From Rebecca billardiae RCC1528 (lineage: Eukaryota > Protista > Haptophyta), in contig OZ251226.1 of NCBI GenBank assembly GCA_965240325.2, positions 2,108,001-2,172,000 of the forward strand: DNA of 64,000 nucleotides, given 5' to 3'. The notes beneath the pieces are model-generated. The model did not search any database. It was given only the letters and a program-made list of their open reading frames with translations, and was not told the origin of the DNA. This document shows, piece by piece, positions 1 through 64,000 of the stretch. The translations under genes and the position numbers were made by a program. How positions within the stretch are numbered: the stretch's first letter is position 1; each line of letters starts with the position of its first letter.

Positions 1-5
1 AGGCG

Positions 6-1899
6 ATGGTGTCCGACGAGCGGCTGACGGGGATCACACGCGCCTCGTTCTGCGCCGCGCTCGGCTGCTTCCTCGCCGAGGTCGCGGGCAAGCTGCCGCA
101 GGCGGCGTACTACCTGAAGGAGGCGCTCGAGGCGAAGGAGACGGAGCTTGGCGCCGACCACGAGGAGACGGGCGCGGCGCTCAACGAGCTCGGCGCGTGC
201 CATCGCGCGATGGGGCAGTACGACGAGGCGGAGGCGCTGCTGCTCCGCGCCGCCGACGTGTGCGCGCGCCACGGCACCACCGAGGCGCGCCTCGCCGTCG
301 AGCACAACGTCGCCACCGTGTACGCCGCGCGCGCGCAGTACTCACTCGCGGAGGAGCGGCTCAAGGGCGCGCTCGACACGGCCGGCCGCGCGCTCCCGGC
401 GGACCACCCGCTCGTGGGCTGCCTGCTCGTGGCGCAGGCGCAGCTGCTTGTCGCCATGGTGCGCGCCGCGCGCGGTGCGCCGCGCCACGCCGCGCGCTCA
501 CGCGCGCGTGCCACGATCTCCCACGATCTCGCACGATCTCCCACGATCTCCCACGATCTCGCACCAACTCTCCCCCGCCCCCCGCCCCGGCTCTGCCGCG
601 CGCTTTCGCGCGCCGTGCCGGCCGCAGGGCCAGCTTGAGACGGTGGACGGCTTGCTCACGCGCGCGCTCGGCGTTTTCAACGGCTCGGCCGCGACGCTCG
701 CGATGCAGCAGGCGGCCGCCTCCGCCTCCGCCTCCGCCGAGCTCCCGTCCGCGCTCACCGCCGGCGACAAGGCGGCGCGCGCCCGCGGCGTGCGCGTCGC
801 GATCGCCACGCAGCAGATCGGGCAGCTCACCCTCTCGCTCGGACGGCTCGTCGACGGCGAGAAGCAGCTGCTCTCGGTGCGCGCGCCGCGGCGTGTCCGT
901 GTGTGCCCCTGTGTGTGTGTTACGTGCGTGCGCGCGCGCGGCTCGCGCAGCCGAGCGCCGGGTCTGTCTCATCCGTACCGCCCCCGCCGCACCCCCGCCG
1001 CGGCACGGCGCGCGGCGTGCTGTGCTCGTGAGCAGGCGCTCGCCATGCTGAACGAGCAGTGCGATGCCGGGCATGTGCGCGTGCTGTCCGCGGCCAACGC
1101 GCTGGCCGTGGCCTTCCACAACCAGGGCCGGCATGACGAGGCGCACGACATTCTCACGCGCGGGCTGGCGGCGTGCGAGACGCAGCGCCTCGGCACACAC
1201 CCGCTGATGGCCGCCACCCTCTCAAACCTCGCGGCCGTCGAGCTGGACCGCGGGCAGCCGGCGCAGGCGGAGCCGCTGCTGCGGCGCGCGGCCAACGTCG
1301 TGACCGAGGTGCTGGGCGACGCGCACCCGATGTCCGCGGCGGCGCTGCACAACCTCGCGGACGCGTGCGAGGCGAACGGCCGGCTGGACGAGGCGCTTGA
1401 GCTGTACACGCGCGCGCTCGAGCTCGCCGAGTCCACGCTCGGCGCCGAGCACGTCGCGAGCGCGCGCACGCGCTCCAACCTCGGAGTGCTGCTGCGCAAG
1501 CGAGGCGACGCCGACGGCGCGCGCGCGCACTTTGCGCGCGCGCACGAGCTGCTGCGCGCGCGGCTGGGCGAGCGGCACCCCGAGACGGCGCGCGCGCTCG
1601 CCAACGTCGGGTGCGCCGCGGCGGACGCGCAGCGGTACGACGAGGCCGAGCGCGCGCTGCGCGCCGCCCTCGCCGTGGAGGAGGAGGTGCTCGGGCCCGT
1701 CCACCTCGAGACCGCGGGCACGCTCACCAACCTCGGCGCCGTGCTCGCCGAGCAGCCCGGCCAGTCGGACGAGGCGGCGGCGACGCTGCGCCGCGCGGCG
1801 CGTGCGTTCCGCGGCACGCTCGGCGCCGGCGCGCTGCAGACGCGCGCGGCGCTCGGCTGGCTGAAGCTCGTGGAGGCCCGCCGAGCGGGCGGCCGATGA
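6..1899 (+). CDS. Tetratricopeptide-repeat protein (kinesin light chain/nephrocystin-3-like TPR_10/TPR_12 repeats); probably 5'-partial. Exons 6-458, 628-876, 1036-1899
   Basis: Repeated motifs such as LGxxHPxxAxxLxNLA and G.YDEAE.LL.RA. GT-AG introns at 459-627 and 877-1035 join ORF 6..638 to ORF 148..1899 in frame (~521 aa). Confidence 0.85.
511..564. repeat. Intronic 10-bp tandem repeat (C/G)CACGATCTC, about 5 copies
   Basis: ccacgatctc ccacgatctc gcacgatctc ccacgatctc ccacgatctc gcac, read directly inside intron 1 of the TPR gene. Confidence 0.9.
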
Positions 1900-1986
1900 A
1901 GCATTGACTACCGTGGTCGTCTTGCGTCGTCGTCACCTGTCACCTGCGTCAAAGTGACGACCACGACGATATCGCGCCCCAAAATA

Positions 1987-2778
1987 CAGGGGTCTCAACA
2001 ATTAATTGTCACATTCTGACTGAGCTGCACGCCACTGCTCACCCTGCCCCCCTGGGCTGATCCAGGCGGCCCCCACGGCCCGTGCACGACGGTTTCGACC
2101 CAGCGCGTCAGCCCCAGCGCGCGTGGGCTGGAGTTGGGCACACCAGCAGGTCACACGGCTGCACGGGCGTACAGCCTGTCGCAGCTGGCCAGATCCTGCC
2201 GCAGGCTTGTCGTCACTGGTCGCGGGCAGTGTGCCCACACAGACCAGGCCTAAATTGTGCTTGGCAGTGGATCTGGTACCCCCTAGGGAGGGCTGCATGC
2301 CACATGGGGGGGAGCTCATGGGATGCAGCTGCAGTGGCACAGTGCCCAATCCCGCGCCCCCACCTGCGAAAGGACCTGTCGGGTCAGCTCCCCTGCACTG
2401 GGAGGCCAGCAGCAGCACCCGCTGACACACCCCGAGGGTGGCCAGCCACCCGACTTGAGGGGGCTGGAGTGGGGCTGGTGCAGCCAAGAGCTCTGCAGCC
2501 TAGCTGCTGGTGGCTGGCCTGCATGGATTTTCAAGCTGACCACCCAATGCTGCTGCCTGCGGTGCCTGCCGCACCCCTCGCTGCACCCACCTGGGCTGCT
2601 GCACATGCGCACTCTGGATGGCACCACAGCCCAGCATGGAGAGCTGGCCAAGCAGCCACCCACTCGTCAGAATGGCCAGGGAGTGGGCTGTGCTAGACCA
2701 CATCTAGCCAGGCAATCAAGTGCTCACATGCCTGTCCAGCGGCACAAACAGAGATACAGCTAATTGTTGAGACCCCTG
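1987..2778. mobile_element. MITE copy 1 (792 bp, 18-bp perfect TIRs)
   Basis: CAGGGGTCTCAACAATTA (1987-2004) and its reverse complement TAATTGTTGAGACCCCTG (2761-2778). Confidence 0.85.
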
Positions 2779-2927
2779 TGCGGGGTCGGATGCACTTGCA
2801 CATCATCACCCAGGCTCAGCAGGAGCCCGACAATGGCTCTTATGAGCAAGAGCAGCTGCGCATGTCACGCCAGACCTGTGAAAGATGCCACTAGGGACCA
2901 GCCCAGCTCGATCTGACCGGCAACCTC

Positions 2928-3870
2928 GCTGGTCTGGCACCGCTCATAGCGGCTGCACAGCCAGTCGTGGGCCACCCGCACTGGTGCCCACTGGCCGCAG
3001 GGCAGACGTAGCATCTGGGCTCGGGCTAGGTGATGAAACCGGGGCTGCCGTTCGGCCCAGGCGGCCCGTACGGGTCGCGTACGACACGCCAGGCCCGATC
3101 CTGCCCATCATCTAGCTGGTCTGGCACCGCTCATAGCGGCTGCACAGCCAGTCGTGGGCCACCCGCACTGAGTCGGCACTGGCCACCACTGGCCGCAGGG
3201 CAGACGTAGCATCTGGGCTCGGGCTAGGTGATGAAACCGGGGCTGCCGTTCGGCCCAGGCGGCCCGTACGGGTCGCGTACGACACGCCAGGCCCGATCCT
3301 GCCCATCATCTAGCTGGTCTGGCACCGCTCATAGCGGCTGCACAGCCAGTCGTGGGCCACCCGCACTGAGTCGGCACTGGCCACCACTGGCCGCAGGGCA
3401 GACGTAGCATCTGGGCTCGGGCTAGGTGATGAAACCGGGGCTGCCGTTCGGCCCAGGCGGCCCGTACGGGTCGCGTACGACACGCCAGGCCCGATCCTGC
3501 CCATCATCTAGCTGGTCTGGCACCGCTCATAGCGGCTGCACAGCCAGTCGTGGGCCACCCGCACTGGCGCCCACTGGCCGCAGGGCAGACGTAGCATCTG
3601 GGCTCGGGCTAGGTGATGAAACCGGGGCTGCCGTTCGGCCCAGGCGGCCCGTACGGGTCGCGTACGACACGCCAGGCCCGATCCTGCCCATCATCTAGCT
3701 GGTCTGGCACCGCTCATAGCGCTGCACAGCCAGTCGTGGGCCACCCCACTGGCGCCCACTGGCCGCAGGGCAGACGTAGCACCTGGGGCTGGGCTCGGGC
3801 TAGGCGATGGAGCAGGGGCTGCCGTTCGGCCTGGGCGGCCCGCACGGGTCGCGTACGACACGTCAGGCCT
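2928..3870. repeat. Tandem array of 187/198-bp units (4 near-identical plus 1 degenerate)
   Basis: Units beginning GCTGGTCTGGCACCGCTCATAGC start at 2928, 3115, 3313, 3511 and 3698, with lengths 187, 198, 198, 187 and a degenerate fifth. Confidence 0.9.
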
Positions 3871-4697
3871 GCTTCTTGTGCCACGCCCTGCATTGCAGGG
3901 CGGTGAAGCCGAACTTGGTGCCAACATCTTTGGGGTGGACACCTGCATCTGCATGAGGTAGGTGATGATGGCCTTGGCCTCATATGGGGTGTACTGGCCA
4001 GGGCCAGCTGGTGCTTATGAGCACCGTCACGGGCTGATCAAGGTGCCTCCTCTTCTTGATACCTGGCTTGGCCACCATCAGGCACGTAATGAGCGTGGGC
4101 TTCACCATCGCGCGAGTTGCGCCCGCCAGTGGCCGCCCACCTTTCGGGGTTGCATGGTAGCGGCCGGCCAAACTGTTTGCGTTTGCCCGCCGCGAATCCG
4201 GGGCCGAGTCGCCGCCGAGCGAACGCATCACGCCGCCGGAAGCTGCTTCGGAAGGCGACCCGACGCCTATCGGAATCATCGAGACTTTGAGCTTGATTCG
4301 GGCGCGACCCAGCCGCCAGCACTGAGCTGTCAAAGTTAGCCGCCGCATGGAACCCTGCGATGGCAGCCGCACTCGGGTGGTGCTGGCAGGCATGGCTGTA
4401 CCAGCCCTGGCAGATGAATCCGTGCTCGAATAAGCGCGCTGCAGGGACTCATGGTCCCAACTGGGCATTGTAGGACTGCCAGGCCCTGCCCCCTGCCTTC
4501 CCAGGGGCAGAATCACCCCTGCCGTAGCCCTCTCACACCAACCGTGAGAGTAATCACTTGAACAAACCAAAGCAGTGTGCTGCAGAAGATCTAGGTCTTC
4601 TTGCACGAAAGTAGGCTTGCATTCCGTCCTACCAACATGGTGGCGGATCACCCACAAAGCCATGGTGCCTATCCATGCCTGGTCTGTTCTACTGGCA

Positions 4698-5475
4698 CAG
4701 GGGTCTCAACAATTAATTGTCACATTCTGACTGAGCTGCACGCCACTGCTCACCCTGCCCCCCTGGGCTGATCCAGGCGGCCCCCACGGCCCGTGCACGA
4801 CGGTTTCGACCCAGCGCGTCAGCCCCAGCGCGCGTGGGCTGGAGTTGGGCACACCAGCAGGTCACACGGCTGCAGGCGTACAGCCTGTCGCAGCTGGCCA
4901 GATCCTGCCGCAGGCTTGTCGTCACTGGTCGCGGGCAGTGTGCCCACACAGACCAGGCCTAAATTGTGCTTGGCAGTGGATCTGGTACCCCCTAGGGAGG
5001 GCTGCATGCCACATGGGGGGGAGCTCATGGGATGCAGCTGCAGTGGCACAGTGCCCAATCCCGCGCCCCCACCTGCGAAAGGACCTGTCGGGTCAGCTCC
5101 CCTGCACTGGGAGGCCAGCAGCAGCACCCGCTGACACACCCCGAGGGTGGCCAGCCACCCGACTTGAGGGGGCTGGAGTGGGGCTGGTGCAGCCAAGAGC
5201 TCTGCAGCCTAGCTGCTGGTGGCTGGCCTGCATGGATTTTCAAGCTGACCACCCACTGCTGCCTGCCGCACCCCTCGCTGCACCCACCTGGGCTGCTGCA
5301 CATGCGCACTCTGGATGGCACCACAGCCCAGCATGGAGAGCTGGCCAAGCAGCCACCCACTCGTCAGAATGGCCAGGGAGTGGGCTGTGCTAGACCACAT
5401 CTAGCCAGGCAATCAAGTGCTCACATGCCTGTCCAGCGGCACAAACAGAGATACAGCTAATTGTTGAGACCCCTG
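4698..5475. mobile_element. MITE copy 2 (778 bp, same orientation as copy 1)
   Basis: Same TIRs at 4698-4715 and 5458-5475. Differs from copy 1 mainly by a 2-bp and a ~12-bp deletion. Confidence 0.85.
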
Positions 5476-5832
5476 TAGACCCACAGCGATTGACGATCTG
5501 AATTTATAATAATAATCGGTGGAACAGCATCGTCGAGTCGTCTATTTTAAATACGGCGAGGTTCAGGATCTGCTGCGCATCTGCATACCAGAACCGTATC
5601 GGATCACTAGTACAAGTACAATTTCGTCGCGGAAAGCGGGCCGAAGGAGTTTCCGCGAATCGGCCGGGTAACTATACACTGTAACGAACGCAAGGCTTCC
5701 GACGTGCGCCGAGATCACCACCCAAGCAACCGCGAAGCGGCACCCGTCCAGGAGCGGGGAGAGTGAAGAAGTGGCGTCATCACCCAGCCTGCCCTGCCGG
5801 TGCAGCAGGGCCATTGCCGCTCTGAAAGTGCC

Positions 5833-8800
5833 ATGTCCTCCGCGGCGCAGCCGCGCGAGGACGAGGATGCGCGTTCGGCGCGACCGCGCCTACGCCGCGC
5901 CTCGTCATCCGTCGTCGAGCGGCTGCAGACGGCCGTGCATCGCGCGGCCACGGCCGCTGAGCCCGCGCGCAAGCAGCGGCGCGCTTCGATGCAGACCGTC
6001 GCAGACGTCGCCAAGGCGGCCCAGTTGCGCGAGGGCGCGCGGCGCGCGTCGATGCTCACCGTCGCAGACGTTGCCGAGGCGGCCCAGGCGCGCGAGCGCG
6101 CGCGGCAGTACGCCCAGCAGGTTGACGCGCAGCCAGTCCGCACGCACGACCGCTTCCACTTTGAGAGGCACGCGCCGGGCAAGCGCGCCAGGCGCCATTC
6201 CTACCACGAGCAGGGCTCGGCTGTGACGCACGCGAAGAACCTGGCCGCGCGCCGCAAGCTCGCGCAGCAGCCGGCCATCGCGAAGGCGGTGTACAAGTTC
6301 TGGCAGACGGCCGGCCTGCGCGACGAGCAGAAGATGGATCGTGAGACGTACGTCGCAATCTACGAGCGCGTGAGCCGCGCGCTCGGCGTGACCGCACGCG
6401 CCGACCCGGCGGACGTGAGCCGCAAGCTCGCCGAGGACGACTGGGCGCGCGACATGCGCGCGCACCAGCTGCGCGAGGCGAGCGGCATGCCCCTCAACGC
6501 CTTCTGCGCCGGGCTGTTTGAGCTCGCAGACGTTTGGACCGCGGGCGCGGACGAGACCGAGTACGTGTGCTTCCTGGGGAAGCTGTACCGCCGGATCACG
6601 CGCATCGTCGGCGTCGAGCGCGTGCTGAGGCAGTCGCTCCCCGCCGCGCTGCTCGACGGCGGCGCTCGGCGCAATTCGGCGCGCCCGGCCGCACCCGACG
6701 TGCGTCGGCTCGACCTCGCGCACGCGCTCGCGCACGCGCCGCGCGCGTTCGTGGCCATCGAGAGCGTGCGCACGGACGCCGAGCTCCTGGATGGCACGGT
6801 GGCGCTCGAGTCGCCGAACGTGCCGAGCTCGCCCGCTGGCGCGCTCACGCCGCGCTCGCCGCGCGACGGCCCTTTGCTCCAGGCGGGCACGCCTCGCCGC
6901 CCCGCGCACGCCGCGCCGGTGGACGAGGACGACGCGGCCGCGACCTCGCGCCTCATCGCCGCGACCCTCGACTTGAGCGCCCAGCCAAGCGCGCTCCCCA
7001 GCCACGCGGCGTCACGCTCGGAGGACGAGGGTGAGAGCAGCGAGCCGGCGGACCCCGCCGACGACGCCGACGATGTCGGCCGCGACGAGGACGCCGCGGC
7101 TGCTCAGAGCGCCGCCGCTGCCACGTCGGAAGCGGCGGCGGCGCCCGCTGCCGCTCCGCACTCGCTCCAGCAGCCCTCTGGTGCCGACGCAGCGCAGCCG
7201 AGCGCTCACTGCGGCGCTGAGGACGAGGACGAGCCGCACAGCCCCTCGCGCACCGACTCGGATGCGGAGCTGCTCACGGCGCACGAGCGCGCGCGGCAGC
7301 ACCTCGAGTGGGCGAATGCCGCGCGCGTCGACCTCAGCCGCTCCATCGAGCTCGCGCGCCGCGTGCTCGGCCGCGGTCAGAGGCTGTGCCGCACGGACGG
7401 CGGCAGCGGCGGCGCGGCCGGCGGCGCCGAGCACGGCGCATCTGTGAGCTCCGACTCGCTCGCGGCCACGCTGCAAGCCGCGCTCGACGCCGGCATCACC
7501 GACGGCGCCGAGCTCCTGGACGGCGCGGAGGCGCTGCTCGACGCGCTCGTTCTGGAGTCGGTGCGCTCGGCGCTCGACTGCGCCGAGCGCGCGCACGGCG
7601 GCGCCGGTGCCGCCGAGGAGGAGGGCGCGACTGGCGGCGGCGCGGCTCGCGATGGGGGCGCGCAGCACGAGTCCGACGCCCAGCTCGCCTCCGCGCTCGA
7701 GCTCGCCGAGCTCATCGGCGTGCGGCAGGACGCAAGCGAGGCGGCGCGTGTGCGCGCGCTCCAGCGCGTGCCCCCCTCGCGTGGACAGCGGACCGCGCGA
7801 GCCGGGCCGGCCGCGCGCCGAGGCTCGGGCTCATACCCACCAGGCGCGCAGGCCGGCGGATCCAGCGCGCCGGGAGCGGCGCAGGGCAAGCCCGCAGGAG
7901 GCGCGCCGGGTGCCACGCTGCGCAAGGGCGTGCGCCGCCACTCCCGCGGCCATAGGCTGTCGGCGGCGGTGGCAGAGTCCCGCGCTGCCGAGGCTGCAGC
8001 CGCCGCCCCGGCCGCCGCAGAGCAGCCCGCCGCCCCGGAGGTGTCCGAGCCCGCGCCGACGCCGTGGCAAGAGCACACCGTCGACCCGGTGCTCCTCGCG
8101 CTCGCGCAGCACGCGACCGAGGTCGCCCTGCCGAGCCCAGCGCCACACGCGCCCGCCCTGTCCGCCGCCGCCGCCACGCTTGTGCGCGGCAGCGGCGGCG
8201 ACGACGGCAGCGCGGGGAGCCCCGACCCGCCGGCAGAACCGGCCATCGCCGGCCCAGTGCCGCCCGCACCACCGGTGCTCGTCTCGACCGAAGCGGACGA
8301 CAGCGCGGACGGCTCGGCGGCGAATGGCTCCGCGCTTTCAGCGGGCTCAGCGACGTCGTCCTCGGCCACCTCCAGCGCCTCCTCCGCGCACCAACCGCCG
8401 GCCGCGCTGCGTCGTCGCCACTCGGTCGAGAGGCACGTGCTGCGACTGCACGCGAGCCGCATGGGTGGCGCGCTGCTGCCCTCCATGCCCCGTCCTCGCA
8501 CCACCTCGTCCTGCTCGTCGCGCTCGGGGAGCGTGTCGCGTGGGGACGGGGAGTGCTCGGAGGACGAGGGCGCGCAGCTCGCGCCCATGCCATCCGACCC
8601 ACTCGCCCTCCGCGCCGACCGCCCCGGGCCGCCCGCGTCCCCGCGCGACCGCGGCATCTTGGCCAGCTCGAGCTGGTCGCCCGCGCGCGCGCCGCTCGAG
8701 CGCAGCGCCTCCAACGCGGCGTGCGATCTGCGGCCGAGCGTGAGCCCGATCCACGCGCCGTCCGCGTCGCCCAAGCGCCGCGGCAGCGCGGTGCTCGAGC

Positions 8801-9801
8801 GCGCCGCGTCCAACGCGGAAGGGCTCCTCCGACCGAGCCTGACTCCGCCCCTGCCCGCGGCCGAGCCCCCGCGTTCACTCGGCTTTGGCGCTGCCGTCGC
8901 AGCCTCGCGCCGGCGGCGGGCGACCGCGGATGATGCGAGTGCATTCTTTGCGACGGCGGCGGCGGCGGCGTTGGAGCCCCCTGAGCCCACGCCGATCACA
9001 CGCTCTCGCTCCAAGCCGGCCTCGCCCACGCCGGCGGTGCACTGGCAGCGCAGCCTCGCGCACTTCTCCGAGGCGGCGAGCACGGCCAAGGCGATGAGCG
9101 GCAAGCAGGCCCTCCCGCCCCTTCAGCCGATCAGCCGGCTGCACGGCCCCGCGCCCGAGGTCTCGCCGACGAGCTCGGGCGGCCCGTCCGGCTCGGCGTC
9201 GGGCTCGGTGTCCTTCTCCTCGCCCGCGCGCTCGCGCTCGGCCTCGTGCGTGTCCGGCGGCTCATTCGCCACGCTCGACGCGGCGAGCACGCCGGGCTCG
9301 GTCTCTCGGACGTCCCACGGCTCGCGCGGCTCAGCGGAGGACGGCCGGCACGGGCCGAGCCCGGGCGGGGAGCGGAGTGGGCTCGTGTGGCGGGGCGGTG
9401 CTGCTGGCCACGAGGGCGAGGGCCAGGCGGCTGTGCCGAGCTCGCCACCGCCCGCCGAGGGGCAGGAGGCGCCGCGGCACAGCTGGCTGCACGAGCTCCC
9501 CGACGCGGACCCCACTTTGACCTTTGGCCTCGCACGCGCTGGGCCCGATCCGCCTGGCGCACACCCACGCGTCGATTCCACATCGCCGCAGACCCCGCCG
9601 CGGCATCGCCCCGGCTCTCGCCAGCACCAAAGGCACCTGCCAGCCGTCGCGACGGACGACCACTCGCACGCGCTGCTGCACCCAGCCCTGGGCATGATGA
9701 CGGCTGCCCAGCCGCACGCCAGCGTCTGCACGAGCTCGTCCTACTCAACTGTCGGCCCCTCAGAGAAGCCGAGACGACGGACATATGACTCATCAGGATA
9801 G
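5833..9801 (+). CDS. Large hypothetical protein: N-terminal EF-hand-like globular domain, then long Ala/Ser/Pro-rich disordered region
   Basis: Single long ORF with coding-like codon use and first ATG at 5833. The segment FW...YVAIYERV...EDDWARD...FCAGLFELADVWT...EYVCFLGKLYRRIT resembles an uncharacterised EF-hand-like protist domain. Confidence 0.7.
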   Translation: MSSAAQPREDEDARSARPRLRRASSSVVERLQTAVHRAATAAEPARKQRRASMQTVADVAKAAQLREGARRASMLTVADVAEAAQARERARQYAQQVDAQPVRTHDRFHFERHAPGKRARRHSYHEQGSAVTHAKNLAARRKLAQQPAIAKAVYKFWQTAGLRDEQKMDRETYVAIYERVSRALGVTARADPADVSRKLAEDDWARDMRAHQLREASGMPLNAFCAGLFELADVWTAGADETEYVCFLGKLYRRITRIVGVERVLRQSLPAALLDGGARRNSARPAAPDVRRLDLAHALAHAPRAFVAIESVRTDAELLDGTVALESPNVPSSPAGALTPRSPRDGPLLQAGTPRRPAHAAPVDEDDAAATSRLIAATLDLSAQPSALPSHAASRSEDEGESSEPADPADDADDVGRDEDAAAAQSAAAATSEAAAAPAAAPHSLQQPSGADAAQPSAHCGAEDEDEPHSPSRTDSDAELLTAHERARQHLEWANAARVDLSRSIELARRVLGRGQRLCRTDGGSGGAAGGAEHGASVSSDSLAATLQAALDAGITDGAELLDGAEALLDALVLESVRSALDCAERAHGGAGAAEEEGATGGGAARDGGAQHESDAQLASALELAELIGVRQDASEAARVRALQRVPPSRGQRTARAGPAARRGSGSYPPGAQAGGSSAPGAAQGKPAGGAPGATLRKGVRRHSRGHRLSAAVAESRAAEAAAAAPAAAEQPAAPEVSEPAPTPWQEHTVDPVLLALAQHATEVALPSPAPHAPALSAAAATLVRGSGGDDGSAGSPDPPAEPAIAGPVPPAPPVLVSTEADDSADGSAANGSALSAGSATSSSATSSASSAHQPPAALRRRHSVERHVLRLHASRMGGALLPSMPRPRTTSSCSSRSGSVSRGDGECSEDEGAQLAPMPSDPLALRADRPGPPASPRDRGILASSSWSPARAPLERSASNAACDLRPSVSPIHAPSASPKRRGSAVLERAASNAEGLLRPSLTPPLPAAEPPRSLGFGAAVAASRRRRATADDASAFFATAAAAALEPPEPTPITRSRSKPASPTPAVHWQRSLAHFSEAASTAKAMSGKQALPPLQPISRLHGPAPEVSPTSSGGPSGSASGSVSFSSPARSRSASCVSGGSFATLDAASTPGSVSRTSHGSRGSAEDGRHGPSPGGERSGLVWRGGAAGHEGEGQAAVPSSPPPAEGQEAPRHSWLHELPDADPTLTFGLARAGPDPPGAHPRVDSTSPQTPPRHRPGSRQHQRHLPAVATDDHSHALLHPALGMMTAAQPHASVCTSSSYSTVGPSEKPRRRTYDSSG

Positions 9802-10080
9802 CTCACTGACGATGATGACCGTGTCCGTGACAGTACGGCCTGATGACACCACTGGTCGGTCGTCACCGTTGCCACCGCTATCAGTTGATGACGCGGCGGG
9901 ATGCATGCGCAGTGCCTGCTGATGAGTGTGCGACCCATGTCCCGCGTGTCCGAGGCGTCGATCTGAGCAGCGCAGCACGCCTATACCGTATTACTGGCCG
10001 CGCTGACATTTACTATTAGTACGGTCGCGGCCCGCGCGACGAGTGACCGCTGCTACTGATGATTCAGTCGTGATGCTGGC

Positions 10081-10363
10081 ATCATCATCACCATCTCTCT
10101 ACTCGTCTCGGAGTCGTCTCTCTCTGTGCTCTATACAGTAGCTCTCTCTCTCCCTCATCTCGTCTCTCTCTCAATCGCTCGATCCCGGCAGTCTCTCTCT
10201 CATCTCGCTCGTCCGAATCGTCCGACTCTCGTCTCTGCCAGTCTGACTACTACCAGCGGTACTACTCTGAGTGCCGCAGGCGGAGTCGTAGTCTAGCTCT
10301 CTCACACTGCTCTCACATCACTTACTCTCTCTCTAGGTAGTAACTCTATAAAGTGACTATATA
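10081..10363. repeat. CT-rich low-complexity intergenic tract between convergent genes
   Basis: Degenerate (CT)n, (TCG)n and (CTA)n runs. Confidence 0.6.
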
Positions 10364-10629
10364 GTGGTTCGTGCGTCCACGCCTGCGGCGCGCTCCGCCC
10401 TGCACCGCGGTGAATGTTTTCTCTCAGCATTTCAATCATGCGCTAACTCTTTCACGTCAACTTGTTGTAGCCAGGAGCAAAGGTTCGACGCAGCTCTGCA
10501 CTATTCAATTGGCGGAAGCGCCGCTCTCGTTGACGAGGTGATCGTGCCGCCGTCCTCGAGATGAGCTGCGTGGGCGCGATCGAGTTTGTGAGCAAGCTCC
10601 TCGGCGTCCACGTGCGCGCTCCCACCTCT

Positions 10630-12483
10630 TCAGCACAAGGGAAGGATTGAAGGATTGTTATCGAGTTCATGCTGAAACACATCTCCACCCTCGCTGGCAT
10701 ACTGATAGGTGTTGTCGCCGAGCAGGTGCATGCCAGCAGCATCCGCAGCGGCGACGCGTTCCACCAGTGGCGCGTCCTCGTCCGTGAACAGGACGCAGAG
10801 CGCCTCGAGCGCATGTCCCACGACCTCGTATGGATGATCATCTTCGCTCCATGAGGATGCCTTGCCGCGCTGGGGCCACGTGTGCTGGTATTCCTCGTCC
10901 ATCAACTGCATGCACCTCTCATAGCTGTTGTAGTCCTTAGCAAGCGTGATTTGGCCGAGGGCGTCTGCAGCCGATCCCATCGCCCAGCGCGCAGCACCTC
11001 CGTTGCGTGCGATGCGTGCGAGCGACGCAGCAGCACCTGCGTGCTTCTTGCCGAGCCACTTCATCTCGCCGCAGAACACGCAGCACTTGAGCGCCAGGCA
11101 GCAGCCGTGCATCGCTCGCATGAGCTGTACGGCGGCGAGGTTCCGTGAGTTCTGTTTGCGCCTTTTCTTGAAGTCCTCCTCCTCCTCAAAGATGTCGAGC
11201 AGCTCTGCCATCCCATGTACCGCAGGTACGGCGAGCACCACGACGACGGCGATGAGCTCGCGGCGCTCGTCAGCGGGCAGCTGCTCGGCGGCAAGCAGCG
11301 CGCAGAGTGCAGCAGCCGCCTCACACAACGCAGACCCCATCCCGTCAGTCTCCAACGCACGCAGGCTGAGCGGAGGAGTGCGGAACTTGGCGGCGAAGTG
11401 CTCGCTCTCCGCCTTGAGCTCCGCCGCGGGGGCAAGCCCCCGCGCGAGCGACGTGGCTGCGCCCTGCTCCTCCACCGCTGGCACGTCGGCTCGCAGAAAT
11501 GACGCCCACGCGGGCAGCTCAGCGCCCAGCTCCCGCGCGCGGCGCCACGCGGCGTGGGACAGGTGCCCGAGCAGAGGTGCATGTTGGTGCGCGGCTGCTT
11601 CCACCTCTGCATCTTCCGCCTCCTCCACGCTCTTCTTGAGGTTGCGTCTCGTTGTAGCGGCCGCGCTTTGTCCGCTACTCCCACGCTCGAGCGAGCGCTC
11701 GGCGCGCTCTGCCCGAGACAACTCCTTCTGCAAGCGCGAAGTGTGCGCCCTGGCCAGAGCGAGTGCCTTCGCCGCCATCGCCTCCTCGCGCTTCCGCTCA
11801 GCCTTCGAGCTGGCCGCAGCTACTGGCCCGGCCACCCTCGCCGCGTCGCGCTTTCGCACGGCCGCCGTCTTGCTCGGCGTGGCCGCGCGCGCCCGGGTGG
11901 GCTGCCGTGTCGCCTCCGCCTGCTTCCCGCCTGATCTGGGCGGGACGGCAGCTGCGGGCGGTGCCTCGACCGCAGGCGGCGTGTCGACGTCGAGTCGCGC
12001 GGCAGCCGAGGCGCGTCGCTTGCGCTTCGCTGTGGACGACGGCTCCTCCTCCTCCTCGTCCTTGACCGTCGCCACAGCCGCCGCGGCGCTGCGTCGCTTC
12101 TTCCGCGCGGCGCCACTCGCGCCGTCGAGGTCGAGCGGCGCCGCGTCCGCGCGAGACCGGTCGAGCACCTCCGCCACGCCGCCCTCGCGCATGGGCGAGC
12201 TCGAGAGCCACCAGCTCGTGTACTCGGTATCCACGTGCACGATGCGCCTGTCGTACGCGAGCTGCGCGTGCTCGCACAGCGTCCACAGCTCGCGAGCATC
12301 GCGCGCTGCGAGTGCCGCATCGAGCGCGGCGCGCAGGGTGCCTTGCGGGTCGAGAGACACGAGAGGGGGCGCGCGAGTCGGCTCAGTCTGCGAGACCAGC
12401 GTTGTCACCGCGGGCTGCAGCAGGCTGTCGTACAGGTGCCGGAGTCGGCCAGCGTCAACGTCACGAGCCGCAAAGCAGCACAT
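10630..12483 (-). CDS. Hypothetical protein (basic low-complexity middle, helical C-terminal region); start uncertain
   Basis: Part of ORF 10630..13203. Protein-like composition from MCCFAARD (12483) onward, with NLS-like RKKRR/KRKRR. The upstream extension overlaps the LRR gene and is probably not coding. Confidence 0.6.
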   Translation of the reverse strand: MCCFAARDVDAGRLRHLYDSLLQPAVTTLVSQTEPTRAPPLVSLDPQGTLRAALDAALAARDARELWTLCEHAQLAYDRRIVHVDTEYTSWWLSSSPMREGGVAEVLDRSRADAAPLDLDGASGAARKKRRSAAAAVATVKDEEEEEPSSTAKRKRRASAAARLDVDTPPAVEAPPAAAVPPRSGGKQAEATRQPTRARAATPSKTAAVRKRDAARVAGPVAAASSKAERKREEAMAAKALALARAHTSRLQKELSRAERAERSLERGSSGQSAAATTRRNLKKSVEEAEDAEVEAAAHQHAPLLGHLSHAAWRRARELGAELPAWASFLRADVPAVEEQGAATSLARGLAPAAELKAESEHFAAKFRTPPLSLRALETDGMGSALCEAAAALCALLAAEQLPADERRELIAVVVVLAVPAVHGMAELLDIFEEEEDFKKRRKQNSRNLAAVQLMRAMHGCCLALKCCVFCGEMKWLGKKHAGAAASLARIARNGGAARWAMGSAADALGQITLAKDYNSYERCMQLMDEEYQHTWPQRGKASSWSEDDHPYEVVGHALEALCVLFTDEDAPLVERVAAADAAGMHLLGDNTYQYASEGGDVFQHELDNNPSILPLC

Positions 12484-12796
12484 ACGCGCGTCGCGCTCGG
12501 CCACGTTCTCTCGCGGCTTGCCCTCGACCTTCGCCGGTGGCGCGTGCGAGAGATCGAGCTTTGCAAAGGGCGGGAAGTGAGCGACGTCGCTCTCGACGCG
12601 CGCGCTGCGCCTCGCCAGTTGTGTGCTCATCGGCCGGCCTGGGCGCCGATCGGCGAGGAAGCGACGATCGGCGGGAGTCGCTGGCTTCCGTCCCCCACGC
12701 CGGGCCACTCGTCCACTTTCGTCAGATTTCGTCATATCCCGTCCGGGACTCCGGGCGGGGCTTCCACCCGGGGCCGGCCGGCGGACGCACGGCAGC

Positions 12797-14554
12797 ATGG
12801 GCGCCTGCCCCGGCCGCCCTGTGCTCGAGGAGTTCTTCGCGACGCCCGCCATGGGTGACGCCGCGGCGGCTGCGCCTTCGTGCGCGGCACCCACGCTCTC
12901 CCCTGACGTGCCCGCGCTGACGCAGCTGCTCGCCCGCGCATCGCATGCCGAGCCCCCCCTGTCCGCCATCGAGGCGGAGCGGCTGGGCGCGCTGCTGGGG
13001 GCGCTGGCCGGGTCGGAGCTCCGCGCGCTCACGGTGAGCACGACGATGGGCCAGTGGCTCGGTCGAGCGCAGGCGGTGCAGCTCGGTGCCGCACTGCCGA
13101 GCACACTGACGGAGCTCTCGCTCCACGCCGTCCACGGCGCCGCGCTGCCGGCCGTCGCGCGCGTGGTGGCGGGCGGCCGTCTCGCCCGGCTCGAGCTGAG
13201 CATGCACGCGGTGGAGGCGGAATGGGCGGATGTGCTGGTTGGTGCGCTGCGCGAGTGCGCACTCGCTCAGCCCATGGCCCTGCGCGCCATCTACCTCGAC
13301 CTCGCGCCGCCATTGTCGCCGCACGCGGCAGCCGCGCTGCTCGTCGCATGCGGCTGCATCGCAAGCGCCCGCGGCGCTGCGCTCGCCTCGGTGGCGCTGC
13401 CGCGCTGCGGGCTGGGCGCAGCCGGCCCGGGGGCACTCGGGGGCCTTTTGCGCGGCTCGCGCGCCGTCACGCACCTGCACCTGCGTTCCAACGCCATCGG
13501 TGACGCCGGCGCGCTCGCGCTTGCCGAAGAGCTGCCCGCGCATGCACGGCTGCGCGCGCTCGACCTCAGCGCCAACGGCATTGGCGCAGCGGGCGCCGTG
13601 CGGCTGGGCGGTGCGCTCAGCCGGCTGACGGACGTGGAGGAGCTGCTGCTTGGACTGAACGGCAGGCTTGGCGACGCGGGGGCGGCGGCGCTGGCCAGCG
13701 CGCTCCTGCACCATACGCGGCTTCGCGTGCTCGACCTGAGCCAGGGCATTGGCGCCGACCCAGGCACCGCACCTGCTGCTGCCGCCGAGCACAGCGGCGT
13801 GGCCGCGAGCGGCGGGGGCGGTGACGCTGACGGCTTCGGCGGCTTCGGCGGCTTCGGCGGGGATGGCACGGCTCGGATCGGTGACGCGGGCGCCACGGCG
13901 CTCGCGGCCGCCCTCCGAGGGCTGGCGCACCTCGAGTCTCTGCGCCTCCAGCGCCAGGCCATTGGCGACGTGGGTGCCGCCGCGCTCGGCGCAGCGCTCG
14001 GCGGCGCCGCCGCGGGGGCTCTTCGCGAGCTGGGCCTGCTGGGGAACGGCATCGGTGATGGTGGCGCGCGCGCGCTCGCCCCGGCCGTGCGGGCGTGCGT
14101 GTGCCTGGAGGACCTGAGCATCGGCAGCGCCCTCGGCCCCGCGGGTGCGCAGGCGCTCGCGGGCGCGGTGCGCGGCCACGGCGCGCTGCGATCGCTCTGC
14201 TTGGACCACAACAGCGCGCTGGGCGACGCCGGCGGCGCCGCACTCGCGGACGCACTCCCGTCGGTGCCGCGGCTCGAGACGTTGCAGCTGTACGACACGG
14301 GCCTGGCCGACGCGGGCGCGCAGGCGCTCGCGCGCGCACTGCGCGGCGCCGGGGCGCTCCACACGCTCGAGCTGCGTCAGAACCCAAGAATCGGCCGCGC
14401 GGGGCATGCAGCGCTGCGCAAGCTCGGCGCCAGGCGCCAGGCCGGTGCGGCGGGCAGTCATAGCAGTGCCGGCTTGCGGCTGCAGGTTGATAACCCGCGC
14501 ACGATCAAGGGCCGGGCGCTGTGGCTCGCACAGGGGCTAGGTAATCTCGGCTGA
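12797..14554 (+). CDS. Ribonuclease-inhibitor-like (NLRC3/RanGAP-type) leucine-rich repeat protein
   Basis: Repeated LxxLxLxxNxIGDxGAxALA motifs. Candidate starts at ATG 12797 or 12851. Confidence 0.85.
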   Translation: MGACPGRPVLEEFFATPAMGDAAAAAPSCAAPTLSPDVPALTQLLARASHAEPPLSAIEAERLGALLGALAGSELRALTVSTTMGQWLGRAQAVQLGAALPSTLTELSLHAVHGAALPAVARVVAGGRLARLELSMHAVEAEWADVLVGALRECALAQPMALRAIYLDLAPPLSPHAAAALLVACGCIASARGAALASVALPRCGLGAAGPGALGGLLRGSRAVTHLHLRSNAIGDAGALALAEELPAHARLRALDLSANGIGAAGAVRLGGALSRLTDVEELLLGLNGRLGDAGAAALASALLHHTRLRVLDLSQGIGADPGTAPAAAAEHSGVAASGGGGDADGFGGFGGFGGDGTARIGDAGATALAAALRGLAHLESLRLQRQAIGDVGAAALGAALGGAAAGALRELGLLGNGIGDGGARALAPAVRACVCLEDLSIGSALGPAGAQALAGAVRGHGALRSLCLDHNSALGDAGGAALADALPSVPRLETLQLYDTGLADAGAQALARALRGAGALHTLELRQNPRIGRAGHAALRKLGARRQAGAAGSHSSAGLRLQVDNPRTIKGRALWLAQGLGNLG

Positions 14555-14771
14555 CTGAGCTGCGACTGGTTATCATGGCACCGTGACCGCGTTGACTGCT
14601 GCTGCTACATGACAGTACTGCAGCAGACTGCTGATGCTGCCACAAATTGAAATCCGCACAATATCATCAGCAGACGACCGTACGCGTGATCGTCAGCCGC
14701 CCCTCACTCCCTGCTCGCCGCTGCTCGGAGTTGTCGGTCGCCTGTGCTGACAGATTCCAACAGCGATGACG

Positions 14772-16583
14772 TCACGCCGCGCCGAGGAGCACGTCCAGGT
14801 CGGCGCGCAGGGCCTCGTCCGAGCCGAGCGCGGGCAGCGCACCGACCTCGACGCCGAGCGCGGTCGCGAGCTCCCGGCGCGCGTCGCCGCCAAAGAGCAG
14901 CAGCTGGCCGAGCGCTCGCACCAGCCGGCTGTCCACCTCGGGGACCCTGGCCTCACGCTCGACGTTGAGCTCGTCGATGATCGCGCAGAGGAGCATCGTC
15001 GCGCGCTCGTCGTCCGCGTGCGTGCCCCCGTGCAGGCTGAGGTTGTACACGATGGCCGCCGCCATCAGCCGCGCGTTGGCCGCAGACGCGTCCCGCTGTA
15101 GCATGCCCAGCGCGCCGCTGATCAGCGCGGAGGAGAGGTGGTCATCCGCGAGCAGCTCGGATGCCGCGGCGGGGAGGGCGAGCGCGTTCGCCACAGCGGA
15201 CGCGGCGAGCACGCGCGTCGTGGGCGACACGTCCGCGTCCGGTGCGAGCGCGCGCTGCACGAGCGCGCGCAGCGCGCCCTTCTCGCGCAGCGTTGCCGAC
15301 GCGGCGCGCTCGACGAGCAGCGGGCGCGCGACAAAGCACGCCATGGTGATCCGTCGGCCCGGCCACGCGGCGAGCGCGCGCGAGAGAGCGCCGAGCGCCG
15401 CGCGCTCGTCGGCCGGCATGGCCTCGAGCGCCGACGTCGTCGCGCGCGCCTCGGCCGCCGCGGCCGCCGCCGTCGCCGGCGGTCGGTGGATACTCGACGT
15501 GTCAACCGCTGCGGCGCGCGCGAGCAGCCGGGGCAGGGCCGCCGAGACCGCCTCCTCCTCCGCCGCGCTGAAGCGCAGGTCGGCGCTCAGCTCGCGCGAG
15601 GCGGCCAGCAGCTTGGCGATCGAGCCCGCGGCGTCGCCCTGCAGGCTGAGCAGCGGCGCGGCCCGCGAGCCGAGCGCGCGCATGCGACCGTCGAGCTCCG
15701 CAGGCGCCTTGGGCGGGACGGTGCCCGCGGCGGTGGCGGCCGCGCCGCTGGGCGCACCGTCCGTCTGTGGCGGCGCTCGCGGCTGTGCGGCAGGCGCGGC
15801 GCGCTCGGCTGCGCCCGCCGCGCCCGCCGCCGGCTGCTGCGGCTGCCCCCCTGCCGCCTCTGGCTCGAGGGAGAAGGAGGGGACGAGGGCGCCGAGCGGG
15901 CTGTTGCGCCCGAGCCCGGCGAGCAGCGGCCGGATCATGTCCGCCATCGGCGAGTTGAAGAGCCGGTACAGCAGCTCGGTGGCCTGCCCGCTGATGTCGT
16001 CGGGGATGCCGTGCCCCACGAGGAAGTGCGCCGCCTCATCTGCGCGCGCCGAGCGGGGGCGAAGCGGGCAGGAGACGGGTGGCGCCCGGTGCGGCCGCTC
16101 AGAGGGCGCGGGTCCGCGCGGCACGCGGCCGACACTGCCCGCCGAGCGTGCGCTGCTGGCACACACCGGTGAAGTGGTTGCAGTTGCGGCGGATCAGGTT
16201 GTACGACGTGCTCGAGAAGAACTCGCGCCCCCTGTCCGCCACCCACTCCTCAAAGACCTCTGCGGGAATCTCAGTGTCGCCCAGATCCACCGTCTTGGTG
16301 GGGCTCATGCCGAAGCTCTGCGCGAAATCGGCCTCCGGGATGGAGTTGATGCCGCTGCCAAAGAAGTACTCCTTGCCGTAGCACACGATACCTGTGTGCC
16401 AGATGCCCTCGACCGGCCTTCCCAGGATGGCCGGCGCTGCGCGCGCACAGGCGCGCATGGAGTGGCGCGCACAGGGTGCGTCACGCGCATGCCCAGCGTG
16501 CGGGCCCACGGCGCGCGCCGCGACGCACCCATGAGGGACGCCATGCCCTGCGTCAGGTCGTACACGCGCAGCTGAACGCGCAT
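14772..16583 (-). CDS. DeSI/PPPDE-family isopeptidase fused to a C-terminal PUL-like domain. Exons 16583-16529, 16436-16167, 16039-14772
   Basis: VQLRVYDL, GIWHTGIV-YGKEYFFG and YNLIRRNCNHF give the catalytic His/Cys dyad of PPPDE. Introns 16437-16528 and 16040-16166 give a continuous ~530-aa frame. The ARM-like tail (AAAIVYNLSL...RLVRALGQLL) is PUL-like. Confidence 0.85.
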
Positions 16584-18288
16584 CGCGCACGACTTCGGCG
16601 TCGCGCAGGTGGCGGCAGCGCGCGGTTGGTCCAGACGCGCCGCAGACGTGTGCAGTCAGCGCCCAAGCGAGCGCTGCCGACCGGCTGCATGCGCGCGCAG
16701 CGCTCTGCTTCGTCGCCACTGGGGACACGGCACCCAGGGTCGGAGAAATCAGAAAATCGGCGCGCTTTTTATTTCCGCCTTGCATTTATTCAGCCGCGCG
16801 CTGCGCGGCGGACGCGCGCGTCTCGGGGGAGCGGGCGACGGCGCCGCGCTCCCGTGCGTGTGGACGATCCCGCGAGCGCAGAGCCGGCGAGCTAGGCTGG
16901 GCAGTCGTGCTGAAGTGCCATTCGCCGCTTCGCGCCGCGCATCGCATTCGGCTGTACTTGCCTCGGGCCAGCACTTGTCTGTGCACACCGCCACACGGCC
17001 AGCCTCGCCCGCGTGCGCCATGCGAGGCGAGACACACACGGAGCATGCGCTTCCGCGCGGCGAGGCCTACGCTGTACGCACTGCGCTACCTTGCGCCGCC
17101 GCGCATGAGCGCGGGTCCGAACAGCTGCGTTCAGGTGTGCTGATTGCATCATTCATACGAGCCGATTGGTCGAACAAGCGCTCTGGCCCGACGATGACGT
17201 TGCAGCGCACGCCATGCTGATATGCGGTGACGCGGAGCATGTGCGCTCGCGCGGAGTGGCCACACACGTGACCGCTGTCCAGCTCTGCCCCGGCATTGAA
17301 CTCCCTGACTCGTGCTCCGACGTCAATCTTGGCCCGAGCTAGTACGTGCATGCATGCGTGCTGATGCAGAATATACCTGAACGAGGCCCATGATGGCCTG
17401 CGTGTATGTGCCTCCTCGGATGACACGGCGCGTGTATGAATGTGTGTATACTACCTTGTCCAGCAGTAGCTCACGTCTGGACGTTCGTGTCGAACTTGAC
17501 GGTGCGCATCGTGCACACACGGTCAGCCTTGATCAGACGCACCCGTGCAGCCGGAAGGCAGCATCAGCCTGCCTAAGACGTGAGCATCCAGCCCCGACGC
17601 CGCTTCCGGTGCCTGAATGGCGCGCGCTCCTTTCACGCGGGAATGTGCTCACTACATCACTATCCAGAAGGGCGCATGTCAGTGCTTTTCATGCTCACAC
17701 GACCCTCGCCGTAGGTCGATGCCAACCGCTGCGTGATGCTCGACCATGCCTTTTGACGGCTGTGTGACCCGTGCAGATGCGTATGCCAGGCAGCGTACTG
17801 TGACGAGCGATGACGCGTGCATAAACTACCTGGACATTGCCCATTGCAACCAAGTGCCGGACGCCGACGCCGCTGCTCGCGGCACGCGTGCAGTCAGCCG
17901 AGGAATGCACACAACTTCCTTGTTGGTGCGGCGCACGCGATGGCCTGAGGCGCGGCGGATGCAGTGATTCCGAACGGCGAGCGGTGGAACGACGCAAATG
18001 GCTGCTCTTCAGCCGCGCTCAACCACGCGCACCGCCTTCGCGGGCACGCAACTACCGCAGGAGGGCGCGCAGTCGGCACCCATCTCGCCCCTCCAGCGCC
18101 GCCCAGCGCGCTGTCAGCGCAGCCGCCAGCGGCAGAGGTTGGTGGTGCTCTGACGGCATCACCAACATATTCGGAAAAGAAAATCCCCACCCGAAATTCC
18201 TGCGCCCAGTGGGACCTGCCGCTTGCGTCTGCGCGCGGGGCGCAAGACGCACCCGCACAGGCTGGGGCAACCGGTGGCTGCACGCGCC

Positions 18289-19575
18289 ATGTCGGAGCCC
18301 GACGCTGACGCTGACGCGTATGCCGACGACGGTGGGGAGGGTGGCGATGGGGGAAAGGGGCCTGGTCGGAGGCCGGTGAAGAAGAAGGACCGCCAGCTCT
18401 ACCGCTCCGCGGCGGAGCACCACCTCCTCGAGGGCTTGCCCGACGACTGGCAGCTCGAGGCGGTCCCGCGTGGCGCGGGTACCAAGCACGTCGACTACTA
18501 CTGGATCTCGCCGCCGGACCCGTTCACCGGGCGGCCGAAGCGGCTGCGCTCGATGAACGAGGTGCGCTCGTACCTCAACCCCGAGACCATCATGAAGGAG
18601 CGCAGCAAGCGCATCGACCACGACCGCGAGCAGGTGAAGAAGGTCCTCGACCTTCTCATCAGCAAGGTCGAGAGGCGCTACGCCAAGGCAGAGACGCGCG
18701 GGCCGAGCGGGCTGGGCGGGCGGGGGCGGGGTTACAAGCCGCTCATCATGCGCCACGCTGCAGACATCATGCGGGTGCGCAGCGCGCGCCCGCCCTGCGC
18801 CCGCCCTGCACAGCGATGCGCGCCCCCAGCGCGCGCTCACGCTGCCCCGCGGGTGCGCCGCCTGCTCCGCACCGTCCATGCGCGCTGCGCGCAGGAGCCG
18901 CTGAGCGCGTTCGTGCTCTACGGCCTCGAGCAGCACCTCAACGTCGATCCGACGGGCGCCACCGCGCAGACCGACGCGCGCGAGCTCGCGCGCGCGTACG
19001 GCGAGCAGTGGCTCGAGGCGGGCGCAGAGGTGCGCGCGCCTTTTGAGCAGATGGCCAGCCTGCTGGAGGCGACGCGCTGCTCGGCGCTGCAGGCGCGGCA
19101 GGAGGCGCGGAGAGAGGCGCTGAAGCAGCAGGCGCTGACGAAGGAGATCGCGGTGCGCTCCGACGAGGGCATCCTCGCCGACGCCGTCGCCGCGATGGCG
19201 CCCGGCACCGGCCGGTACGCGCCAGGTGCCAGCTCGTACGGTGGCAGCAGCGCGGCCGCCGGCAAGCGCGGGCGCGGCGGCGGGCGTGGCCGCGGCGCGG
19301 CGGGTGGTGGCGCGGCGCGTGGGCGCGGGGCCGCCTCCGCAGGCCGGGGCCGTGGGCGGGGCCAGGGCCGCGGCCGGGGCCGAGGCGGCGGCCGCGCCTC
19401 GCGTGATGCGGACAGCGACGTGATGGCCCTGCCTCCGAAGAAGCAGCGCCTCCTGGCGGCGGGCTACAACGCGCCCACGCCTGAGGACAACGCTGCGCGG
19501 CGCGAGGCGAAAGCCTCGCGTGCACAAGCAGGCGGGGCGGACGCGGCGACGCCACCTGGCGGAGAAGGCGCGTGA
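18289..19575 (+). CDS. Methyl-CpG-binding-domain protein with HMG-box-like domain and RGG tail. Intron 18775-18894
   Basis: LPDDWQLEAVPRGAGTKHVDYYWISP...KRLRSMNEVRSYL matches MBD. EPLSAFVLYG...ELARAYGEQW...RAPFEQMA matches an HMG box. GRG repeats and PPKKQR NLS. Confidence 0.75.
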   Translation: MSEPDADADAYADDGGEGGDGGKGPGRRPVKKKDRQLYRSAAEHHLLEGLPDDWQLEAVPRGAGTKHVDYYWISPPDPFTGRPKRLRSMNEVRSYLNPETIMKERSKRIDHDREQVKKVLDLLISKVERRYAKAETRGPSGLGGRGRGYKPLIMRHAADIMRVRSARPPCARPAQRCAPPARAHAAPRVRRLLRTVHARCAQEPLSAFVLYGLEQHLNVDPTGATAQTDARELARAYGEQWLEAGAEVRAPFEQMASLLEATRCSALQARQEARREALKQQALTKEIAVRSDEGILADAVAAMAPGTGRYAPGASSYGGSSAAAGKRGRGGGRGRGAAGGGAARGRGAASAGRGRGRGQGRGRGRGGGRASRDADSDVMALPPKKQRLLAAGYNAPTPEDNAARREAKASRAQAGGADAATPPGGEGA

Positions 19576-20089
19576 GTGCGTCATGATCAATCTAGACTTC
19601 GACCCAGGCACAGCAGTACGTGCCGCGCATCACCGATCACGTCGTCCTGGCTCACTCCTGGCATCGCGTCAGCAGAGCCGTCTGATCGTCAGTCGATCGT
19701 ATTATTAATATGATCATCAAATTCAATCATCATGATCATTTAATCGCGAGCCCCGCTCGCATTGGTTAGTTCGATCGTAAGTACTAGAACAATAATAACC
19801 AATTATGCGAGCGGATGAGCGCGAGTTTTTATTATATTATAATACCGGTATAGGAAACTAGGACACGCGTAGTCCGCGGTGATTCCTACAATTGGACTGA
19901 CCAGTGGCGCGGCGGCAGCTACGACGCCCGATGCGGCGGCAGCGGTAACTGCGGCTGTGCAGTGTCAGAATCACCGCGTGCAGCGGCGGCTCTGAGGTCG
20001 GTGTGCTTGCGCTGTCGTCGCTTGGCAGTGCGCATAGCCTGGCTGCCTGGGTGATTCGCCAGCTTGCGCTTGTGCACGGTGACGGGTGG

Positions 20090-20440
20090 GCTGATGACTG
20101 CAGACCATGCCAGCCAGCTTGTGCTCAGCGCACCGGCTGGCGCGCGCGTCGCCCGGTATGCCAAACGAAGGGTGCTTGCCGATGCAGCCAGCATGATCGC
20201 ACTTGGGGTTCTTTCTTCACATCGACCATGCCGGCCAGCTTGTGCTCAGCGCACCGGCTGGCGCGCGCGTCGCCCGGCATGCCGTATGATTGCCCCTCTG
20301 TGCAGCCGACATGATCGCACTTGGGGCTCACCACGTTGACCATACCAGCCGCCAGCTTGTGCTGAGCGCACCGGCTGGCGCGCGCGTCGCCCAGCATGCC
20401 GTGTGATGCGGCCATGTCGGGCAGCCAGCATGCTCGCGCG
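20090..20440 (-). pseudogene. Frameshifted fragment with three EsV-1-7-type Cys/His-rich repeats
   Basis: Units read KCDHxGCxxxxSxGxPGDARASRCAEHKLAGMVxV, about 120 bp each, with frameshifts near 20210 and 20417. Confidence 0.65.
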
Positions 20441-20717
20441 TGCGGAGTTTCTTGTCGATCACTCTGACCGGCGTGCGTGTGTCATCCCTCTCGTTGTTCT
20501 CCATCCGGCTGCCTCGCTCGTAAAGCGTAGAGTACGACGTCAGTCTCGACGCCGCGTGCCCGTGGAAGCCGTCCACGCCCGTCCCCGGTGGAGCGCGGCT
20601 GAGCTCTTCGTCCGGTTGCCGGAATGCCGGGCGCCCGAACGCCCGGATCCGGGGCCGAGCGTAGAGACTTAGAGGAGACTCCATCGTGAAGACGATCGAC
20701 GTGGTGCGGGGGTGCTG

Positions 20718-20999
20718 ATGCCGCGCCGCTTGAACAACCCGCAGCTTTTCAAGCTGATGCGCGTTGTGCTGTCGGACGGCTCGACGTATACCAAGCGTGG
20801 CATGTACCCATATCGATTCTTCAAATCTCATCTTGATGAGCGCAACAACCCGGCGTGGGCGACGAGTTCGATGGACGACCTTGACGACGAGAACTACAGA
20901 AAGAAGCGCGAGCAGGAGCTGCTTCTGAAGGAGCGCGCGAACACGCTCAAATTCACAGCGAAGATCAGCAGGGGAGGCAGCAAGTCCAAAAAGCGCTAG
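20718..20999 (+). CDS. Probable mitochondrial ribosomal protein bL31m (MRPL36/L31-like)
   Basis: 93-aa basic protein with RVVLSDGSTY...P...D.RNNPAW, resembling fungal/plant bL31m. Confidence 0.6.
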   Translation: MPRRLNNPQLFKLMRVVLSDGSTYTKRGMYPYRFFKSHLDERNNPAWATSSMDDLDDENYRKKREQELLLKERANTLKFTAKISRGGSKSKKR

Positions 21000-21609
21000 G
21001 CCCGCGATCTGTTTCCACTTTTCCTTGAAGCTAATGGTTACCCGGCTTCCCCGTCAAGCTGGTGGGGTTACCAACCGCTTCCCTGGCGCCAGATCAATCC
21101 TTCCATGACCTGATGATGGCGGCAGGCTGATTTCTCATCACCGTCTCGTGACGATGCGCCGACTACGGCTGACAGTCCGCAGTCCTGCCGCGGGATGCCA
21201 GGCCCAGGACAGAGGTCGGGCACCTCAGCTCACAGCTGCCGAACGGCCAACTGCCGGGCCGCGTCCCGCGCAGTGGATCAATGGCATCATCAGGCGTTTA
21301 TGATGCTGTGCCAGTAGCATCGCATCCCACTACCGTGCCCGCACACTGCATTCATGCGTAGGAGTAGTGGCGGCACAATAACACGCGCGCGGAATATGAT
21401 GCGCACGGAGGTGACGGAGCGGCCACCGACACGTCCGACAGACAGACAGTCCGCGTGACACCGCCGTGAGGCCCAGTGTGACATTTACCGTCGGAGCGTC
21501 ATTGAGTGGGGGCCTCGCAACGAGCCGCGCGGGCGCTCGGTCCTATCGGTTGGCGACCTGCTGATCGGGCGCTCTCCTTTCCCTGCCTTCTCCCCTCACC
21601 GCCCGGGAG

Positions 21610-24600
21610 TCACCCCCACGACGTTGACAGCGTCGTTGCTGAGAGCGCCGCTCGCCATCTTCTTGAACACTGACAGCAACTTGCGCAGCTGATGCAGCAG
21701 CGGCTCGACGAAGACCTCGGTAAACCGTTCACGCCACGCCACAGGCAGCATCGAGACGAGATACGCGAAGATCGCCGAGGACAGGACCGAGCCCGGCTCG
21801 ATGAGCACCACCTTGAACGCAGCCTCGATGCCCCACACCATGATCACCTGCTCACGCCACGTCCTTGGGTCGCGCACCGAGCGCTCGCCGTCCTGCGAGG
21901 ACGTGCCAAGGAGGGAGAAGGCGATGAGAAAGCAGACCAACACCAGCGCGAGGATGATCTGCACGGCCCATGCCGAGCGCAGCTTCCACATCTTCGGCCG
22001 ATTCGCCCACCAGCCCGCCGACTCGAGGTCGGCGCGCGCGAGCAGCACGCGGCGGAGCACGCGCGCGCTCAGGTCGGGGCCGCTTGCGTCCGCCTCCGCC
22101 GCGGCCTCCGCGCGCTCGTACGCCTCGAGCGCGGCTTGTGTCGCGACGTCGGGCGCGGCGATCACCACCGATGGCACCACGTCGTACCCGTCGTCGAACG
22201 GGCTGGTCGCGTACGCGACGTACGCCATCTTGACGGCGTCAGCTGGCGAGCTCGCGCCGTCAGATCGCGTGGACTGCACTCTGAAGAGAGGAGGGAGCCG
22301 CGCGGCGACGTTGGACGGCGCACTCAAGAGATCAGGCAGCCGCACGGCGACCGTGCTGGCACGGGCCACGGAGGCGGACTCGCGCCGGCCGCGCGGCTCG
22401 GCGCGGTACAGCGCCTCGAGATCCTCGGGGCTGATCGCGGGCAGCCTGAACACGAACTCCGCCTGCACAAAGCGAACGTCCGGCATCAGCCCGCTCTCGG
22501 CGGCGTGCGCCGCCTCGCCGCGGTCGTCGCGGCCGGGGGCGGGGCTCTCGTCGCCGAAGGCCGAGGGCGGCGCGAGCGCGGGGGCGGGGCTCTCGTCGCC
22601 GAAGGCAGAGGGTGGCGCGGGCGCGGGTGGGCACAGCCGGCCCATCAACGAGCGCGGCGGCGGCGCGGGCTCCGGCTCGGCCTCTGGCTCTGACGCGCGC
22701 GACCTGTCGGTCTGGCTGCGCGTCATCTGCGCGCGCTCGATATGGGCCGAGCCCGCGACAAAGAAGCCGACCAGCTGGCCGTGGAAGGTGGGGATGGCGA
22801 TGAGCGCCTGGACGGGCATCGCGACGGCGCCTGCCATGTTCGGGGGCAGCGGCGGCAGCCGCATGCTGCCGATCACCTGCACCTGGCTCTGGCGCAGCGC
22901 GCGCGCCGCCTCTCGCCGCGCCGAGCGCTTCTGCGCGCGCACGGCTTCCTCCGACTCCTGGCCCAGGCCCGCGCCAAGGCTGCTCGCTGCGCTCAGCTGC
23001 CCGCCGCGCACTCCCAGCGCGGCAGCCACGGGCGCGGGTCCGATCTGCCGCACGTTGTCCGGCCGCACGTACCGGATAGGGAACTCGGGCGCTCCGGGCA
23101 GGACGGGGAGCAAGCCGGCCGCGCCGGAGCCGTTGCCGCCGCCGCCAGCGTCGCCGACGCCCTCGGCCGCGCCGACGCCGTCGCCATCGCCGCTGCTCTC
23201 GCCTCGTGTCATCGTGGCGGCCGCGGTGCCGCCGCCGCCGCCGGTAGTCTGCGAGACAGAGTTGGTCGAGCCGCCGGGGCCGAGGCTGCGCGCTGACGTG
23301 AGGTCGCGCCCCGGCGCTGGCGGCACCTCATCCGCACGCAGCGAGTTCCGACGCGCCTCCTCGTCACGGTGGTCGTCCGGCCTCGCCTCGAGCAGCCCGC
23401 GCCTCTTCGCCACCCACTTCCACAGGCTAGGCAGGAAGAGCTGCTCGAACGGGTAGCCCGTGACCAGCCCGACGAGCACGGCGAAGACGATCTGCGTCGA
23501 GCTCTGATTCTCTGGGACGCCGAGGAAGAGCGCGATCACAAACAGCTCGAGCAGCGCAATGTTGAGCAGGCTCATCAGCCGCTGCTTGGCCTGTGCGGGC
23601 GGTGCGGTCGGAGGCGGGAAGGGTCGGGGGCGGGAAGGGTCGGAGGCGAAGACGGTCGAGAAGGGCGCGCGTGGGCGTGGCGCGAGCAGGCGGCGAGGCC
23701 GACGCGCTCGCGGCTGCGCACGCGCGAGCGTCGCCCCGTCGCACCGTGATGTTCTCGCCTGGCAGCCGCACGATCCAGGAGGTGGCCGACGACTTGGCGA
23801 GCAGCGCTGCGCCGGTCGCCCAAAGCCGCGACTTCTCCGCGCGCTGCTTCCAGAACGGCACGGACGGCTCTGTCTCGACGGCGACGTCGATGTTGTACGC
23901 GAGGCCGAAGAGCGCGAAGAAGAGGCCGAGCGTGGAGCTGACCAGCACCACGCCCCAGAAGTTGGCTTGCAGCCGCTCCGACAGGATGGCAGCCACCTGC
24001 TCCTCGTTGTCCGCATCCTCCAGCTCCTCCGTGTCGGTCGGCAGGTTCACGACGGGCGCGGTGAACGCCTCCTCGCCGCTCGCGAGGCGCTGGACGGCGA
24101 CGGTGAGGGCGACAAAGTCTGCGGGCCGGGCGTGGGCGCGCGATCGCGCGTGTGGGCAGGTGGGCGGGCGGGCCGGCACATACATGGCGGGTGAGCGCAG
24201 GCGTACGCGCGGCCGCACGAGGTCGGGAGCGGCAGCGGGCGCGCTCGCGCGCGCGACACGGCTCCGCACCGGTGAGGTGGTTGCACGCGCACTCGACCGA
24301 CGCGCCGTCCGGTGAGAGCTGCGAGCTGCAGCCCTCGGTCGACCAGAGCTGCGAGCTCTCGTTCCTGCGCGGCAGGCAGCCAGTCGCGGGCGGGTGCCGA
24401 GTGAGCGTGCGGGCGGTCAGTCGGCACGGCGGGCGCGCAGGCGCGGCGCGGCGCGGTGAGACAGCCGCGCCGTGGACGCGCGCGCACCAGAAGTGGCACA
24501 GCGTGAGCTCGTCGCACGCCGGCCCGGCGAAGCTGGGCGCGCACTCGCACGCGCCCGACGTGGCGTTGCACACGCCGCGGGACACGTCGCCGTCGGCCGC

Positions 24601-27600
24601 GCAGCTGTTGTCGGTCGAGCACGTGCCCTCCTCCTCCGCCGAGTCGCCGAGTGTGAAGAGCTGCGAGGCGGGCAGCAGCGGGATCACGATCACGAGGCGA
24701 TCTCGCGTGCCGTCGATGGCGAGCTCGGTGCCGTCCGAGGCGAAGGCGAGCGTGACGGAGAAGAGCGCCGACTGCAGCGCGCGCTGCTCGCCCAGCTCAA
24801 AGACGTCGTCCGAGTCCGCGGCGTCGCCGTCCACCTGCGAGCGCGGCACCGAGTCCACGTCACCGCTCGCGCCGCGCGGGTCGTCGTGCGTGTTGCGCTG
24901 CAGCAGCACGAGCCGCACGTCGACGCCGCCGCGCAGCGCGTCGCCGTCGCCGTCACGGTCCGCGAAGAGCGAGGCCGGGATCGTGAGCGCCGCGCCGCCG
25001 GAGCCGCCGGGCCCGGCCACGGTGGTGTTGGCGAGCTCGTCGGCGAAAGCGCGCTGCGAGCGCACCGAGACGCGCTCGGCGCTCACCTCGCGCGCCGCCT
25101 CGCCCGGCAGCACGCCGACCAGCGCGTTGCTCGCAAGCGTGGCCAGGCTCGCCTGCAGCTCGTCGTCGAGCTGCGCCGTGCTCGGCGCGAGCAGCAGCAC
25201 CGTGTTGGCGACGAGGTCGTCGGCGCGCAGCACCGAGTTCAGGCCCGCGAGCGAGTTGGCCGCGGTCGTGTCGTCGAGGCCGTCCGCCTCCGTGGACGAG
25301 AGCACGAGCGAGAGCTGGCGCACGCCCTCGAGCTGCGAGTCGGCGTTGAGGGCGGCCGGCACGGCGAGGACCGTCGAAATGGTGCCCGAGAGCTGCACGC
25401 GCTCCGCCTCGTCCTGCGCGCCGCCGGCCTCGTCCGCGCTGAGCGAGGTGACGTCGAGCAGCTCGAGCACGAGCAGCTGCGCGTCCGCGCCGTCCTCGCG
25501 CGAGACGGTGAGCAGCGTCGCGTCCGCGACCGCGAGCACCAGCTGCAGCGCGCCCTCGACGTTGCCCACGTCGAGCGCGTCGCCCGCGCCGTCGATCTTC
25601 TCGCGCGTGAACGCGGCCGTGCGGTCGTCGGCTGCGACCGGCAGCACGGTGACCGGCGTGCGCTCGACGACTGCGCCGTCAAACTGGTCGACCACGGTCA
25701 CCGTCGCGTTGTACTCGCCCTCGGGCAGCACCGCGCTCGCGCGCTCCTCCGCCGACGCGTCGGTGACGAACTGCACGAGCACGGAGCCGGGCCTCACGTA
25801 CCCGAACGTGAACGCGAGCGGCAGGTCCTCCGCATCGTCCGTCCAGTCGGCCGCCTCGTACGCAAACTCGGTGAAGGCGGGACCGGTCTCTGGCGTGATC
25901 GTGAGGCTGCCGCCGTACGGCGGCCGGTTGATCAGCACGCGCACCTCGGCGTACGAGGGCTCCTGCCCGCCGCTCACCTCGAGCGAGAGCGCGTACGTCG
26001 CGCCGGCTGTGAGCACGCCCGAGCGGAAGACAAATGTGCGCTTGCGGTCGCCCGTCGTGGTCACCGCCGTGTCGTCGGCGACATCGAGAGCAGACGCGAG
26101 GCGCGCGGCGCCCACGACCTCGGTGACCGCCCAGTTGAACTCGAAGGTGAGGTTGCCCACCGTCTGCGCGAGCGCCGCCTCCTCGTCGAGCTGCGCGGAC
26201 ACGCCGATCGCCAGCTCGGGCACGTCCCACAGCGCGTTGTACTTGGCGCGGTTGAGCGGCGACATGGTCACCTGCGGCACGTAGTCGTTGACGAGGGTGA
26301 GCGTCGCGGACTCGGAAGAGGTGCGGCCGTCGGCTGCGAACGTGACCGTGAGCTTGACCACGTACGTGCCCACGCCGCCGAGAGCCACGGTGGCGAGCGT
26401 GAGCGTCGGCGTCGCCACCGCCGAGACGTCGACGGCCGTCGCGCCGCTCACCGCCTTGGTCACCGCCCAGCTGTAGCTCAGCCCGGCGGCGGTGCCGGTG
26501 TTGAAGTCGACCGAGCCGGAGCCGTCGACGCGCGCGCTCGTCTGCGTGAGCGAGAGCGTGCGCGAGCCGCCGGAGATCACCGCACGCACGCCCTGCGGCG
26601 TGACTCTGACGGTCGCGAGCGCGAACGACGCCGCGCTTGGGTTGTCGCGCATCGACGCGTCCACGCGGAAGACGTACGTGTACCCGGCGAGCAGGCTGTA
26701 CGGGCGCAGCACGAGCGTGGGCAGCAGGCGCGCCCGCCGCGTCGGTGTACGGCACGGGCACGCCGCCCGACGGCGGCGGGTCGCCGTTCGTCGGCGCGGC
26801 GGAGAGCAGCGTCCAGTTGAAGTCGATCCGGCCGGAGAGGTCGGACGAGAAGCAGGTCGCGACCGACGCGCTCGTGCGCAGCCGCGTCGTCGCGCCCGGC
26901 CGCACCGCGCGGCTCGCGGCGCCGTCGATCGCGACGAGTGGCGCAAACTCAGAGGTACGCGTGACGGTGAATATCGCGACGGGCGAGGCAAAGCCGAGGA
27001 AGGACGAGGCACGCAGCACGAAAGCGAACGAGTCGCCCGCGGGGAGCACAAGCGCGAGCGTCGGGCCAGAGAGCTTCTTCACGGCCGCCGAGAGCGCCGT
27101 TGCCGCGTCGACCGTGAGCCCCTGCGTCGTGTCCACCGCCCAGATGTAGCTGAGCGGTCCGATGCCGGCGCGCTCGGTCACGGTGGCCTTGACGGTGACC
27201 ACCTCGTTCGGGCACGCGGACGACACGAGCGCGTTGCCGCTGAGCTGCACTGCGGGCGTGGGGCAGCCGCCGGCGCACGCGTCCGCCTGCTCGAGCGGCA
27301 CCTCCGCCGAGAGCGCGCCCGCGCACAGCGGGTTGGGGCACTGAGCGGTGGAGAGCTCTGGCTGCAGCACGTTGGCGCGGATCCCGACCGTGTCGCCCGG
27401 CCCGACGGCGGTGCGGCCGTTGAGCTGCGCGACGAGGGTGGAGTCGTCCTCCCAGTAGCACAGCGGCGCGCGCACCGCGCCGCCGCGGATCAGCTCGACC
27501 GTGCTCTCGTCGAGCACGCGCGAGCACAGCTGCAGGCCGGACATGCGCGCGCGGTCCGTCGGCTGCGCGTCGAACTGCAGCACGAGCGCGGTCGCGCGCG

Positions 27601-29284
27601 CGTTGAACGTCGCCGAGAGCAGCCGCGGCGTGCTCAGCCCCGCCGCGTACGTGAACTTGGTGTCGTTGACCGCCGCCGCGCCCGCCTCGACGTACTGCCG
27701 GCCGTTCAGCGCGACGCCCACCACCACGGTCGTGTTTGCGTCGGCGGGCGGCGAGAGCACTCGGATCTCCGTGTCGGTGACGGCGAGCGGCGCGGGCGCG
27801 ACGTCCGCGCCGAAGCGCACGCGCAGCCGGCCCTGCGGCACGCTCGGGAGCGCCCAGGTGCTCGCGTTGAGCAGCGCGCCAAAGCCCGAGCCGCGCACGA
27901 CCACCTCCGCGCCGCCCGTGCTCAGCCCGAAGCTCGGCGAGATCGAGCTCACGGTCGGCTCCTCGTAGTAGCCAAACTGCATGCCGGAGCTGGTAGTTGT
28001 GCCCGCTGCGCCGCTGCTCAGCGAGAGCTCGAGCGAGATGACGGCGGAGGCGGTGGGCGGTGGCGCGGGCAGCGTGCACGCCGCGCGGACGACGCTCGTG
28101 CCGCGCGCGCCGAGCAGCAGCGTGGCGGGCGCGACGCACGAGCCCTCGACGACGCAGCACAGCCCGTCATTGGCCAGGAGGCCGCCAAAGCCGACGCCGC
28201 TGAGCGTGACGCGCGTGCCGCCGGCCGTCGGCCCGCCGACCGGCGCGACGCTCGTCAGCGCCACGTTGCCGATGCTGTACAGCCGCACGCGCACCGCGTC
28301 GAATACGTTGAAGACGAGGTCCGCGCCGCCGTTCAGCGAGAGCCGCACGTCGTAGCTCTTGCCCGCCTGCGCCTCCGCCGCCTGGATCTCGCGGCAGACC
28401 GCCGTTGTGTTGTCCACGATCGTCGCCGGCCGCGCGAACGGCGTGACGGTGTTCTCCTTGGTGTACAGGCAGATGGCTTGGTCCGGGCCGAGGTCGAGAA
28501 AGCCCGCGCCGCGCAGCGTCACCTGCGCGGGCGCGCTCGCCGGCGACGCGGACGGCGAGCCCGACGAGACGGTCGCCGTGTACGTGACGAGCCGCGCGGA
28601 CGAGGGCGCGTACGAGAAGCCGTTCGGCGAGACCTCGACGGTGACACGGCGCACCGCCTCGCCGGCCGGCAGCGAGATGAGCGGCGGCACGCACTGCACG
28701 AGCTCGGAGGAGAGCAGCACGCCCGGCACGACGCTCTTGGCGCCAGTGCCCGTCTCAAAGCGGCAGCTCAGCCCGCCGCCCGCATCGATAAAGTCCTTGC
28801 CGAGCACGCGGATCGCGCGGCCCTCCGCGCCGTCGGGCAGCCCGAGTGGATCGACGCCGTCGACCGTCACGTTGGAGAGATCGAACCACACGAAGGCGCG
28901 CGTCGCAACGAGCGTACGCGGCGAAGAGCCGTCGTCCGTGCGCAGCTCGACCACCACGTCCGACGAGGCGCCCGTCCCGGGTGGCGTGTGCGCGGCGCAC
29001 TCAACCGCTGTCGCGCTCACGCTCAGCGCGGGCACGACGAGGGGAGGCGCTTGCGCGTCGTTGGTGCCGTTCGCGAAGAAGGCGCAGCTCAGGTTGCCGA
29101 CCTGCGCGATGGCCGGCTCGAAGCCGGCGCCGAGCAGCGTGACGGGCGTGTCGATGCCTATCGCCGCGCCCGGTGGCACGAGTGCCGAGACTGAGGCGGA
29201 GCCGAGGGTCGTCAGCTGCGCGGTGGGGAGCGCCGGCGGCGAGGGCGGGGTCGGCGGCGGTGGCGTGGGCGGCGGCGGCGGCGA

Positions 29285-29323
<39 letters not shown>

Positions 29324-29880
29324 CGACGGCGGGCTCGGCGGCGCCGGCGGCGGCGAGAAGTACTCGCAGGCCTCGCCCTCGAAGCTGAACGTCGCGTTGG
29401 AGTTGAAGTTCTTCGCCGTGCTGTCGTCGCACCCGAGGATGAGCGCTGTCGGGTAACTGAGCACGTCGATGCCGAAGAAGCCGCTCAGATCCTCCACCGA
29501 GTACGTCTTCAGCAGGGCCTCGAAGTCGACGGGCTCGCCCTGCGCGGTGAGCTGGATGATCGCGAGCACGAGCACGGCCGAGCCCGGCAGCTTGGCCACC
29601 GCCTGCATGTTGGACGGCGGCACTCCGCTCAGCTGCGAGAGCCCGTCGATGATCTCGTCGACAGTCGCATCGGTCAGCTCGGAGACGGGGCCGTCGATCA
29701 AGAGCCGCAAATAGTCGACGGTGAGCGGCGGCGATGGCGGTGGGCTCGGCGGCGGGTTCGGCGGCGGGCTCGGCGGCGGACTCGGCGGCGAGGGCGGCGG
29801 GAGTGGCTCCGTGCGCGGCGGCGGCGGCAGCATGGGCGGCGGCGGCGGCGAGGGCGGCGGGGACGGGGGCGGCGGCGGCG
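21610..29880 (-). repeat. Left arm of ~8.2 kb inverted duplication (partner ~50230-58418)
   Basis: Colinear, highly similar reverse-complement sequence including introns. Confidence 0.9.
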
Positions 29881-31100
29881 GACTCGGCGATGGCGGGGGT
29901 GGTGGTGGCCTGCGCGGCGGGCTGGGCGGCGGGGTCGGCGGCGGGGGCGGCGGTGGGGTCGGTGGCGGGGTCGGCGGTGGGGTCGGCGGCAGGCTGGGCG
30001 GTGGGCTTGGCGGCGGGCTGGGCGGCAGGTTGGGTGGCAGGCTGGGCGGCGGGCTGGGCGGCGGGCTCGGGGGCAGGCTGGGGGGCGGGCTAGGCGGCGG
30101 GCTGGGCGGCGGTGTCGGCGGCGGTGTCGGCGGCGGTGTCGGCGGCGGTGTCGGCGGCGGTGTCGGCGGCAGGCTGGGCGGTGGGCTTGGCGGCTGGCTT
30201 GGCGGCTGGCTGGGCGGCGGGCTGGGTGGCGGGCTCGGCGGCGGGGTCGGCGGCGGGGTCGGCGGCAGGCTGGGCGGTGGGCTTGGCGGCTGGCTGGGCG
30301 GCGGGCTGGGCGGCGGGGGCGGCGGTGGGCTGGGCGGCGGGCTGGGCGGCGGGCTTGGTGGCAGACTGGGCGGCAGGCTGGGCGGCGGGATTGGCGGCGA
30401 GGTCGGCGGCGGGCTGGGCGGCGGGCTGGGGGGCGGGCTGGGCGGCGGGCTGGGCGGCGGGCTGGGCGGCGGGGTTGGCGGCGGGGTCGGCGGCGGGGTC
30501 GGCGGCAGGCTGGGCGGTGGGCTTGGCGGCTGGCTGGGCGGCGGGCTGGGCGGCGGGGGCGGCGGTGGGCTGGGCGGCGGGCTGGGCGGCGGGCTTGGTG
30601 GCAGACTGGGCGGCAGGCTGGGCGGCGGGATTGGCGGCGAGGTCGGCGGCGGGCTGGGCGGCGGGCTGGGGGGCGGGCTGGGCGGCGGGCTGGGCGGCGG
30701 GCTGGGCGGCGGGGTTGGCGGCGGGGTCGGCGGCGGGGTCGGCGGCAGGCTGGGCGGTGGGCTGGGCGGCGGGCTGGGCGGCACGTTGGGCGACGGGCTG
30801 GGCGGCGGGCTTGGCGGCGGAGTCGGCGGTGGGTTCGGCGGCAGGCTGGGCGGCTGGCCGGGCGGCAGGCTTGGCGGCGGGCTTGGCGGCGGGCTGGGCG
30901 GCACGTTGGGCGACGGGCTGGGCGGCGGGCTTGGCGGCGGAGTCGGCGGTGGGGTCGGCGGTGGGGTCGGCGGCTGGCTGGGCGGCTGGCTGGGCGGCAG
31001 GCTTGGCGGCGGGCTGGGCGGCGGGCTGGGCGGCGGGCCGGGCGGCGGGCTGGGCGGCGGGGTCGGCGGTGGGCTGGGCGGCGGGCTGGGCGGCGCACCA
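29720..31100 (-). repeat. Coding minisatellite encoding extensin-like (S/T)PPP repeats, with higher-order 240-bp and 120-bp duplications
   Basis: 12-bp units. 30241-30480 repeats at 30481-30720, and the blocks at 30781 and 30901 are similar. Confidence 0.9.
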
Positions 31101-32260
31101 GCAGGCGCAGCAGGCGGCAACCCTACCGGCGGAGCTGGCGCCCCCACCGGCAGGTCTGGCGGCGCACCAGCAGGCGCAGCAGGGGGCATCCCCACCGATG
31201 GAGGCGGTGTCCCCACCGGCAGAACTGGCGGCGCACTAGCAGGCGCAGCAGGCGGTTCGTTGGCTGATGCTGCGGGTAGCTGTGTGAATGCGACCAGTAG
31301 TGAGAGCAGGAGCGTGCAGCGCGCCCACTGGCAGAATGAGAGTTGAGCGAGCGGTGCAGGGCGACTTGCTCGCATCGAGCCCCGCGTCGTGCTCGACACG
31401 TGAGGCGGGCGCATTCACGACGTGTGCGCCAGATTCTCGCGCCGGTGGCTCCGGGGCCAGCGCAGGTGATAGTGAGCTACGCCCCCCATAAAGTAAGTTT
31501 ATGACGATACTACTATACGCTATGTTTTCCAGCTTTTGGCCTGCAAATTTGGCTCATCAGCCATCAGGCTTCCCAATAACAAGAATCAGATATGACGACG
31601 TTAGTTAACTACGACTCCCATATGGTTCAAGCTACAAGTAGTGATTACAAGCGGTCTGCTTGCTTTTTATTGGTCGCCGATATGTTTGTTGATACAGTAT
31701 GTCAAGCAATTGACAATGCCAGAGGCTGCAGACCCACGCCACTATCATAATAATGACGACTATGGAGCGCTCGTTGGAACTTGAGCGGGGTGGAACTTGA
31801 AACTTGATGACCCCGCATTTCCCAGCAAAGTGCTTGTGCTTGCGCACCCTGGCAGCTGGCTGGGCTGGCACGCTCGCTCGGCACACGCTCCTGAGCGCTC
31901 GCTTCGCGGTGCGGCAGGCCTTGGGCATCAGCCCAGACAGACATGCCGCGACCGAATTACTGCGGGCCATTCGCGCACCACATCCGCGCTACATTTATTG
32001 GCGCCACATGGCCTGCGCGCTGGACGACTGAGAGAACGCCGAACCATCACCGACCACCGATCGCCCCGATTCTCCGTCCGAACTGCATGGCGAGTGGCGA
32101 CCAGAAGTGAGAAGCACGCAATCCTCGCGACAGCGCACCGCGTCGAACTGCTCGATCAGGCTCCCTGACCGGGTACTTGGAGCATGTTCAGCTAACACCG
32201 TAGCAGCAGCAGCGCTTCATCATGGTGTACCTCCACCGCCCGCGAGCTTCAAGCTTATTG

Positions 32261-35200
32261 CTACGCCGAGAGCTGCCCGTGGCCGTGAGCGGGCTCGCCG
32301 AGGCGGCTGGACGTCGACCTCTGCCTGCTCGATGGCGGGTCGTGCGACGGCTGGCGCCCGGCGGCGAGGATGCCCGACTGAGCCGGGCGCGCGCTCGTGG
32401 CGTCGGTCGCCGGCGGCTCGGTCCGCGCCGAGTCAGGCCGCCCAGCCTCCGTGTCGAGCGCGTGCACGCGCGCGAGCGCGAGCCGCAGGAAGGTGCGGTG
32501 GTCCGCGTACAGGCTGACGGCTGCGCTCGAGGCGCCGCGCCCGCCGAGCGCGCGCGCCGGGGTGGGCTCGGCCGCGTCGTCGAGCAGCAGCTCGTCGCTC
32601 AGGTCGAGCCAGCTCGCCGCCGACGTGCTCGAGCCGCCGCGCAGCGCCACGCGCTCCGCGAGCGCGTCGTCGCGGATGAAGAAGAGGCCGACGGTCGTCT
32701 CCATCCACGCGTTGTCGGTGTTGCGCGGGTCATCCACGTAGCCCTCGTACACGCGCTCGCCCCCCGAGGCGAAGACCTCGTCGAGCGCGTCCTCCAGGTC
32801 CGCCTTGGCCTGCGCCTCCGTGTGCGACGCGGCCGCCTCCGTGAACTCGCGCCGCAGCGCCTCGGGCGCGAGCTCGCCGTCCGTCACCATGCCGCCGGGG
32901 ATGGCCCAAGCGCCCACGTCCGCGCGCTTGATGGCTGCCACTTGGTAGCCGCGCGCGCCACCGGCGGCGGCGGCGGCGTCGCCGCGAGCAGGCGCGCGGC
33001 GGATCACGACGGGGTCGGCCGCCTGCGGCGCGGGCGCGAGGGTGCAGGGGCGAGGCGGCGGCGGCGAGGGGTGAGTGGGACGAGCGCGCGCGACCGCCGC
33101 ACGCGCCGCACGCGCGGCGCGCGACGGCGCGCGCTCGCGCTCGCGCCGCGGCGGCGCGCACGCACATGGTTGGGGCCCCATTTGCCAAGCAGCCCGCGCC
33201 CTGTGGTGCCCGTGCGGCCGCGCGGGTTGAGCGGCCTGCCGATGGCCGAGAGCACGATCTCCTGCTCGAACGAGCGGCGGTGCCGGAAGTCCACGCCCGT
33301 CGCGTCCGCCGGGTCCGCCCACGCGGGCGGCTGGCCCCGGCCGCCCGCGCCCGCGCCCGCGCCCGCGCCTGCGCCGAGGACGCTCGCGTGCGTGAACTCG
33401 ATCGGTTCGTACGACGTCCACTCGACCTCCCAGGGCACCTTGCCGTCGGGCACGGCGGCGCGCTTGTCCTTGTACGCCGCGTTCTGCGTCGAGCGCGCGC
33501 GCGCGTGCAGCGGCACGCCCGCGCGCACGCGCGAGCGCGGCACGCGCTCCGACGCGCCGCGCAGCATGCCGAGCGTGTGAGCGATCGCGCCCAGCTTGGC
33601 GTGGATTGCCTCGCGGTCCTCGAGCCGCTGGAGCTGGAGCGTGCGCACGTCGCGCGCGACGGCGGAGACGCGCGCGCCCACGTCCTCGCGCGCGCGCCGC
33701 TCCATGTCCTCCGCCAGCGCGTAGAAGGCGCGCGTCTCGTCGCGAGACTCGTTGCCCGTGTCCGGCTTGGTGCCGGGTGCGCGCACGCCGCCCGCGCTGC
33801 GCCGCCGCTGCTGCTGCGCGTCCGCGGCCGCGCGCCCGTCCGGCGGCGGCGGCGGCGGCGGCGGCTGCGGCGCGCCGCCGCCCGCGCGCGAGGCGAGGCG
33901 CGTCGCGCCGACGAGCGGCGCGACGAGCAGGTTGAGCGGCGGCGGCGTGCGCGCGAGCACCGTGTCCACGTAGTCGACGAGCAGCATGTGTGCATACTGC
34001 CACTCAATGGCCGCCTGCGCGTTCACCTCGACGTAGGTATCCGTCATCATCGCGATCAGCAAGTTGAGGAGGAGCACCTGCGCGACGACGAGGAGGACGA
34101 TGAGCAGCACGGCGGGGAGGAGCGTGCGCTCGCCCTCGAGCGCGTTCACGGAGAAGTCGCCGAACTAAGCGCGCAGCCGCGAGGCGGACGGGCGGGCGCG
34201 CGCGGAGGCGTGAGCGAGCGTCGCCGCGCGCGCCGCGGCCGCGCGGTGCGCGCGCGGGTGCGCGGCGCGCGCGCGGCCGCGCGGCGCGCGCGCACCAGCG
34301 CCCAGACGGGGATGAAGGAGGGCCCGACGGCGCCGGTGAACTGGATGTTCTGCGCCAGCCCGTCCGTCTCGAACTCGATCAGCTCCGGGTCCTCGACGAG
34401 CGAGTACTTGGGCGCGAGCGCCGTGAAGGCGAGCCCAAAGCCAACCAGCAGACACGCCATCACCGCCGCCCAACGCGACACGTTGCGCGCCGCCATCTCC
34501 ACCATCACGATCACGAGCATGCCCACGCTGTGCAGCTGCATGAGCGTCTCGCCGACGAAGCGGAGGAAGGCGACGAGCGACGCGCCCGACAGCGCGAGCG
34601 GGAACACCCAGCCCGTCAGCACGTCGCGCAGCGCGCCCACCCGGCCGTGGCCGCCCGTGCCGCCCTCGCCGGCGCCGTCCGCGCCGTGCGCAAAGCCGGG
34701 CGCCTCGAGCGCGGCGAGGGCGAGGAACGCGACGCGCAGGCTGGTGATGGTCGCGGTGCAGAGCAGCAGCAAAGGGTCGAGCCACGCCCACGCGGGGCGC
34801 AGCCCGCGCCTCGCCCACGCGCGCCGCGCGCGCAGCGTCGCCGCCCAGTCGAGCTGCAGCCCGAGCGTCCACGCGGCGAACGCGCACTCGAGCCCAACCT
34901 GGCGCGCGGACGTGGGTCGCGCGCCGAGCGCGTGCGGCGCCGAGATCGATGTGGAGGCGATGAGCAGCGTGAGGACGAGCGCGAAGCCGACGTGGGTGAC
35001 GAGCGCGCGCGCCCAGAACTTGACCGCAGGGATCGCGTACGCGTCGTGGAACGCGGGCGCGCGCTTCTCCGAGCGGTGCTCCACCGCGGCCACCCAGCGC
35101 GTGCCGAGCGCCGCGGTCGCCCACCCGAACGGGAGCACGGCCTTGAGCAGCACCTGCGCGGGCGGCGCCGAGTCGTCGACGAGGCGGACGGCGTGGCCGT

Positions 35201-38200
35201 GCCCCGCCCAGCGGCGCGCGGTGATGAGCGCGCAGTAGCGGTGCGCGGTGAACGACTTGGCGCGCAGCGCCATCGCCAGCTCCAGCGCCGTCACGCCGCA
35301 CACCGGCTGCTTGAGCACCGCCTCCGCGACGTGGAACACCGTCCGTTTGTCGCTCGGCGCTGGCCGCACGTGTTCTAACAGATCGAGCGCCGTGCGCGAC
35401 CAGTGCTCGGCGATGCGCTCGAGCTCGGCGCGGTGCTTCCGCCCCTGCGCCGACGCGGCCAGCCGGTTCGCGATCTCCGCCGCGAGCAGCGCCAGCCGCA
35501 GGTGCTGCTTGCTGAAGCGCCACAGCACCTCGGCCAGCAGCTCGTCACCCATCAGGACCGACCAATAAAAAACGTCCTCTAGCCGGCAGCGCAGCGGCGG
35601 CGCGCGCGCGTGCGCGAGCGGCTGGCGCGCGGCGTGCGCGCGCGGGGCGGAGCTCGCGAGGAGCGCGAACGGGGCGGGCTTGGGCGCCGCCGACGCCGGC
35701 GGCGTCACCGCGCCCGCGGGCGTCGTCGAGAGCTCCGAGGCCGAGCCGCCGTGGCCAGAGCCGTGGCCGGACGAAGGCCCGTGCGCGAGCGGCGGCAACG
35801 GGTGCGGGTCACCAGCGCCGACAGCCCCGCCGCCGTTGAGCGCGGAGGGCGGGTGCGGCGCGGCGCCGTTGAGCGCGGAGAGGCGCACGAGCCTGCCCGC
35901 GCCGCCGCCCGCGCCGCCGTCGCGCCCGCCCGCGCCGCCGCTCGAGAAGAAGTCCATCTGGTGGTGCTCGGGCGAGAGCCACTCGTCGATGAAGTGCGCA
36001 AAGTGGCCGCCCGCGCGGAGCATCCACGCCTCGGCCGCGCGCAGCGCCTCGCCCTCCTCCGGCAGCGGGATGCTGAGCCCGGAGCGCAGCGCGCGGCGGA
36101 TCTCGACGGGCGCGACGCCGGCAAACGCCGCGCTCGGCACCTCCGCCCCCGCCGCGCCGCCCTTGGGGGGCCCACCGCCGGCGGCGGCCGCCGCGGCCGC
36201 GGCCGCCGCGGCCGCGGAGCGGTGCGCCTCGATCTCGAGATTGAGCGAGTGCACCACCTTGCCCTGCAGCGAGGCGAAGGCGCGGAAGCGGTTCTTCTCG
36301 GCGAGCATGTACAGCCGGGAGAGCGCGATGCGGCGCACGTCCGCGCCGCCCGCGAGCAGCGTCGACACCACCTCCGCACGCTGCAGCTCGAGCGCGAGCT
36401 GCAGCGCCGCCGCCATCGACTCGCGCTTGCGCCGGACGAGCGCGCGCCCGGCCGCGCCCTCGCCGTGCAGCCCGCCGCTGCGCGCCGAGTCGGCGGGCGG
36501 CGCGGCGGCGCCGTCGAGGCCGGGCGCGGCGCGCCGCCCCTTCGACGCGGCGTGCGCGTGCGCCGACGGCCGCGCGAGCAGCTTCGCCACCATCTCCGGG
36601 TGGTCCCACTTGACGGCGAGCTCGAGCAGCCGCAGCGTCGGCAGCGCCGGGTCCCGTGCAACCGCGGACAGGATGGAGCGAGAGATGTCGGTCGTCGAGT
36701 CCGCCTCGAGCTCGAAGACCTCGATGAGCTCGCGCCGCGTGTGCAGCGTGCGCAGTCGGCCGAGCGCCGTCGCCGACGAGAAGTTCGCGCGGATCGAGTC
36801 GTCCGCGCGCAGCAGCAGACGCTCGAGCTTGGTGAGGTGGTGGAGCGCCCGCTCGAGCGCGTTGCGCGCAGTGCGCACGACCGCCTTGCGGCCGGCGAGC
36901 AGCGCGGCCGAGCCGGCCGGCGTGGAGGCGACGTCCGCCTCGGCGCGCGCGAGCGCCGCCTGCGCCGCGGACACCGCCTCCGCCGCCTGCTCGATCTCCT
37001 CCTCCTCGTGCTTCTCGCGCGTGAGGAAGTCCCGGATCGCGCTCGCCGCGCCGAGCGAGTCGCCCACCACGACCACCGGCATGTTGCGCTCGACCGCAAA
37101 CACGACCGTCTGCAGCGTGTTCGGCCCGCCCTGCACGACGAGCAGCACGGCGGGGACGTGCACCTCGCTCCCGCTGCCGCCGACGCCGGCGGCGCCGCCC
37201 GCCGCCGCGCCGCCCTCGCCCTCGCCCGCGCCCTCGCCCGCGCTCGAGGCGAACGAGGACAGGTCACGCCGAGGCGGCGCGAGCGGCGGCGCGGCGACCG
37301 AGCCGCGCCGCTCGGCGCGCTGCGCCTCGGCCTGCTCCTTCACCCGCCGCGCGTACGCGAGCTGCACGTCGAGGCCCAGCTCGATCTCCCCGCCCCACGC
37401 GCGCGCGCCCGCGTGCCCCGTGTCCATCAGCAGGAAGTGCGTGTGGTGCGGCTCGAGCGCCGCCTGCGCGGGCGTGTTCAGCGCCTCGGTGTACACGTAG
37501 TCGACCGTGAGCGACTCGGCGCGCGAGCCGGGGGCGGCGGCGGCGGCGTGGCGCGCGCGCCGACGCGCGGGCGAGCCGCGCGCCCCGCGGCCCGCCTCGT
37601 GCTCCTCGCCCTCGGCGGCGCTGTGCGGCGTGTCCGAGCCGCCGCCGTCGCGCGCGCGCGAGCCGTCGCCGGCCGCGCCCTCGCCCTCGTCGCTGTCGAG
37701 CACGTCGTCGTCGTCGTCGTCGTCATCGTCGGACGAGTCGTCCGAGTCGGCGGCACGCGAGAGCTTGGGCGCGGTGGGCGCGAGTTGGCGCAGCTTGCGC
37801 TCGATCTGCGTGCGGCCCACCACGTTGCCGAAGACGGACGTGCCGATCAGCGGGATGTCGGGGTGCGCGGCGAGCGCGTGGCCGACGTGCTTCATCACGC
37901 CCGACGCCATGCCACCCGTGAACACCCACGCGTTGGTGATCTGCGCGGCGCGCACGAGGCCCTCGCGGAAGACGCGCTGCACGCGTGGCAGCATCTTGAA
38001 GTCCTGCGCGCCGCCCGTCACCGAGATGAGCATGGTGGGCTTGCCGAAGATGTCGTCGACCATCCACGAGTCGTCGAGCATCCGCGCGAGCCGGTCGGCC
38101 ATCGCGAGCTTGAGCGGCTCATCGGCACCGTGCAGGTGGACGCGCGCCACCTTGGACGGCTCGCGCAGCTCGCCGCTCGAGCGGACCGCGGCGAACCGCA

Positions 38201-38258
38201 GGTTGCACTCGTGCAGGCGCACGTCCAGCCCCCCGCCCGCGCCCGATCGGTCCTTCAT
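32261..38258 (-). CDS. TRPM2: TRPM2-like cation channel with C-terminal NUDT9-homology (ADP-ribose pyrophosphatase-like) domain. Exons 38258-34296, 34164-33166, 33022-32261
   Basis: MHR1/2 motifs LISVTGGAQDF, NAWVFTGG..GVMKHVG and LEPHHTHFLL. Pore WALFGDF, S6 LLLNLLIAMM, TRP helix EWQY. NUDT9-H motifs PLNPRGRTG..GRGLLGKWGPNHAADP, WAIPGGMV and YVDDPRNTDNAWMET. Spliced length ~1,907 aa. Confidence 0.9.
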
Positions 38259-38634
38259 GCTGGCCCTTTCAAAGAGATATATGATCTAGCTGCAGAATGA
38301 TGTCAAGAACTCTAGCTATTTCTTTGACCACGTCGTTAATATGTCTCCGTACTCGAAAGGCCAATTTTTTCAAAGGTGGGTAATGTTTTTGGACTCATTC
38401 TATGATTTAACGACACAGGTAGGACGACGCGGGTCTCCTGATTCGTCGGCGGCAGTGCCCGATCGTCGACACGAAGTCGGCGTTGGTGGCAGAGCATAGC
38501 CTGCACCGCGATCGGATTGCTTGAGCGCGGCCTTGAGCTGCTGGAGCGCGATCCACCTGCGCTGCGCGGCTCGCATGGCCCTGCTGTGCCCCGAGCGAGG
38601 GCGATGGTGCAGGTCCGGATGTCAGCTGGCAGTC

Positions 38635-39393
38635 TCAGCCGCTGGTAGCAGCTGGTCGTACCTGCCCCGTGCTCCCCGGGCGGTCGCGTACGCGCTTGCC
38701 GCTCGAGCCAGCTGGCTGGCTGGCGGCGGCTGGCGCTGCGGCGTCGTCCAGGGTGCGCTTCGTCCGCTGCTGCGGCAGCTCCTCGTCGTCCAAGTCGTCG
38801 CCCGGGGGCGAGTCTCGGTCCTCGTGGAGCGGGGCAGCAGGGACTGGCGTGGGTGCAGCGGTCGGTGCCAGGCGCGCCGCCTTGCGCGCCTGGCGTTCCT
38901 TGACGGCGCGGCGCGTCGAGGAGCGACGGCTCGATGGAGAACGAATCCGTCGGCCCTCGGCGTCGCGCCGTTGCCCGCGCTTCCCACGCCGGGGCTTCTT
39001 CTTCCGCTTCTGAGAGTGCTGCTGCTCGTCGTTCGCCTGCAGCGCCTCAGCGTCCGAGCCCTGCGCGGCGGGCGGGCGCACCGGCGAGGCCGGCGTGCGC
39101 GCTGCGTGCTGGGCGGTCCGCGGGGGAGCAGTAGGAGGCACGCCACGACCTCCCTTGCGCCGCCGGCGGGGGCCGGCGGTTTTTCCCTGTGGAGAAGCAG
39201 GGCCAGCCTCCTGCGTGGCCGTCCTGGCGATGGAGTGCGTCAGCCGCGTGCCATCCGCAAGCGTGATGGTCCACCAGCGCGAGAGGCCATCCGCGGCGGT
39301 GCGCTTCGATCCGTCACACAGTGCGCGGTCGGAGAAGCGCAGCTCGCCGGGGAAAGTCCCCTCGGGCTCGGTGTTCGTGGCGACGCTGGGCAT
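38635..39393 (-). CDS. Hypothetical basic low-complexity protein (may splice to a further exon near 38580)
   Basis: 252-aa ORF with ATG and K/R clusters (KRKKKPRRGKR). No recognisable domain. Confidence 0.35.
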   Translation of the reverse strand: MPSVATNTEPEGTFPGELRFSDRALCDGSKRTAADGLSRWWTITLADGTRLTHSIARTATQEAGPASPQGKTAGPRRRRKGGRGVPPTAPPRTAQHAARTPASPVRPPAAQGSDAEALQANDEQQHSQKRKKKPRRGKRGQRRDAEGRRIRSPSSRRSSTRRAVKERQARKAARLAPTAAPTPVPAAPLHEDRDSPPGDDLDDEELPQQRTKRTLDDAAAPAAASQPAGSSGKRVRDRPGSTGQVRPAATSG

Positions 39394-39745
39394 CCTCGGT
39401 CTACGTGGCCATGCTGGGAGTCATCAAGCGCGCATAAGTCGAAAGTCGGGCCGCCCGCCGGCCGCCGCCGCCGCCGCCGGGTGGACCAAGGGCGTAAACT
39501 TTATAGCCGGACTCACACCAACTTCTATGAAAGTAACGTAAATAATTAAGCATATGCCGTTACACTCGTATCATGATATGCGGGTCCGGACGGAACATCT
39601 CAACTTTCATGTGATATCTCGTCATCGATCTCGCTCATAAGCGCTCACAGCGTGGGCCGAGTGGCGCCTGCGCCGGCAAGGCGCCGGTCCAAGTTGAAAG
39701 TGGCCTCGAACTCCCGATCTTGACCGACGACGACGGTCGACCTCG

Positions 39746-39809
39746 GAGGCCACTCCACCGAAATCGAGCCCGTCCAGGGCTTCGGCCGCCCACTGGCGTC
39801 CAGGGCTTA
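39746..39809. repeat. Left arm of perfect 64-bp inverted repeat
   Basis: GAGGCCACTCCACCGAAATCGAGCCCGTCCAGGGCTTCGGCCGCCCACTGGCGTCCAGGGCTTA; exact reverse complement at 40889-40952. Confidence 0.9.
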
Positions 39810-40888
39810 GCCCTGGACGCGCCGAGCGCGTCCAGGGCTCCGCTCGCCAGCGCGAGATAGTATTGAGCTCATAGGCGATGCCGCCGCGCCGCGTGCGCGC
39901 GCTCCGTCTCGCGCTGGCTGCGGCCGCGAGCGCGTGCGGCGAGCCGTCGCGTGCGGTCGCGCACCGGCGCTGAGGTATGGCGTGCCCATCCGTGCCCTTG
40001 GCTCGTGCCCGCGCGCCCTCCTCCGCCGCTGCGGGGCGCGCGTGTGGTCGCGCCGCCTCGCTCGCTGGGCGCACCGAAAGCGCGAGCGCGCAACGAGTCA
40101 CCTGTGGCGTGTCGGACCCAGCGCGTGCGCGCCTGGCGTGTGGTTTGTGTTTGACATGGCCCTGGTCACGCGCGGCGCCGGCCGTGCCCAGCGTCTGACC
40201 GCGCGCAACGCGCATAGTACTGGTGGTTCCGGCTAGGGTCGAGCTGACCCCTCGGGGCTCGGCGGCACCCAGCCACTCGTAGGCGGTCGCGATGGGTCGA
40301 CGCGTCGGATGGGCGGCGGCTACACACCATGCTGGTCGCGCACTGCCGCGTGCAGGGCGGTTGCACGGTGACAAGTGCCCCCGCGATCGTGCCGCGCTCG
40401 GGTACGAACAGGAGCGGTATGTTGCATGCGTGCCGCCGGCAGGTGGCGAGCTGGGGCGTGCTGGTCGGTGTGGCTGACGGGCGCGCTCGCGCGCGTGGCA
40501 TGAGCGAGCGCGCCGCCGCCCAAGCGTGCCGCCCACGCCGCGCGCCGCGCGCCGCGCGCCGCGCGGCCTACGTCGCGTCGGCGCTCACGCGGCCGGCAGC
40601 TCCGGACGGCAGCGTGACTGGTCCGAGTGGCTGTCGTGTGCCAGCTGCAGAGCTGGTCCTTACTAGTACGCGAAATGGGCGGCGGGTGACGAGGTTGATA
40701 GCCACGGCCTTGCGTCTGTGGGCGTCCGCATGCCGCGTGTCTTCTCGTACCCTGAAGTACGTCATTGCCAACGGATTCTGCGGTGATATCAGCACAGCGG
40801 GCTGACTGACGTCCGCGGCAAACCCTTGGCGCAGGCTCGGGTAGATGACTATGAAGATGGCCGGTCGCAAGACACGTGAACAGTACAG

Positions 40889-40952
40889 TAAGCCCTGGAC
40901 GCCAGTGGGCGGCCGAAGCCCTGGACGGGCTCGATTTCGGTGGAGTGGCCTC
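40889..40952. repeat. Right arm of perfect 64-bp inverted repeat, about 200 bp upstream of the giant receptor ATG
   Basis: Exact reverse complement of 39746-39809. Confidence 0.9.
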
Positions 40953-41152
40953 GGTCGCTCCCCTCGGTCGCTCGACCACTCCGAACCCGCGTGCTGCCGT
41001 GCTCGGAAAGGCGCGAGATCAAGTACGTGCGCTTTTCGCGACGGGCCGCCGAGCTGCGCTGCGAACGCTCGACGACGCTGGCCCGGCCCGGCGAGCTTCG
41101 GGCGCACACGTCGTGGACGCGCCCTCACGTGTCGAGCAGGACGCCGGTCTCG

Positions 41153-44100
41153 ATGCGAGCAGCTCGCCCCGCACCACTCGCTCGGCGCGCCTGCCACCGG
41201 GCGCGCTGCGCGCTCCTGCTCTCGCTTGTCGCCTTCACGCAGCTACCCGCAGCATCAGCCGTCATTCCGGATCCGGTGCTGAGCGAGCAGAAGATCTCGT
41301 CGACGACCGGCGGCCTGAGCGCGACGCTGGCGAACCACAGCCGCTTCGGCTGGCGAGTGAAGCCCCTCGGCGACTTTGACGGCGACGGCGTCCAAGACCT
41401 GATCGTCGGCGCGCCGCCAGACACGCCGGCGGGCGGCACGGCCGGCGGCGCGGCGTACCTGCTGTACATGAAGAGCGACGGCACGGTGAAGGACGAGCGC
41501 GAGCTCACCCTCGGCGGCGCCATCCAGCTCGGCCACGGCGTCGGCACGCTCGGCGACGTGGACGGCGACAACGTGACCGACGTGATGCTCGGAGACGTTT
41601 GGCAGAGCGACGGCGGCCAGTTCCGCTCGGGCGCTGCGTACGTCGTGTTCCTCACTGCCGGCGGCACGGTCAAGGGCTCGCAGAAGATCTCGAACACCGC
41701 GGGCGGGCTGACGACCTTCCTGACCGGCAACAGCTTCTTCGGCTCGGACGTGGCCGGTCTGGGCGACCTCGACGGCGACGGCGTGCCCGACGCGCTCGTG
41801 GGGGCGCGCGCCGCCAACCGCGCGTTCACGCTCCTGCTGAACGCGGACGGCACCGTGAAGGCGGAGGTGGAGCACACGGGCATTGACAACTTTGGGATGG
41901 GCGTCGCGCCGCTGGGCGACCTCGACGGCGACGGTGTGATGGACGTGATCATCGGCGCGTCGCGCGACGACGACTCTGGCGGGAACGCGGGCGCGGCGTT
42001 CGTGCTCTTCCTCAACTCGAACGGCACGGTGCGGTTTTCGCAGAAGATCTCCGAGCTCGAGGGCGGCGGCCCGCCGCTGGACGGTAGTGACAACTTTGGC
42101 ACGAGCGTGGGCGGTCACGGCGTCGACGTGGACGGCGACGGCGTGCCGGACGCGATCGTGGGCGCGCCGTCGATCGACGGTGATCAGGAAGGCACCGTGT
42201 ACCTGCTCTTCCTGCGCACCGACGGCACGGTCCGGCACTACGACACGATCGCGAGCGGCGTGGGCGGCTTCTCCTCCGGGCTGGTCGACGGCCACGCGTT
42301 TGGGCGGGGCGTGGCGCTGCTCGCCAACTTCTCGGGCGACGGGCGCACGTACGCCGCGGCGGGCGCGCCGTTGGACGACGATCCTGGCACCGACGCGGGC
42401 GCGCTGTACATGATCGAGCTCTCGGGGTCCACGCCGCCGCCGCCCAGCCCGCCGCCCAGCCCGCCGCCCAGCCCGCCGCCCAGCCCGCCGCCAGACCCGC
42501 CGGCCGGGGTGCCGCCTGCTGCGCCAGCTGGTGCGCCGACCCCGCCGCCCAGCCCGCCGCCCAGCCCGCCGCCCAGCCCGCCGCCCAGCCCGCCGCCCAG
42601 CCCGCCGCCCAGCCCGCCGCCCAGCCCGCCGCCCAGCCCGCCGCCGAGGCCGCCGCCCCCGCCGAGCCCGCCGCCCTCACCACCGACCCCGCCCAGCCCG
42701 CCCTCGCCGCCGCCCGAGACGGTGCTGTCCACGCAGAAGATCTCGCCGACGGCCGGCGGCCTGAGCGCGACGCTGGCGAACCACAGCCGCTTCGGCTGGC
42801 GAGTGAAGCCCCTCGGCGACTTTGACGGCGACGGCGTCCAAGACCTGATCGTCGGCGCGCCGCCAGACACGCCGGCGGGCGGCACGGCCGGCGGCGCGGC
42901 GTACCTGCTGTACATGAAGAGCGACGGCACGGTGAAGGACGAGCGCGAGCTCACCCTCGGCGGCGCCATCCAGCTCGGCCACGGCGTCGGCACGCTCGGC
43001 GACGTGGACGGCGACAACGTGACCGACGTGATGCTCGGAGACGTTTGGCAGAGCGACGGCGGCCAGTTCCGCTCGGGCGCTGCGTACGTCGTGTTCCTCA
43101 CTGCCGGCGGCACGGTCAAGGGCTCGCAGAAGATCTCGAACACCGCGGGCGGGCTGACGACCTTCCTGACCGGCAACAGCTTCTTCGGCTCGGACGTGGC
43201 CGGTCTGGGCGACCTCGACGGCGACGGCGTGCCCGACGCGCTCGTGGGGGCGCGCGCCGCCAACCGCGCGTTCACGCTCCTGCTGAACGCGGACGGCACC
43301 GTGAAGGCGGAGGTGGAGCACACGGGCATTGACAACTTTGGGATGGGCGTCGCGCCGCTGGGCGACCTCGACGGCGACGGTGTGATGGACGTGATCATCG
43401 GCGCGTCGCGCGACGACGACTCTGGCGGGAACGCGGGCGCGGCGTTCGTGCTCTTCCTCAACTCGAACGGCACGGTGCGGTTTTCGCAGAAGATCTCCGA
43501 GCTCGAGGGCGGCGGCCCGCCGCTGGACGGTAGTGACAACTTTGGCACGAGCGTGGGCGGTCACGGCGTCGACGTGGACGGCGACGGCGTGCCGGACGCG
43601 ATCGTGGGCGCGCCGTCGATCGACGGTGATCAGGAAGGCACCGTGTACCTGCTCTTCCTGCGCACCGACGGCACGGTCCGGCACTACGACACGATCGCGA
43701 GCGGCGTGGGCGGCTTCTCCTCCGGGCTGGTCGACGGCCACGCGTTTGGGCGGGGCGTGGCGCTGCTCGCCAACTTCTCGGGCGACGGGCGCACGTACGC
43801 CGCGGCGGGCGCGCCGTTGGACGACGATCCTGGCACCGACGCGGGCGCGCTGTACATGCTCGAGCTCTCGGGGTCCACGCCGCCGCCGCCCAGCCCGCCG
43901 CCCAGCCCGCCGCCCAGCCCGCCGCCCAGCCCGCCGCCAGACCCGCCGGCCGGGGTGCCGCCTGCTGCGCCAGCTGGTGCGCCGACCCCGCCGCCCAGCC
44001 CGCCGCCCAGCCCGCCGCCCAGCCCGCCGCCCAGCCCGCCGCCCAGCCCGCCGCCCAGCCCGCCGCCCAGCCCGCCGCCCAGCCCGCCGCCCAGCCCGCC

Positions 44101-47100
44101 GCCCAGCCCGCCGCCAGACCCGCCGGCCGGGGTGCCGCCTGCTGCGCCAGCTGGTGCGCCGACCCCGCCGCCCAGCCCGCCGCCCAGCCCGCCGCCCAGC
44201 CCGCCGCCCAGCCCGCCGCCCAGCCCGCCGCCCAGCCCGCCGCCCAGCCCGCCGCCCAGCCCGCCGCCCAGCCCGCCGCCCAGCCCGCCGCCCAGCCCGC
44301 CGCCCAGCCCGCCGCCCAGCCCGCCGCCCAGCCCGCCGCCAGACCCGCCGGCCGGGGTGCCGCCTGCTGCGCCAGCTGGTGCGCCGACCCCGCCGCCCAG
44401 CCCGCCGCCCAGCCCGCCGCCCAGCCCGCCGCCCAGCCCGCCGCCCAGCCCGCCGCCCAGCCCGCCGCCCAGCCCGCCGCCCAGCCCGCCGCCCAGCCCG
44501 CCGCCGAGGCCGCCGCCCCCGCCGAGCCCGCCGCCCTCACCACCGACCCCGCCCAGCCCGCCCTCGCCGCCGCCCGAGACGGTGCTGTCCACGCAGAAGA
44601 TCTCGCCGACGGCCGGCGGCCTGAGCGCGACGCTGACGAACCACAGCCGCTTCGGCTGGCGAGTGAAGCCCCTCGGCGACTTTGACGGCGACGGCGTCCA
44701 AGACCTGATAGTGGGCGCGCCGCCAGACACGCCGGCGGGCGGCACGGCCGGCGGCGCGGCGTACCTGCTGTACATGAAGAGCGACGGCACGGTGAAGGAC
44801 GAGCGCGAGCTCACCATCGGCGGCACCATCCAGCTCGGCCACGGCGTCGGCACGCTCGGCGACGTGGACGGCGACAACGTGACCGACGTGATGCTCGGAG
44901 ACACTTGGCCGAGCGACGGCGGCGAGTTCCGCGCGGGCGCTGCGCACGTCGTGTTCCTCACCGCGGGCGGCACGGTCAAGGGCTCGCAGAAGATCTCCAA
45001 CACCGCGGGCGGGCTGACGACCTTCCTGACCGGCAACGGCTTCTTCGGCTCGGACGTGGCCGGTCTGGGCGACCTCGACGGCGACGGCGTGCCCGACGCG
45101 CTCGTGGGGGCGCGCGGTGACGGCCGCGCGTTCACGCTCCTGCTGAACGCGGACGGCACCGTGAAGGCGGAGGTGCTGCACGAGAGTTCGACGTTTGGTC
45201 TCTTGTGGAACTGGGGCTTTGGGATGGGCGTCGCGCCGTTGGGCGACCTCGACGGCGACGGCGTGGTTGACGCGATGGTGGGCGCGTTCCGCGACGGCAG
45301 CGCTGGCAGCAACGCGGGCGCGGCGTTTGTGCTCTTCCTCAACTCGAACGGCACGGTGCGCACGTTCCAGAAGATCGGAGAGGGTGTTGGAGGTGGCCCA
45401 CCGCTGGATCCCAGTGACGTCTTTGGCACGAGCGTGGGCGGTCACGGCGTCGACGTGGACGGCGACGGCGTGCCGGACGCGATCGTGGGCTCGCCGCAGC
45501 AAAATGGCGGCACGGCGTATCTGCTCTTCATGCGCACCGACGGCACGGTCCGGCACTACGAGCCGATCGCGAGCGGCGTGGGCGGCTTCCCGTCCGGGCT
45601 GGTCGACGGCGACCGCTTTGGCGAGGGCGTGGCGCTGATCGCCAACTTCAGCGGGGACGGGCGCACGTACGCCGCGGTGGGCGCGCCTTACGACGACGAT
45701 CCTGGCACCGACGTGGGCGCGCTGTGGATGCTCGAGCTCTCGGGGTACACGCCGCCCATGCCGAGCCCGCCGCCCAGCCCGCCGCCGAGCCCGCCGCCCA
45801 GCCCGCCGCCTAGCCCGCCGCCGAGCCCGCCGCCGCCGAGCCCGCCGCCCAGCCCGCCGCCGAGCCCGCCGCCCAGCCCGCCGCCTAGCCCGCCGCCTAG
45901 CCCGCCGCCGCCGAGCCCGCCGCCCAGCCCGCCCTCGCCGCCGCCCGAGACGGTGCTGTCCACGCAGAAGATCTCGCCGACGTCCGGCGGCCTGAGCGCG
46001 ACGCTCGCGAACAGCAGCGCATTCGGCTGGCGAATCGCGCCCCTCGGCGACTTTGACGGCGACGGCGTCCAGGACCTGATCGTCGGCGCGCCGTCGCTCA
46101 TCACTTCCGATGGCGCGGCGTGGCTGCTGTACATGAAGAGCGACGGCACGGTGAAGGACGAGCGCGAGCTCACCATCGGCGGCACCGACGAGCTCGGCCA
46201 CGGCGTGACAGCTCTCGGCGACGTGGACGGCGACAACGTGACCGACGTGATGCTCGGAGACATCTGGGACAACGACGGCATCCAGTTCCGCGCGGGCGCT
46301 GCGTACGTCGTGTTCCTCACCGCGGGCGGCACGGTCAAGGGCTCGCAGAAGATCTCGAACACCGCGGGCGGGCTGACGACCTTCCTGACCGGCAACAGCT
46401 TCTTCGGCTCGGACGTGGCCGGTCTGGGCGACCTCGACGGCGACGGCGTGCCCGACGCGCTCGTGGGGGCGCGCGGCGCCAACCGCGCGTTCACGCTCCT
46501 GCTCAACGCGGACGGCACCGTGAAGGCGGAGGTGGAGCACACGGGCAATGACAACTTTGGGATGGGCATCGCGCCGCTCGGCGACCTGGACGGCGACGGT
46601 GTGATGGACGTGATCATCGGCGCGTCGCGCGACACCGACTCTGGCTTCAACGCGGGCGCGGCGTTCGTGCTCTTCCTCAACACGGACGGCACGGCACGGT
46701 TTTCGCAGAAGATCTCCGAGCTCGAGGGCGGCGGCCCGCCGTTGGACATTAATGCCAACTTTGGCACGAGCGTGGGCGGCCACGGCGTCGACGTGGACGG
46801 CGACGGCGTGCCGGACGCGATCGTGGGCGCGCCGTCGATCGACGGTGATGAGGAAGGCACTGTGTACCTGCTCTTCCTGCGCACCGACGGCACGGTCCGG
46901 CACTACGAGCCGATCGCGAGCGGCGTGGGCGGCTTCTCCTCCGGGCTGGTCGACGGCGACGCGTTTGGGCGGGGCGTGGCGCTGCTCGCCAACTTCTCGG
47001 GCGACGGGCGCACGTACGCCGCGGCGGGCGCGCCGTTGGACGACGATCCTGGCACCGACGCGGGCGCGCTGTACATGCTCGAGCTCTCGGGGTCCACGCC

Positions 47101-50100
47101 GCCGTTGCCGAGCCCGCCGCCCAGCCCGCCGCCCAGCCCGCCGCCCAGCCCGCCGCCCAGCCCGCCGCCGAGGCCGCCGCCCCCGCCGAGCCCGCCGCCC
47201 TCACCACCGACCCCGCCCAGCCCGCCCTCGCCGCCGCCCGAGACGGTGCTGTCCACGCAGAAGATCTCGCCGACGGCCGGCGGCCTGAGCGCGACGCTGG
47301 CGAACCACAGCCGCTTCGGCTATCGCGTGAAGCCCCTCGGCGACTTTGACGGCGACGGCGTCCAAGACCTGATCGTGGGCGCGCCGCCAGACACAGAGTC
47401 GGGCGGCACGGCCGGCGGCGCGGCGTACCTGCTCTTCCTGAACGGCGACGGCACGGTGAAGGACGAGCGCGAGCTCACCATCGGCGGCGCCATCCAGCTC
47501 GGCCACGGCGTCGGCACGCTCGGCGACGTGGACGGCGACAACGTGACCGACGTGATGCTCGGAGACGTTTGGCAGAGCGACGGCGGCCAGTTCCGCTCGG
47601 GCGGCGCGTGGGTCGTGTTCCTCACCGCGGGCGGCACGGTCAAGGGCTCGCAGAAGATCTCGAACACCGCGGGCGGGCTGACGACCTTCCTGACCGGCAA
47701 CAGCTTCTTCGGCTCGGACGTGGCCGGTCTGGGCGACCTCGACGGCGACGGCGTGCCCGACGCGCTCGTGGGGGCGCGCGCCGCCAACCGCGCGTTCACG
47801 CTCCTGCTGAACGCGGACGGCACCGTGAAGGCGGAGGTGGAGCACACGGGCAGTGGCAACTTTGGGATGGGCGTCGCGCCGCTGGGCGACCTGGACGGCG
47901 ACGGCGTGGTTGACGCGATGGTGGGCGCGTTCCGCGACGGCAGCGCTGGCAGCAACGCGGGCGCGGCGTACGTGCTCTTCCTCAACTCGAACGGCACGGT
48001 GCGCGCGTCCCAGAAGATCGGAGAGGGTGTTGGAGGTGGCCCACCGCTGGATCCCAGCGACGTCTTTGGCACGAGCGTGGGCGGTCACGGCGTCGACGTG
48101 GACGGCGACGGCGTGCCGGACGCGATCGTGGGCTCGCCGCAAAATGGCGGCACGGCGTATCTGCTCTTCATGCGCACCGACGGCACGGTCCGGCACTACG
48201 AGCCGATCGCGAGCGGCGTGGGCGGCTTCCCGTCCGGGCTGGTCGACGGCGACCGCTTTGGCGAGGGCGTGGCGCTGATCGCCAACTTCAGCGGGGACGG
48301 GCGCACGTACGCCGCGGTGGGCGCGCCTTACGACGACGATCCTGGCACCGACGTGGGCGCGCTGTGGATGCTCGAGCTCTCGGGGTACACGCCGCCCATG
48401 CCGAGCCCGCCGCCCAGCCCGCCGCCGAGCCCGCCGCCCAGCCCGCCGCCGACCCCGCCGCCCAGCCCGCCGCCGCCGCCGCCGAGCCCGCCGCCAAGCC
48501 CGCCGCCGCCGGACACCTTCGTGTTCGGCACGTTTTTCGACGACGTGCTCAACCGCTCGACCAGCGCGATCGTCGACGCGCCCTGGGCGGCGGCCCCCGG
48601 GCCGACCGATCCGGCGGGCGTGGAGAATCGCGTGTACGGCCTCGGCGGCGACGATCTGATCGAAGGCGGCGACGCCGGCGCTGGCGTCTCGGACGGGTAC
48701 ACGGGCGGCGACGTGGTCAACTACCTCTCCGGCGGCGGCGGCAACGACACGCTCGTCGGCGGCGACGCCGGCGCCGCCGACAATGGCGGCAAGGGCGGCC
48801 TTGCGACCAATCGGCTCTACGCTGGTCCGGGCTCGGCGGACATGCTGATCGGTGGCGACGGCGGCTTCGCAAACTCGTCCGGCTCGTCGGGCGGCGACGC
48901 GCGCAACTACCTGTCCGCGAGCGCCGAGGGCAGCACGCTCGTGGGCGGCGACGGCGGCGACGGCATCAACGGCGGCGTCGGCGGCCAGGTGATCAACGAG
49001 CTGTATGGCGACGATGGCGACGACGTGCTGCGCGCAGGCGACACGGGCAACTCCATCAACGGCGGGCAGGCGTCGCTCAGTCAGACCCGCATGTACGGCG
49101 AGGGCGGCGACGACCAGTTCCACCTCGGCGTGGGCGACGGGGGGCAGAGCTGGTCCCCTTTCGGCGGCGGCACCCGCGGGTACGCGTACGGCGGCGACGG
49201 CGATGACAAGTTCTACGGCGGCCGCGCCGGCGATGGCCGCGGCGAGGTCGGGTTAGGCGCCTACTCGTACGCCTTCCTCTACGGCAACGACGGCAACGAC
49301 TACATCCGCGCCACCGACGCCGGCGACGCGCTCGGCGACGGCCACGGCGGCCGCGCGTACAACAAGGCGGACGGCGGCGCGGGCAACGACACGCTCTTCG
49401 GCGGCGACGGCGGCAACGCGTTCGGCGTCGGCGCCACCGGTGGGTACGCGTACAACTATCTGTACGGCAAAGAGGGCGCGGACACGATCTACGGCGGCAA
49501 CGGCGGGTACGCCAACGGGTCTACGTCGTACAGCGGCTACGTCAAAAACATCCTCGACGGCGGCGCGGACAACGACGTGCTGCACGGCGGCGACGGTGCG
49601 TTCGCGCGCAAAGACGCCGACGACGCCCTTTATGTAAACAACTACCTCTACGGCCGTGACGGCGACGACACCATCTACGGCGGCGACTTGTTTGCCGGCG
49701 ACGCCACGGCTGTCGGCCAGGTGTCCAACCAAATTAACGGTGCGCGCGCGCGTGCGCGCAGCCGCCACCCTACGCTCGCGCGCGCCTGAGCGCGCGCGCC
49801 CCCTGCCGCTGTCGCTGCTGCCTCCGCGCGCGCAGGCGGCGCCGGTGACGACCGAATCTTCGGCGGCACGGGGGTGGACACCGTGCGCGGCGGTGCGGGC
49901 GCCGACTACATCAACACGCTCGACGGCGGCACGGACAAGATCTACGCCGACCGATACGACACGATCGTCGCCGACCCCTTCGACATCATCGTCTGGCCAC
50001 CGAGCCCGCCGCCGAGCCCGCCGCCAGCACCGCCGGCGGGGTTGCCGCCAGCCCTCGCTCCGCCGGCCACTGCGCCGCCGCTGGGCGCGCCACCGGCAGG

Positions 50101-50205
50101 CGTGCCACCGTCGGGTGCGCCACCGTCGGGTGTTCTCCGGCCGTCACAGCCGCCGCAGCCGCCGCCAAGCCCGCCGCCCGTCTCTGTGGAGAACCCGACG
50201 CCGAA

Positions 50206-50236
<31 letters not shown>

Positions 50237-50803
50237 TCGCCGAGCCCGCCGCCGCCGCCCCCGTCCCCGCCGCCCTCACCGCCGCCGCCGCCATCGCCGC
50301 CGCCGCCGCCGCGCACGGAGCCATTCCCGCCGCCCTCGCCGCCGAGCCCGCCGCCGAGCCCGCCGCCGAGCCCGCCGCCGAGTACGCCGCCAGCGCCACC
50401 GCTCACCGTCGACTATTTGCGGTTCTTGATCAACGGCCCCGTCTCCGAGCTGACCGATGCGACTGTCGACGAGATCATCGACGGGCTCTCGCAGCTGAGT
50501 GGAGTGCCGCCGGCCAACATGCATGCGGTGGCCAAGCTGCCGGGCTCGGCCGTGCTCGTGCTCGCGATCATCCAGCTCACCGCGCAGGGCGAGCCCGTCG
50601 ACATCGAGGCCCTGCTGAAGACGTACTCGGTGGAGGATCTGAGCGGCTTCTTCGGCATCGACTTGCTCAGCTACCCGAGAGCGCTCATCGTCGGGTGCGA
50701 TGACAGCACGGCGAAGAACTTCAACTCGAACGCGACGTTCAGCTTCGAGGGCGAGGCCTGCGAGTACTTCTCGCCGCCGCCGGCGCCGCCGAGCCCGCCC
50801 TCG

Positions 50804-50842
<39 letters not shown>

Positions 50843-53800
50843 TCGCCGCCGCCGCCGCCCACGCCACCGCCGCCGACCCCGCCCTCGCCGCCGGCGCTCC
50901 CCACCGCGCAGCTGACGACCCTCGGCTCCGCCTCAGTCTCGGCACTCGTGCCACCGGGCGCGGCGATAGGCATCGACACGCCCGTCACGCTGCTCGGCGC
51001 CGGCTTCGAGCCGGCCATCGCGCAGGTCGGCAACCTGAGCTGCGCCTTCTACGCGAACGGCACCAACGACGCGCAAGCGCCCCCCCTCGTCGTGCCCGCG
51101 CTGAGCGTGAGCGCGACCGCGGTCGAGTGCGCCGCGCACACGCCGCCCGGGACGGGCGCCTCGTCGGACGTGGTGGTCGAGCTGCGCACGGACGACGGCT
51201 CCTCGCCGCGCACGCTCGTCGCGACGCGCGCCTTCGTGTGGTTCGATCTCACCAACGTGACGGTCGACGGCGTCGATCCACTCGGGCTGCCCGAGGGCGC
51301 GGAGGACCGCGCGATCCGCGTGCTCGGCAAGGACTTTTTCGATGCGGGCGGCGGGCTGAGCTGCCGCTTTGAGACGGGCACCGGCGCCAAGAGCGTCGTG
51401 CCGGGCGTGCTGCTCTCCTCCGAGCTCGTGCAGTGCGTGCCGCCGCTGATCTCGCTGCCGGCCGGCGAGGCGGTGCGCACCGTCACCGTCGAGGTCTCGC
51501 CGAACGGCTTCTCGTACGCGCCCTCGTCCGCGCAGCTCGTCACGTACACGGCGACCGTCTCGTCGGGCTTGCCGTCCGCGTCGCCGGCGAGCGCGCCTGC
51601 GCAGGTGACGCTGCGCGGCGCGGGCTTCCTCGACCTCGGCCCGGACCAAGCCATCTGCCTGTACACCAAGGAGAACACCGTCACGCCGTTCGCGCGGCCG
51701 GCGACGATCGTGGACAACACGACGGCGGTGTGCCGCGAGATCCAGGCGGCGGAGGCGCAGGCGGGCAAGAGCTACGACGTGCGGCTCTCGCTGAACGGCG
51801 GCGCGGACCTCGTCTTCAACGTATTCGACGCGGTGCGCGTGCGGCTGTACAGCATCGGCAACGTGGCGCTGACGAGCGTCGCGCCGGTCGGCGGGCCGAC
51901 GGCCGGCGGCACGCGCGTCACGCTCAGCGGCGTCGGCTTTGGCGGCCTCCTGGCCAATGACGGGCTGTGCTGCGTCGTCGACGGCGCGTGCGTCGCGCCC
52001 GCCACGCTGCTGCTGTCCTCGAGCCTCAACCCGACCGCGACGGTGCGCGCGGCGTGCACGCTGCCCGCGCAACCGCCCAACGCCTCCGCCGTCGTCTCGC
52101 TCGAGCTCTCGCTGAACAACGGCGCGGTGGGCACGACCACCAGCTCCGGCATGCAGTTTGGCTACTACGAGGAGCCGACCGTGAGCTCGATCTCGCCGAG
52201 CTTCGGGCTGAGCACGGGCGGCGCGGAGGTGGTCGTGCGCGGCTCGGGCTTTGGCGCGCTGCTCAACGCGAGCACCTGGGCGCTCCCGAGCATGCCGCAG
52301 GGCCGGCTGCGCGTGCGCTTCGGCGCGGACGTCGCGCCCGCGCCGCTCGCCGTCACCGACACGGAGATCCGAGTGCTCTCGCCGCCCTCCGACGCGAACA
52401 CGACCGTGGTGGTGGGCGTCGCGCTGAACGGCCGGCAGTACGTCGAGGCGGGCGCGGCGGCGGTCAACGACACCAAGTTCACGTACGCGGCGGGGCTGAG
52501 CACGCCGCGGCTGCTCTCGGCGACGTTCAACGCGCGCGCGACCGCGCTCGTGCTGCAGTTCGACGCGCAGCCGACGGACCGCGCGCGCATGTCCGGCCTG
52601 CAGCTGTGCTCGCGCGTGCTCGACGAGAGCACGGTCGAGCTGATCCGCGGCGGCGCGGTGAGCGCGCCGCTGTGCTACTGGGAGGACGACTCCACCCTCG
52701 TCGCGCAGCTCAACGGCCGCACCGCCGTCGGGCCGGGCGACACGGTCGGGATCCGCGCCAACGTGCTGCAGCCAGAGCTCTCCACCGCTCAGTGCCCCAA
52801 CCCGCTGTGCGCGGGCGCGCTCTCGGCGGAGGTGCCGCTCGAGCAGGCGGACGCGTGCGCCGGCGGCTGCCCCACGCCCGCAGTGCAGCTCAGCGGCAAC
52901 GCGCTCGTCTCGTCCGCGTGCCCGAACGAGGTGGTCACCGTCAAGGCCACCGTGACCGAGCGCGCCGGCATCGGCCGTCTCAGCTACATCTGGGCGGTGG
53001 ACACGACGCAGGGGCTCACGGTCGACGCGGCAGCGGCGCTCTCGGCGGCCGTGGAGAACCTCAACAGCCCGACGCTCGCGTTCAAGCTCCCTGAGGGCGA
53101 CTCGTTCACTTTCTCGCTGCGCGTCTTCTCCTTCCTCGGCTTTGCCTCGCCCGTCGCGACATTCACCGTCGCGCGCACCTCTGAGTTTGCGCCCCTCGTC
53201 GCGATCGACGGCGCCGCGAGCCGCGCGGTGCAGCCGGGCGCGACGACGCGGCTGCGCACGAGCGCGTCGGTCGCGACCTGCTTCTCCTCCGACCTCTCCG
53301 GCCGGATCGACTTCAACTGGACGCTGCTCTCCGCCGCGCCGACGAACGGCGACCCGCCGCCGTCGGGCGGCGTGCCCGTGCCGTACACCGACGCGGCGCG
53401 CCTGCTGCCAGCGCTCGTGCTGCGTCCGTACAGCCTGCTCGCCGGGTACACGTACGTCTTCCGCGTGGACGCGTCGATGCGCGACAACCCAAGCGCGGCG
53501 TCGTTCGCGCTCGCGACCGTCAGAGTCACGCCGCAGGGCGTGCGCGCGGTGATATCCGGCGGCTCGCGCACGCTCTCGCTCACGCAGACGAGCGCGCGCG
53601 TCGACGGCTCCGGCTCGGTCGACTTCAACACCGGCACCGCCGCCGGGCTGAGCTACAGCTGGGCGGTGACCAAGGCGGTGAGCGGCGCGACGGCCGTCGA
53701 CGTCTCGGCGGTGGCGACGCCGACGCTCACGCTCGCCACCGTGGCTCTCGGCGGCGTGGGCGCCTACGTGGTCAAGCTCACGGTCACGTTCGCAGCCGAC

Positions 53801-56800
53801 GGCCGCACCTCTTCCGAGTCCGCGACGCTCACCCTCGTCAACGACTACGTGCCGCAGGTGACCATGTCGCCGCTCAACCGCGCCAAGTACAACGCGCTGT
53901 GGGACGTGCCCGAGCTGGCGATCGGCGTGTCCGCGCAGCTCGACGAGGACGCGGCGCTCGCGCAGACGGTGGGCAACCTCACCTTCGAGTTCAACTGGGC
54001 GGTCACCGAGGTCGTGGGCGCCGCGCGCCTCGCGTCTGCTCTCGATGTCGCCGACGACACGGCGGTGACCACGACGGGCAACCGCAAGCCCAACTTCGTC
54101 TTCCGCTCGGGCGTGCTCACGCCCGGCGCGACGTACGCGCTCTCGCTCGAGGTGATCGGCGGGCAGGAGCCCTCGTACGCCGAGGTGCGCGTGCTGATCA
54201 ACCGGCCGCCGTACGGCGGCAGCCTCACGATCACGCCAGAGACCGGTCCCGCCTTCACCGAGTTTGCGTACGAGGCGGCCGACTGGACGGACGACGCGGA
54301 GGACCTGCCGCTCGCGTTCACGTTCGGGTACGTGAGGCCCGGCTCCGCGCTCGTGCAGTTCGTCACCGACGCGTCGGCGGAGGAGCGCGCGAGCGCGGTG
54401 CTGCCCGAGGGCGAGTACAACGCGACGGTGACCGTGGTCGACCAGTTTGACGGCGCGGTCGTCGAGCGCACGCCGGTCACCGTGCTGCCGGTCGCGGCCG
54501 ACGACCGGACGGCCGCGTTCACGCGCGAGAAGATCGACGGCGCGGGCGACGCGCTCGACGTGGGCAACGTCGAGGGCGCGCTGCAGCTGGTGCTCGCGGT
54601 CGCGGACGCGACGCTGCTCACCATCTCGCGCGAGGACGGCGCGGACGCGCAGCTGCTTGTGCTCGAGCTGCTCGACGTCACCTCGCTCAGCGCGGACGAG
54701 GCCGGCGGCGCGCAGGACGAGGCGCCGCGCGTGCAGCTCTCGGGCACCATCGCGACGGTGCTCGCCGTGCCGGCCGCCCTCGACGCCGACTCGCAGCTCG
54801 AGGGCGTGCGCCAGCTCTCGCTCGTGCTCTCGTCCACGGAGGCAGACGGCCTCGACGACACGACCGCGGCCAACTCGCTCGCGGGCCTGAACTCGGTGCT
54901 GCGCGCCGACGACCTCGTCGACAACGCGGTGCTGCTGCTCGCGCCGAGCACGGCGCAGCTCGACGACGAGCTGCAGGCGAGCCTGGCCACGCTCGCGAGC
55001 AACGCGCTGGTCGGCGTGCTGCCGGGCGAGGCGGCGCGCGAGGTGAGCGCCGAGCGCGTCTCGGTGCGCTCGCAGCGCGCTTTCGCCAACGAGCTCGCCA
55101 ACACCACCGTGCCCGGGCCCGGCGGCTCCGGCGGCGCGGCGCTCACGATCCCGGCCTCGCTCTTCGCGGACCGTGACGGCGACGGCGACGCGCTGCGCGG
55201 CGGCGTCGACGTGCGGCTCGTGCTGCTGCAGCGCAACACGCACGACGACCCGCGCGGCGCGAGCGGTGACGTGGACTCGGTGCCGCGCTCGCAGGTGGAC
55301 GGCGACGCCGCGGACTCGGACGACGTCTTTGAGCTGGGCGAGCAGCGCGCGCTGCAGTCGGCGCTCTTCTCCGTCACGCTCGCCTTCGCCTCGGACGGCA
55401 CCGAGCTCGCCATCGACGGCACGCGAGATCGCATCGTGATCGTGATCCCGCTGCTGCCCGCCTCGCAGCTCTTCACACTCGGCGACTCGGCGGAGGAGGA
55501 GGGCACGTGCTCGACCGACAACAGCTGCGCGGCCGACGGCGACGTGTCCCGCGGCGTGTGCAACGCCACGTCGGGCGCGTGCGAGTGCGCGCCCAGCTTC
55601 GCCGGGCCGGCGTGCGACGAGCTCACGCTGTGCCACTTCTGGTGCGCGCGCGTCCACGGCACGGCTGTCTCGCTGCGCCGCGCCGCGCCTGCGCGCCCGC
55701 CGTGCCGACTGACCGCCCGCACGCCCACTCGGCCCCCGCCCGCGACTGGCTGCCTGCCGCGCAGGAACGAGAGCTCGCAGCTCTGGTCGACCGAGGGCTG
55801 CAGCTCGCAGCTCTCACCGGACGGCGCGTCGGTCGAGTGCGCGTGCGACCACCTCACCGGTGCGGAGCCGTGTCGCGCGCGCGAGCGCGCCCGCTGCCAC
55901 TCCCGACCTCGCGCGGCCGCGCGCGCGCACGCGCTCACCCGCCACGTGTGTGCCCGCGCGCGCGCGCGCCCGCTTTGCAGACTTTGCCGCCCTCGCCGTC
56001 GCCGTCCAGCGCCTCGCGACCGGCGAGGAGGCGGTCACCGCGCCCGAGGTGAACCTTCCGACCGACACGGAGGATCTGGAGGATGCGGACGCGGAGCAGG
56101 TTGCGGCCATCCTGTCGGCGCGGCTGGAGACGAACTTCTGGGGCGTGGTGCTGGTCAGCGCCGCGCTCGGCCTCTTCTTCGCGCTCTTCGGCCTCGCGTA
56201 CACCATCGACGTCGCCGTCGAGACAGAGCCGTCCGTGCCGTTCTGGAAGCAGCGCGCGGAGAAGTCGCGGCTGTGGGCGGCCGCCGCGGCTCTGCTCGCC
56301 AAGTCGTCGGCCACCTCCTGGATCACGCGGCTGCCGGGCGAGAGCATCACGGTGCGTGCGCCGCGCCACACGGGGCGACGCTCGCGCGTGCGCAGCCGCG
56401 AGCGCGTCGGCCTCGCCGCCTGCTCGCGCCACGCCCACGCGCGCCCTTGTCGACCGTCCCCGCCTCCGACCCTTCCCGACCCCGACCCTTCCCGCCTCCG
56501 ACCGCCCGCACAGGCCAAGCAGCGGCTGATGAGCCTGCTCACCGTGGCGCTGCTCGAGCTGTTTGTGATGGCGCTCTTCCTCGGCGTCCCAGAGAATCAG
56601 AGCTCGTCGCAGATCGTCTTCGCCGTGCTCGTTGGACTGGTCGCGGGCTTCCCGTTCGAGGTGCTCTTCCTCGACAACCTGTGGAACTGGGCGGCGAAGA
56701 GGCGCGGGCTGCTCGACGCGCGGCCGGACGACCAGCGTGACGAGCAGGCGCGCCGGGACTCGCTGCGCGTGGACGATGCTCGCACGCCGGCGGCGCCGGG

Positions 56801-58433
56801 GCGCGGCCTCACGCTGGCGCGCTCCCTCGGCCTCTTCAGCTCGAGCGCGTCGCTCTCGCGCACGACGGGCGGCGGCGCCGAGCCGAGCGCCACGATGGCC
56901 GCGACGACGACGCGGGGCGAGAGCAGCGGCGATGGCGTCGGCGGCGGCGCGGCCGAGGGCGGCGGCGACGCGGGCGGCGGCGGCAACGGCTCCGGCGCGG
57001 CCGGCTCGCGCCCCGCCCGGAACGGAGCGGCCGAGTTCCCGATCCGGTACGTGCGGCCGGACAACGTGCGGCAGATCGGACCGGCGCCCGTGGCCGCCGC
57101 GCTGGAGACGCGCGGCGGGCAGCCGAGCGCAACGAGCAGCCTTGGCGCGGGCACAGGCCAGGAGTCGGAGGAGGCCGTGCGCGCGCGCAAGCGCTCGGCG
57201 CGGCGCGAGGCGGCGCGCGCGCTGCGCCAGAGCCAGGCGCAGGTGGTCGGCAGCGTGCGGCTGCCGCCGCTGCCCCCGAACATGGCAGGCGCCGTCTCGA
57301 TGCCCGTTCAGGCGCTCATCTCCATCCCCACCTTCCACGGCCAGCTGGTCGGCTTCTTTGTCGCGGGCTCGGCCCATGTCGAGCGCGCGCAGATCACGCG
57401 CAGCCAGACCGACAGGTCGCGCGCGTCAGAGCCGGAGGCCGAGCCTGAGCCCGCGCCGCCGCCGCGCTCGGTGATGGGCCGGCTGTGCCCACCCGCGCCC
57501 ACGCCGCCCTCGGCCTTCGGCGACGAGAACCCCACCCCCGGCCGCGACGACCGCGGCGAGGCGGCGCACGCCGCCGAGAGCGGGCTGATGCCGGACGTTC
57601 GCTTTGTGCAGGCGGAGTACGTGTACAAGCTGCCCGCGATCAGCCCCGAGGATCTCGAGGCGCTGTACCGCACCAAGCCGCGCGGCCGGCGCGAGTCCGC
57701 TGTCGCGGCCGGCGCCACCAAGATCGCCGCGCGGCTGCCTGGCTTCTCCAAGGCGCAGTCCTCGCGATCTGCCGGCGCGAGGTCGAAGCCTGCCAAGGTC
57801 AAGATGGCGTACGTCGCGTACGCGACCAGCCCGTTCGGCGACGGGCACGACGTGCTGCCGTCGGAGGTGATCGCCGCGCCCGACGTCGCGACGCAAGCCG
57901 CGCTCGAGGCGTATGAGCGCGCGGAGGCCGCGGCGGCGGCCGACGCAAGCGGCCCCGACCTGAGCGCGCGCGTGCTGCGCCGCGTGCTGCTCACGCGCGA
58001 CGACCTCGAGTCGGCGGGCTGGTGGGCGAATCGGCCGAAGAAGTGGAAGCGGCAAGTGGCGTGGGCCGTGCAGATCATCCTCGCGCTGGTGTTGGTCTGC
58101 TTTCTCATCTCCTTCTCCCTCCTTGGCACTTCCTCGCAGGACGGCGAGCGCTCGGTGCGCGACCCGAGTACGTGGCGTGAGCAGGTGATCCAGGCGTGGG
58201 GCATCGAGACGGCGTTCAAGCTGGCGGTGCTCGAGCCGGGCTCGGTCCTGTTCACGGCGATCGTCGCGTATCTCGTCTCGAAGCTGCCCGAGGCGTGGCG
58301 CGATTGGTTTACGGAGGTCTTTGTGGAGCCGCTGCTGCACCAGCTGCGCAGGCCGCTAGCCGCGCTCAAGGATATGACGAGCGGCACGCTCGGCAACGCG
58401 GTCAACGTCGTGGGGGTGGCTGCTGGGACGTAA
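41153..58433 (+). CDS. Giant polycystin-1-like surface receptor, copy B (~5,590 aa): signal peptide, 5 FG-GAP (integrin-alpha-like) propellers with SPPP linkers, RTX repeats, IPT/TIG, REJ, EGF, GPS, 5 TM
   Basis: Introns 49740-49835, 55642-55764, 55860-55980 and 56352-56513 give a continuous frame. FG...GDxDGDG..D..VGA repeats, GGxGxD repeats, REJ-like INRPPYGG...WTDD.EDLPL.F.FGY, and GPS CACDHL/TDF. PKD1-like TM motifs QRLMSLL and W...LEPG. Confidence 0.88.
41275..48400 (+). repeat. Five tandem ~1.15-kb FG-GAP propeller modules (about 41275-42430, 42721-43876, 44581-45755, 45952-47100, 47245-48395) separated by (CCGCCGCCCAGC)n linkers
   Basis: Modules 1 and 2 are nearly identical at DNA level. 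Modules 3-5 are variant or mosaic. Confidence 0.9.
48510..49995 (+). other. RTX/hemolysin-type Ca2+-binding nonapeptide repeat region within copy B
   Basis: GLGGDDLIEGG, GGGGNDTLVGG, GGAGNDTLFGG, GRDGDDTIYGG, GGAGADYI. A spliceosomal intron (49740-49835) lies inside it. Confidence 0.85.
50230..58418 (+). repeat. Right arm of ~8.2 kb inverted duplication (partner ~21610-29880)
   Basis: Colinear with copy A, including three shared intron positions. Confidence 0.9.
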
Positions 58434-59569
58434 GTGGAGTTGGCAGGGGAATGCGGGCGCCCAATCGGGCCAACTGGCGAGGACTCAGCGCCCGCGCGTC
58501 TCGTCGCGAGGCCCCCACTCGGGCTGCGACGCCGACGTGGTCATGTGTATTCCGTAGTGCAATGCTGTGCGCCGTCAGCGCGCGCACGGCAGGGTGTGTA
58601 TCACTATCAGCATCAGCATGCCTGATGCCAACGTGTCAATCACTCATCAGTGCCTTCCATGTCATGTCAGACCATGTGTAGCAACAGCATGCCAGGAGTA
58701 GTACGTTATTACTGTCGGAGTAAGAGTTCACCACGGCAGCAGGCAGTTTAAGGGCCAGTAATCGTCTAAGTATTCGGACCGAAGTGCTGTGGCCTGTGCG
58801 CTGTACTGTAGTAGACTATAGTAGTAGTTGAACCGAGGGTCTGATTTCAAGACTGACCGAGTACTGAGTGTCTGAGACGTTGCAGAGTGAATGTGATCAA
58901 CGGCGGTCGACTGATCCGCGCGAGTGCTTGCCGCAAGCTTGGCCAACATACTGACCATCAGATGGACCGTTGACTATGCGATAGCTACAAGTACAGACAT
59001 CGAAGGTAGTAGGGCGCTTTCGTCCGGCGCCCCCCCCCCCCCCCCCTCTTGCGGTGCTCACCAGCCTGAGCCTCCACAGGGCCTTGTCCGATTCGGCTGC
59101 CGTCCGCGGGGCCGGCGTGAGGGCGGTCACCGACGAAAGCCGGCCATACCGATAGGTCTCTCTTCGGAGAGCGTGCGATGAAGGATGGCGCGGCAACCTG
59201 CCACGTGAGCCTTACGCACGTTAAAACAAATAAACTGTAGGCTAATTAATACTGCACCTCGGAAAATCATACTGCTGTATACTCTACGGGTACGAATACC
59301 TATCTCTACATAGATGTTCACAGATATAGATACACACGGCTCCGATCGTATGGAACCGGTATGATGAGCTCATTTCTCGAGTTCGCTAGTATTAATCGTG
59401 AGCTATCGGCCACAATGACTTATCGAATCGCTATCGCTTCGGAGGTCCACGCGACTCTGAACTGTATTCATATTCAGCAATCGAATCATCAAGCTCGTCA
59501 AGTTGATCAGAACACCAGCGACCGCGTGCCCCAGATTCCGCCGTTGCGCGCGAGCCCCTGTGGATCCTC

Positions 59570-62315
59570 ATGCCGCGGCGCACCACCGCCTCGTCGCTCG
59601 CTCTCGCGCTGCTCGGGCTCGTCCTCGCAGCGTCGATTGAGATCGAAGGCCCCGGTGAGCCGAGTTGTCGGTGCATCAACCCATGGGCCAACGTCTCCGC
59701 CTTGCCCGATGGCATTTATGATGCCCAGAACAACTGCTTGCGTCCCGCCGACTCCGAGCTCGGGTGCGTGCCGCTGAACTACGGCGCGGAGGGCTGCGCG
59801 GCGTACGACGACACGCTTCTGGTCCCGACGTGCGCGAACGTAGACGGCGACGCCAGAGGCGGGCGACCCACGTACTGCGAGAGCGCGTTTTGCTTCGTAG
59901 ACCCTGCTCGCTGTGATCGGCGGCCCGAGATGACGCACCTGTTCGACCAGACGCTCCTGCCTGACCTCGCCTACTCGTACGCCACGTGCGGCAACCTCGA
60001 CCAGTACACGCCGAACGGGCACCAGAAGCTGCTCACGTCGCGCAAGCTCCGCGTCTCGTACCCGGGGGACTCGGGCTCGGGCTTCACCCTGCTCACGCTC
60101 GAGAACGGTCGCAAGGCTGGCTCCGTCGTGTCGTTTGCGCACGATGCGCTCCGGAGCATCGGCGCCGAGTGGGAGGTGGTGACGGTGTCCAACTCGAGCT
60201 CAGACGCGTTCCCGCTCTCCTCCTTCACAGCATGCGTGCACGAGGTGGCGCTCAACCGCACAGACATGTGCATCGGCAACTTCTGGAGCACGCCCACCCG
60301 GCGGGTGATGGCGAGCTTCTCAGCGGAGATCTACCAGGACCTCTTCTTCCTCGTCTCGTTCGATGGCGGGCGACAGTCGCTCACGCAGCAGCTCGCGCGC
60401 CCGTTCGAGCCGTTCACGCCGGGCGCGTGGGCGTGCATCGTCGCCGTGACGCTCGTGACGAGCCTCGCCATCTTCGCCGTGGAGGCGCGCGAGGACGGCG
60501 GCGAGTTTGACGGCATGCCCGGCTGGCGCGCACTCGCCACGTCGGCCTATCTCTCGCTCACCTCGCTGCTCGGCGGCGGCTCAATCTACCGCCTGCGCTC
60601 GGTGCCGGCGCGTCTGATGGATATCGCCTTTGGCCTGCTCATCCTCATCGTCGTCGCGTCGTACACCGCGCAGCTCGCGTCCTCGCTCGTGCGCTCCGCG
60701 CAGCTCGCGCAGGTGGACTCCGTCGAGGCCGGCATCGCGCAGCGGCTCAACTTCTGCGCGCTCTCCGCCATCAGTGACACGCTCGTCTCCTCGACGGCGC
60801 AGACGCTCAAGGATCTGCTAGTGCCCGTGGCCAACGCCAAGGATGCCTTCGCCGCGATGGACGCGGGCGAGTGCGACCTGGCCATCCTCTCAGGTGCGCC
60901 CGACGCCACCACTGCTGCAGAGTAGTGCTGCTGCGCCGCCCGGAAGAGTGCGCTTGCCCGGCCAGCTGCTTTGCTGCGTGTGTTCCCGCGCGTGCGATTT
61001 GCCCGCGCTCGCGCTGGGCACTTGCTCTCCGCTCTGACGCTCACTCACGCGCGTCGGGCCCCCGCCGCTCTGTGCCCATCCATCGATCCGTGCGCCTGCC
61101 TTGGCAGCCAACAACATTGATGCAGCCTTCCGCGGGCTGTACACGCCCGACGATCCGACCGCGCACTGCAACAAGCTGGCGGTGGGCGACCCCGTGCTCG
61201 CCATCGGCAACGCCCTCCCCGTCACCGAGGAGCTCTCGACATCCGTCGCGTGGCTCGCCGCCTCGCGCATGTCGGAGGGCGCGTACCTGCGCGCCGAGCG
61301 CGACGCCAAGGCGACATACTTGCCAGCGCCTGCGTGCGCCACTGACGGGCAGTCGAACGAGCAGGGCCAGCTGCGCGGCCTCACGGTCGAGGATATGTCC
61401 GGCATCTTCCTCTTCGTCGGCGTCGCGCTCGTCATCTCCCTCATTGCGCACAGCTGCGCTCACCCGCGCGTCCGTCGGGCGGCGGGCTCCGCCAAGCAGC
61501 GCGCGATTGCCGCCGCCGAGAAGCGCGGGATCAAGGTGCCCGTGATCAAGCTGCCGCCGCTGCCGGCGCGCTGCGCCAAGCGCTCCCGCGTCATGGACGA
61601 CGAGGAGGCGGCGGCTGCGGACGCTGAGTACGCGGACGACGCGCACGCCGACGGCAACGAGCGGGCACGGCAGGACGACGACGACAATGTGCACTCGTTT
61701 GACACCCGCCGTGTGTCCGAGACGAGCGAGGCCGGTCACGGCGCGGCCGAGCACGACCATCCACACGACCATCCACACGACCGGCGAGGTAAGGGCGTCC
61801 ACCAGCACCGCCGCGGTTCCGCCCTCAACGGTCGTCGGCGCCACAGCCCGCAGCACAGCCCCACCCACTCGCGCAGCCCGGCGCTCAGCCCGACCACCAG
61901 CTCCAAGAAGATCAAGCCGCCCCACGAGTTCGCCCGGAGCCAGACGACAGACATCAGCTCGTTCAAAGTCGAGCCCAGCGGTGGCGCCCACGCACCGGGT
62001 GAGGCGCCAGACCGCCGGCGCAGTGTCGACCCGCAAGTCCAGCGCCGCGGCAGCGGAGCTCGGGGTGCTGGGGAGATCGGCTCATCCATCGTGCACATCT
62101 CGCTGGACACCGCGACCGGGGTGCTCACGGCGCGCGCGGCCAGTCCGGCAAACGGCGCTGGCTCGATGGCCGGCGCTGGTGGCACGGCAATCGTCCAGCT
62201 CGCGATCAACAACCACACAGGTGCACGCGCTGCTCCTGTGGCTGTGCAGCGCCGCGGCAGCTCCACCAACGTGGCACGGCCAGACGGCGTGGGCCGACGC
62301 CGTGGGAGCACGTGA
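59570..62315 (+). CDS. Ionotropic glutamate receptor-like channel (GLR) with Cys-rich N-terminal domain. Intron 60894-61107
   Basis: Signal peptide. S1 DMCIGNFWSTPTRR, pre-M1 PFEPFT..AW, M3 VVASYTAQLASSL, pre-M4 LTVEDMSGIFL. Spliced length ~843 aa. Confidence 0.85.
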
Positions 62316-62559
62316 ATCGTGACCTACACGCGCGTACAAGTTTTGCATATGCATGTCTACGGAGCAACCAAAGCTCGTCCAACCGATACGACGACGCCTC
62401 GCGAACCTGTGGCTTTTCATTCGCGGATGATCGATGAGGCATCGTCATCGATCCGATCATCATCCTCTCGTCATCACAGTGCCTGACATCGCGTCGTCAT
62501 CATTATCATGTGGTCCCTCGTCAGTGATGACTGCTAACAGTTAGTCATCAGCATTGTTT

Positions 62560-62810
62560 AATTAAGCAGCTACTCGGACGTACTCGCAGCGCATGTATCT
62601 GAGTCGTCTATCTGATGAGCAGTCGTCGTCGTATCTGAGTCGCATGTATCGTCTGAGTCGTCTATATTAGATATAGAGAGCTAGAGAGAGAGAGACGAGT
62701 CGGGCGGACGAGTGTCAGACGAGATAAATAAGTGAGAGAGCGCAGAGCTAGAGAGACGAGCTAGTCACGTCAACAGTAGCTTAGCTACTACTATGTACTA
62801 GCTAGCCTCG
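62560..62810. repeat. GA-rich low-complexity tract with short TATCTGAGTCG duplications
   Basis: (GA)n runs and repeated atctgagtcg / gtcgtcta motifs. Confidence 0.6.
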
Positions 62811-63751
62811 GGGTAACGCATCAGTCAGCACGACGACGCGCGTGCAATATCGTCGCGAGGCATATCATGCAATATACGTACATGTATTTCAATAATAAAA
62901 CAGGGCGGCGGCGACGAATCATCACTCTGCTGACTCGTGAAAGTGCATGACAGCTACAGCGTTTGCCGTAATTGCCGTTTCCGGAGCGTGCTATAGCGCT
63001 GAATATGGTATACGTACGTGTACGATATACATATATATGTGTGGGGTTATTGGTACAATAACTGCTTGTCTAAGAGGACGACAAGAACGCCGGGCGCCAG
63101 CGCCGCTCATCAGCCACATCGCCCTGTAACAGACCATCGCCTCAAAGGGCTGCTCCCGGACAAACAGTCTGTCCGGGTTTTTCTGCCGCCCAGGAGATCG
63201 GTTTCCGGCGCCGGCCTCTGCCGCCTGCTTCGCCAGGCGCGGCGTGCGAGGTGGCTCCAGCCAAGCTCGTCCTGCGTCGCAGGCGGCGGCGGCTCGCACG
63301 CGGGTGGCGCGTCGCGTGCACCGACCAACATATATATATTTAACGACGTGGTATGCAACGGGCAAGCGTCAGGCTCAGAGTGCAGCAGACACATAGAATG
63401 CGTCCGCGCCTTCCAACCAGGCCAGGCAGTGCGCCACCCGCATCCCTGCCCCCCTGAGGGAGCAGGGCCGGGATGGAGCACCGCCTCGGCCTGGGGCACG
63501 CGGCGGCGACGGCAGATGCCGCCGCGGCCGAGCGCCTTCCGGAGCACTTGGATGAGGGTGAGGTCGTAGTCAATGTCGTCGCCCGCCGACCTAGCGGCGA
63601 GCAGCTGCGGCAGACGGCAGCCGCGGCTGTCGCCCCCGTACGCCCGCGTGGGCGCCTGGCTGACGACGAGGTCGTTATCGGTCGTAGTGCGCGTCGCCGC
63701 GCGCCGGCCAAGCGGCGCGCATGTTGCAGAAGAGCCAAGAGGGGCTGGGAG

Positions 63752-63817
63752 AGTGAGCGCGCCGCCTAGTGCGCTCTGGGCGATGAAGCCCAGAGCGCAC
63801 TAGGCGGCCCGCTCACT
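63752..63817. other. 30-bp-stem hairpin (1 mismatch, 6-nt loop GATGAA) directly abutting a (TA)n tract
   Basis: AGTGAGCGCGCCGCCTAGTGCGCTCTGGGC-GATGAA-GCCCAGAGCGCACTAGGCGGCCCGCTCACT followed by ATATATATAT. Confidence 0.85.
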
Positions 63818-64000
63818 ATATATATATGCTGATTATTAGATGACAAATCGTCATATCATCAAATGTCGTCAGACAATATGCGCGCTACTGAGTATACTGT
63901 CATCTGCTCGGATGTCACTAGACACTAACGGATGGATGCCGCGCGACCATTGCTCCGCGCTGATGACGCCCGCATGACGATCGATGACGATGATTATTCA

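What the first reader, a model, noticed from the sequence alone, without database searches (positions are those of the whole stretch)
21596..58433. Head-to-head giant receptor pair with a constant core and swappable N-terminal cassettes: a candidate receptor-diversification locus
Seen: two paralogs in inverted orientation share the 5' UTR and signal peptide (about 31260-31465 vs 41075-41260; MRASRPAPLA...VAFTQLPAASA vs MRAARPAPLA...VAFTQLPAASA) and an ~8.2-kb C-terminal core. Between these, copy A has only a Pro-rich stalk while copy B has five FG-GAP propellers plus RTX. The same PPAAPAGAP/(SPPP)n linker borders every module. Inference: the linkers act as recombination sites for module gain or loss, and crossover between the 8-kb inverted arms would flip the ~20-kb centre and exchange ectodomains between two different cytoplasmic tails. 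This would be a shufflon-like or antigenic-variation-like arrangement in an alga.
Basis: partly seen in the sequence, partly recalled or inferred. Interest (0 to 1): 0.85.

Follow-up and report, generated by a model that had tools for sequence, protein, structure and literature searches.

The report
Inverted, gene-converted giant receptor pair
A GC-rich haptophyte alga has two back-to-back copies of a giant stalked surface-protein gene, one with five propeller heads and one with none, whose shared middle has been kept alike by recombination; this is ordinary duplication and gene conversion in an undescribed protein family, with no sign of a programmed shuffling switch.

Summary
The pair is real. 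Copy B (41153-58433, +) is an intact 5-exon model of 5,592 aa: signal peptide, five FG-GAP modules, RTX-type repeats, Ser-Pro3 stalk, TIG, REJ, EGF, GPS, five membrane helices. The 8.5-kb inverted arms are 97% identical up to the GPS intron and 89% beyond it; the leaders are 82% identical. That step points to ectopic gene conversion. The shufflon reading fails: no recombinase in the window, no shared crossover site, the PPAAPAGAP motif borders only two of B's five propellers, propeller mosaics break inside modules, both copies have their own leader, and the two 'different tails' are 82%-identical paralogs. At least three more family members in the same sample have cores only 32-46% identical. 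Closest analogues: SIGLEC11/16 and the Saccharomyces 24-kb flip/flop region. The scan has already noted this protein family many times elsewhere in this genome, including a tandem pair with reshuffled heads.

The parts
41153..58433 (+). Gene B model, 5,592 aa, intact; GT-AG introns 49740-49835, 55642-55764, 55860-55980, 56352-56513
   Evidence: model from sequence; no RNA evidence
41091..41260 (+). B leader: 5' UTR end and signal peptide, 82% identical to A leader
41276..48397 (+). Five FG-GAP (integrin-alpha-like) modules R1 41276-42439, R2 42722-43885, R3 44582-45757, R4 45953-47104, R5 47246-48397; 87-99% identical in DNA, mosaic
42440..48511 (+). Ser-Pro3 linkers L1-L5 (94, 232, 65, 47, 38 aa); PPAAPAGAP only in L1 (x1) and L2 (x3)
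48512..49993 (+). RTX-type calcium-binding nonapeptide block, split by intron 1
50150..58520 (+). B arm of the inverted repeat: short stalk, TIG, REJ, EGF, GPS (HL|T across intron 3), five TM helices, start of 3' UTR
21596..31375 (-). Gene A model, headless; GT-AG introns 24365-24487, 24119-24269, 23591-23744; frameshifted as assembled (1,898-aa product without GPS or TM)
31262..31440 (-). A leader: 5' UTR end and signal peptide
29723..31261 (-). A stalk (~510 aa), two PPAAPAGAP units then (S/T)PPP runs grown by internal 240-nt duplication
26731..26738 (-). 4-nt GCGG tandem duplication in A; frameshift at the position of B residue 4049 (REJ)
21504..29977 (-). A arm of the inverted repeat
24119..24269 (-). 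GPS intron holding the identity change-point (A 24231 / B 55898): 97.4% on the head side, 89.2% on the base side
32261..38258 (-). Single-copy TRPM2-like channel gene (SLOG, TRPM2-like, Nudix) in the centre; a passenger of any inversion
39746..40952 (.). 1.2-kb element with perfect 64-nt terminal inverted repeats (MITE-like) 140 nt upstream of B's leader homology; absent at A

Best explanation
One member of a large pavlovophyte family of stalked REJ-GPS-5TM surface proteins was duplicated in inverted orientation, from the leader to the 3' UTR (shown: homology of leader, core and 3' UTR). The copies then came to differ in their heads. Either B gained a propeller and an RTX block or A lost them; the direction cannot be fixed. 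B's propeller was multiplied to five by unequal exchange, and exchange inside the modules made mosaics (shown by sequence pattern). Because the copies face away from each other 20 kb apart, the arms can pair by looping, and ectopic gene conversion has re-homogenised about 5.6 kb of ectodomain up to the GPS intron (pattern shown, mechanism inferred). A crossover outcome of the same events could invert the centre now and then as a by-product (inferred, untested). The protein is most likely a glycosylated rod that lifts calcium-binding adhesion or recognition domains above the cell and is cleaved at the GPS while staying anchored by five helices (inferred from domains). A is either a recent pseudogene or intact with an assembly error. 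Diversification is evolutionary and unprogrammed.
For: Change-point at A 24231 / B 55898 with log-likelihood gain 110 against at most 9.2 in 200 shuffles. Synonymous divergence 0.040 before the GPS, 0.113 after (Fisher p 2.6e-9), 0.245 in the signal peptide (only 33 sites); a run of 247 codons without a synonymous change. R5 is closer to R2 in alignment bins 3-5 (6 vs 20 differences) and to R3 in bins 7-10 (9 vs 75); incompatible site patterns are clustered, p<1e-4. No recombinase among 20 window ORFs scanned with Pfam. Three further paralogs from the same sample set are 46, 36 and 32% identical, with longest exact DNA matches of 18-21 nt against 320 nt between A and B. A+B form a short-branched clade, support 100/100. 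Published precedents: PMC5701461, PMC5112662, PMC9731477.
Against: Two sequences cannot separate conversion from crossover or give direction. GC3 of 93% compresses synonymous divergence, so pS and pN/pS are rough. Intron 4, beyond the step, has only 4 substitutions in 149 aligned bases, so tracts are patchy rather than one clean block. No reads or RNA were seen. The ~51-nt PPAG unit is truly homologous between A's N-terminus and B's L1/L2 and post-RTX segment, so that unit did take part in some rearrangement.
Confidence: 0.74

Rival explanations
1. Programmed or frequent flip/flop switch. The arms recombine within clonal populations, so B's five-propeller head is placed either on its intact base or, if the crossover falls in the 3.1 kb head-side of A's frameshift, on the broken core. 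That would toggle between an anchored and a released head, while the bare A rod becomes anchored in turn.
For: Geometry fits: both leaders and heads lie in the centre, both bases outside. Exact matches of up to 320 nt suffice for homologous recombination. Ogataea flips 19 kb through 2-kb repeats without a known recombinase (PMC5720833).
Against: Arms are 93-97% identical, not identical as in Ogataea, and keep two dense divergent patches. No silent cassette or silencing boundary is evident. No recombinase or shared site. The toggle depends on a frameshift that may be an assembly error. A distal crossover would change little, as the bases are 82% identical.
Confidence: 0.06
2. Paired receptors kept by selection. 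Conversion is retained in the ectodomain and resisted after the GPS so that two subunits with the same extracellular body signal through different membrane and cytoplasmic halves, as with SIGLEC11/16.
For: The identity step falls within 40 nt of the GPS cleavage codon. Post-GPS pN/pS is 0.86 against 0.52 before. All other coding indels keep the frame and the 1,569 codons after the break have no stop.
Against: The presumed ligand-binding tips are not shared at all, the reverse of paired receptors. A 30-nt indel in that intron can explain where tracts stop. A is frameshifted as assembled, and its base has drifted further from the outgroup (26 vs 12 sites, p 0.03). No opposing signalling motifs were identified.
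Confidence: 0.12
3. Assembly artefact: A is a second haplotype or a mis-join of B, or the propeller count is wrong.
For: GC-rich, repeat-laden DNA. R1 and R2 are 99.4% identical. The frameshift is a short tandem duplication in a G/C run. No independent contig covering either arm was found.
Against: The copies are inverted and have unrelated flanks on both sides. The centre is single-copy. Leaders differ by 18% and bases by 11%, with frame-preserving indels. Short-read contigs match the window at 59211-63060 at 100%. The frameshift alone (perhaps 40% likely an error, my estimate) or the R1/R2 duplication could still be errors without touching the pair.
Confidence: 0.08

Closest known systems
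SIGLEC11/SIGLEC16 and CEACAM paired-receptor loci (PMC5701461, PMC5112662)
   Same: Head-to-head or oppositely oriented receptor paralogs a few to tens of kb apart; extracellular coding region homogenised by gene conversion; membrane and cytoplasmic part diverged; one copy can carry a 4-nt frameshift.
   Different: There the ligand-binding tip is the converted part and the tails carry opposing motifs. Here the tips differ completely (five propellers plus RTX versus none), the membrane-proximal body is converted, and no signalling data exist.
Saccharomyces chromosome XIV 24-kb flip/flop region (PMC9731477)
   Same: A ~20-kb segment between inverted paralogous genes that are recurrently homogenised; a size and layout in which re-inversion happens without a dedicated enzyme.
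   Different: There both orientations are demonstrated in populations and the 4-kb arms are almost identical. Here inversion is unobserved and it would create chimeric genes.
R64 shufflon (Rci, sfx sites, pilV; PMC11852207)
   Same: Only the idea that inversion joins a constant and a variable part of an adhesin gene.
   Different: No invertase, no short asymmetric sites, no array of silent C-terminal cassettes; both genes are complete, and the variable part is N-terminal and lies with its own leader.
Ogataea flip/flop mating-type switch (PMC5720833)
   Same: 19-20 kb centre flanked by inverted repeats; would need only homologous recombination.
   Different: Ogataea repeats are identical 2-kb copies, and orientation decides centromeric silencing; nothing comparable is seen here.
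PKD1/REJ family (sea-urchin SpREJ, polycystin-1; PMC1934368)
   Same: REJ module followed by a GPS with HL|T and membrane helices; variable N-terminal domains.
   Different: No PLAT hit after TM1, five helices and no channel half, an extensin-like stalk, and bacterial-type FG-GAP and RTX heads. Nearest named relatives are uncharacterised proteins of Diacronema lutheri and Pavlovales sp. CCMP2436 at 32-37% identity.

Membership tests
Shufflon (R64 type) | Co-located tyrosine invertase gene | tested here: not met
   No recombinase family among 20 ORFs of the centre and flanks; intron-split genes or a gene elsewhere in the genome are not excluded
Shufflon (R64 type) | Short conserved crossover sites at every segment border | tested here: not met
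   No 8-mer shared by all eight borders; only a 12-nt Ser-Pro3 codon unit shared by seven
Shufflon (R64 type) | One constant expressed part and several alternative cassettes without their own start | tested here: not met
   Both copies have their own leader and base; no head remnant elsewhere in the window
Shufflon / flip-flop switch | Both orientations present in a clonal population | not testable with these tools
Ogataea-type flip/flop | Identical inverted repeats | tested here: not met
   97.4% and 89.2% identity; longest exact run 320 nt
Antigenic variation by gene conversion (donor-cassette type) | Archive of near-identical silent donors for one expression site | tested here: inconclusive
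   Other paralogs found are 32-46% identical and too distant to recombine, but the whole genome could not be searched and their contigs break at the stalk
Gene-converted inverted paralog pair (concerted evolution) | Opposite orientation and regionally restricted loss of synonymous divergence | tested here: met
Paired receptors | Shared ligand-binding domain with opposing cytoplasmic signalling | tested here: not met
   Heads are not shared; bases are 82%-identical paralogs; signalling not testable
PKD1/REJ family | REJ domain | tested here: met
   PF02010 E 4.5e-43 in B and 4.9e-42 in A's second frame
PKD1/REJ family | GPS motif upstream of TM1 | tested here: met
   PF01825 25.7 bits (cut-off 22.5) on A's piece; HL|T restored across the intron in both models
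PKD1/REJ family | PLAT domain after TM1 and TM6-11 channel half | tested here: not met
   No Pfam hit in the post-GPS ORFs; five hydrophobic helices in B

The most novel reading that the evidence does not exclude
The 8.5-kb arms recombine often enough within clonal cultures that the 20-kb centre flips, and, because A's core carries a real frameshift, crossovers in the head-side 3.1 kb switch the five-propeller/RTX head between a membrane-anchored and a released form. That would be a recombinase-free inversion switch of a surface receptor in an alga.
Probability: 0.06. Interest if true: 0.8.

Novelty: new variant of a known kind. Interest (0 to 1): 0.36.

Why it matters
The locus is a compact snapshot of how this undescribed family of stalked algal receptors changes its heads: local duplication, gain or loss of whole head blocks, exchange inside propellers, and conversion of the body. 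It offers an easy test (orientation PCR or spanning reads) of whether gene-converted inverted receptor pairs in algae also invert. As it stands, the arrangement follows known concerted evolution, and the family itself has already been noted many times in this genome. A demonstrated orientation switch would raise the interest sharply.

Tried and rejected
So orientation, module number, the frameshift and expression are all unchecked against reads. Word-indexed homolog searches of the REJ region, the frameshift region and the tail found no near-identical fragment from this organism (length limits apply). Nine of ten window ORFs are not in the exact-sequence collection. A single-sequence fold of propeller R1 failed (pLDDT 37) and was not used, so the propeller fold rests on Pfam and integrin-alpha hits. 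Rejected: linkers as specific recombination sites; different tails; a constant core across the family; A as a haplotig (unrelated flanks). The direction of head gain or loss could not be fixed, since the outgroup contigs break at the stalk. Seven literature searches found no paper on this family in haptophytes (most directly).
Full report
Organism. The window is about 73% GC with short GC-rich GT-AG introns. The nearest named relatives of the core are uncharacterised proteins of Diacronema lutheri and Pavlovales sp. CCMP2436 at 32-37% identity, so the source is most likely a pavlovophyte haptophyte. Short-read contigs of runs ERR14847150 and ERR14847151 match window 59211-63060 at 100%, and ERR14847149 holds an exact protein from the same stretch.

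Observation. Self-comparison gives one inverted repeat of 8,509 columns, 21504-29977 against 50150-58520, at 92.9%. The leaders match over 179 columns at 82% (A 31262-31440, B 41091-41260) and nothing further upstream matches; the 3' UTRs match over 118 columns at 75%. Gene B, with four GT-AG introns, reads as 5,592 aa without a stop: signal peptide, five FG-GAP modules, an RTX nonapeptide block, a short Ser-Pro3 stalk, TIG domains, REJ, an EGF-like unit, a GPS with HL|T across intron 3, and five hydrophobic helices. Gene A has the same last three introns and base but only a ~510-aa stalk after the signal peptide. The centre holds a single-copy TRPM2-like gene and a 1.2-kb element with perfect 64-nt terminal inverted repeats just upstream of B's leader. 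These models rest on sequence alone.

A carries a 4-nt GCGG tandem duplication at about 26734. As assembled it gives a 1,898-aa product with some 350 off-frame residues and no GPS or membrane helix. Every other coding indel between A and B keeps the frame, and the 1,569 codons after the break have no stop, so the break is recent or is an assembly error. The 'different tails' are colinear paralogs, 82% identical. PPAAPAGAP is found in A's N-terminus (2), B linker 1 (1) and linker 2 (3) only. B's first propeller follows the signal peptide with no linker, and no 8-mer is common to all borders. The unit is nonetheless truly homologous DNA: 51 nt align between A and B linker 1 well above codon shuffles, and a diverged copy follows the RTX block. 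It therefore marks the ancestral top of the stalk and was carried along in some duplications, but it is not a universal crossover site.

Evidence of recombination between the arms. Identity steps from 97.4% (5,595 nt) to 89.2% (2,627 nt) at A 24231 / B 55898, inside the GPS intron; the likelihood gain is 110 against at most 9.2 in shuffles. Synonymous divergence is 0.040 before and 0.113 after (p 2.6e-9), and 0.245 in the signal peptide on few sites. A step at silent sites is what regional gene conversion produces (PMC5112662). Caveats: GC3 is 93%, which compresses silent divergence; intron 4 beyond the step is also well conserved, so tracts are patchy; and two sequences cannot tell conversion from crossover. 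Two dense patches of amino-acid change persist in the ectodomain (A 28034-28161 and 26979-27111).

Evidence of recombination among the heads. The five modules are 87-99% identical. R5 resembles R2 in the first half and R3 in the second; R4 is divergent in its first third and like R1/R2 after. Informative sites switch from a (3,4)/(1,2) pattern to a (3,5) pattern in mid-module, p<1e-4 by permutation. Breakpoints thus lie inside propellers. The closest relatives of the module in prokaryotic genomes are 38-43% identical, with weaker hits to integrin-alpha propellers.

The family. The protein P0001 (46% over the REJ region, same layout and similar intron read-throughs) lies on a contig of run ERR14847148, and its tail ORF also occurs exactly in ERR14847151, a run that holds this window's DNA. 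P0009 and P0013 (36 and 32%) come from ERR14847148 too, and their contigs begin in Pro stalks. I infer that all three are paralogs in the same organism. A and B form a short clade (100/100) with P0001 as sister, and exact DNA matches to these paralogs are at most 21 nt against 320 nt between A and B. The core is therefore constant only within this recent pair. Unchecked notes of this scan list many more members with RCC1, LRR, lectin, FG-GAP or no heads, one of them 9.5 kb before this window, and a tandem pair with reshuffled heads.

How it most likely works. Shown: inverted duplication from leader to 3' UTR, different heads, mosaic propellers, regional homogenisation. Inferred: loop pairing of the arms and ectopic gene conversion; unequal exchange for head number; a stalked, GPS-cleaved adhesion or recognition protein. 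A crossover would invert the 20-kb centre, as in the Saccharomyces 24-kb region where homogenised paralogs cause recurrent re-inversion (PMC9731477). A crossover distal to A's frameshift would put B's head on an 82%-identical base and change little. One in the 3.1 kb on the head side would put B's head on the broken core and A's bare rod on the intact one. That is the most novel reading left open, and it depends on two untested things: that the frameshift is real and that inversion occurs.

Comparison. It does not belong with shufflons: no invertase among 20 ORFs, no sfx-like sites, no silent cassettes (PMC11852207). It differs from the Ogataea switch, whose 2-kb repeats are identical (PMC5720833). 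It resembles SIGLEC11/16, a head-to-head pair with a converted extracellular region and a 4-nt frameshift allele (PMC5701461), except that here the tips are unshared. The proteins meet the REJ and GPS criteria of the PKD1 family but show no PLAT hit or channel half (PMC1934368).

Limits. A fold of one propeller failed.

Verdict. A real, tidy case of concerted evolution between two inverted members of an undescribed algal receptor family, with no evidence for programmed shuffling. Interest 0.36; new variant of a known kind.

Noticed in passing
window 39746-40952: 1.2-kb element with perfect 64-nt terminal inverted repeats starting GAGGCC, single copy in the window, 140 nt upstream of B's leader homology; no clear target-site duplication seen; may supply or alter B's promoter.
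   Followed up: partly
window 32261-38258 (-): TRPM2-like channel gene with SLOG, TRPM2-like and Nudix hits and at least two introns, between the two receptor genes.
   Followed up: partly
window 20103-20448 (-): Three ~120-nt repeats encoding EsV-1-7 cysteine-rich motifs (PF19114, E 5e-18), apparently broken across frames.
   Followed up: partly
window 20712-20999 (+): Small ORF with a ribosomal protein bL31 N-terminal hit, probably an organellar ribosomal protein gene, 0.5 kb beyond A's 3' end.
   Followed up: partly
window 59570-60925 (+): Ligand-gated ion channel (PF00060) ORF, identical in short-read contigs of this organism.
   Followed up: partly
window 18223-19575 (+): ORF with weak MBD and HMG-box hits.
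   Followed up: no
window 1986-2779 / 4697-5476 and 2925-3869: 794-nt direct repeat at 98% flanking a 187-198-nt tandem array.
   Followed up: no
window 28034-28161 and 26979-27111 (B 51966-52099, 53022-53154): Two patches of about 130 nt with 20 differences each, mostly non-synonymous, inside the otherwise 98%-identical ectodomain; either unconverted remnants or selected surface patches.
   Followed up: partly
L001:52-7385 and L005: Sister paralog of the A/B pair in the same sample set, same layout and large cytoplasmic loop, lacking the equivalent of intron 4; its head is unknown because the contig starts in the stalk.
   Followed up: partly
window 38638-39393 (-): 252-aa basic, low-complexity ORF with no Pfam hit in the centre.
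   Followed up: no

Follow-up and report, generated by a model that had tools for sequence, protein, structure and literature searches.

How did five tandem propeller domains in a single algal gene come to share some segments almost exactly and to differ in others, and do the differences amount to a system for shuffling ligand-binding loops? The gene lies in the window analyzed here, a 64,000-nt stretch of contig OZ251226.1 from the haptophyte Rebecca billardiae RCC1528, where a sequence-only reading had described a mosaic array of integrin-like propellers whose loops are shuffled by segmental gene conversion. The best explanation, at a probability of roughly 0.7, is that tandem duplication together with unequal crossover or gene conversion, combined with a less constrained top surface, built the array.

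Architecture of the array gene

An open frame on the forward strand (40940-49789, 8.8 kb, first ATG at 41153) runs without a break across all modules and linkers. Within one 8.6-kb exon there are five tandem FG-GAP propeller modules of about 390 aa each (41270-48397, forward strand), and the whole array spans 7.2 kb. The features, all on the forward (+) strand, are:

41153-41260 (+): start codon and probable signal peptide of 36 aa with a hydrophobic core, ending ASA (called by eye rather than with a predictor)
41270-42439 (+): M1, six-bladed FG-GAP propeller, type A; 99.2% DNA identity with M2
41307-42646 (+): recent tandem duplication unit, 1446 nt (copy at 42753-44092; 1 mismatch in about 1340 nt)
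42440-42715 (+): linker 1, (SPPP)n, 92 aa (translation and repeats with a 12-nt period)
42716-43885 (+): M2, type A, the module used for the structure model (AlphaFold2 and Pfam FG-GAP)
43886-44575 (+): linker 2, (SPPP)n, 230 aa (three copies of a sub-repeat with a DPPAGVPP insert)
44576-45757 (+): M3, front near type A, back type B (module alignment, breakpoint tests)
45758-45946 (+): linker 3, (SPPP)n (translation and repeat period)
45947-47104 (+): M4, private front at 45983-46324 including a 4-aa deletion, type-A back (module alignment)
47105-47239 (+): linker 4, (SPPP)n (translation and repeat period)
47240-48397 (+): M5, chimera with a type-A-like front to 47882 and a type-B back from 47905 (alignment and max-chi2)
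47882-47905 (+): main breakpoint interval in M5, equivalent to 45239-45262 in M3 and 43358-43381 in M2 (max-chi2)
48398-48520 (+): linker 5, (SPPP)n (translation and repeat period)
48521-49739 (+): Gly/Asp-rich tail with RTX nonapeptide repeats, where the first exon ends (Pfam PF00353, 38.2 bits, cut-off 23)
49740-49835 (+): probable GT..AG intron, 96 nt (sequence reading; array exon in frame with the next open frame, 49874-56740)

The Pfam scan covered the exons on the two sides of the predicted intron (49740-49835) separately, and the downstream open frame (49874-56740) matches REJ (6.5e-43), IPT/TIG (3.6e-18) and GPS (7.3e-5). Judged by these domains, the array gene is predicted to encode a secreted REJ/GPS receptor-like protein with the propellers at its outer end, which would display the heads extracellularly. 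Between the modules, the (SPPP)n stretches of 45-230 aa have the Ser-Pro(3-4) pattern of extensin-like proteins. By analogy with algal HRGPs, whose proline hydroxylation and O-glycosylation are the source of this suggestion (PMC11015965), the linkers may be hydroxylated and rod-like, each forming an O-glycosylated polyproline-II rod.

The modules as six-bladed FG-GAP propellers

Pfam FG-GAP (PF01839) matches the whole array protein in 11 stretches with an E-value of 1e-68 (226.8 bits, gathering cut-off 22.1), and the FG-GAP_3 and FG-GAP_2 profiles likewise exceed their cut-offs. The AlphaFold2 model of M2 (pLDDT 94.1, pTM 0.93) contains 24 strands, which indicates six four-stranded FG-GAP blades. 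According to this model, the modules are closed beta-propellers of the FG-GAP family with predicted Ca2+ loops; the DxDGDG motifs had been described as invariant, and all 25 DxDxD[GN]xxD motifs are retained, five in every module, with each one lying between strands 1 and 2.

The label integrin-like is apt in part. The modules belong to the FG-GAP family and their nearest solved folds are the integrin alpha heads (TM-scores of 0.56-0.61), but a seven-bladed integrin reading was rejected on the strand count of the AlphaFold2 model, which gives six FG-GAP blades per module. Further, neither 41153-49789 nor the downstream frames match the Pfam thigh/calf domains (Integrin_alpha2).

Recombination among the modules

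The five proposed modules are present, with every quoted segment in its place, and their pairwise DNA identities are 99.2% (M1-M2), 95.3% (M3-M5), 93.9% (M2-M4), 90.4% (M2-M3) and 86.6% (M3-M4). The near identity of M1 and M2 was correctly recognized; 8 of their 9 differences fall within the first 60 nt, adjoining the signal peptide, and the duplication unit that they share (41307-42646) extends about 205 nt into the linker. M3 contains an RGD tripeptide (45113-45121) as well as a private 7-aa insertion that falls inside 45185-45217.

M5 had been described as an M1-type front joined to an M3-type back, and the discriminating sites agree. In particular, M5 equals M2 at 29 of 33 sites to the left of alignment column 664 and equals M3 at 71 of 73 sites to the right of column 687 (max-chi2 of 79.6 for M5 against M2 and M3, permutation p < 0.0005, with other triplets also significant), and it is nearly identical to M3 for a further 37 nt or so into the following linker. 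Similarly, M4 carries the unique front ascribed to it (45983-46324) and a back that equals M2 at 86 of 90 sites. Recombination tests had been suggested as a check, and the signal is significant in all three kinds: besides max-chi2, a longest-shared-run (GENECONV-like) test gives p ≤ 0.003 for most pairs, and a PHI-like test gives p < 0.0005, with 319 site pairs failing the four-gamete test.

Synonymous sites carry the same pattern. For M2 and M3, dS rises from 0.054 in the front to 0.212 in the back, and for M3 and M5 it falls from 0.070 to 0.023; selection on the protein alone is therefore insufficient as an explanation. An AU test rejects the front-half tree on the back-half data (p = 2e-7) but not the back-half tree on the front-half data (p = 0.21). 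Because this incongruence runs in one direction, the case for recombination leans more on how divergence varies along the sequence than on discordant trees. The recombination signal among the modules is real, and, in the one genome compared, the exchange may have proceeded by gene conversion or by unequal crossover.

Variable residues concentrate on one face

The differences among modules had been said to cluster next to the GA/FG motifs, and they do. With faces assigned by strand topology, the 4-1 and 2-3 loops, which adjoin the FG and GA(P) motifs, form one face, and the 1-2 and 3-4 loops form the other; 64 of 151 columns are variable in the 4-1 and 2-3 loops, compared to 31 of 238 elsewhere (Fisher p = 1e-10), the latter divided into 5 of 79 in the opposite-face loops and 26 of 159 in the strands. 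The 1-2 loops have a single variable column out of 54. The variable positions thus occupy the face away from the Ca2+ hairpins, as the check for a one-face distribution had anticipated. The face bias recurs in a second FG-GAP array of this genome, at 1020681-1024223 of contig C1 (31 of 149 versus 8 of 237). Moreover, the top-face loops are the least conserved part of 89 homologues, mostly bacterial, which makes the face bias the default of the FG-GAP family.

In the integrin alpha propeller, the variable 4-1 and 2-3 loops lie on the ligand-binding face, an assignment reportedly due to Springer (1997) and Xiong et al. (2001). By this analogy, ligand binding may take place on the variable face of the modules; the variable surface is less constrained and probably ligand-facing. 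One protein carries four different heads (M1=M2, M3, M4 and M5), and these probably differ in binding partner.

Selection on the loops

A maximum likelihood codon model with F3x4 frequencies yields an omega of 0.25-0.59 in the variable loops, which is below 1 at p < 0.002 in three of the five pairs, and 0.17-0.31 outside the top-face loops; the scaffold is under purifying selection. The suggested dN/dS comparison across paralogous modules accordingly does not bear out positive selection, as no pair of modules in the five-module array has an omega above 1 at the variable loops under this model, and codons with only synonymous changes do not cluster in the loops. The Nei-Gojobori method (NG86) returns higher values, from 0.65 to 1.4 and close to unity for the top-face loops, and an apparent synonymous excess there. 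Both were rejected as artefacts, since the codon model and the count of synonymous-only codons show neither; NG86 is inflated because the array gene has a GC3 of 93% (the host alga is very GC-rich) and contains codons in which more than one base has changed. The top-face loops of the C1 array have an omega of about 1.7-2.1, versus 0.14-0.20 elsewhere (nonsynonymous-to-synonymous contrast p = 7e-6), and some diversifying selection within the FG-GAP array family is therefore still conceivable. The loop value of 1.69 on C1 does not differ from 1 (p = 0.21).

Competing explanations

Two rival readings are very improbable. If M3 and M5 were sisters over their full length and the back half of their ancestor had evolved faster through a region-specific rate change, the front-half data would be accommodated, as they do not reject the (M3,M5) tree (AU p = 0.21). 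However, synonymous divergence differs about fourfold between the halves, and between M3 and M5 there are 48 nt differences over the front 700 columns as against 6 over the back 491, which is unexpected for sisters of a single age; the ratio of M3-private to shared sites shifts from 29:4 in the front to 2:71 in the back. An assembly artefact, in which the M1/M2 pair or the M5 chimera arose from mis-joined or collapsed repeats in the consensus, has in its favor that repeats of 1.3-1.9 kb with 87-99% identity and low-complexity linker flanks are difficult to assemble. Yet the 72-Mb assembly consists of 41 contigs, suggesting long reads, the 7.2-kb array is shorter than a typical long read, the 8.8-kb frame is continuous over modules and linkers, and the independent array on C1 has a like structure.

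A third explanation accepts recombination and gives it a purpose: selection for new ligand specificities, with short conversion tracts reshuffling single loops, would make the gene a generator of combinatorial diversity. Part of the conversion claim stands here, namely the significant recombination signal and the restriction of variation to one face, and a few short front-half tracts common to M3 and M4 only (four informative sites), the NG86 omega of about 1 in the top-face loops and the loop omega on C1 (1.7-2.1, p = 7e-6) point the same way. The rest fits poorly, and we regard this explanation as unlikely. The mosaic is coarse, with one main, clear breakpoint that lies mid-module and off the loop boundaries, plus those few tracts; 8 of the 12 top-face loops have variants that occur in one module alone, and reshuffling of the present copies cannot yield these. 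No donors for the private patches of M3 and M4 were found elsewhere in the genome, where DNA matches reach about 65-79% over longer stretches, higher identity occurs only on short words of conserved motif, and the next-best whole module has 58% protein identity; cassette-type variation from silent donor copies was rejected on this genome-wide result. Finally, the codon model keeps the loop omega at 0.25-0.59, NG86 being inflated by the 93% GC3, and the face bias is identical across the whole family.

In the preferred reading, duplication with unequal exchange, the modules are paralogues, arranged in tandem on stalks of proline-rich (SPPP)n, of one six-bladed FG-GAP propeller with predicted Ca2+ binding. 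Whole module-plus-linker units duplicate, M1 and M2 being the latest, and misaligned copies then swap segments through unequal crossover or gene conversion. Such a swap would have produced the M5 chimera, with its type-A front and type-B back, and would account for the closer resemblance among front halves than among back halves. Amino-acid differences build up at positions that the fold leaves free to change, the 4-1 and 2-3 loops opposite the Ca2+ hairpins.

Comparison with known systems

The array shares with the integrin alpha beta-propeller (PF01839) its FG-GAP repeat family and the DxDxDGxxD hairpins in the 1-2 loops; unlike it, the array has six blades instead of seven and five propellers per chain, with no match to thigh or calf domains. 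An integrin alpha subunit pairs with a beta subunit and ends in a single helix with a GFFKR motif, whereas the downstream domains of the array gene are REJ and GPS, which would serve as its anchor. The closest sequence relatives are bacterial multi-propeller FG-GAP proteins (Planctomycetota, Actinomycetota and others), at 35-47% identity. They have the same six-repeat unit and QKIS..GGF..FG..GDLDGDG consensus, and many combine several propellers with RTX or cadherin domains; in contrast, they lack (SPPP)n stalks and a REJ/GPS base, and their function is uncharacterized. No orthologue or strain variant above 47% identity came up in a word-based protein search, queried with a single module and with the entire exon, or in a metagenome contig scan.

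Tandem-repeat surface proteins under concerted evolution include yeast FLO, Candida ALS and the repeat adhesins of staphylococci and streptococci. FLO/ALS-type adhesins likewise consist of in-frame, near-identical DNA units with low-complexity spacers, in which unequal recombination changes the copy number and creates chimeric units. Unlike their short stalk repeats, the unit here is a complete 390-aa propeller predicted to bind Ca2+, and there are four distinct heads. To our knowledge, no characterized protein combines multiple FG-GAP heads of six blades with extensin-like rods. The mastigoneme core protein of Chlamydomonas, MST3, is a giant extracellular hydroxyproline-rich polyproline-II rod with a polycystin-type membrane tether (PMC11015965); it sets a precedent for Ser-Pro-rich stalks as stiff filaments hundreds of nm long (PMC11015965) but does not have FG-GAP propellers, and the resemblance is offered as a lead, with no claim of membership.

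Implications

Overall, the evolutionary mechanism is an ordinary one of tandem duplication, unequal exchange and faster loop change, and the five-module array offered evidence neither for a dedicated mechanism of loop shuffling nor for positive selection. A wider reading, that the FG-GAP heads on the giant stalked receptors of this alga constitute a recognition repertoire that diversifies rapidly through intragenic exchange and positive selection on the top-face loops, is speculative and decidedly doubtful; the loop omega of about 2 in the C1 array is a hint of such selection. If true, multivalent heads would gain new specificities for prey, partners, bacteria or surfaces, and the family would parallel, among eukaryotic microbes, the variable families of adhesins and receptors, with a six-bladed propeller of integrin type as its scaffold. 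Outside animals, propellers of the integrin type are poorly understood, and the four natural variants of one scaffold, differing almost only on one face, make a handy set for questions about binding.

Architecture and fold of the array

The five tandem FG-GAP propeller modules, numbered M1 to M5 from 5′ to 3′, share a single open frame on the + strand (window 40940-49789), whose first ATG at 41153 is followed by a probable signal peptide, as judged by eye. The window has a G+C content of ~73%, within a genome of 72 Mb in 41 contigs, and the modules (n = 5) are 386-394 aa long:

41270-42439, + strand, module M1
42716-43885, + strand, module M2
44576-45757, + strand, module M3
45947-47104, + strand, module M4
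47240-48397, + strand, module M5

Between modules lie (SPPP)n linkers, some 40 to 230 aa long. In the longest, linker 2 (43886-44575, 230 aa), a sub-repeat bearing a DPPAGVPP..APAGAPT insert is present three times, compared with once in linker 1, a sign of repeated expansion within the stalk-coding DNA. The fifth linker leads into a tail rich in Gly and Asp, in which RTX nonapeptide repeats are recognised (PF00353, 38.2 bits). A predicted 96-nt GT..AG intron (49740-49835), the only one seen across >15 kb of coding sequence, would splice the array exon, with the reading frame kept, to the open frame downstream, where a Pfam scan of each exon separately found IPT/TIG, REJ (E = 6.5e-43) and GPS domains; the array would therefore form the outer end, at the N-terminus, of a giant surface protein resembling a receptor. 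The open frame at 55860-58433, in which the membrane part would be expected, gave no Pfam match at E<=0.01; the PKD-like domain of Chlamydomonas MST3, which lacks helix S1, provides a lead for this candidate.

Pfam matches FG-GAP in 11 stretches (E = 1e-68). The AlphaFold2 model of M2, calculated with 92 other sequences as input (pLDDT 94.1, pTM 0.93), contains 24 strands in six four-stranded blades, the last closed by the N-terminal strand, which argues that the modules are integrin-type FG-GAP propellers with a predicted six blades rather than seven. The 1-2 hairpins of every module carry the DxDxD[GN]xxD motif five times in canonical form and a sixth time in degenerate form.

Mosaic ancestry of the modules

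All segments quoted in the sequence-only reading are present, and the mosaic that it described is borne out by the alignment. DNA identities are 99.2% for M1-M2, as its near-identical pair, 95.3% for M3-M5, 93.9% for M2-M4, 90.4% for M2-M3 and 86.6% for M3-M4; M1 and M2 lie inside a 1446-nt duplication with one mismatch in about 1340 nt, reaching ~205 nt into the linker. In particular, M5 does join an M1-type first half to an M3-type second half: among sites that discriminate M2 from M3, it follows M2 at 29/33 as far as column 664 (window 47882) and M3 at 71/73 from column 687 (window 47905), with a max-chi2 of 79.6 at the breakpoint (permutation p<0.0005). Likewise, the back part of M4 matches M2 at 86/90 sites, while its front is private.

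Recombination tests on the aligned modules (GENECONV-like, PHI-like and max-chi2) were all significant. The longest runs of shared polymorphic sites gave pairwise p<=0.003 for most pairs (M3-M5 global p = 0.0002), the PHI-like statistic was 0.062 versus 0.115 when permuted (p<0.0005), and 319/2775 pairs of informative sites failed the four-gamete test. Further, between M2 and M3 dS rises from 0.054 in the front to 0.212 in the back, and between M3 and M5 it falls from 0.070 to 0.023; such uneven synonymous divergence cannot come from protein-level selection. Maximum likelihood trees of the front half group M5 with M1/M2 (bootstrap 67), and those of the back half group it with M3 (bootstrap 93). 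In AU tests, the front tree is rejected by the back-half data (p = 2e-7), and the back tree is not rejected by those of the front half (p = 0.21). Together with the dS values, these tests make a strong case that the modules have uneven ancestry along their length, and a moderate one that the front and back trees conflict outright.

Variation mainly on one face of the propeller

A propeller has its 4-1 and 2-3 loops on one face (here, the top) and its 1-2 and 3-4 loops on the opposite one; integrins carry their Ca2+ hairpins on the lower face and bind ligand with the upper. With each alignment column assigned to a strand or loop class from the strands of the M2 model, variable columns among M2-M5 number 64/151 in the top-face loops, 5/79 in the bottom-face loops and 26/159 in strands (top-face loops versus the rest, p = 1e-10; versus bottom-face loops, p = 2e-9), and all indels fall within top-face loops. 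Given the integrin layout, the variation thus sits mostly on the face that had been proposed, opposite the Ca2+ hairpins. Column entropy across 89 mostly bacterial homologues also peaks in these loops (1.74-1.90 versus 1.12-1.17 bits, p = 6e-7), and the positions that differ between modules are the most variable ones across the family.

Across the twelve top-face loops, M1 equals M2 in all, M3 differs in eleven and M4 is distinct, with a variant of its own, in ten; the loops of M5 are M1/M2-like in blades 2-3, M3-like in blades 4-6 and otherwise private. Only M3 carries an RGD tripeptide (45113-45121), in blade 3, within the short 2-3 loop, which reads RAAN or RGAN in the other modules; the tripeptide could easily be due to chance.

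Tests of proposed loop shuffling and selection, and other arrays

The recombination tests uphold segmental exchange, and the evidence is mostly against the further proposal that individual ligand-binding loops are shuffled under selection. Eight of the twelve top-face loops have variants found in a single module, which reshuffling cannot create. A comparison of the private M3 and M4 patches with the rest of the genome's DNA found no donors, and nothing better than short conserved-motif words; the best other module in the genome has 58% protein identity. Synonymous-only codons are not significantly enriched in loops in either half, so the patchiness is mainly amino-acid change in tolerant loops atop a coarse front/back mosaic. 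Apparently high Nei-Gojobori omega values (0.65-1.4) were set aside, as GC3 is 91-94% and the F3x4 codon model gives lower values. Under the pairwise Goldman-Yang model with F3x4, omega is 0.25-0.59 in top-face loops (significantly <1 in three of five pairs) and 0.17-0.31 elsewhere; the dN/dS comparison across paralogs thus gives no sign of positive selection in the five-module array.

A second array lies on another contig, C1, in locus L011 (G000:C1:1018000-1027000, G000 being this genome):

C1:1020681-1024223, minus strand, three contiguous FG-GAP modules without proline linkers

Its modules share 93-99% DNA identity and the face bias (variable columns 31/149 top-face versus 8/237 other, p = 9e-8), and its synonymous change is evenly spread. 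Its top-face loops have an omega of 1.7-2.1, compared with 0.14-0.20 outside them; N:S ratios differ significantly between the two classes (p = 7e-6), and the loop values do not depart significantly from 1 (p = 0.06-0.21). Compared with the five-module array, this one hints more cleanly at diversifying or relaxed selection; some diversifying selection in the FG-GAP family is therefore possible, and for the five-module array it is not demonstrated. Many further arrays occur in this genome, among them those on C10 (about 2818000-2834000), C11 (about 829000-839000), C13 and C19, the last with three copies about 17.5 kb apart, and they include runs of equal-scoring units at 1287-nt spacing. The FG-GAP family in this genome is large and repeatedly duplicated.

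Relatives and overall reading

The closest relatives by sequence, at 35-47% identity, are uncharacterised FG-GAP proteins of bacteria, many of them with several propellers; searches of the protein collection and of metagenome contigs found neither orthologues nor variants from other strains. Stramenopile algae have been reported to carry FG-GAP proteins that lack the integrin layout (10.1101/2024.02.19.579948), and in Chlamydomonas MST3 hydroxyproline-rich rods on a polycystin-type tether can form long filaments (PMC11015965). These rods are a useful analogy for the (SPPP)n stalks, with no claim of membership.

Overall, the observation in the sequence-only reading is confirmed and its interpretation partly supported. 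We consider it fairly probable (about 0.7) that the array reflects ordinary birth-and-exchange evolution of tandem domains, with a less constrained, probably ligand-facing surface and four distinct heads on one stalked receptor. What is new is the architecture, as a variant; the evolutionary process is a familiar one.
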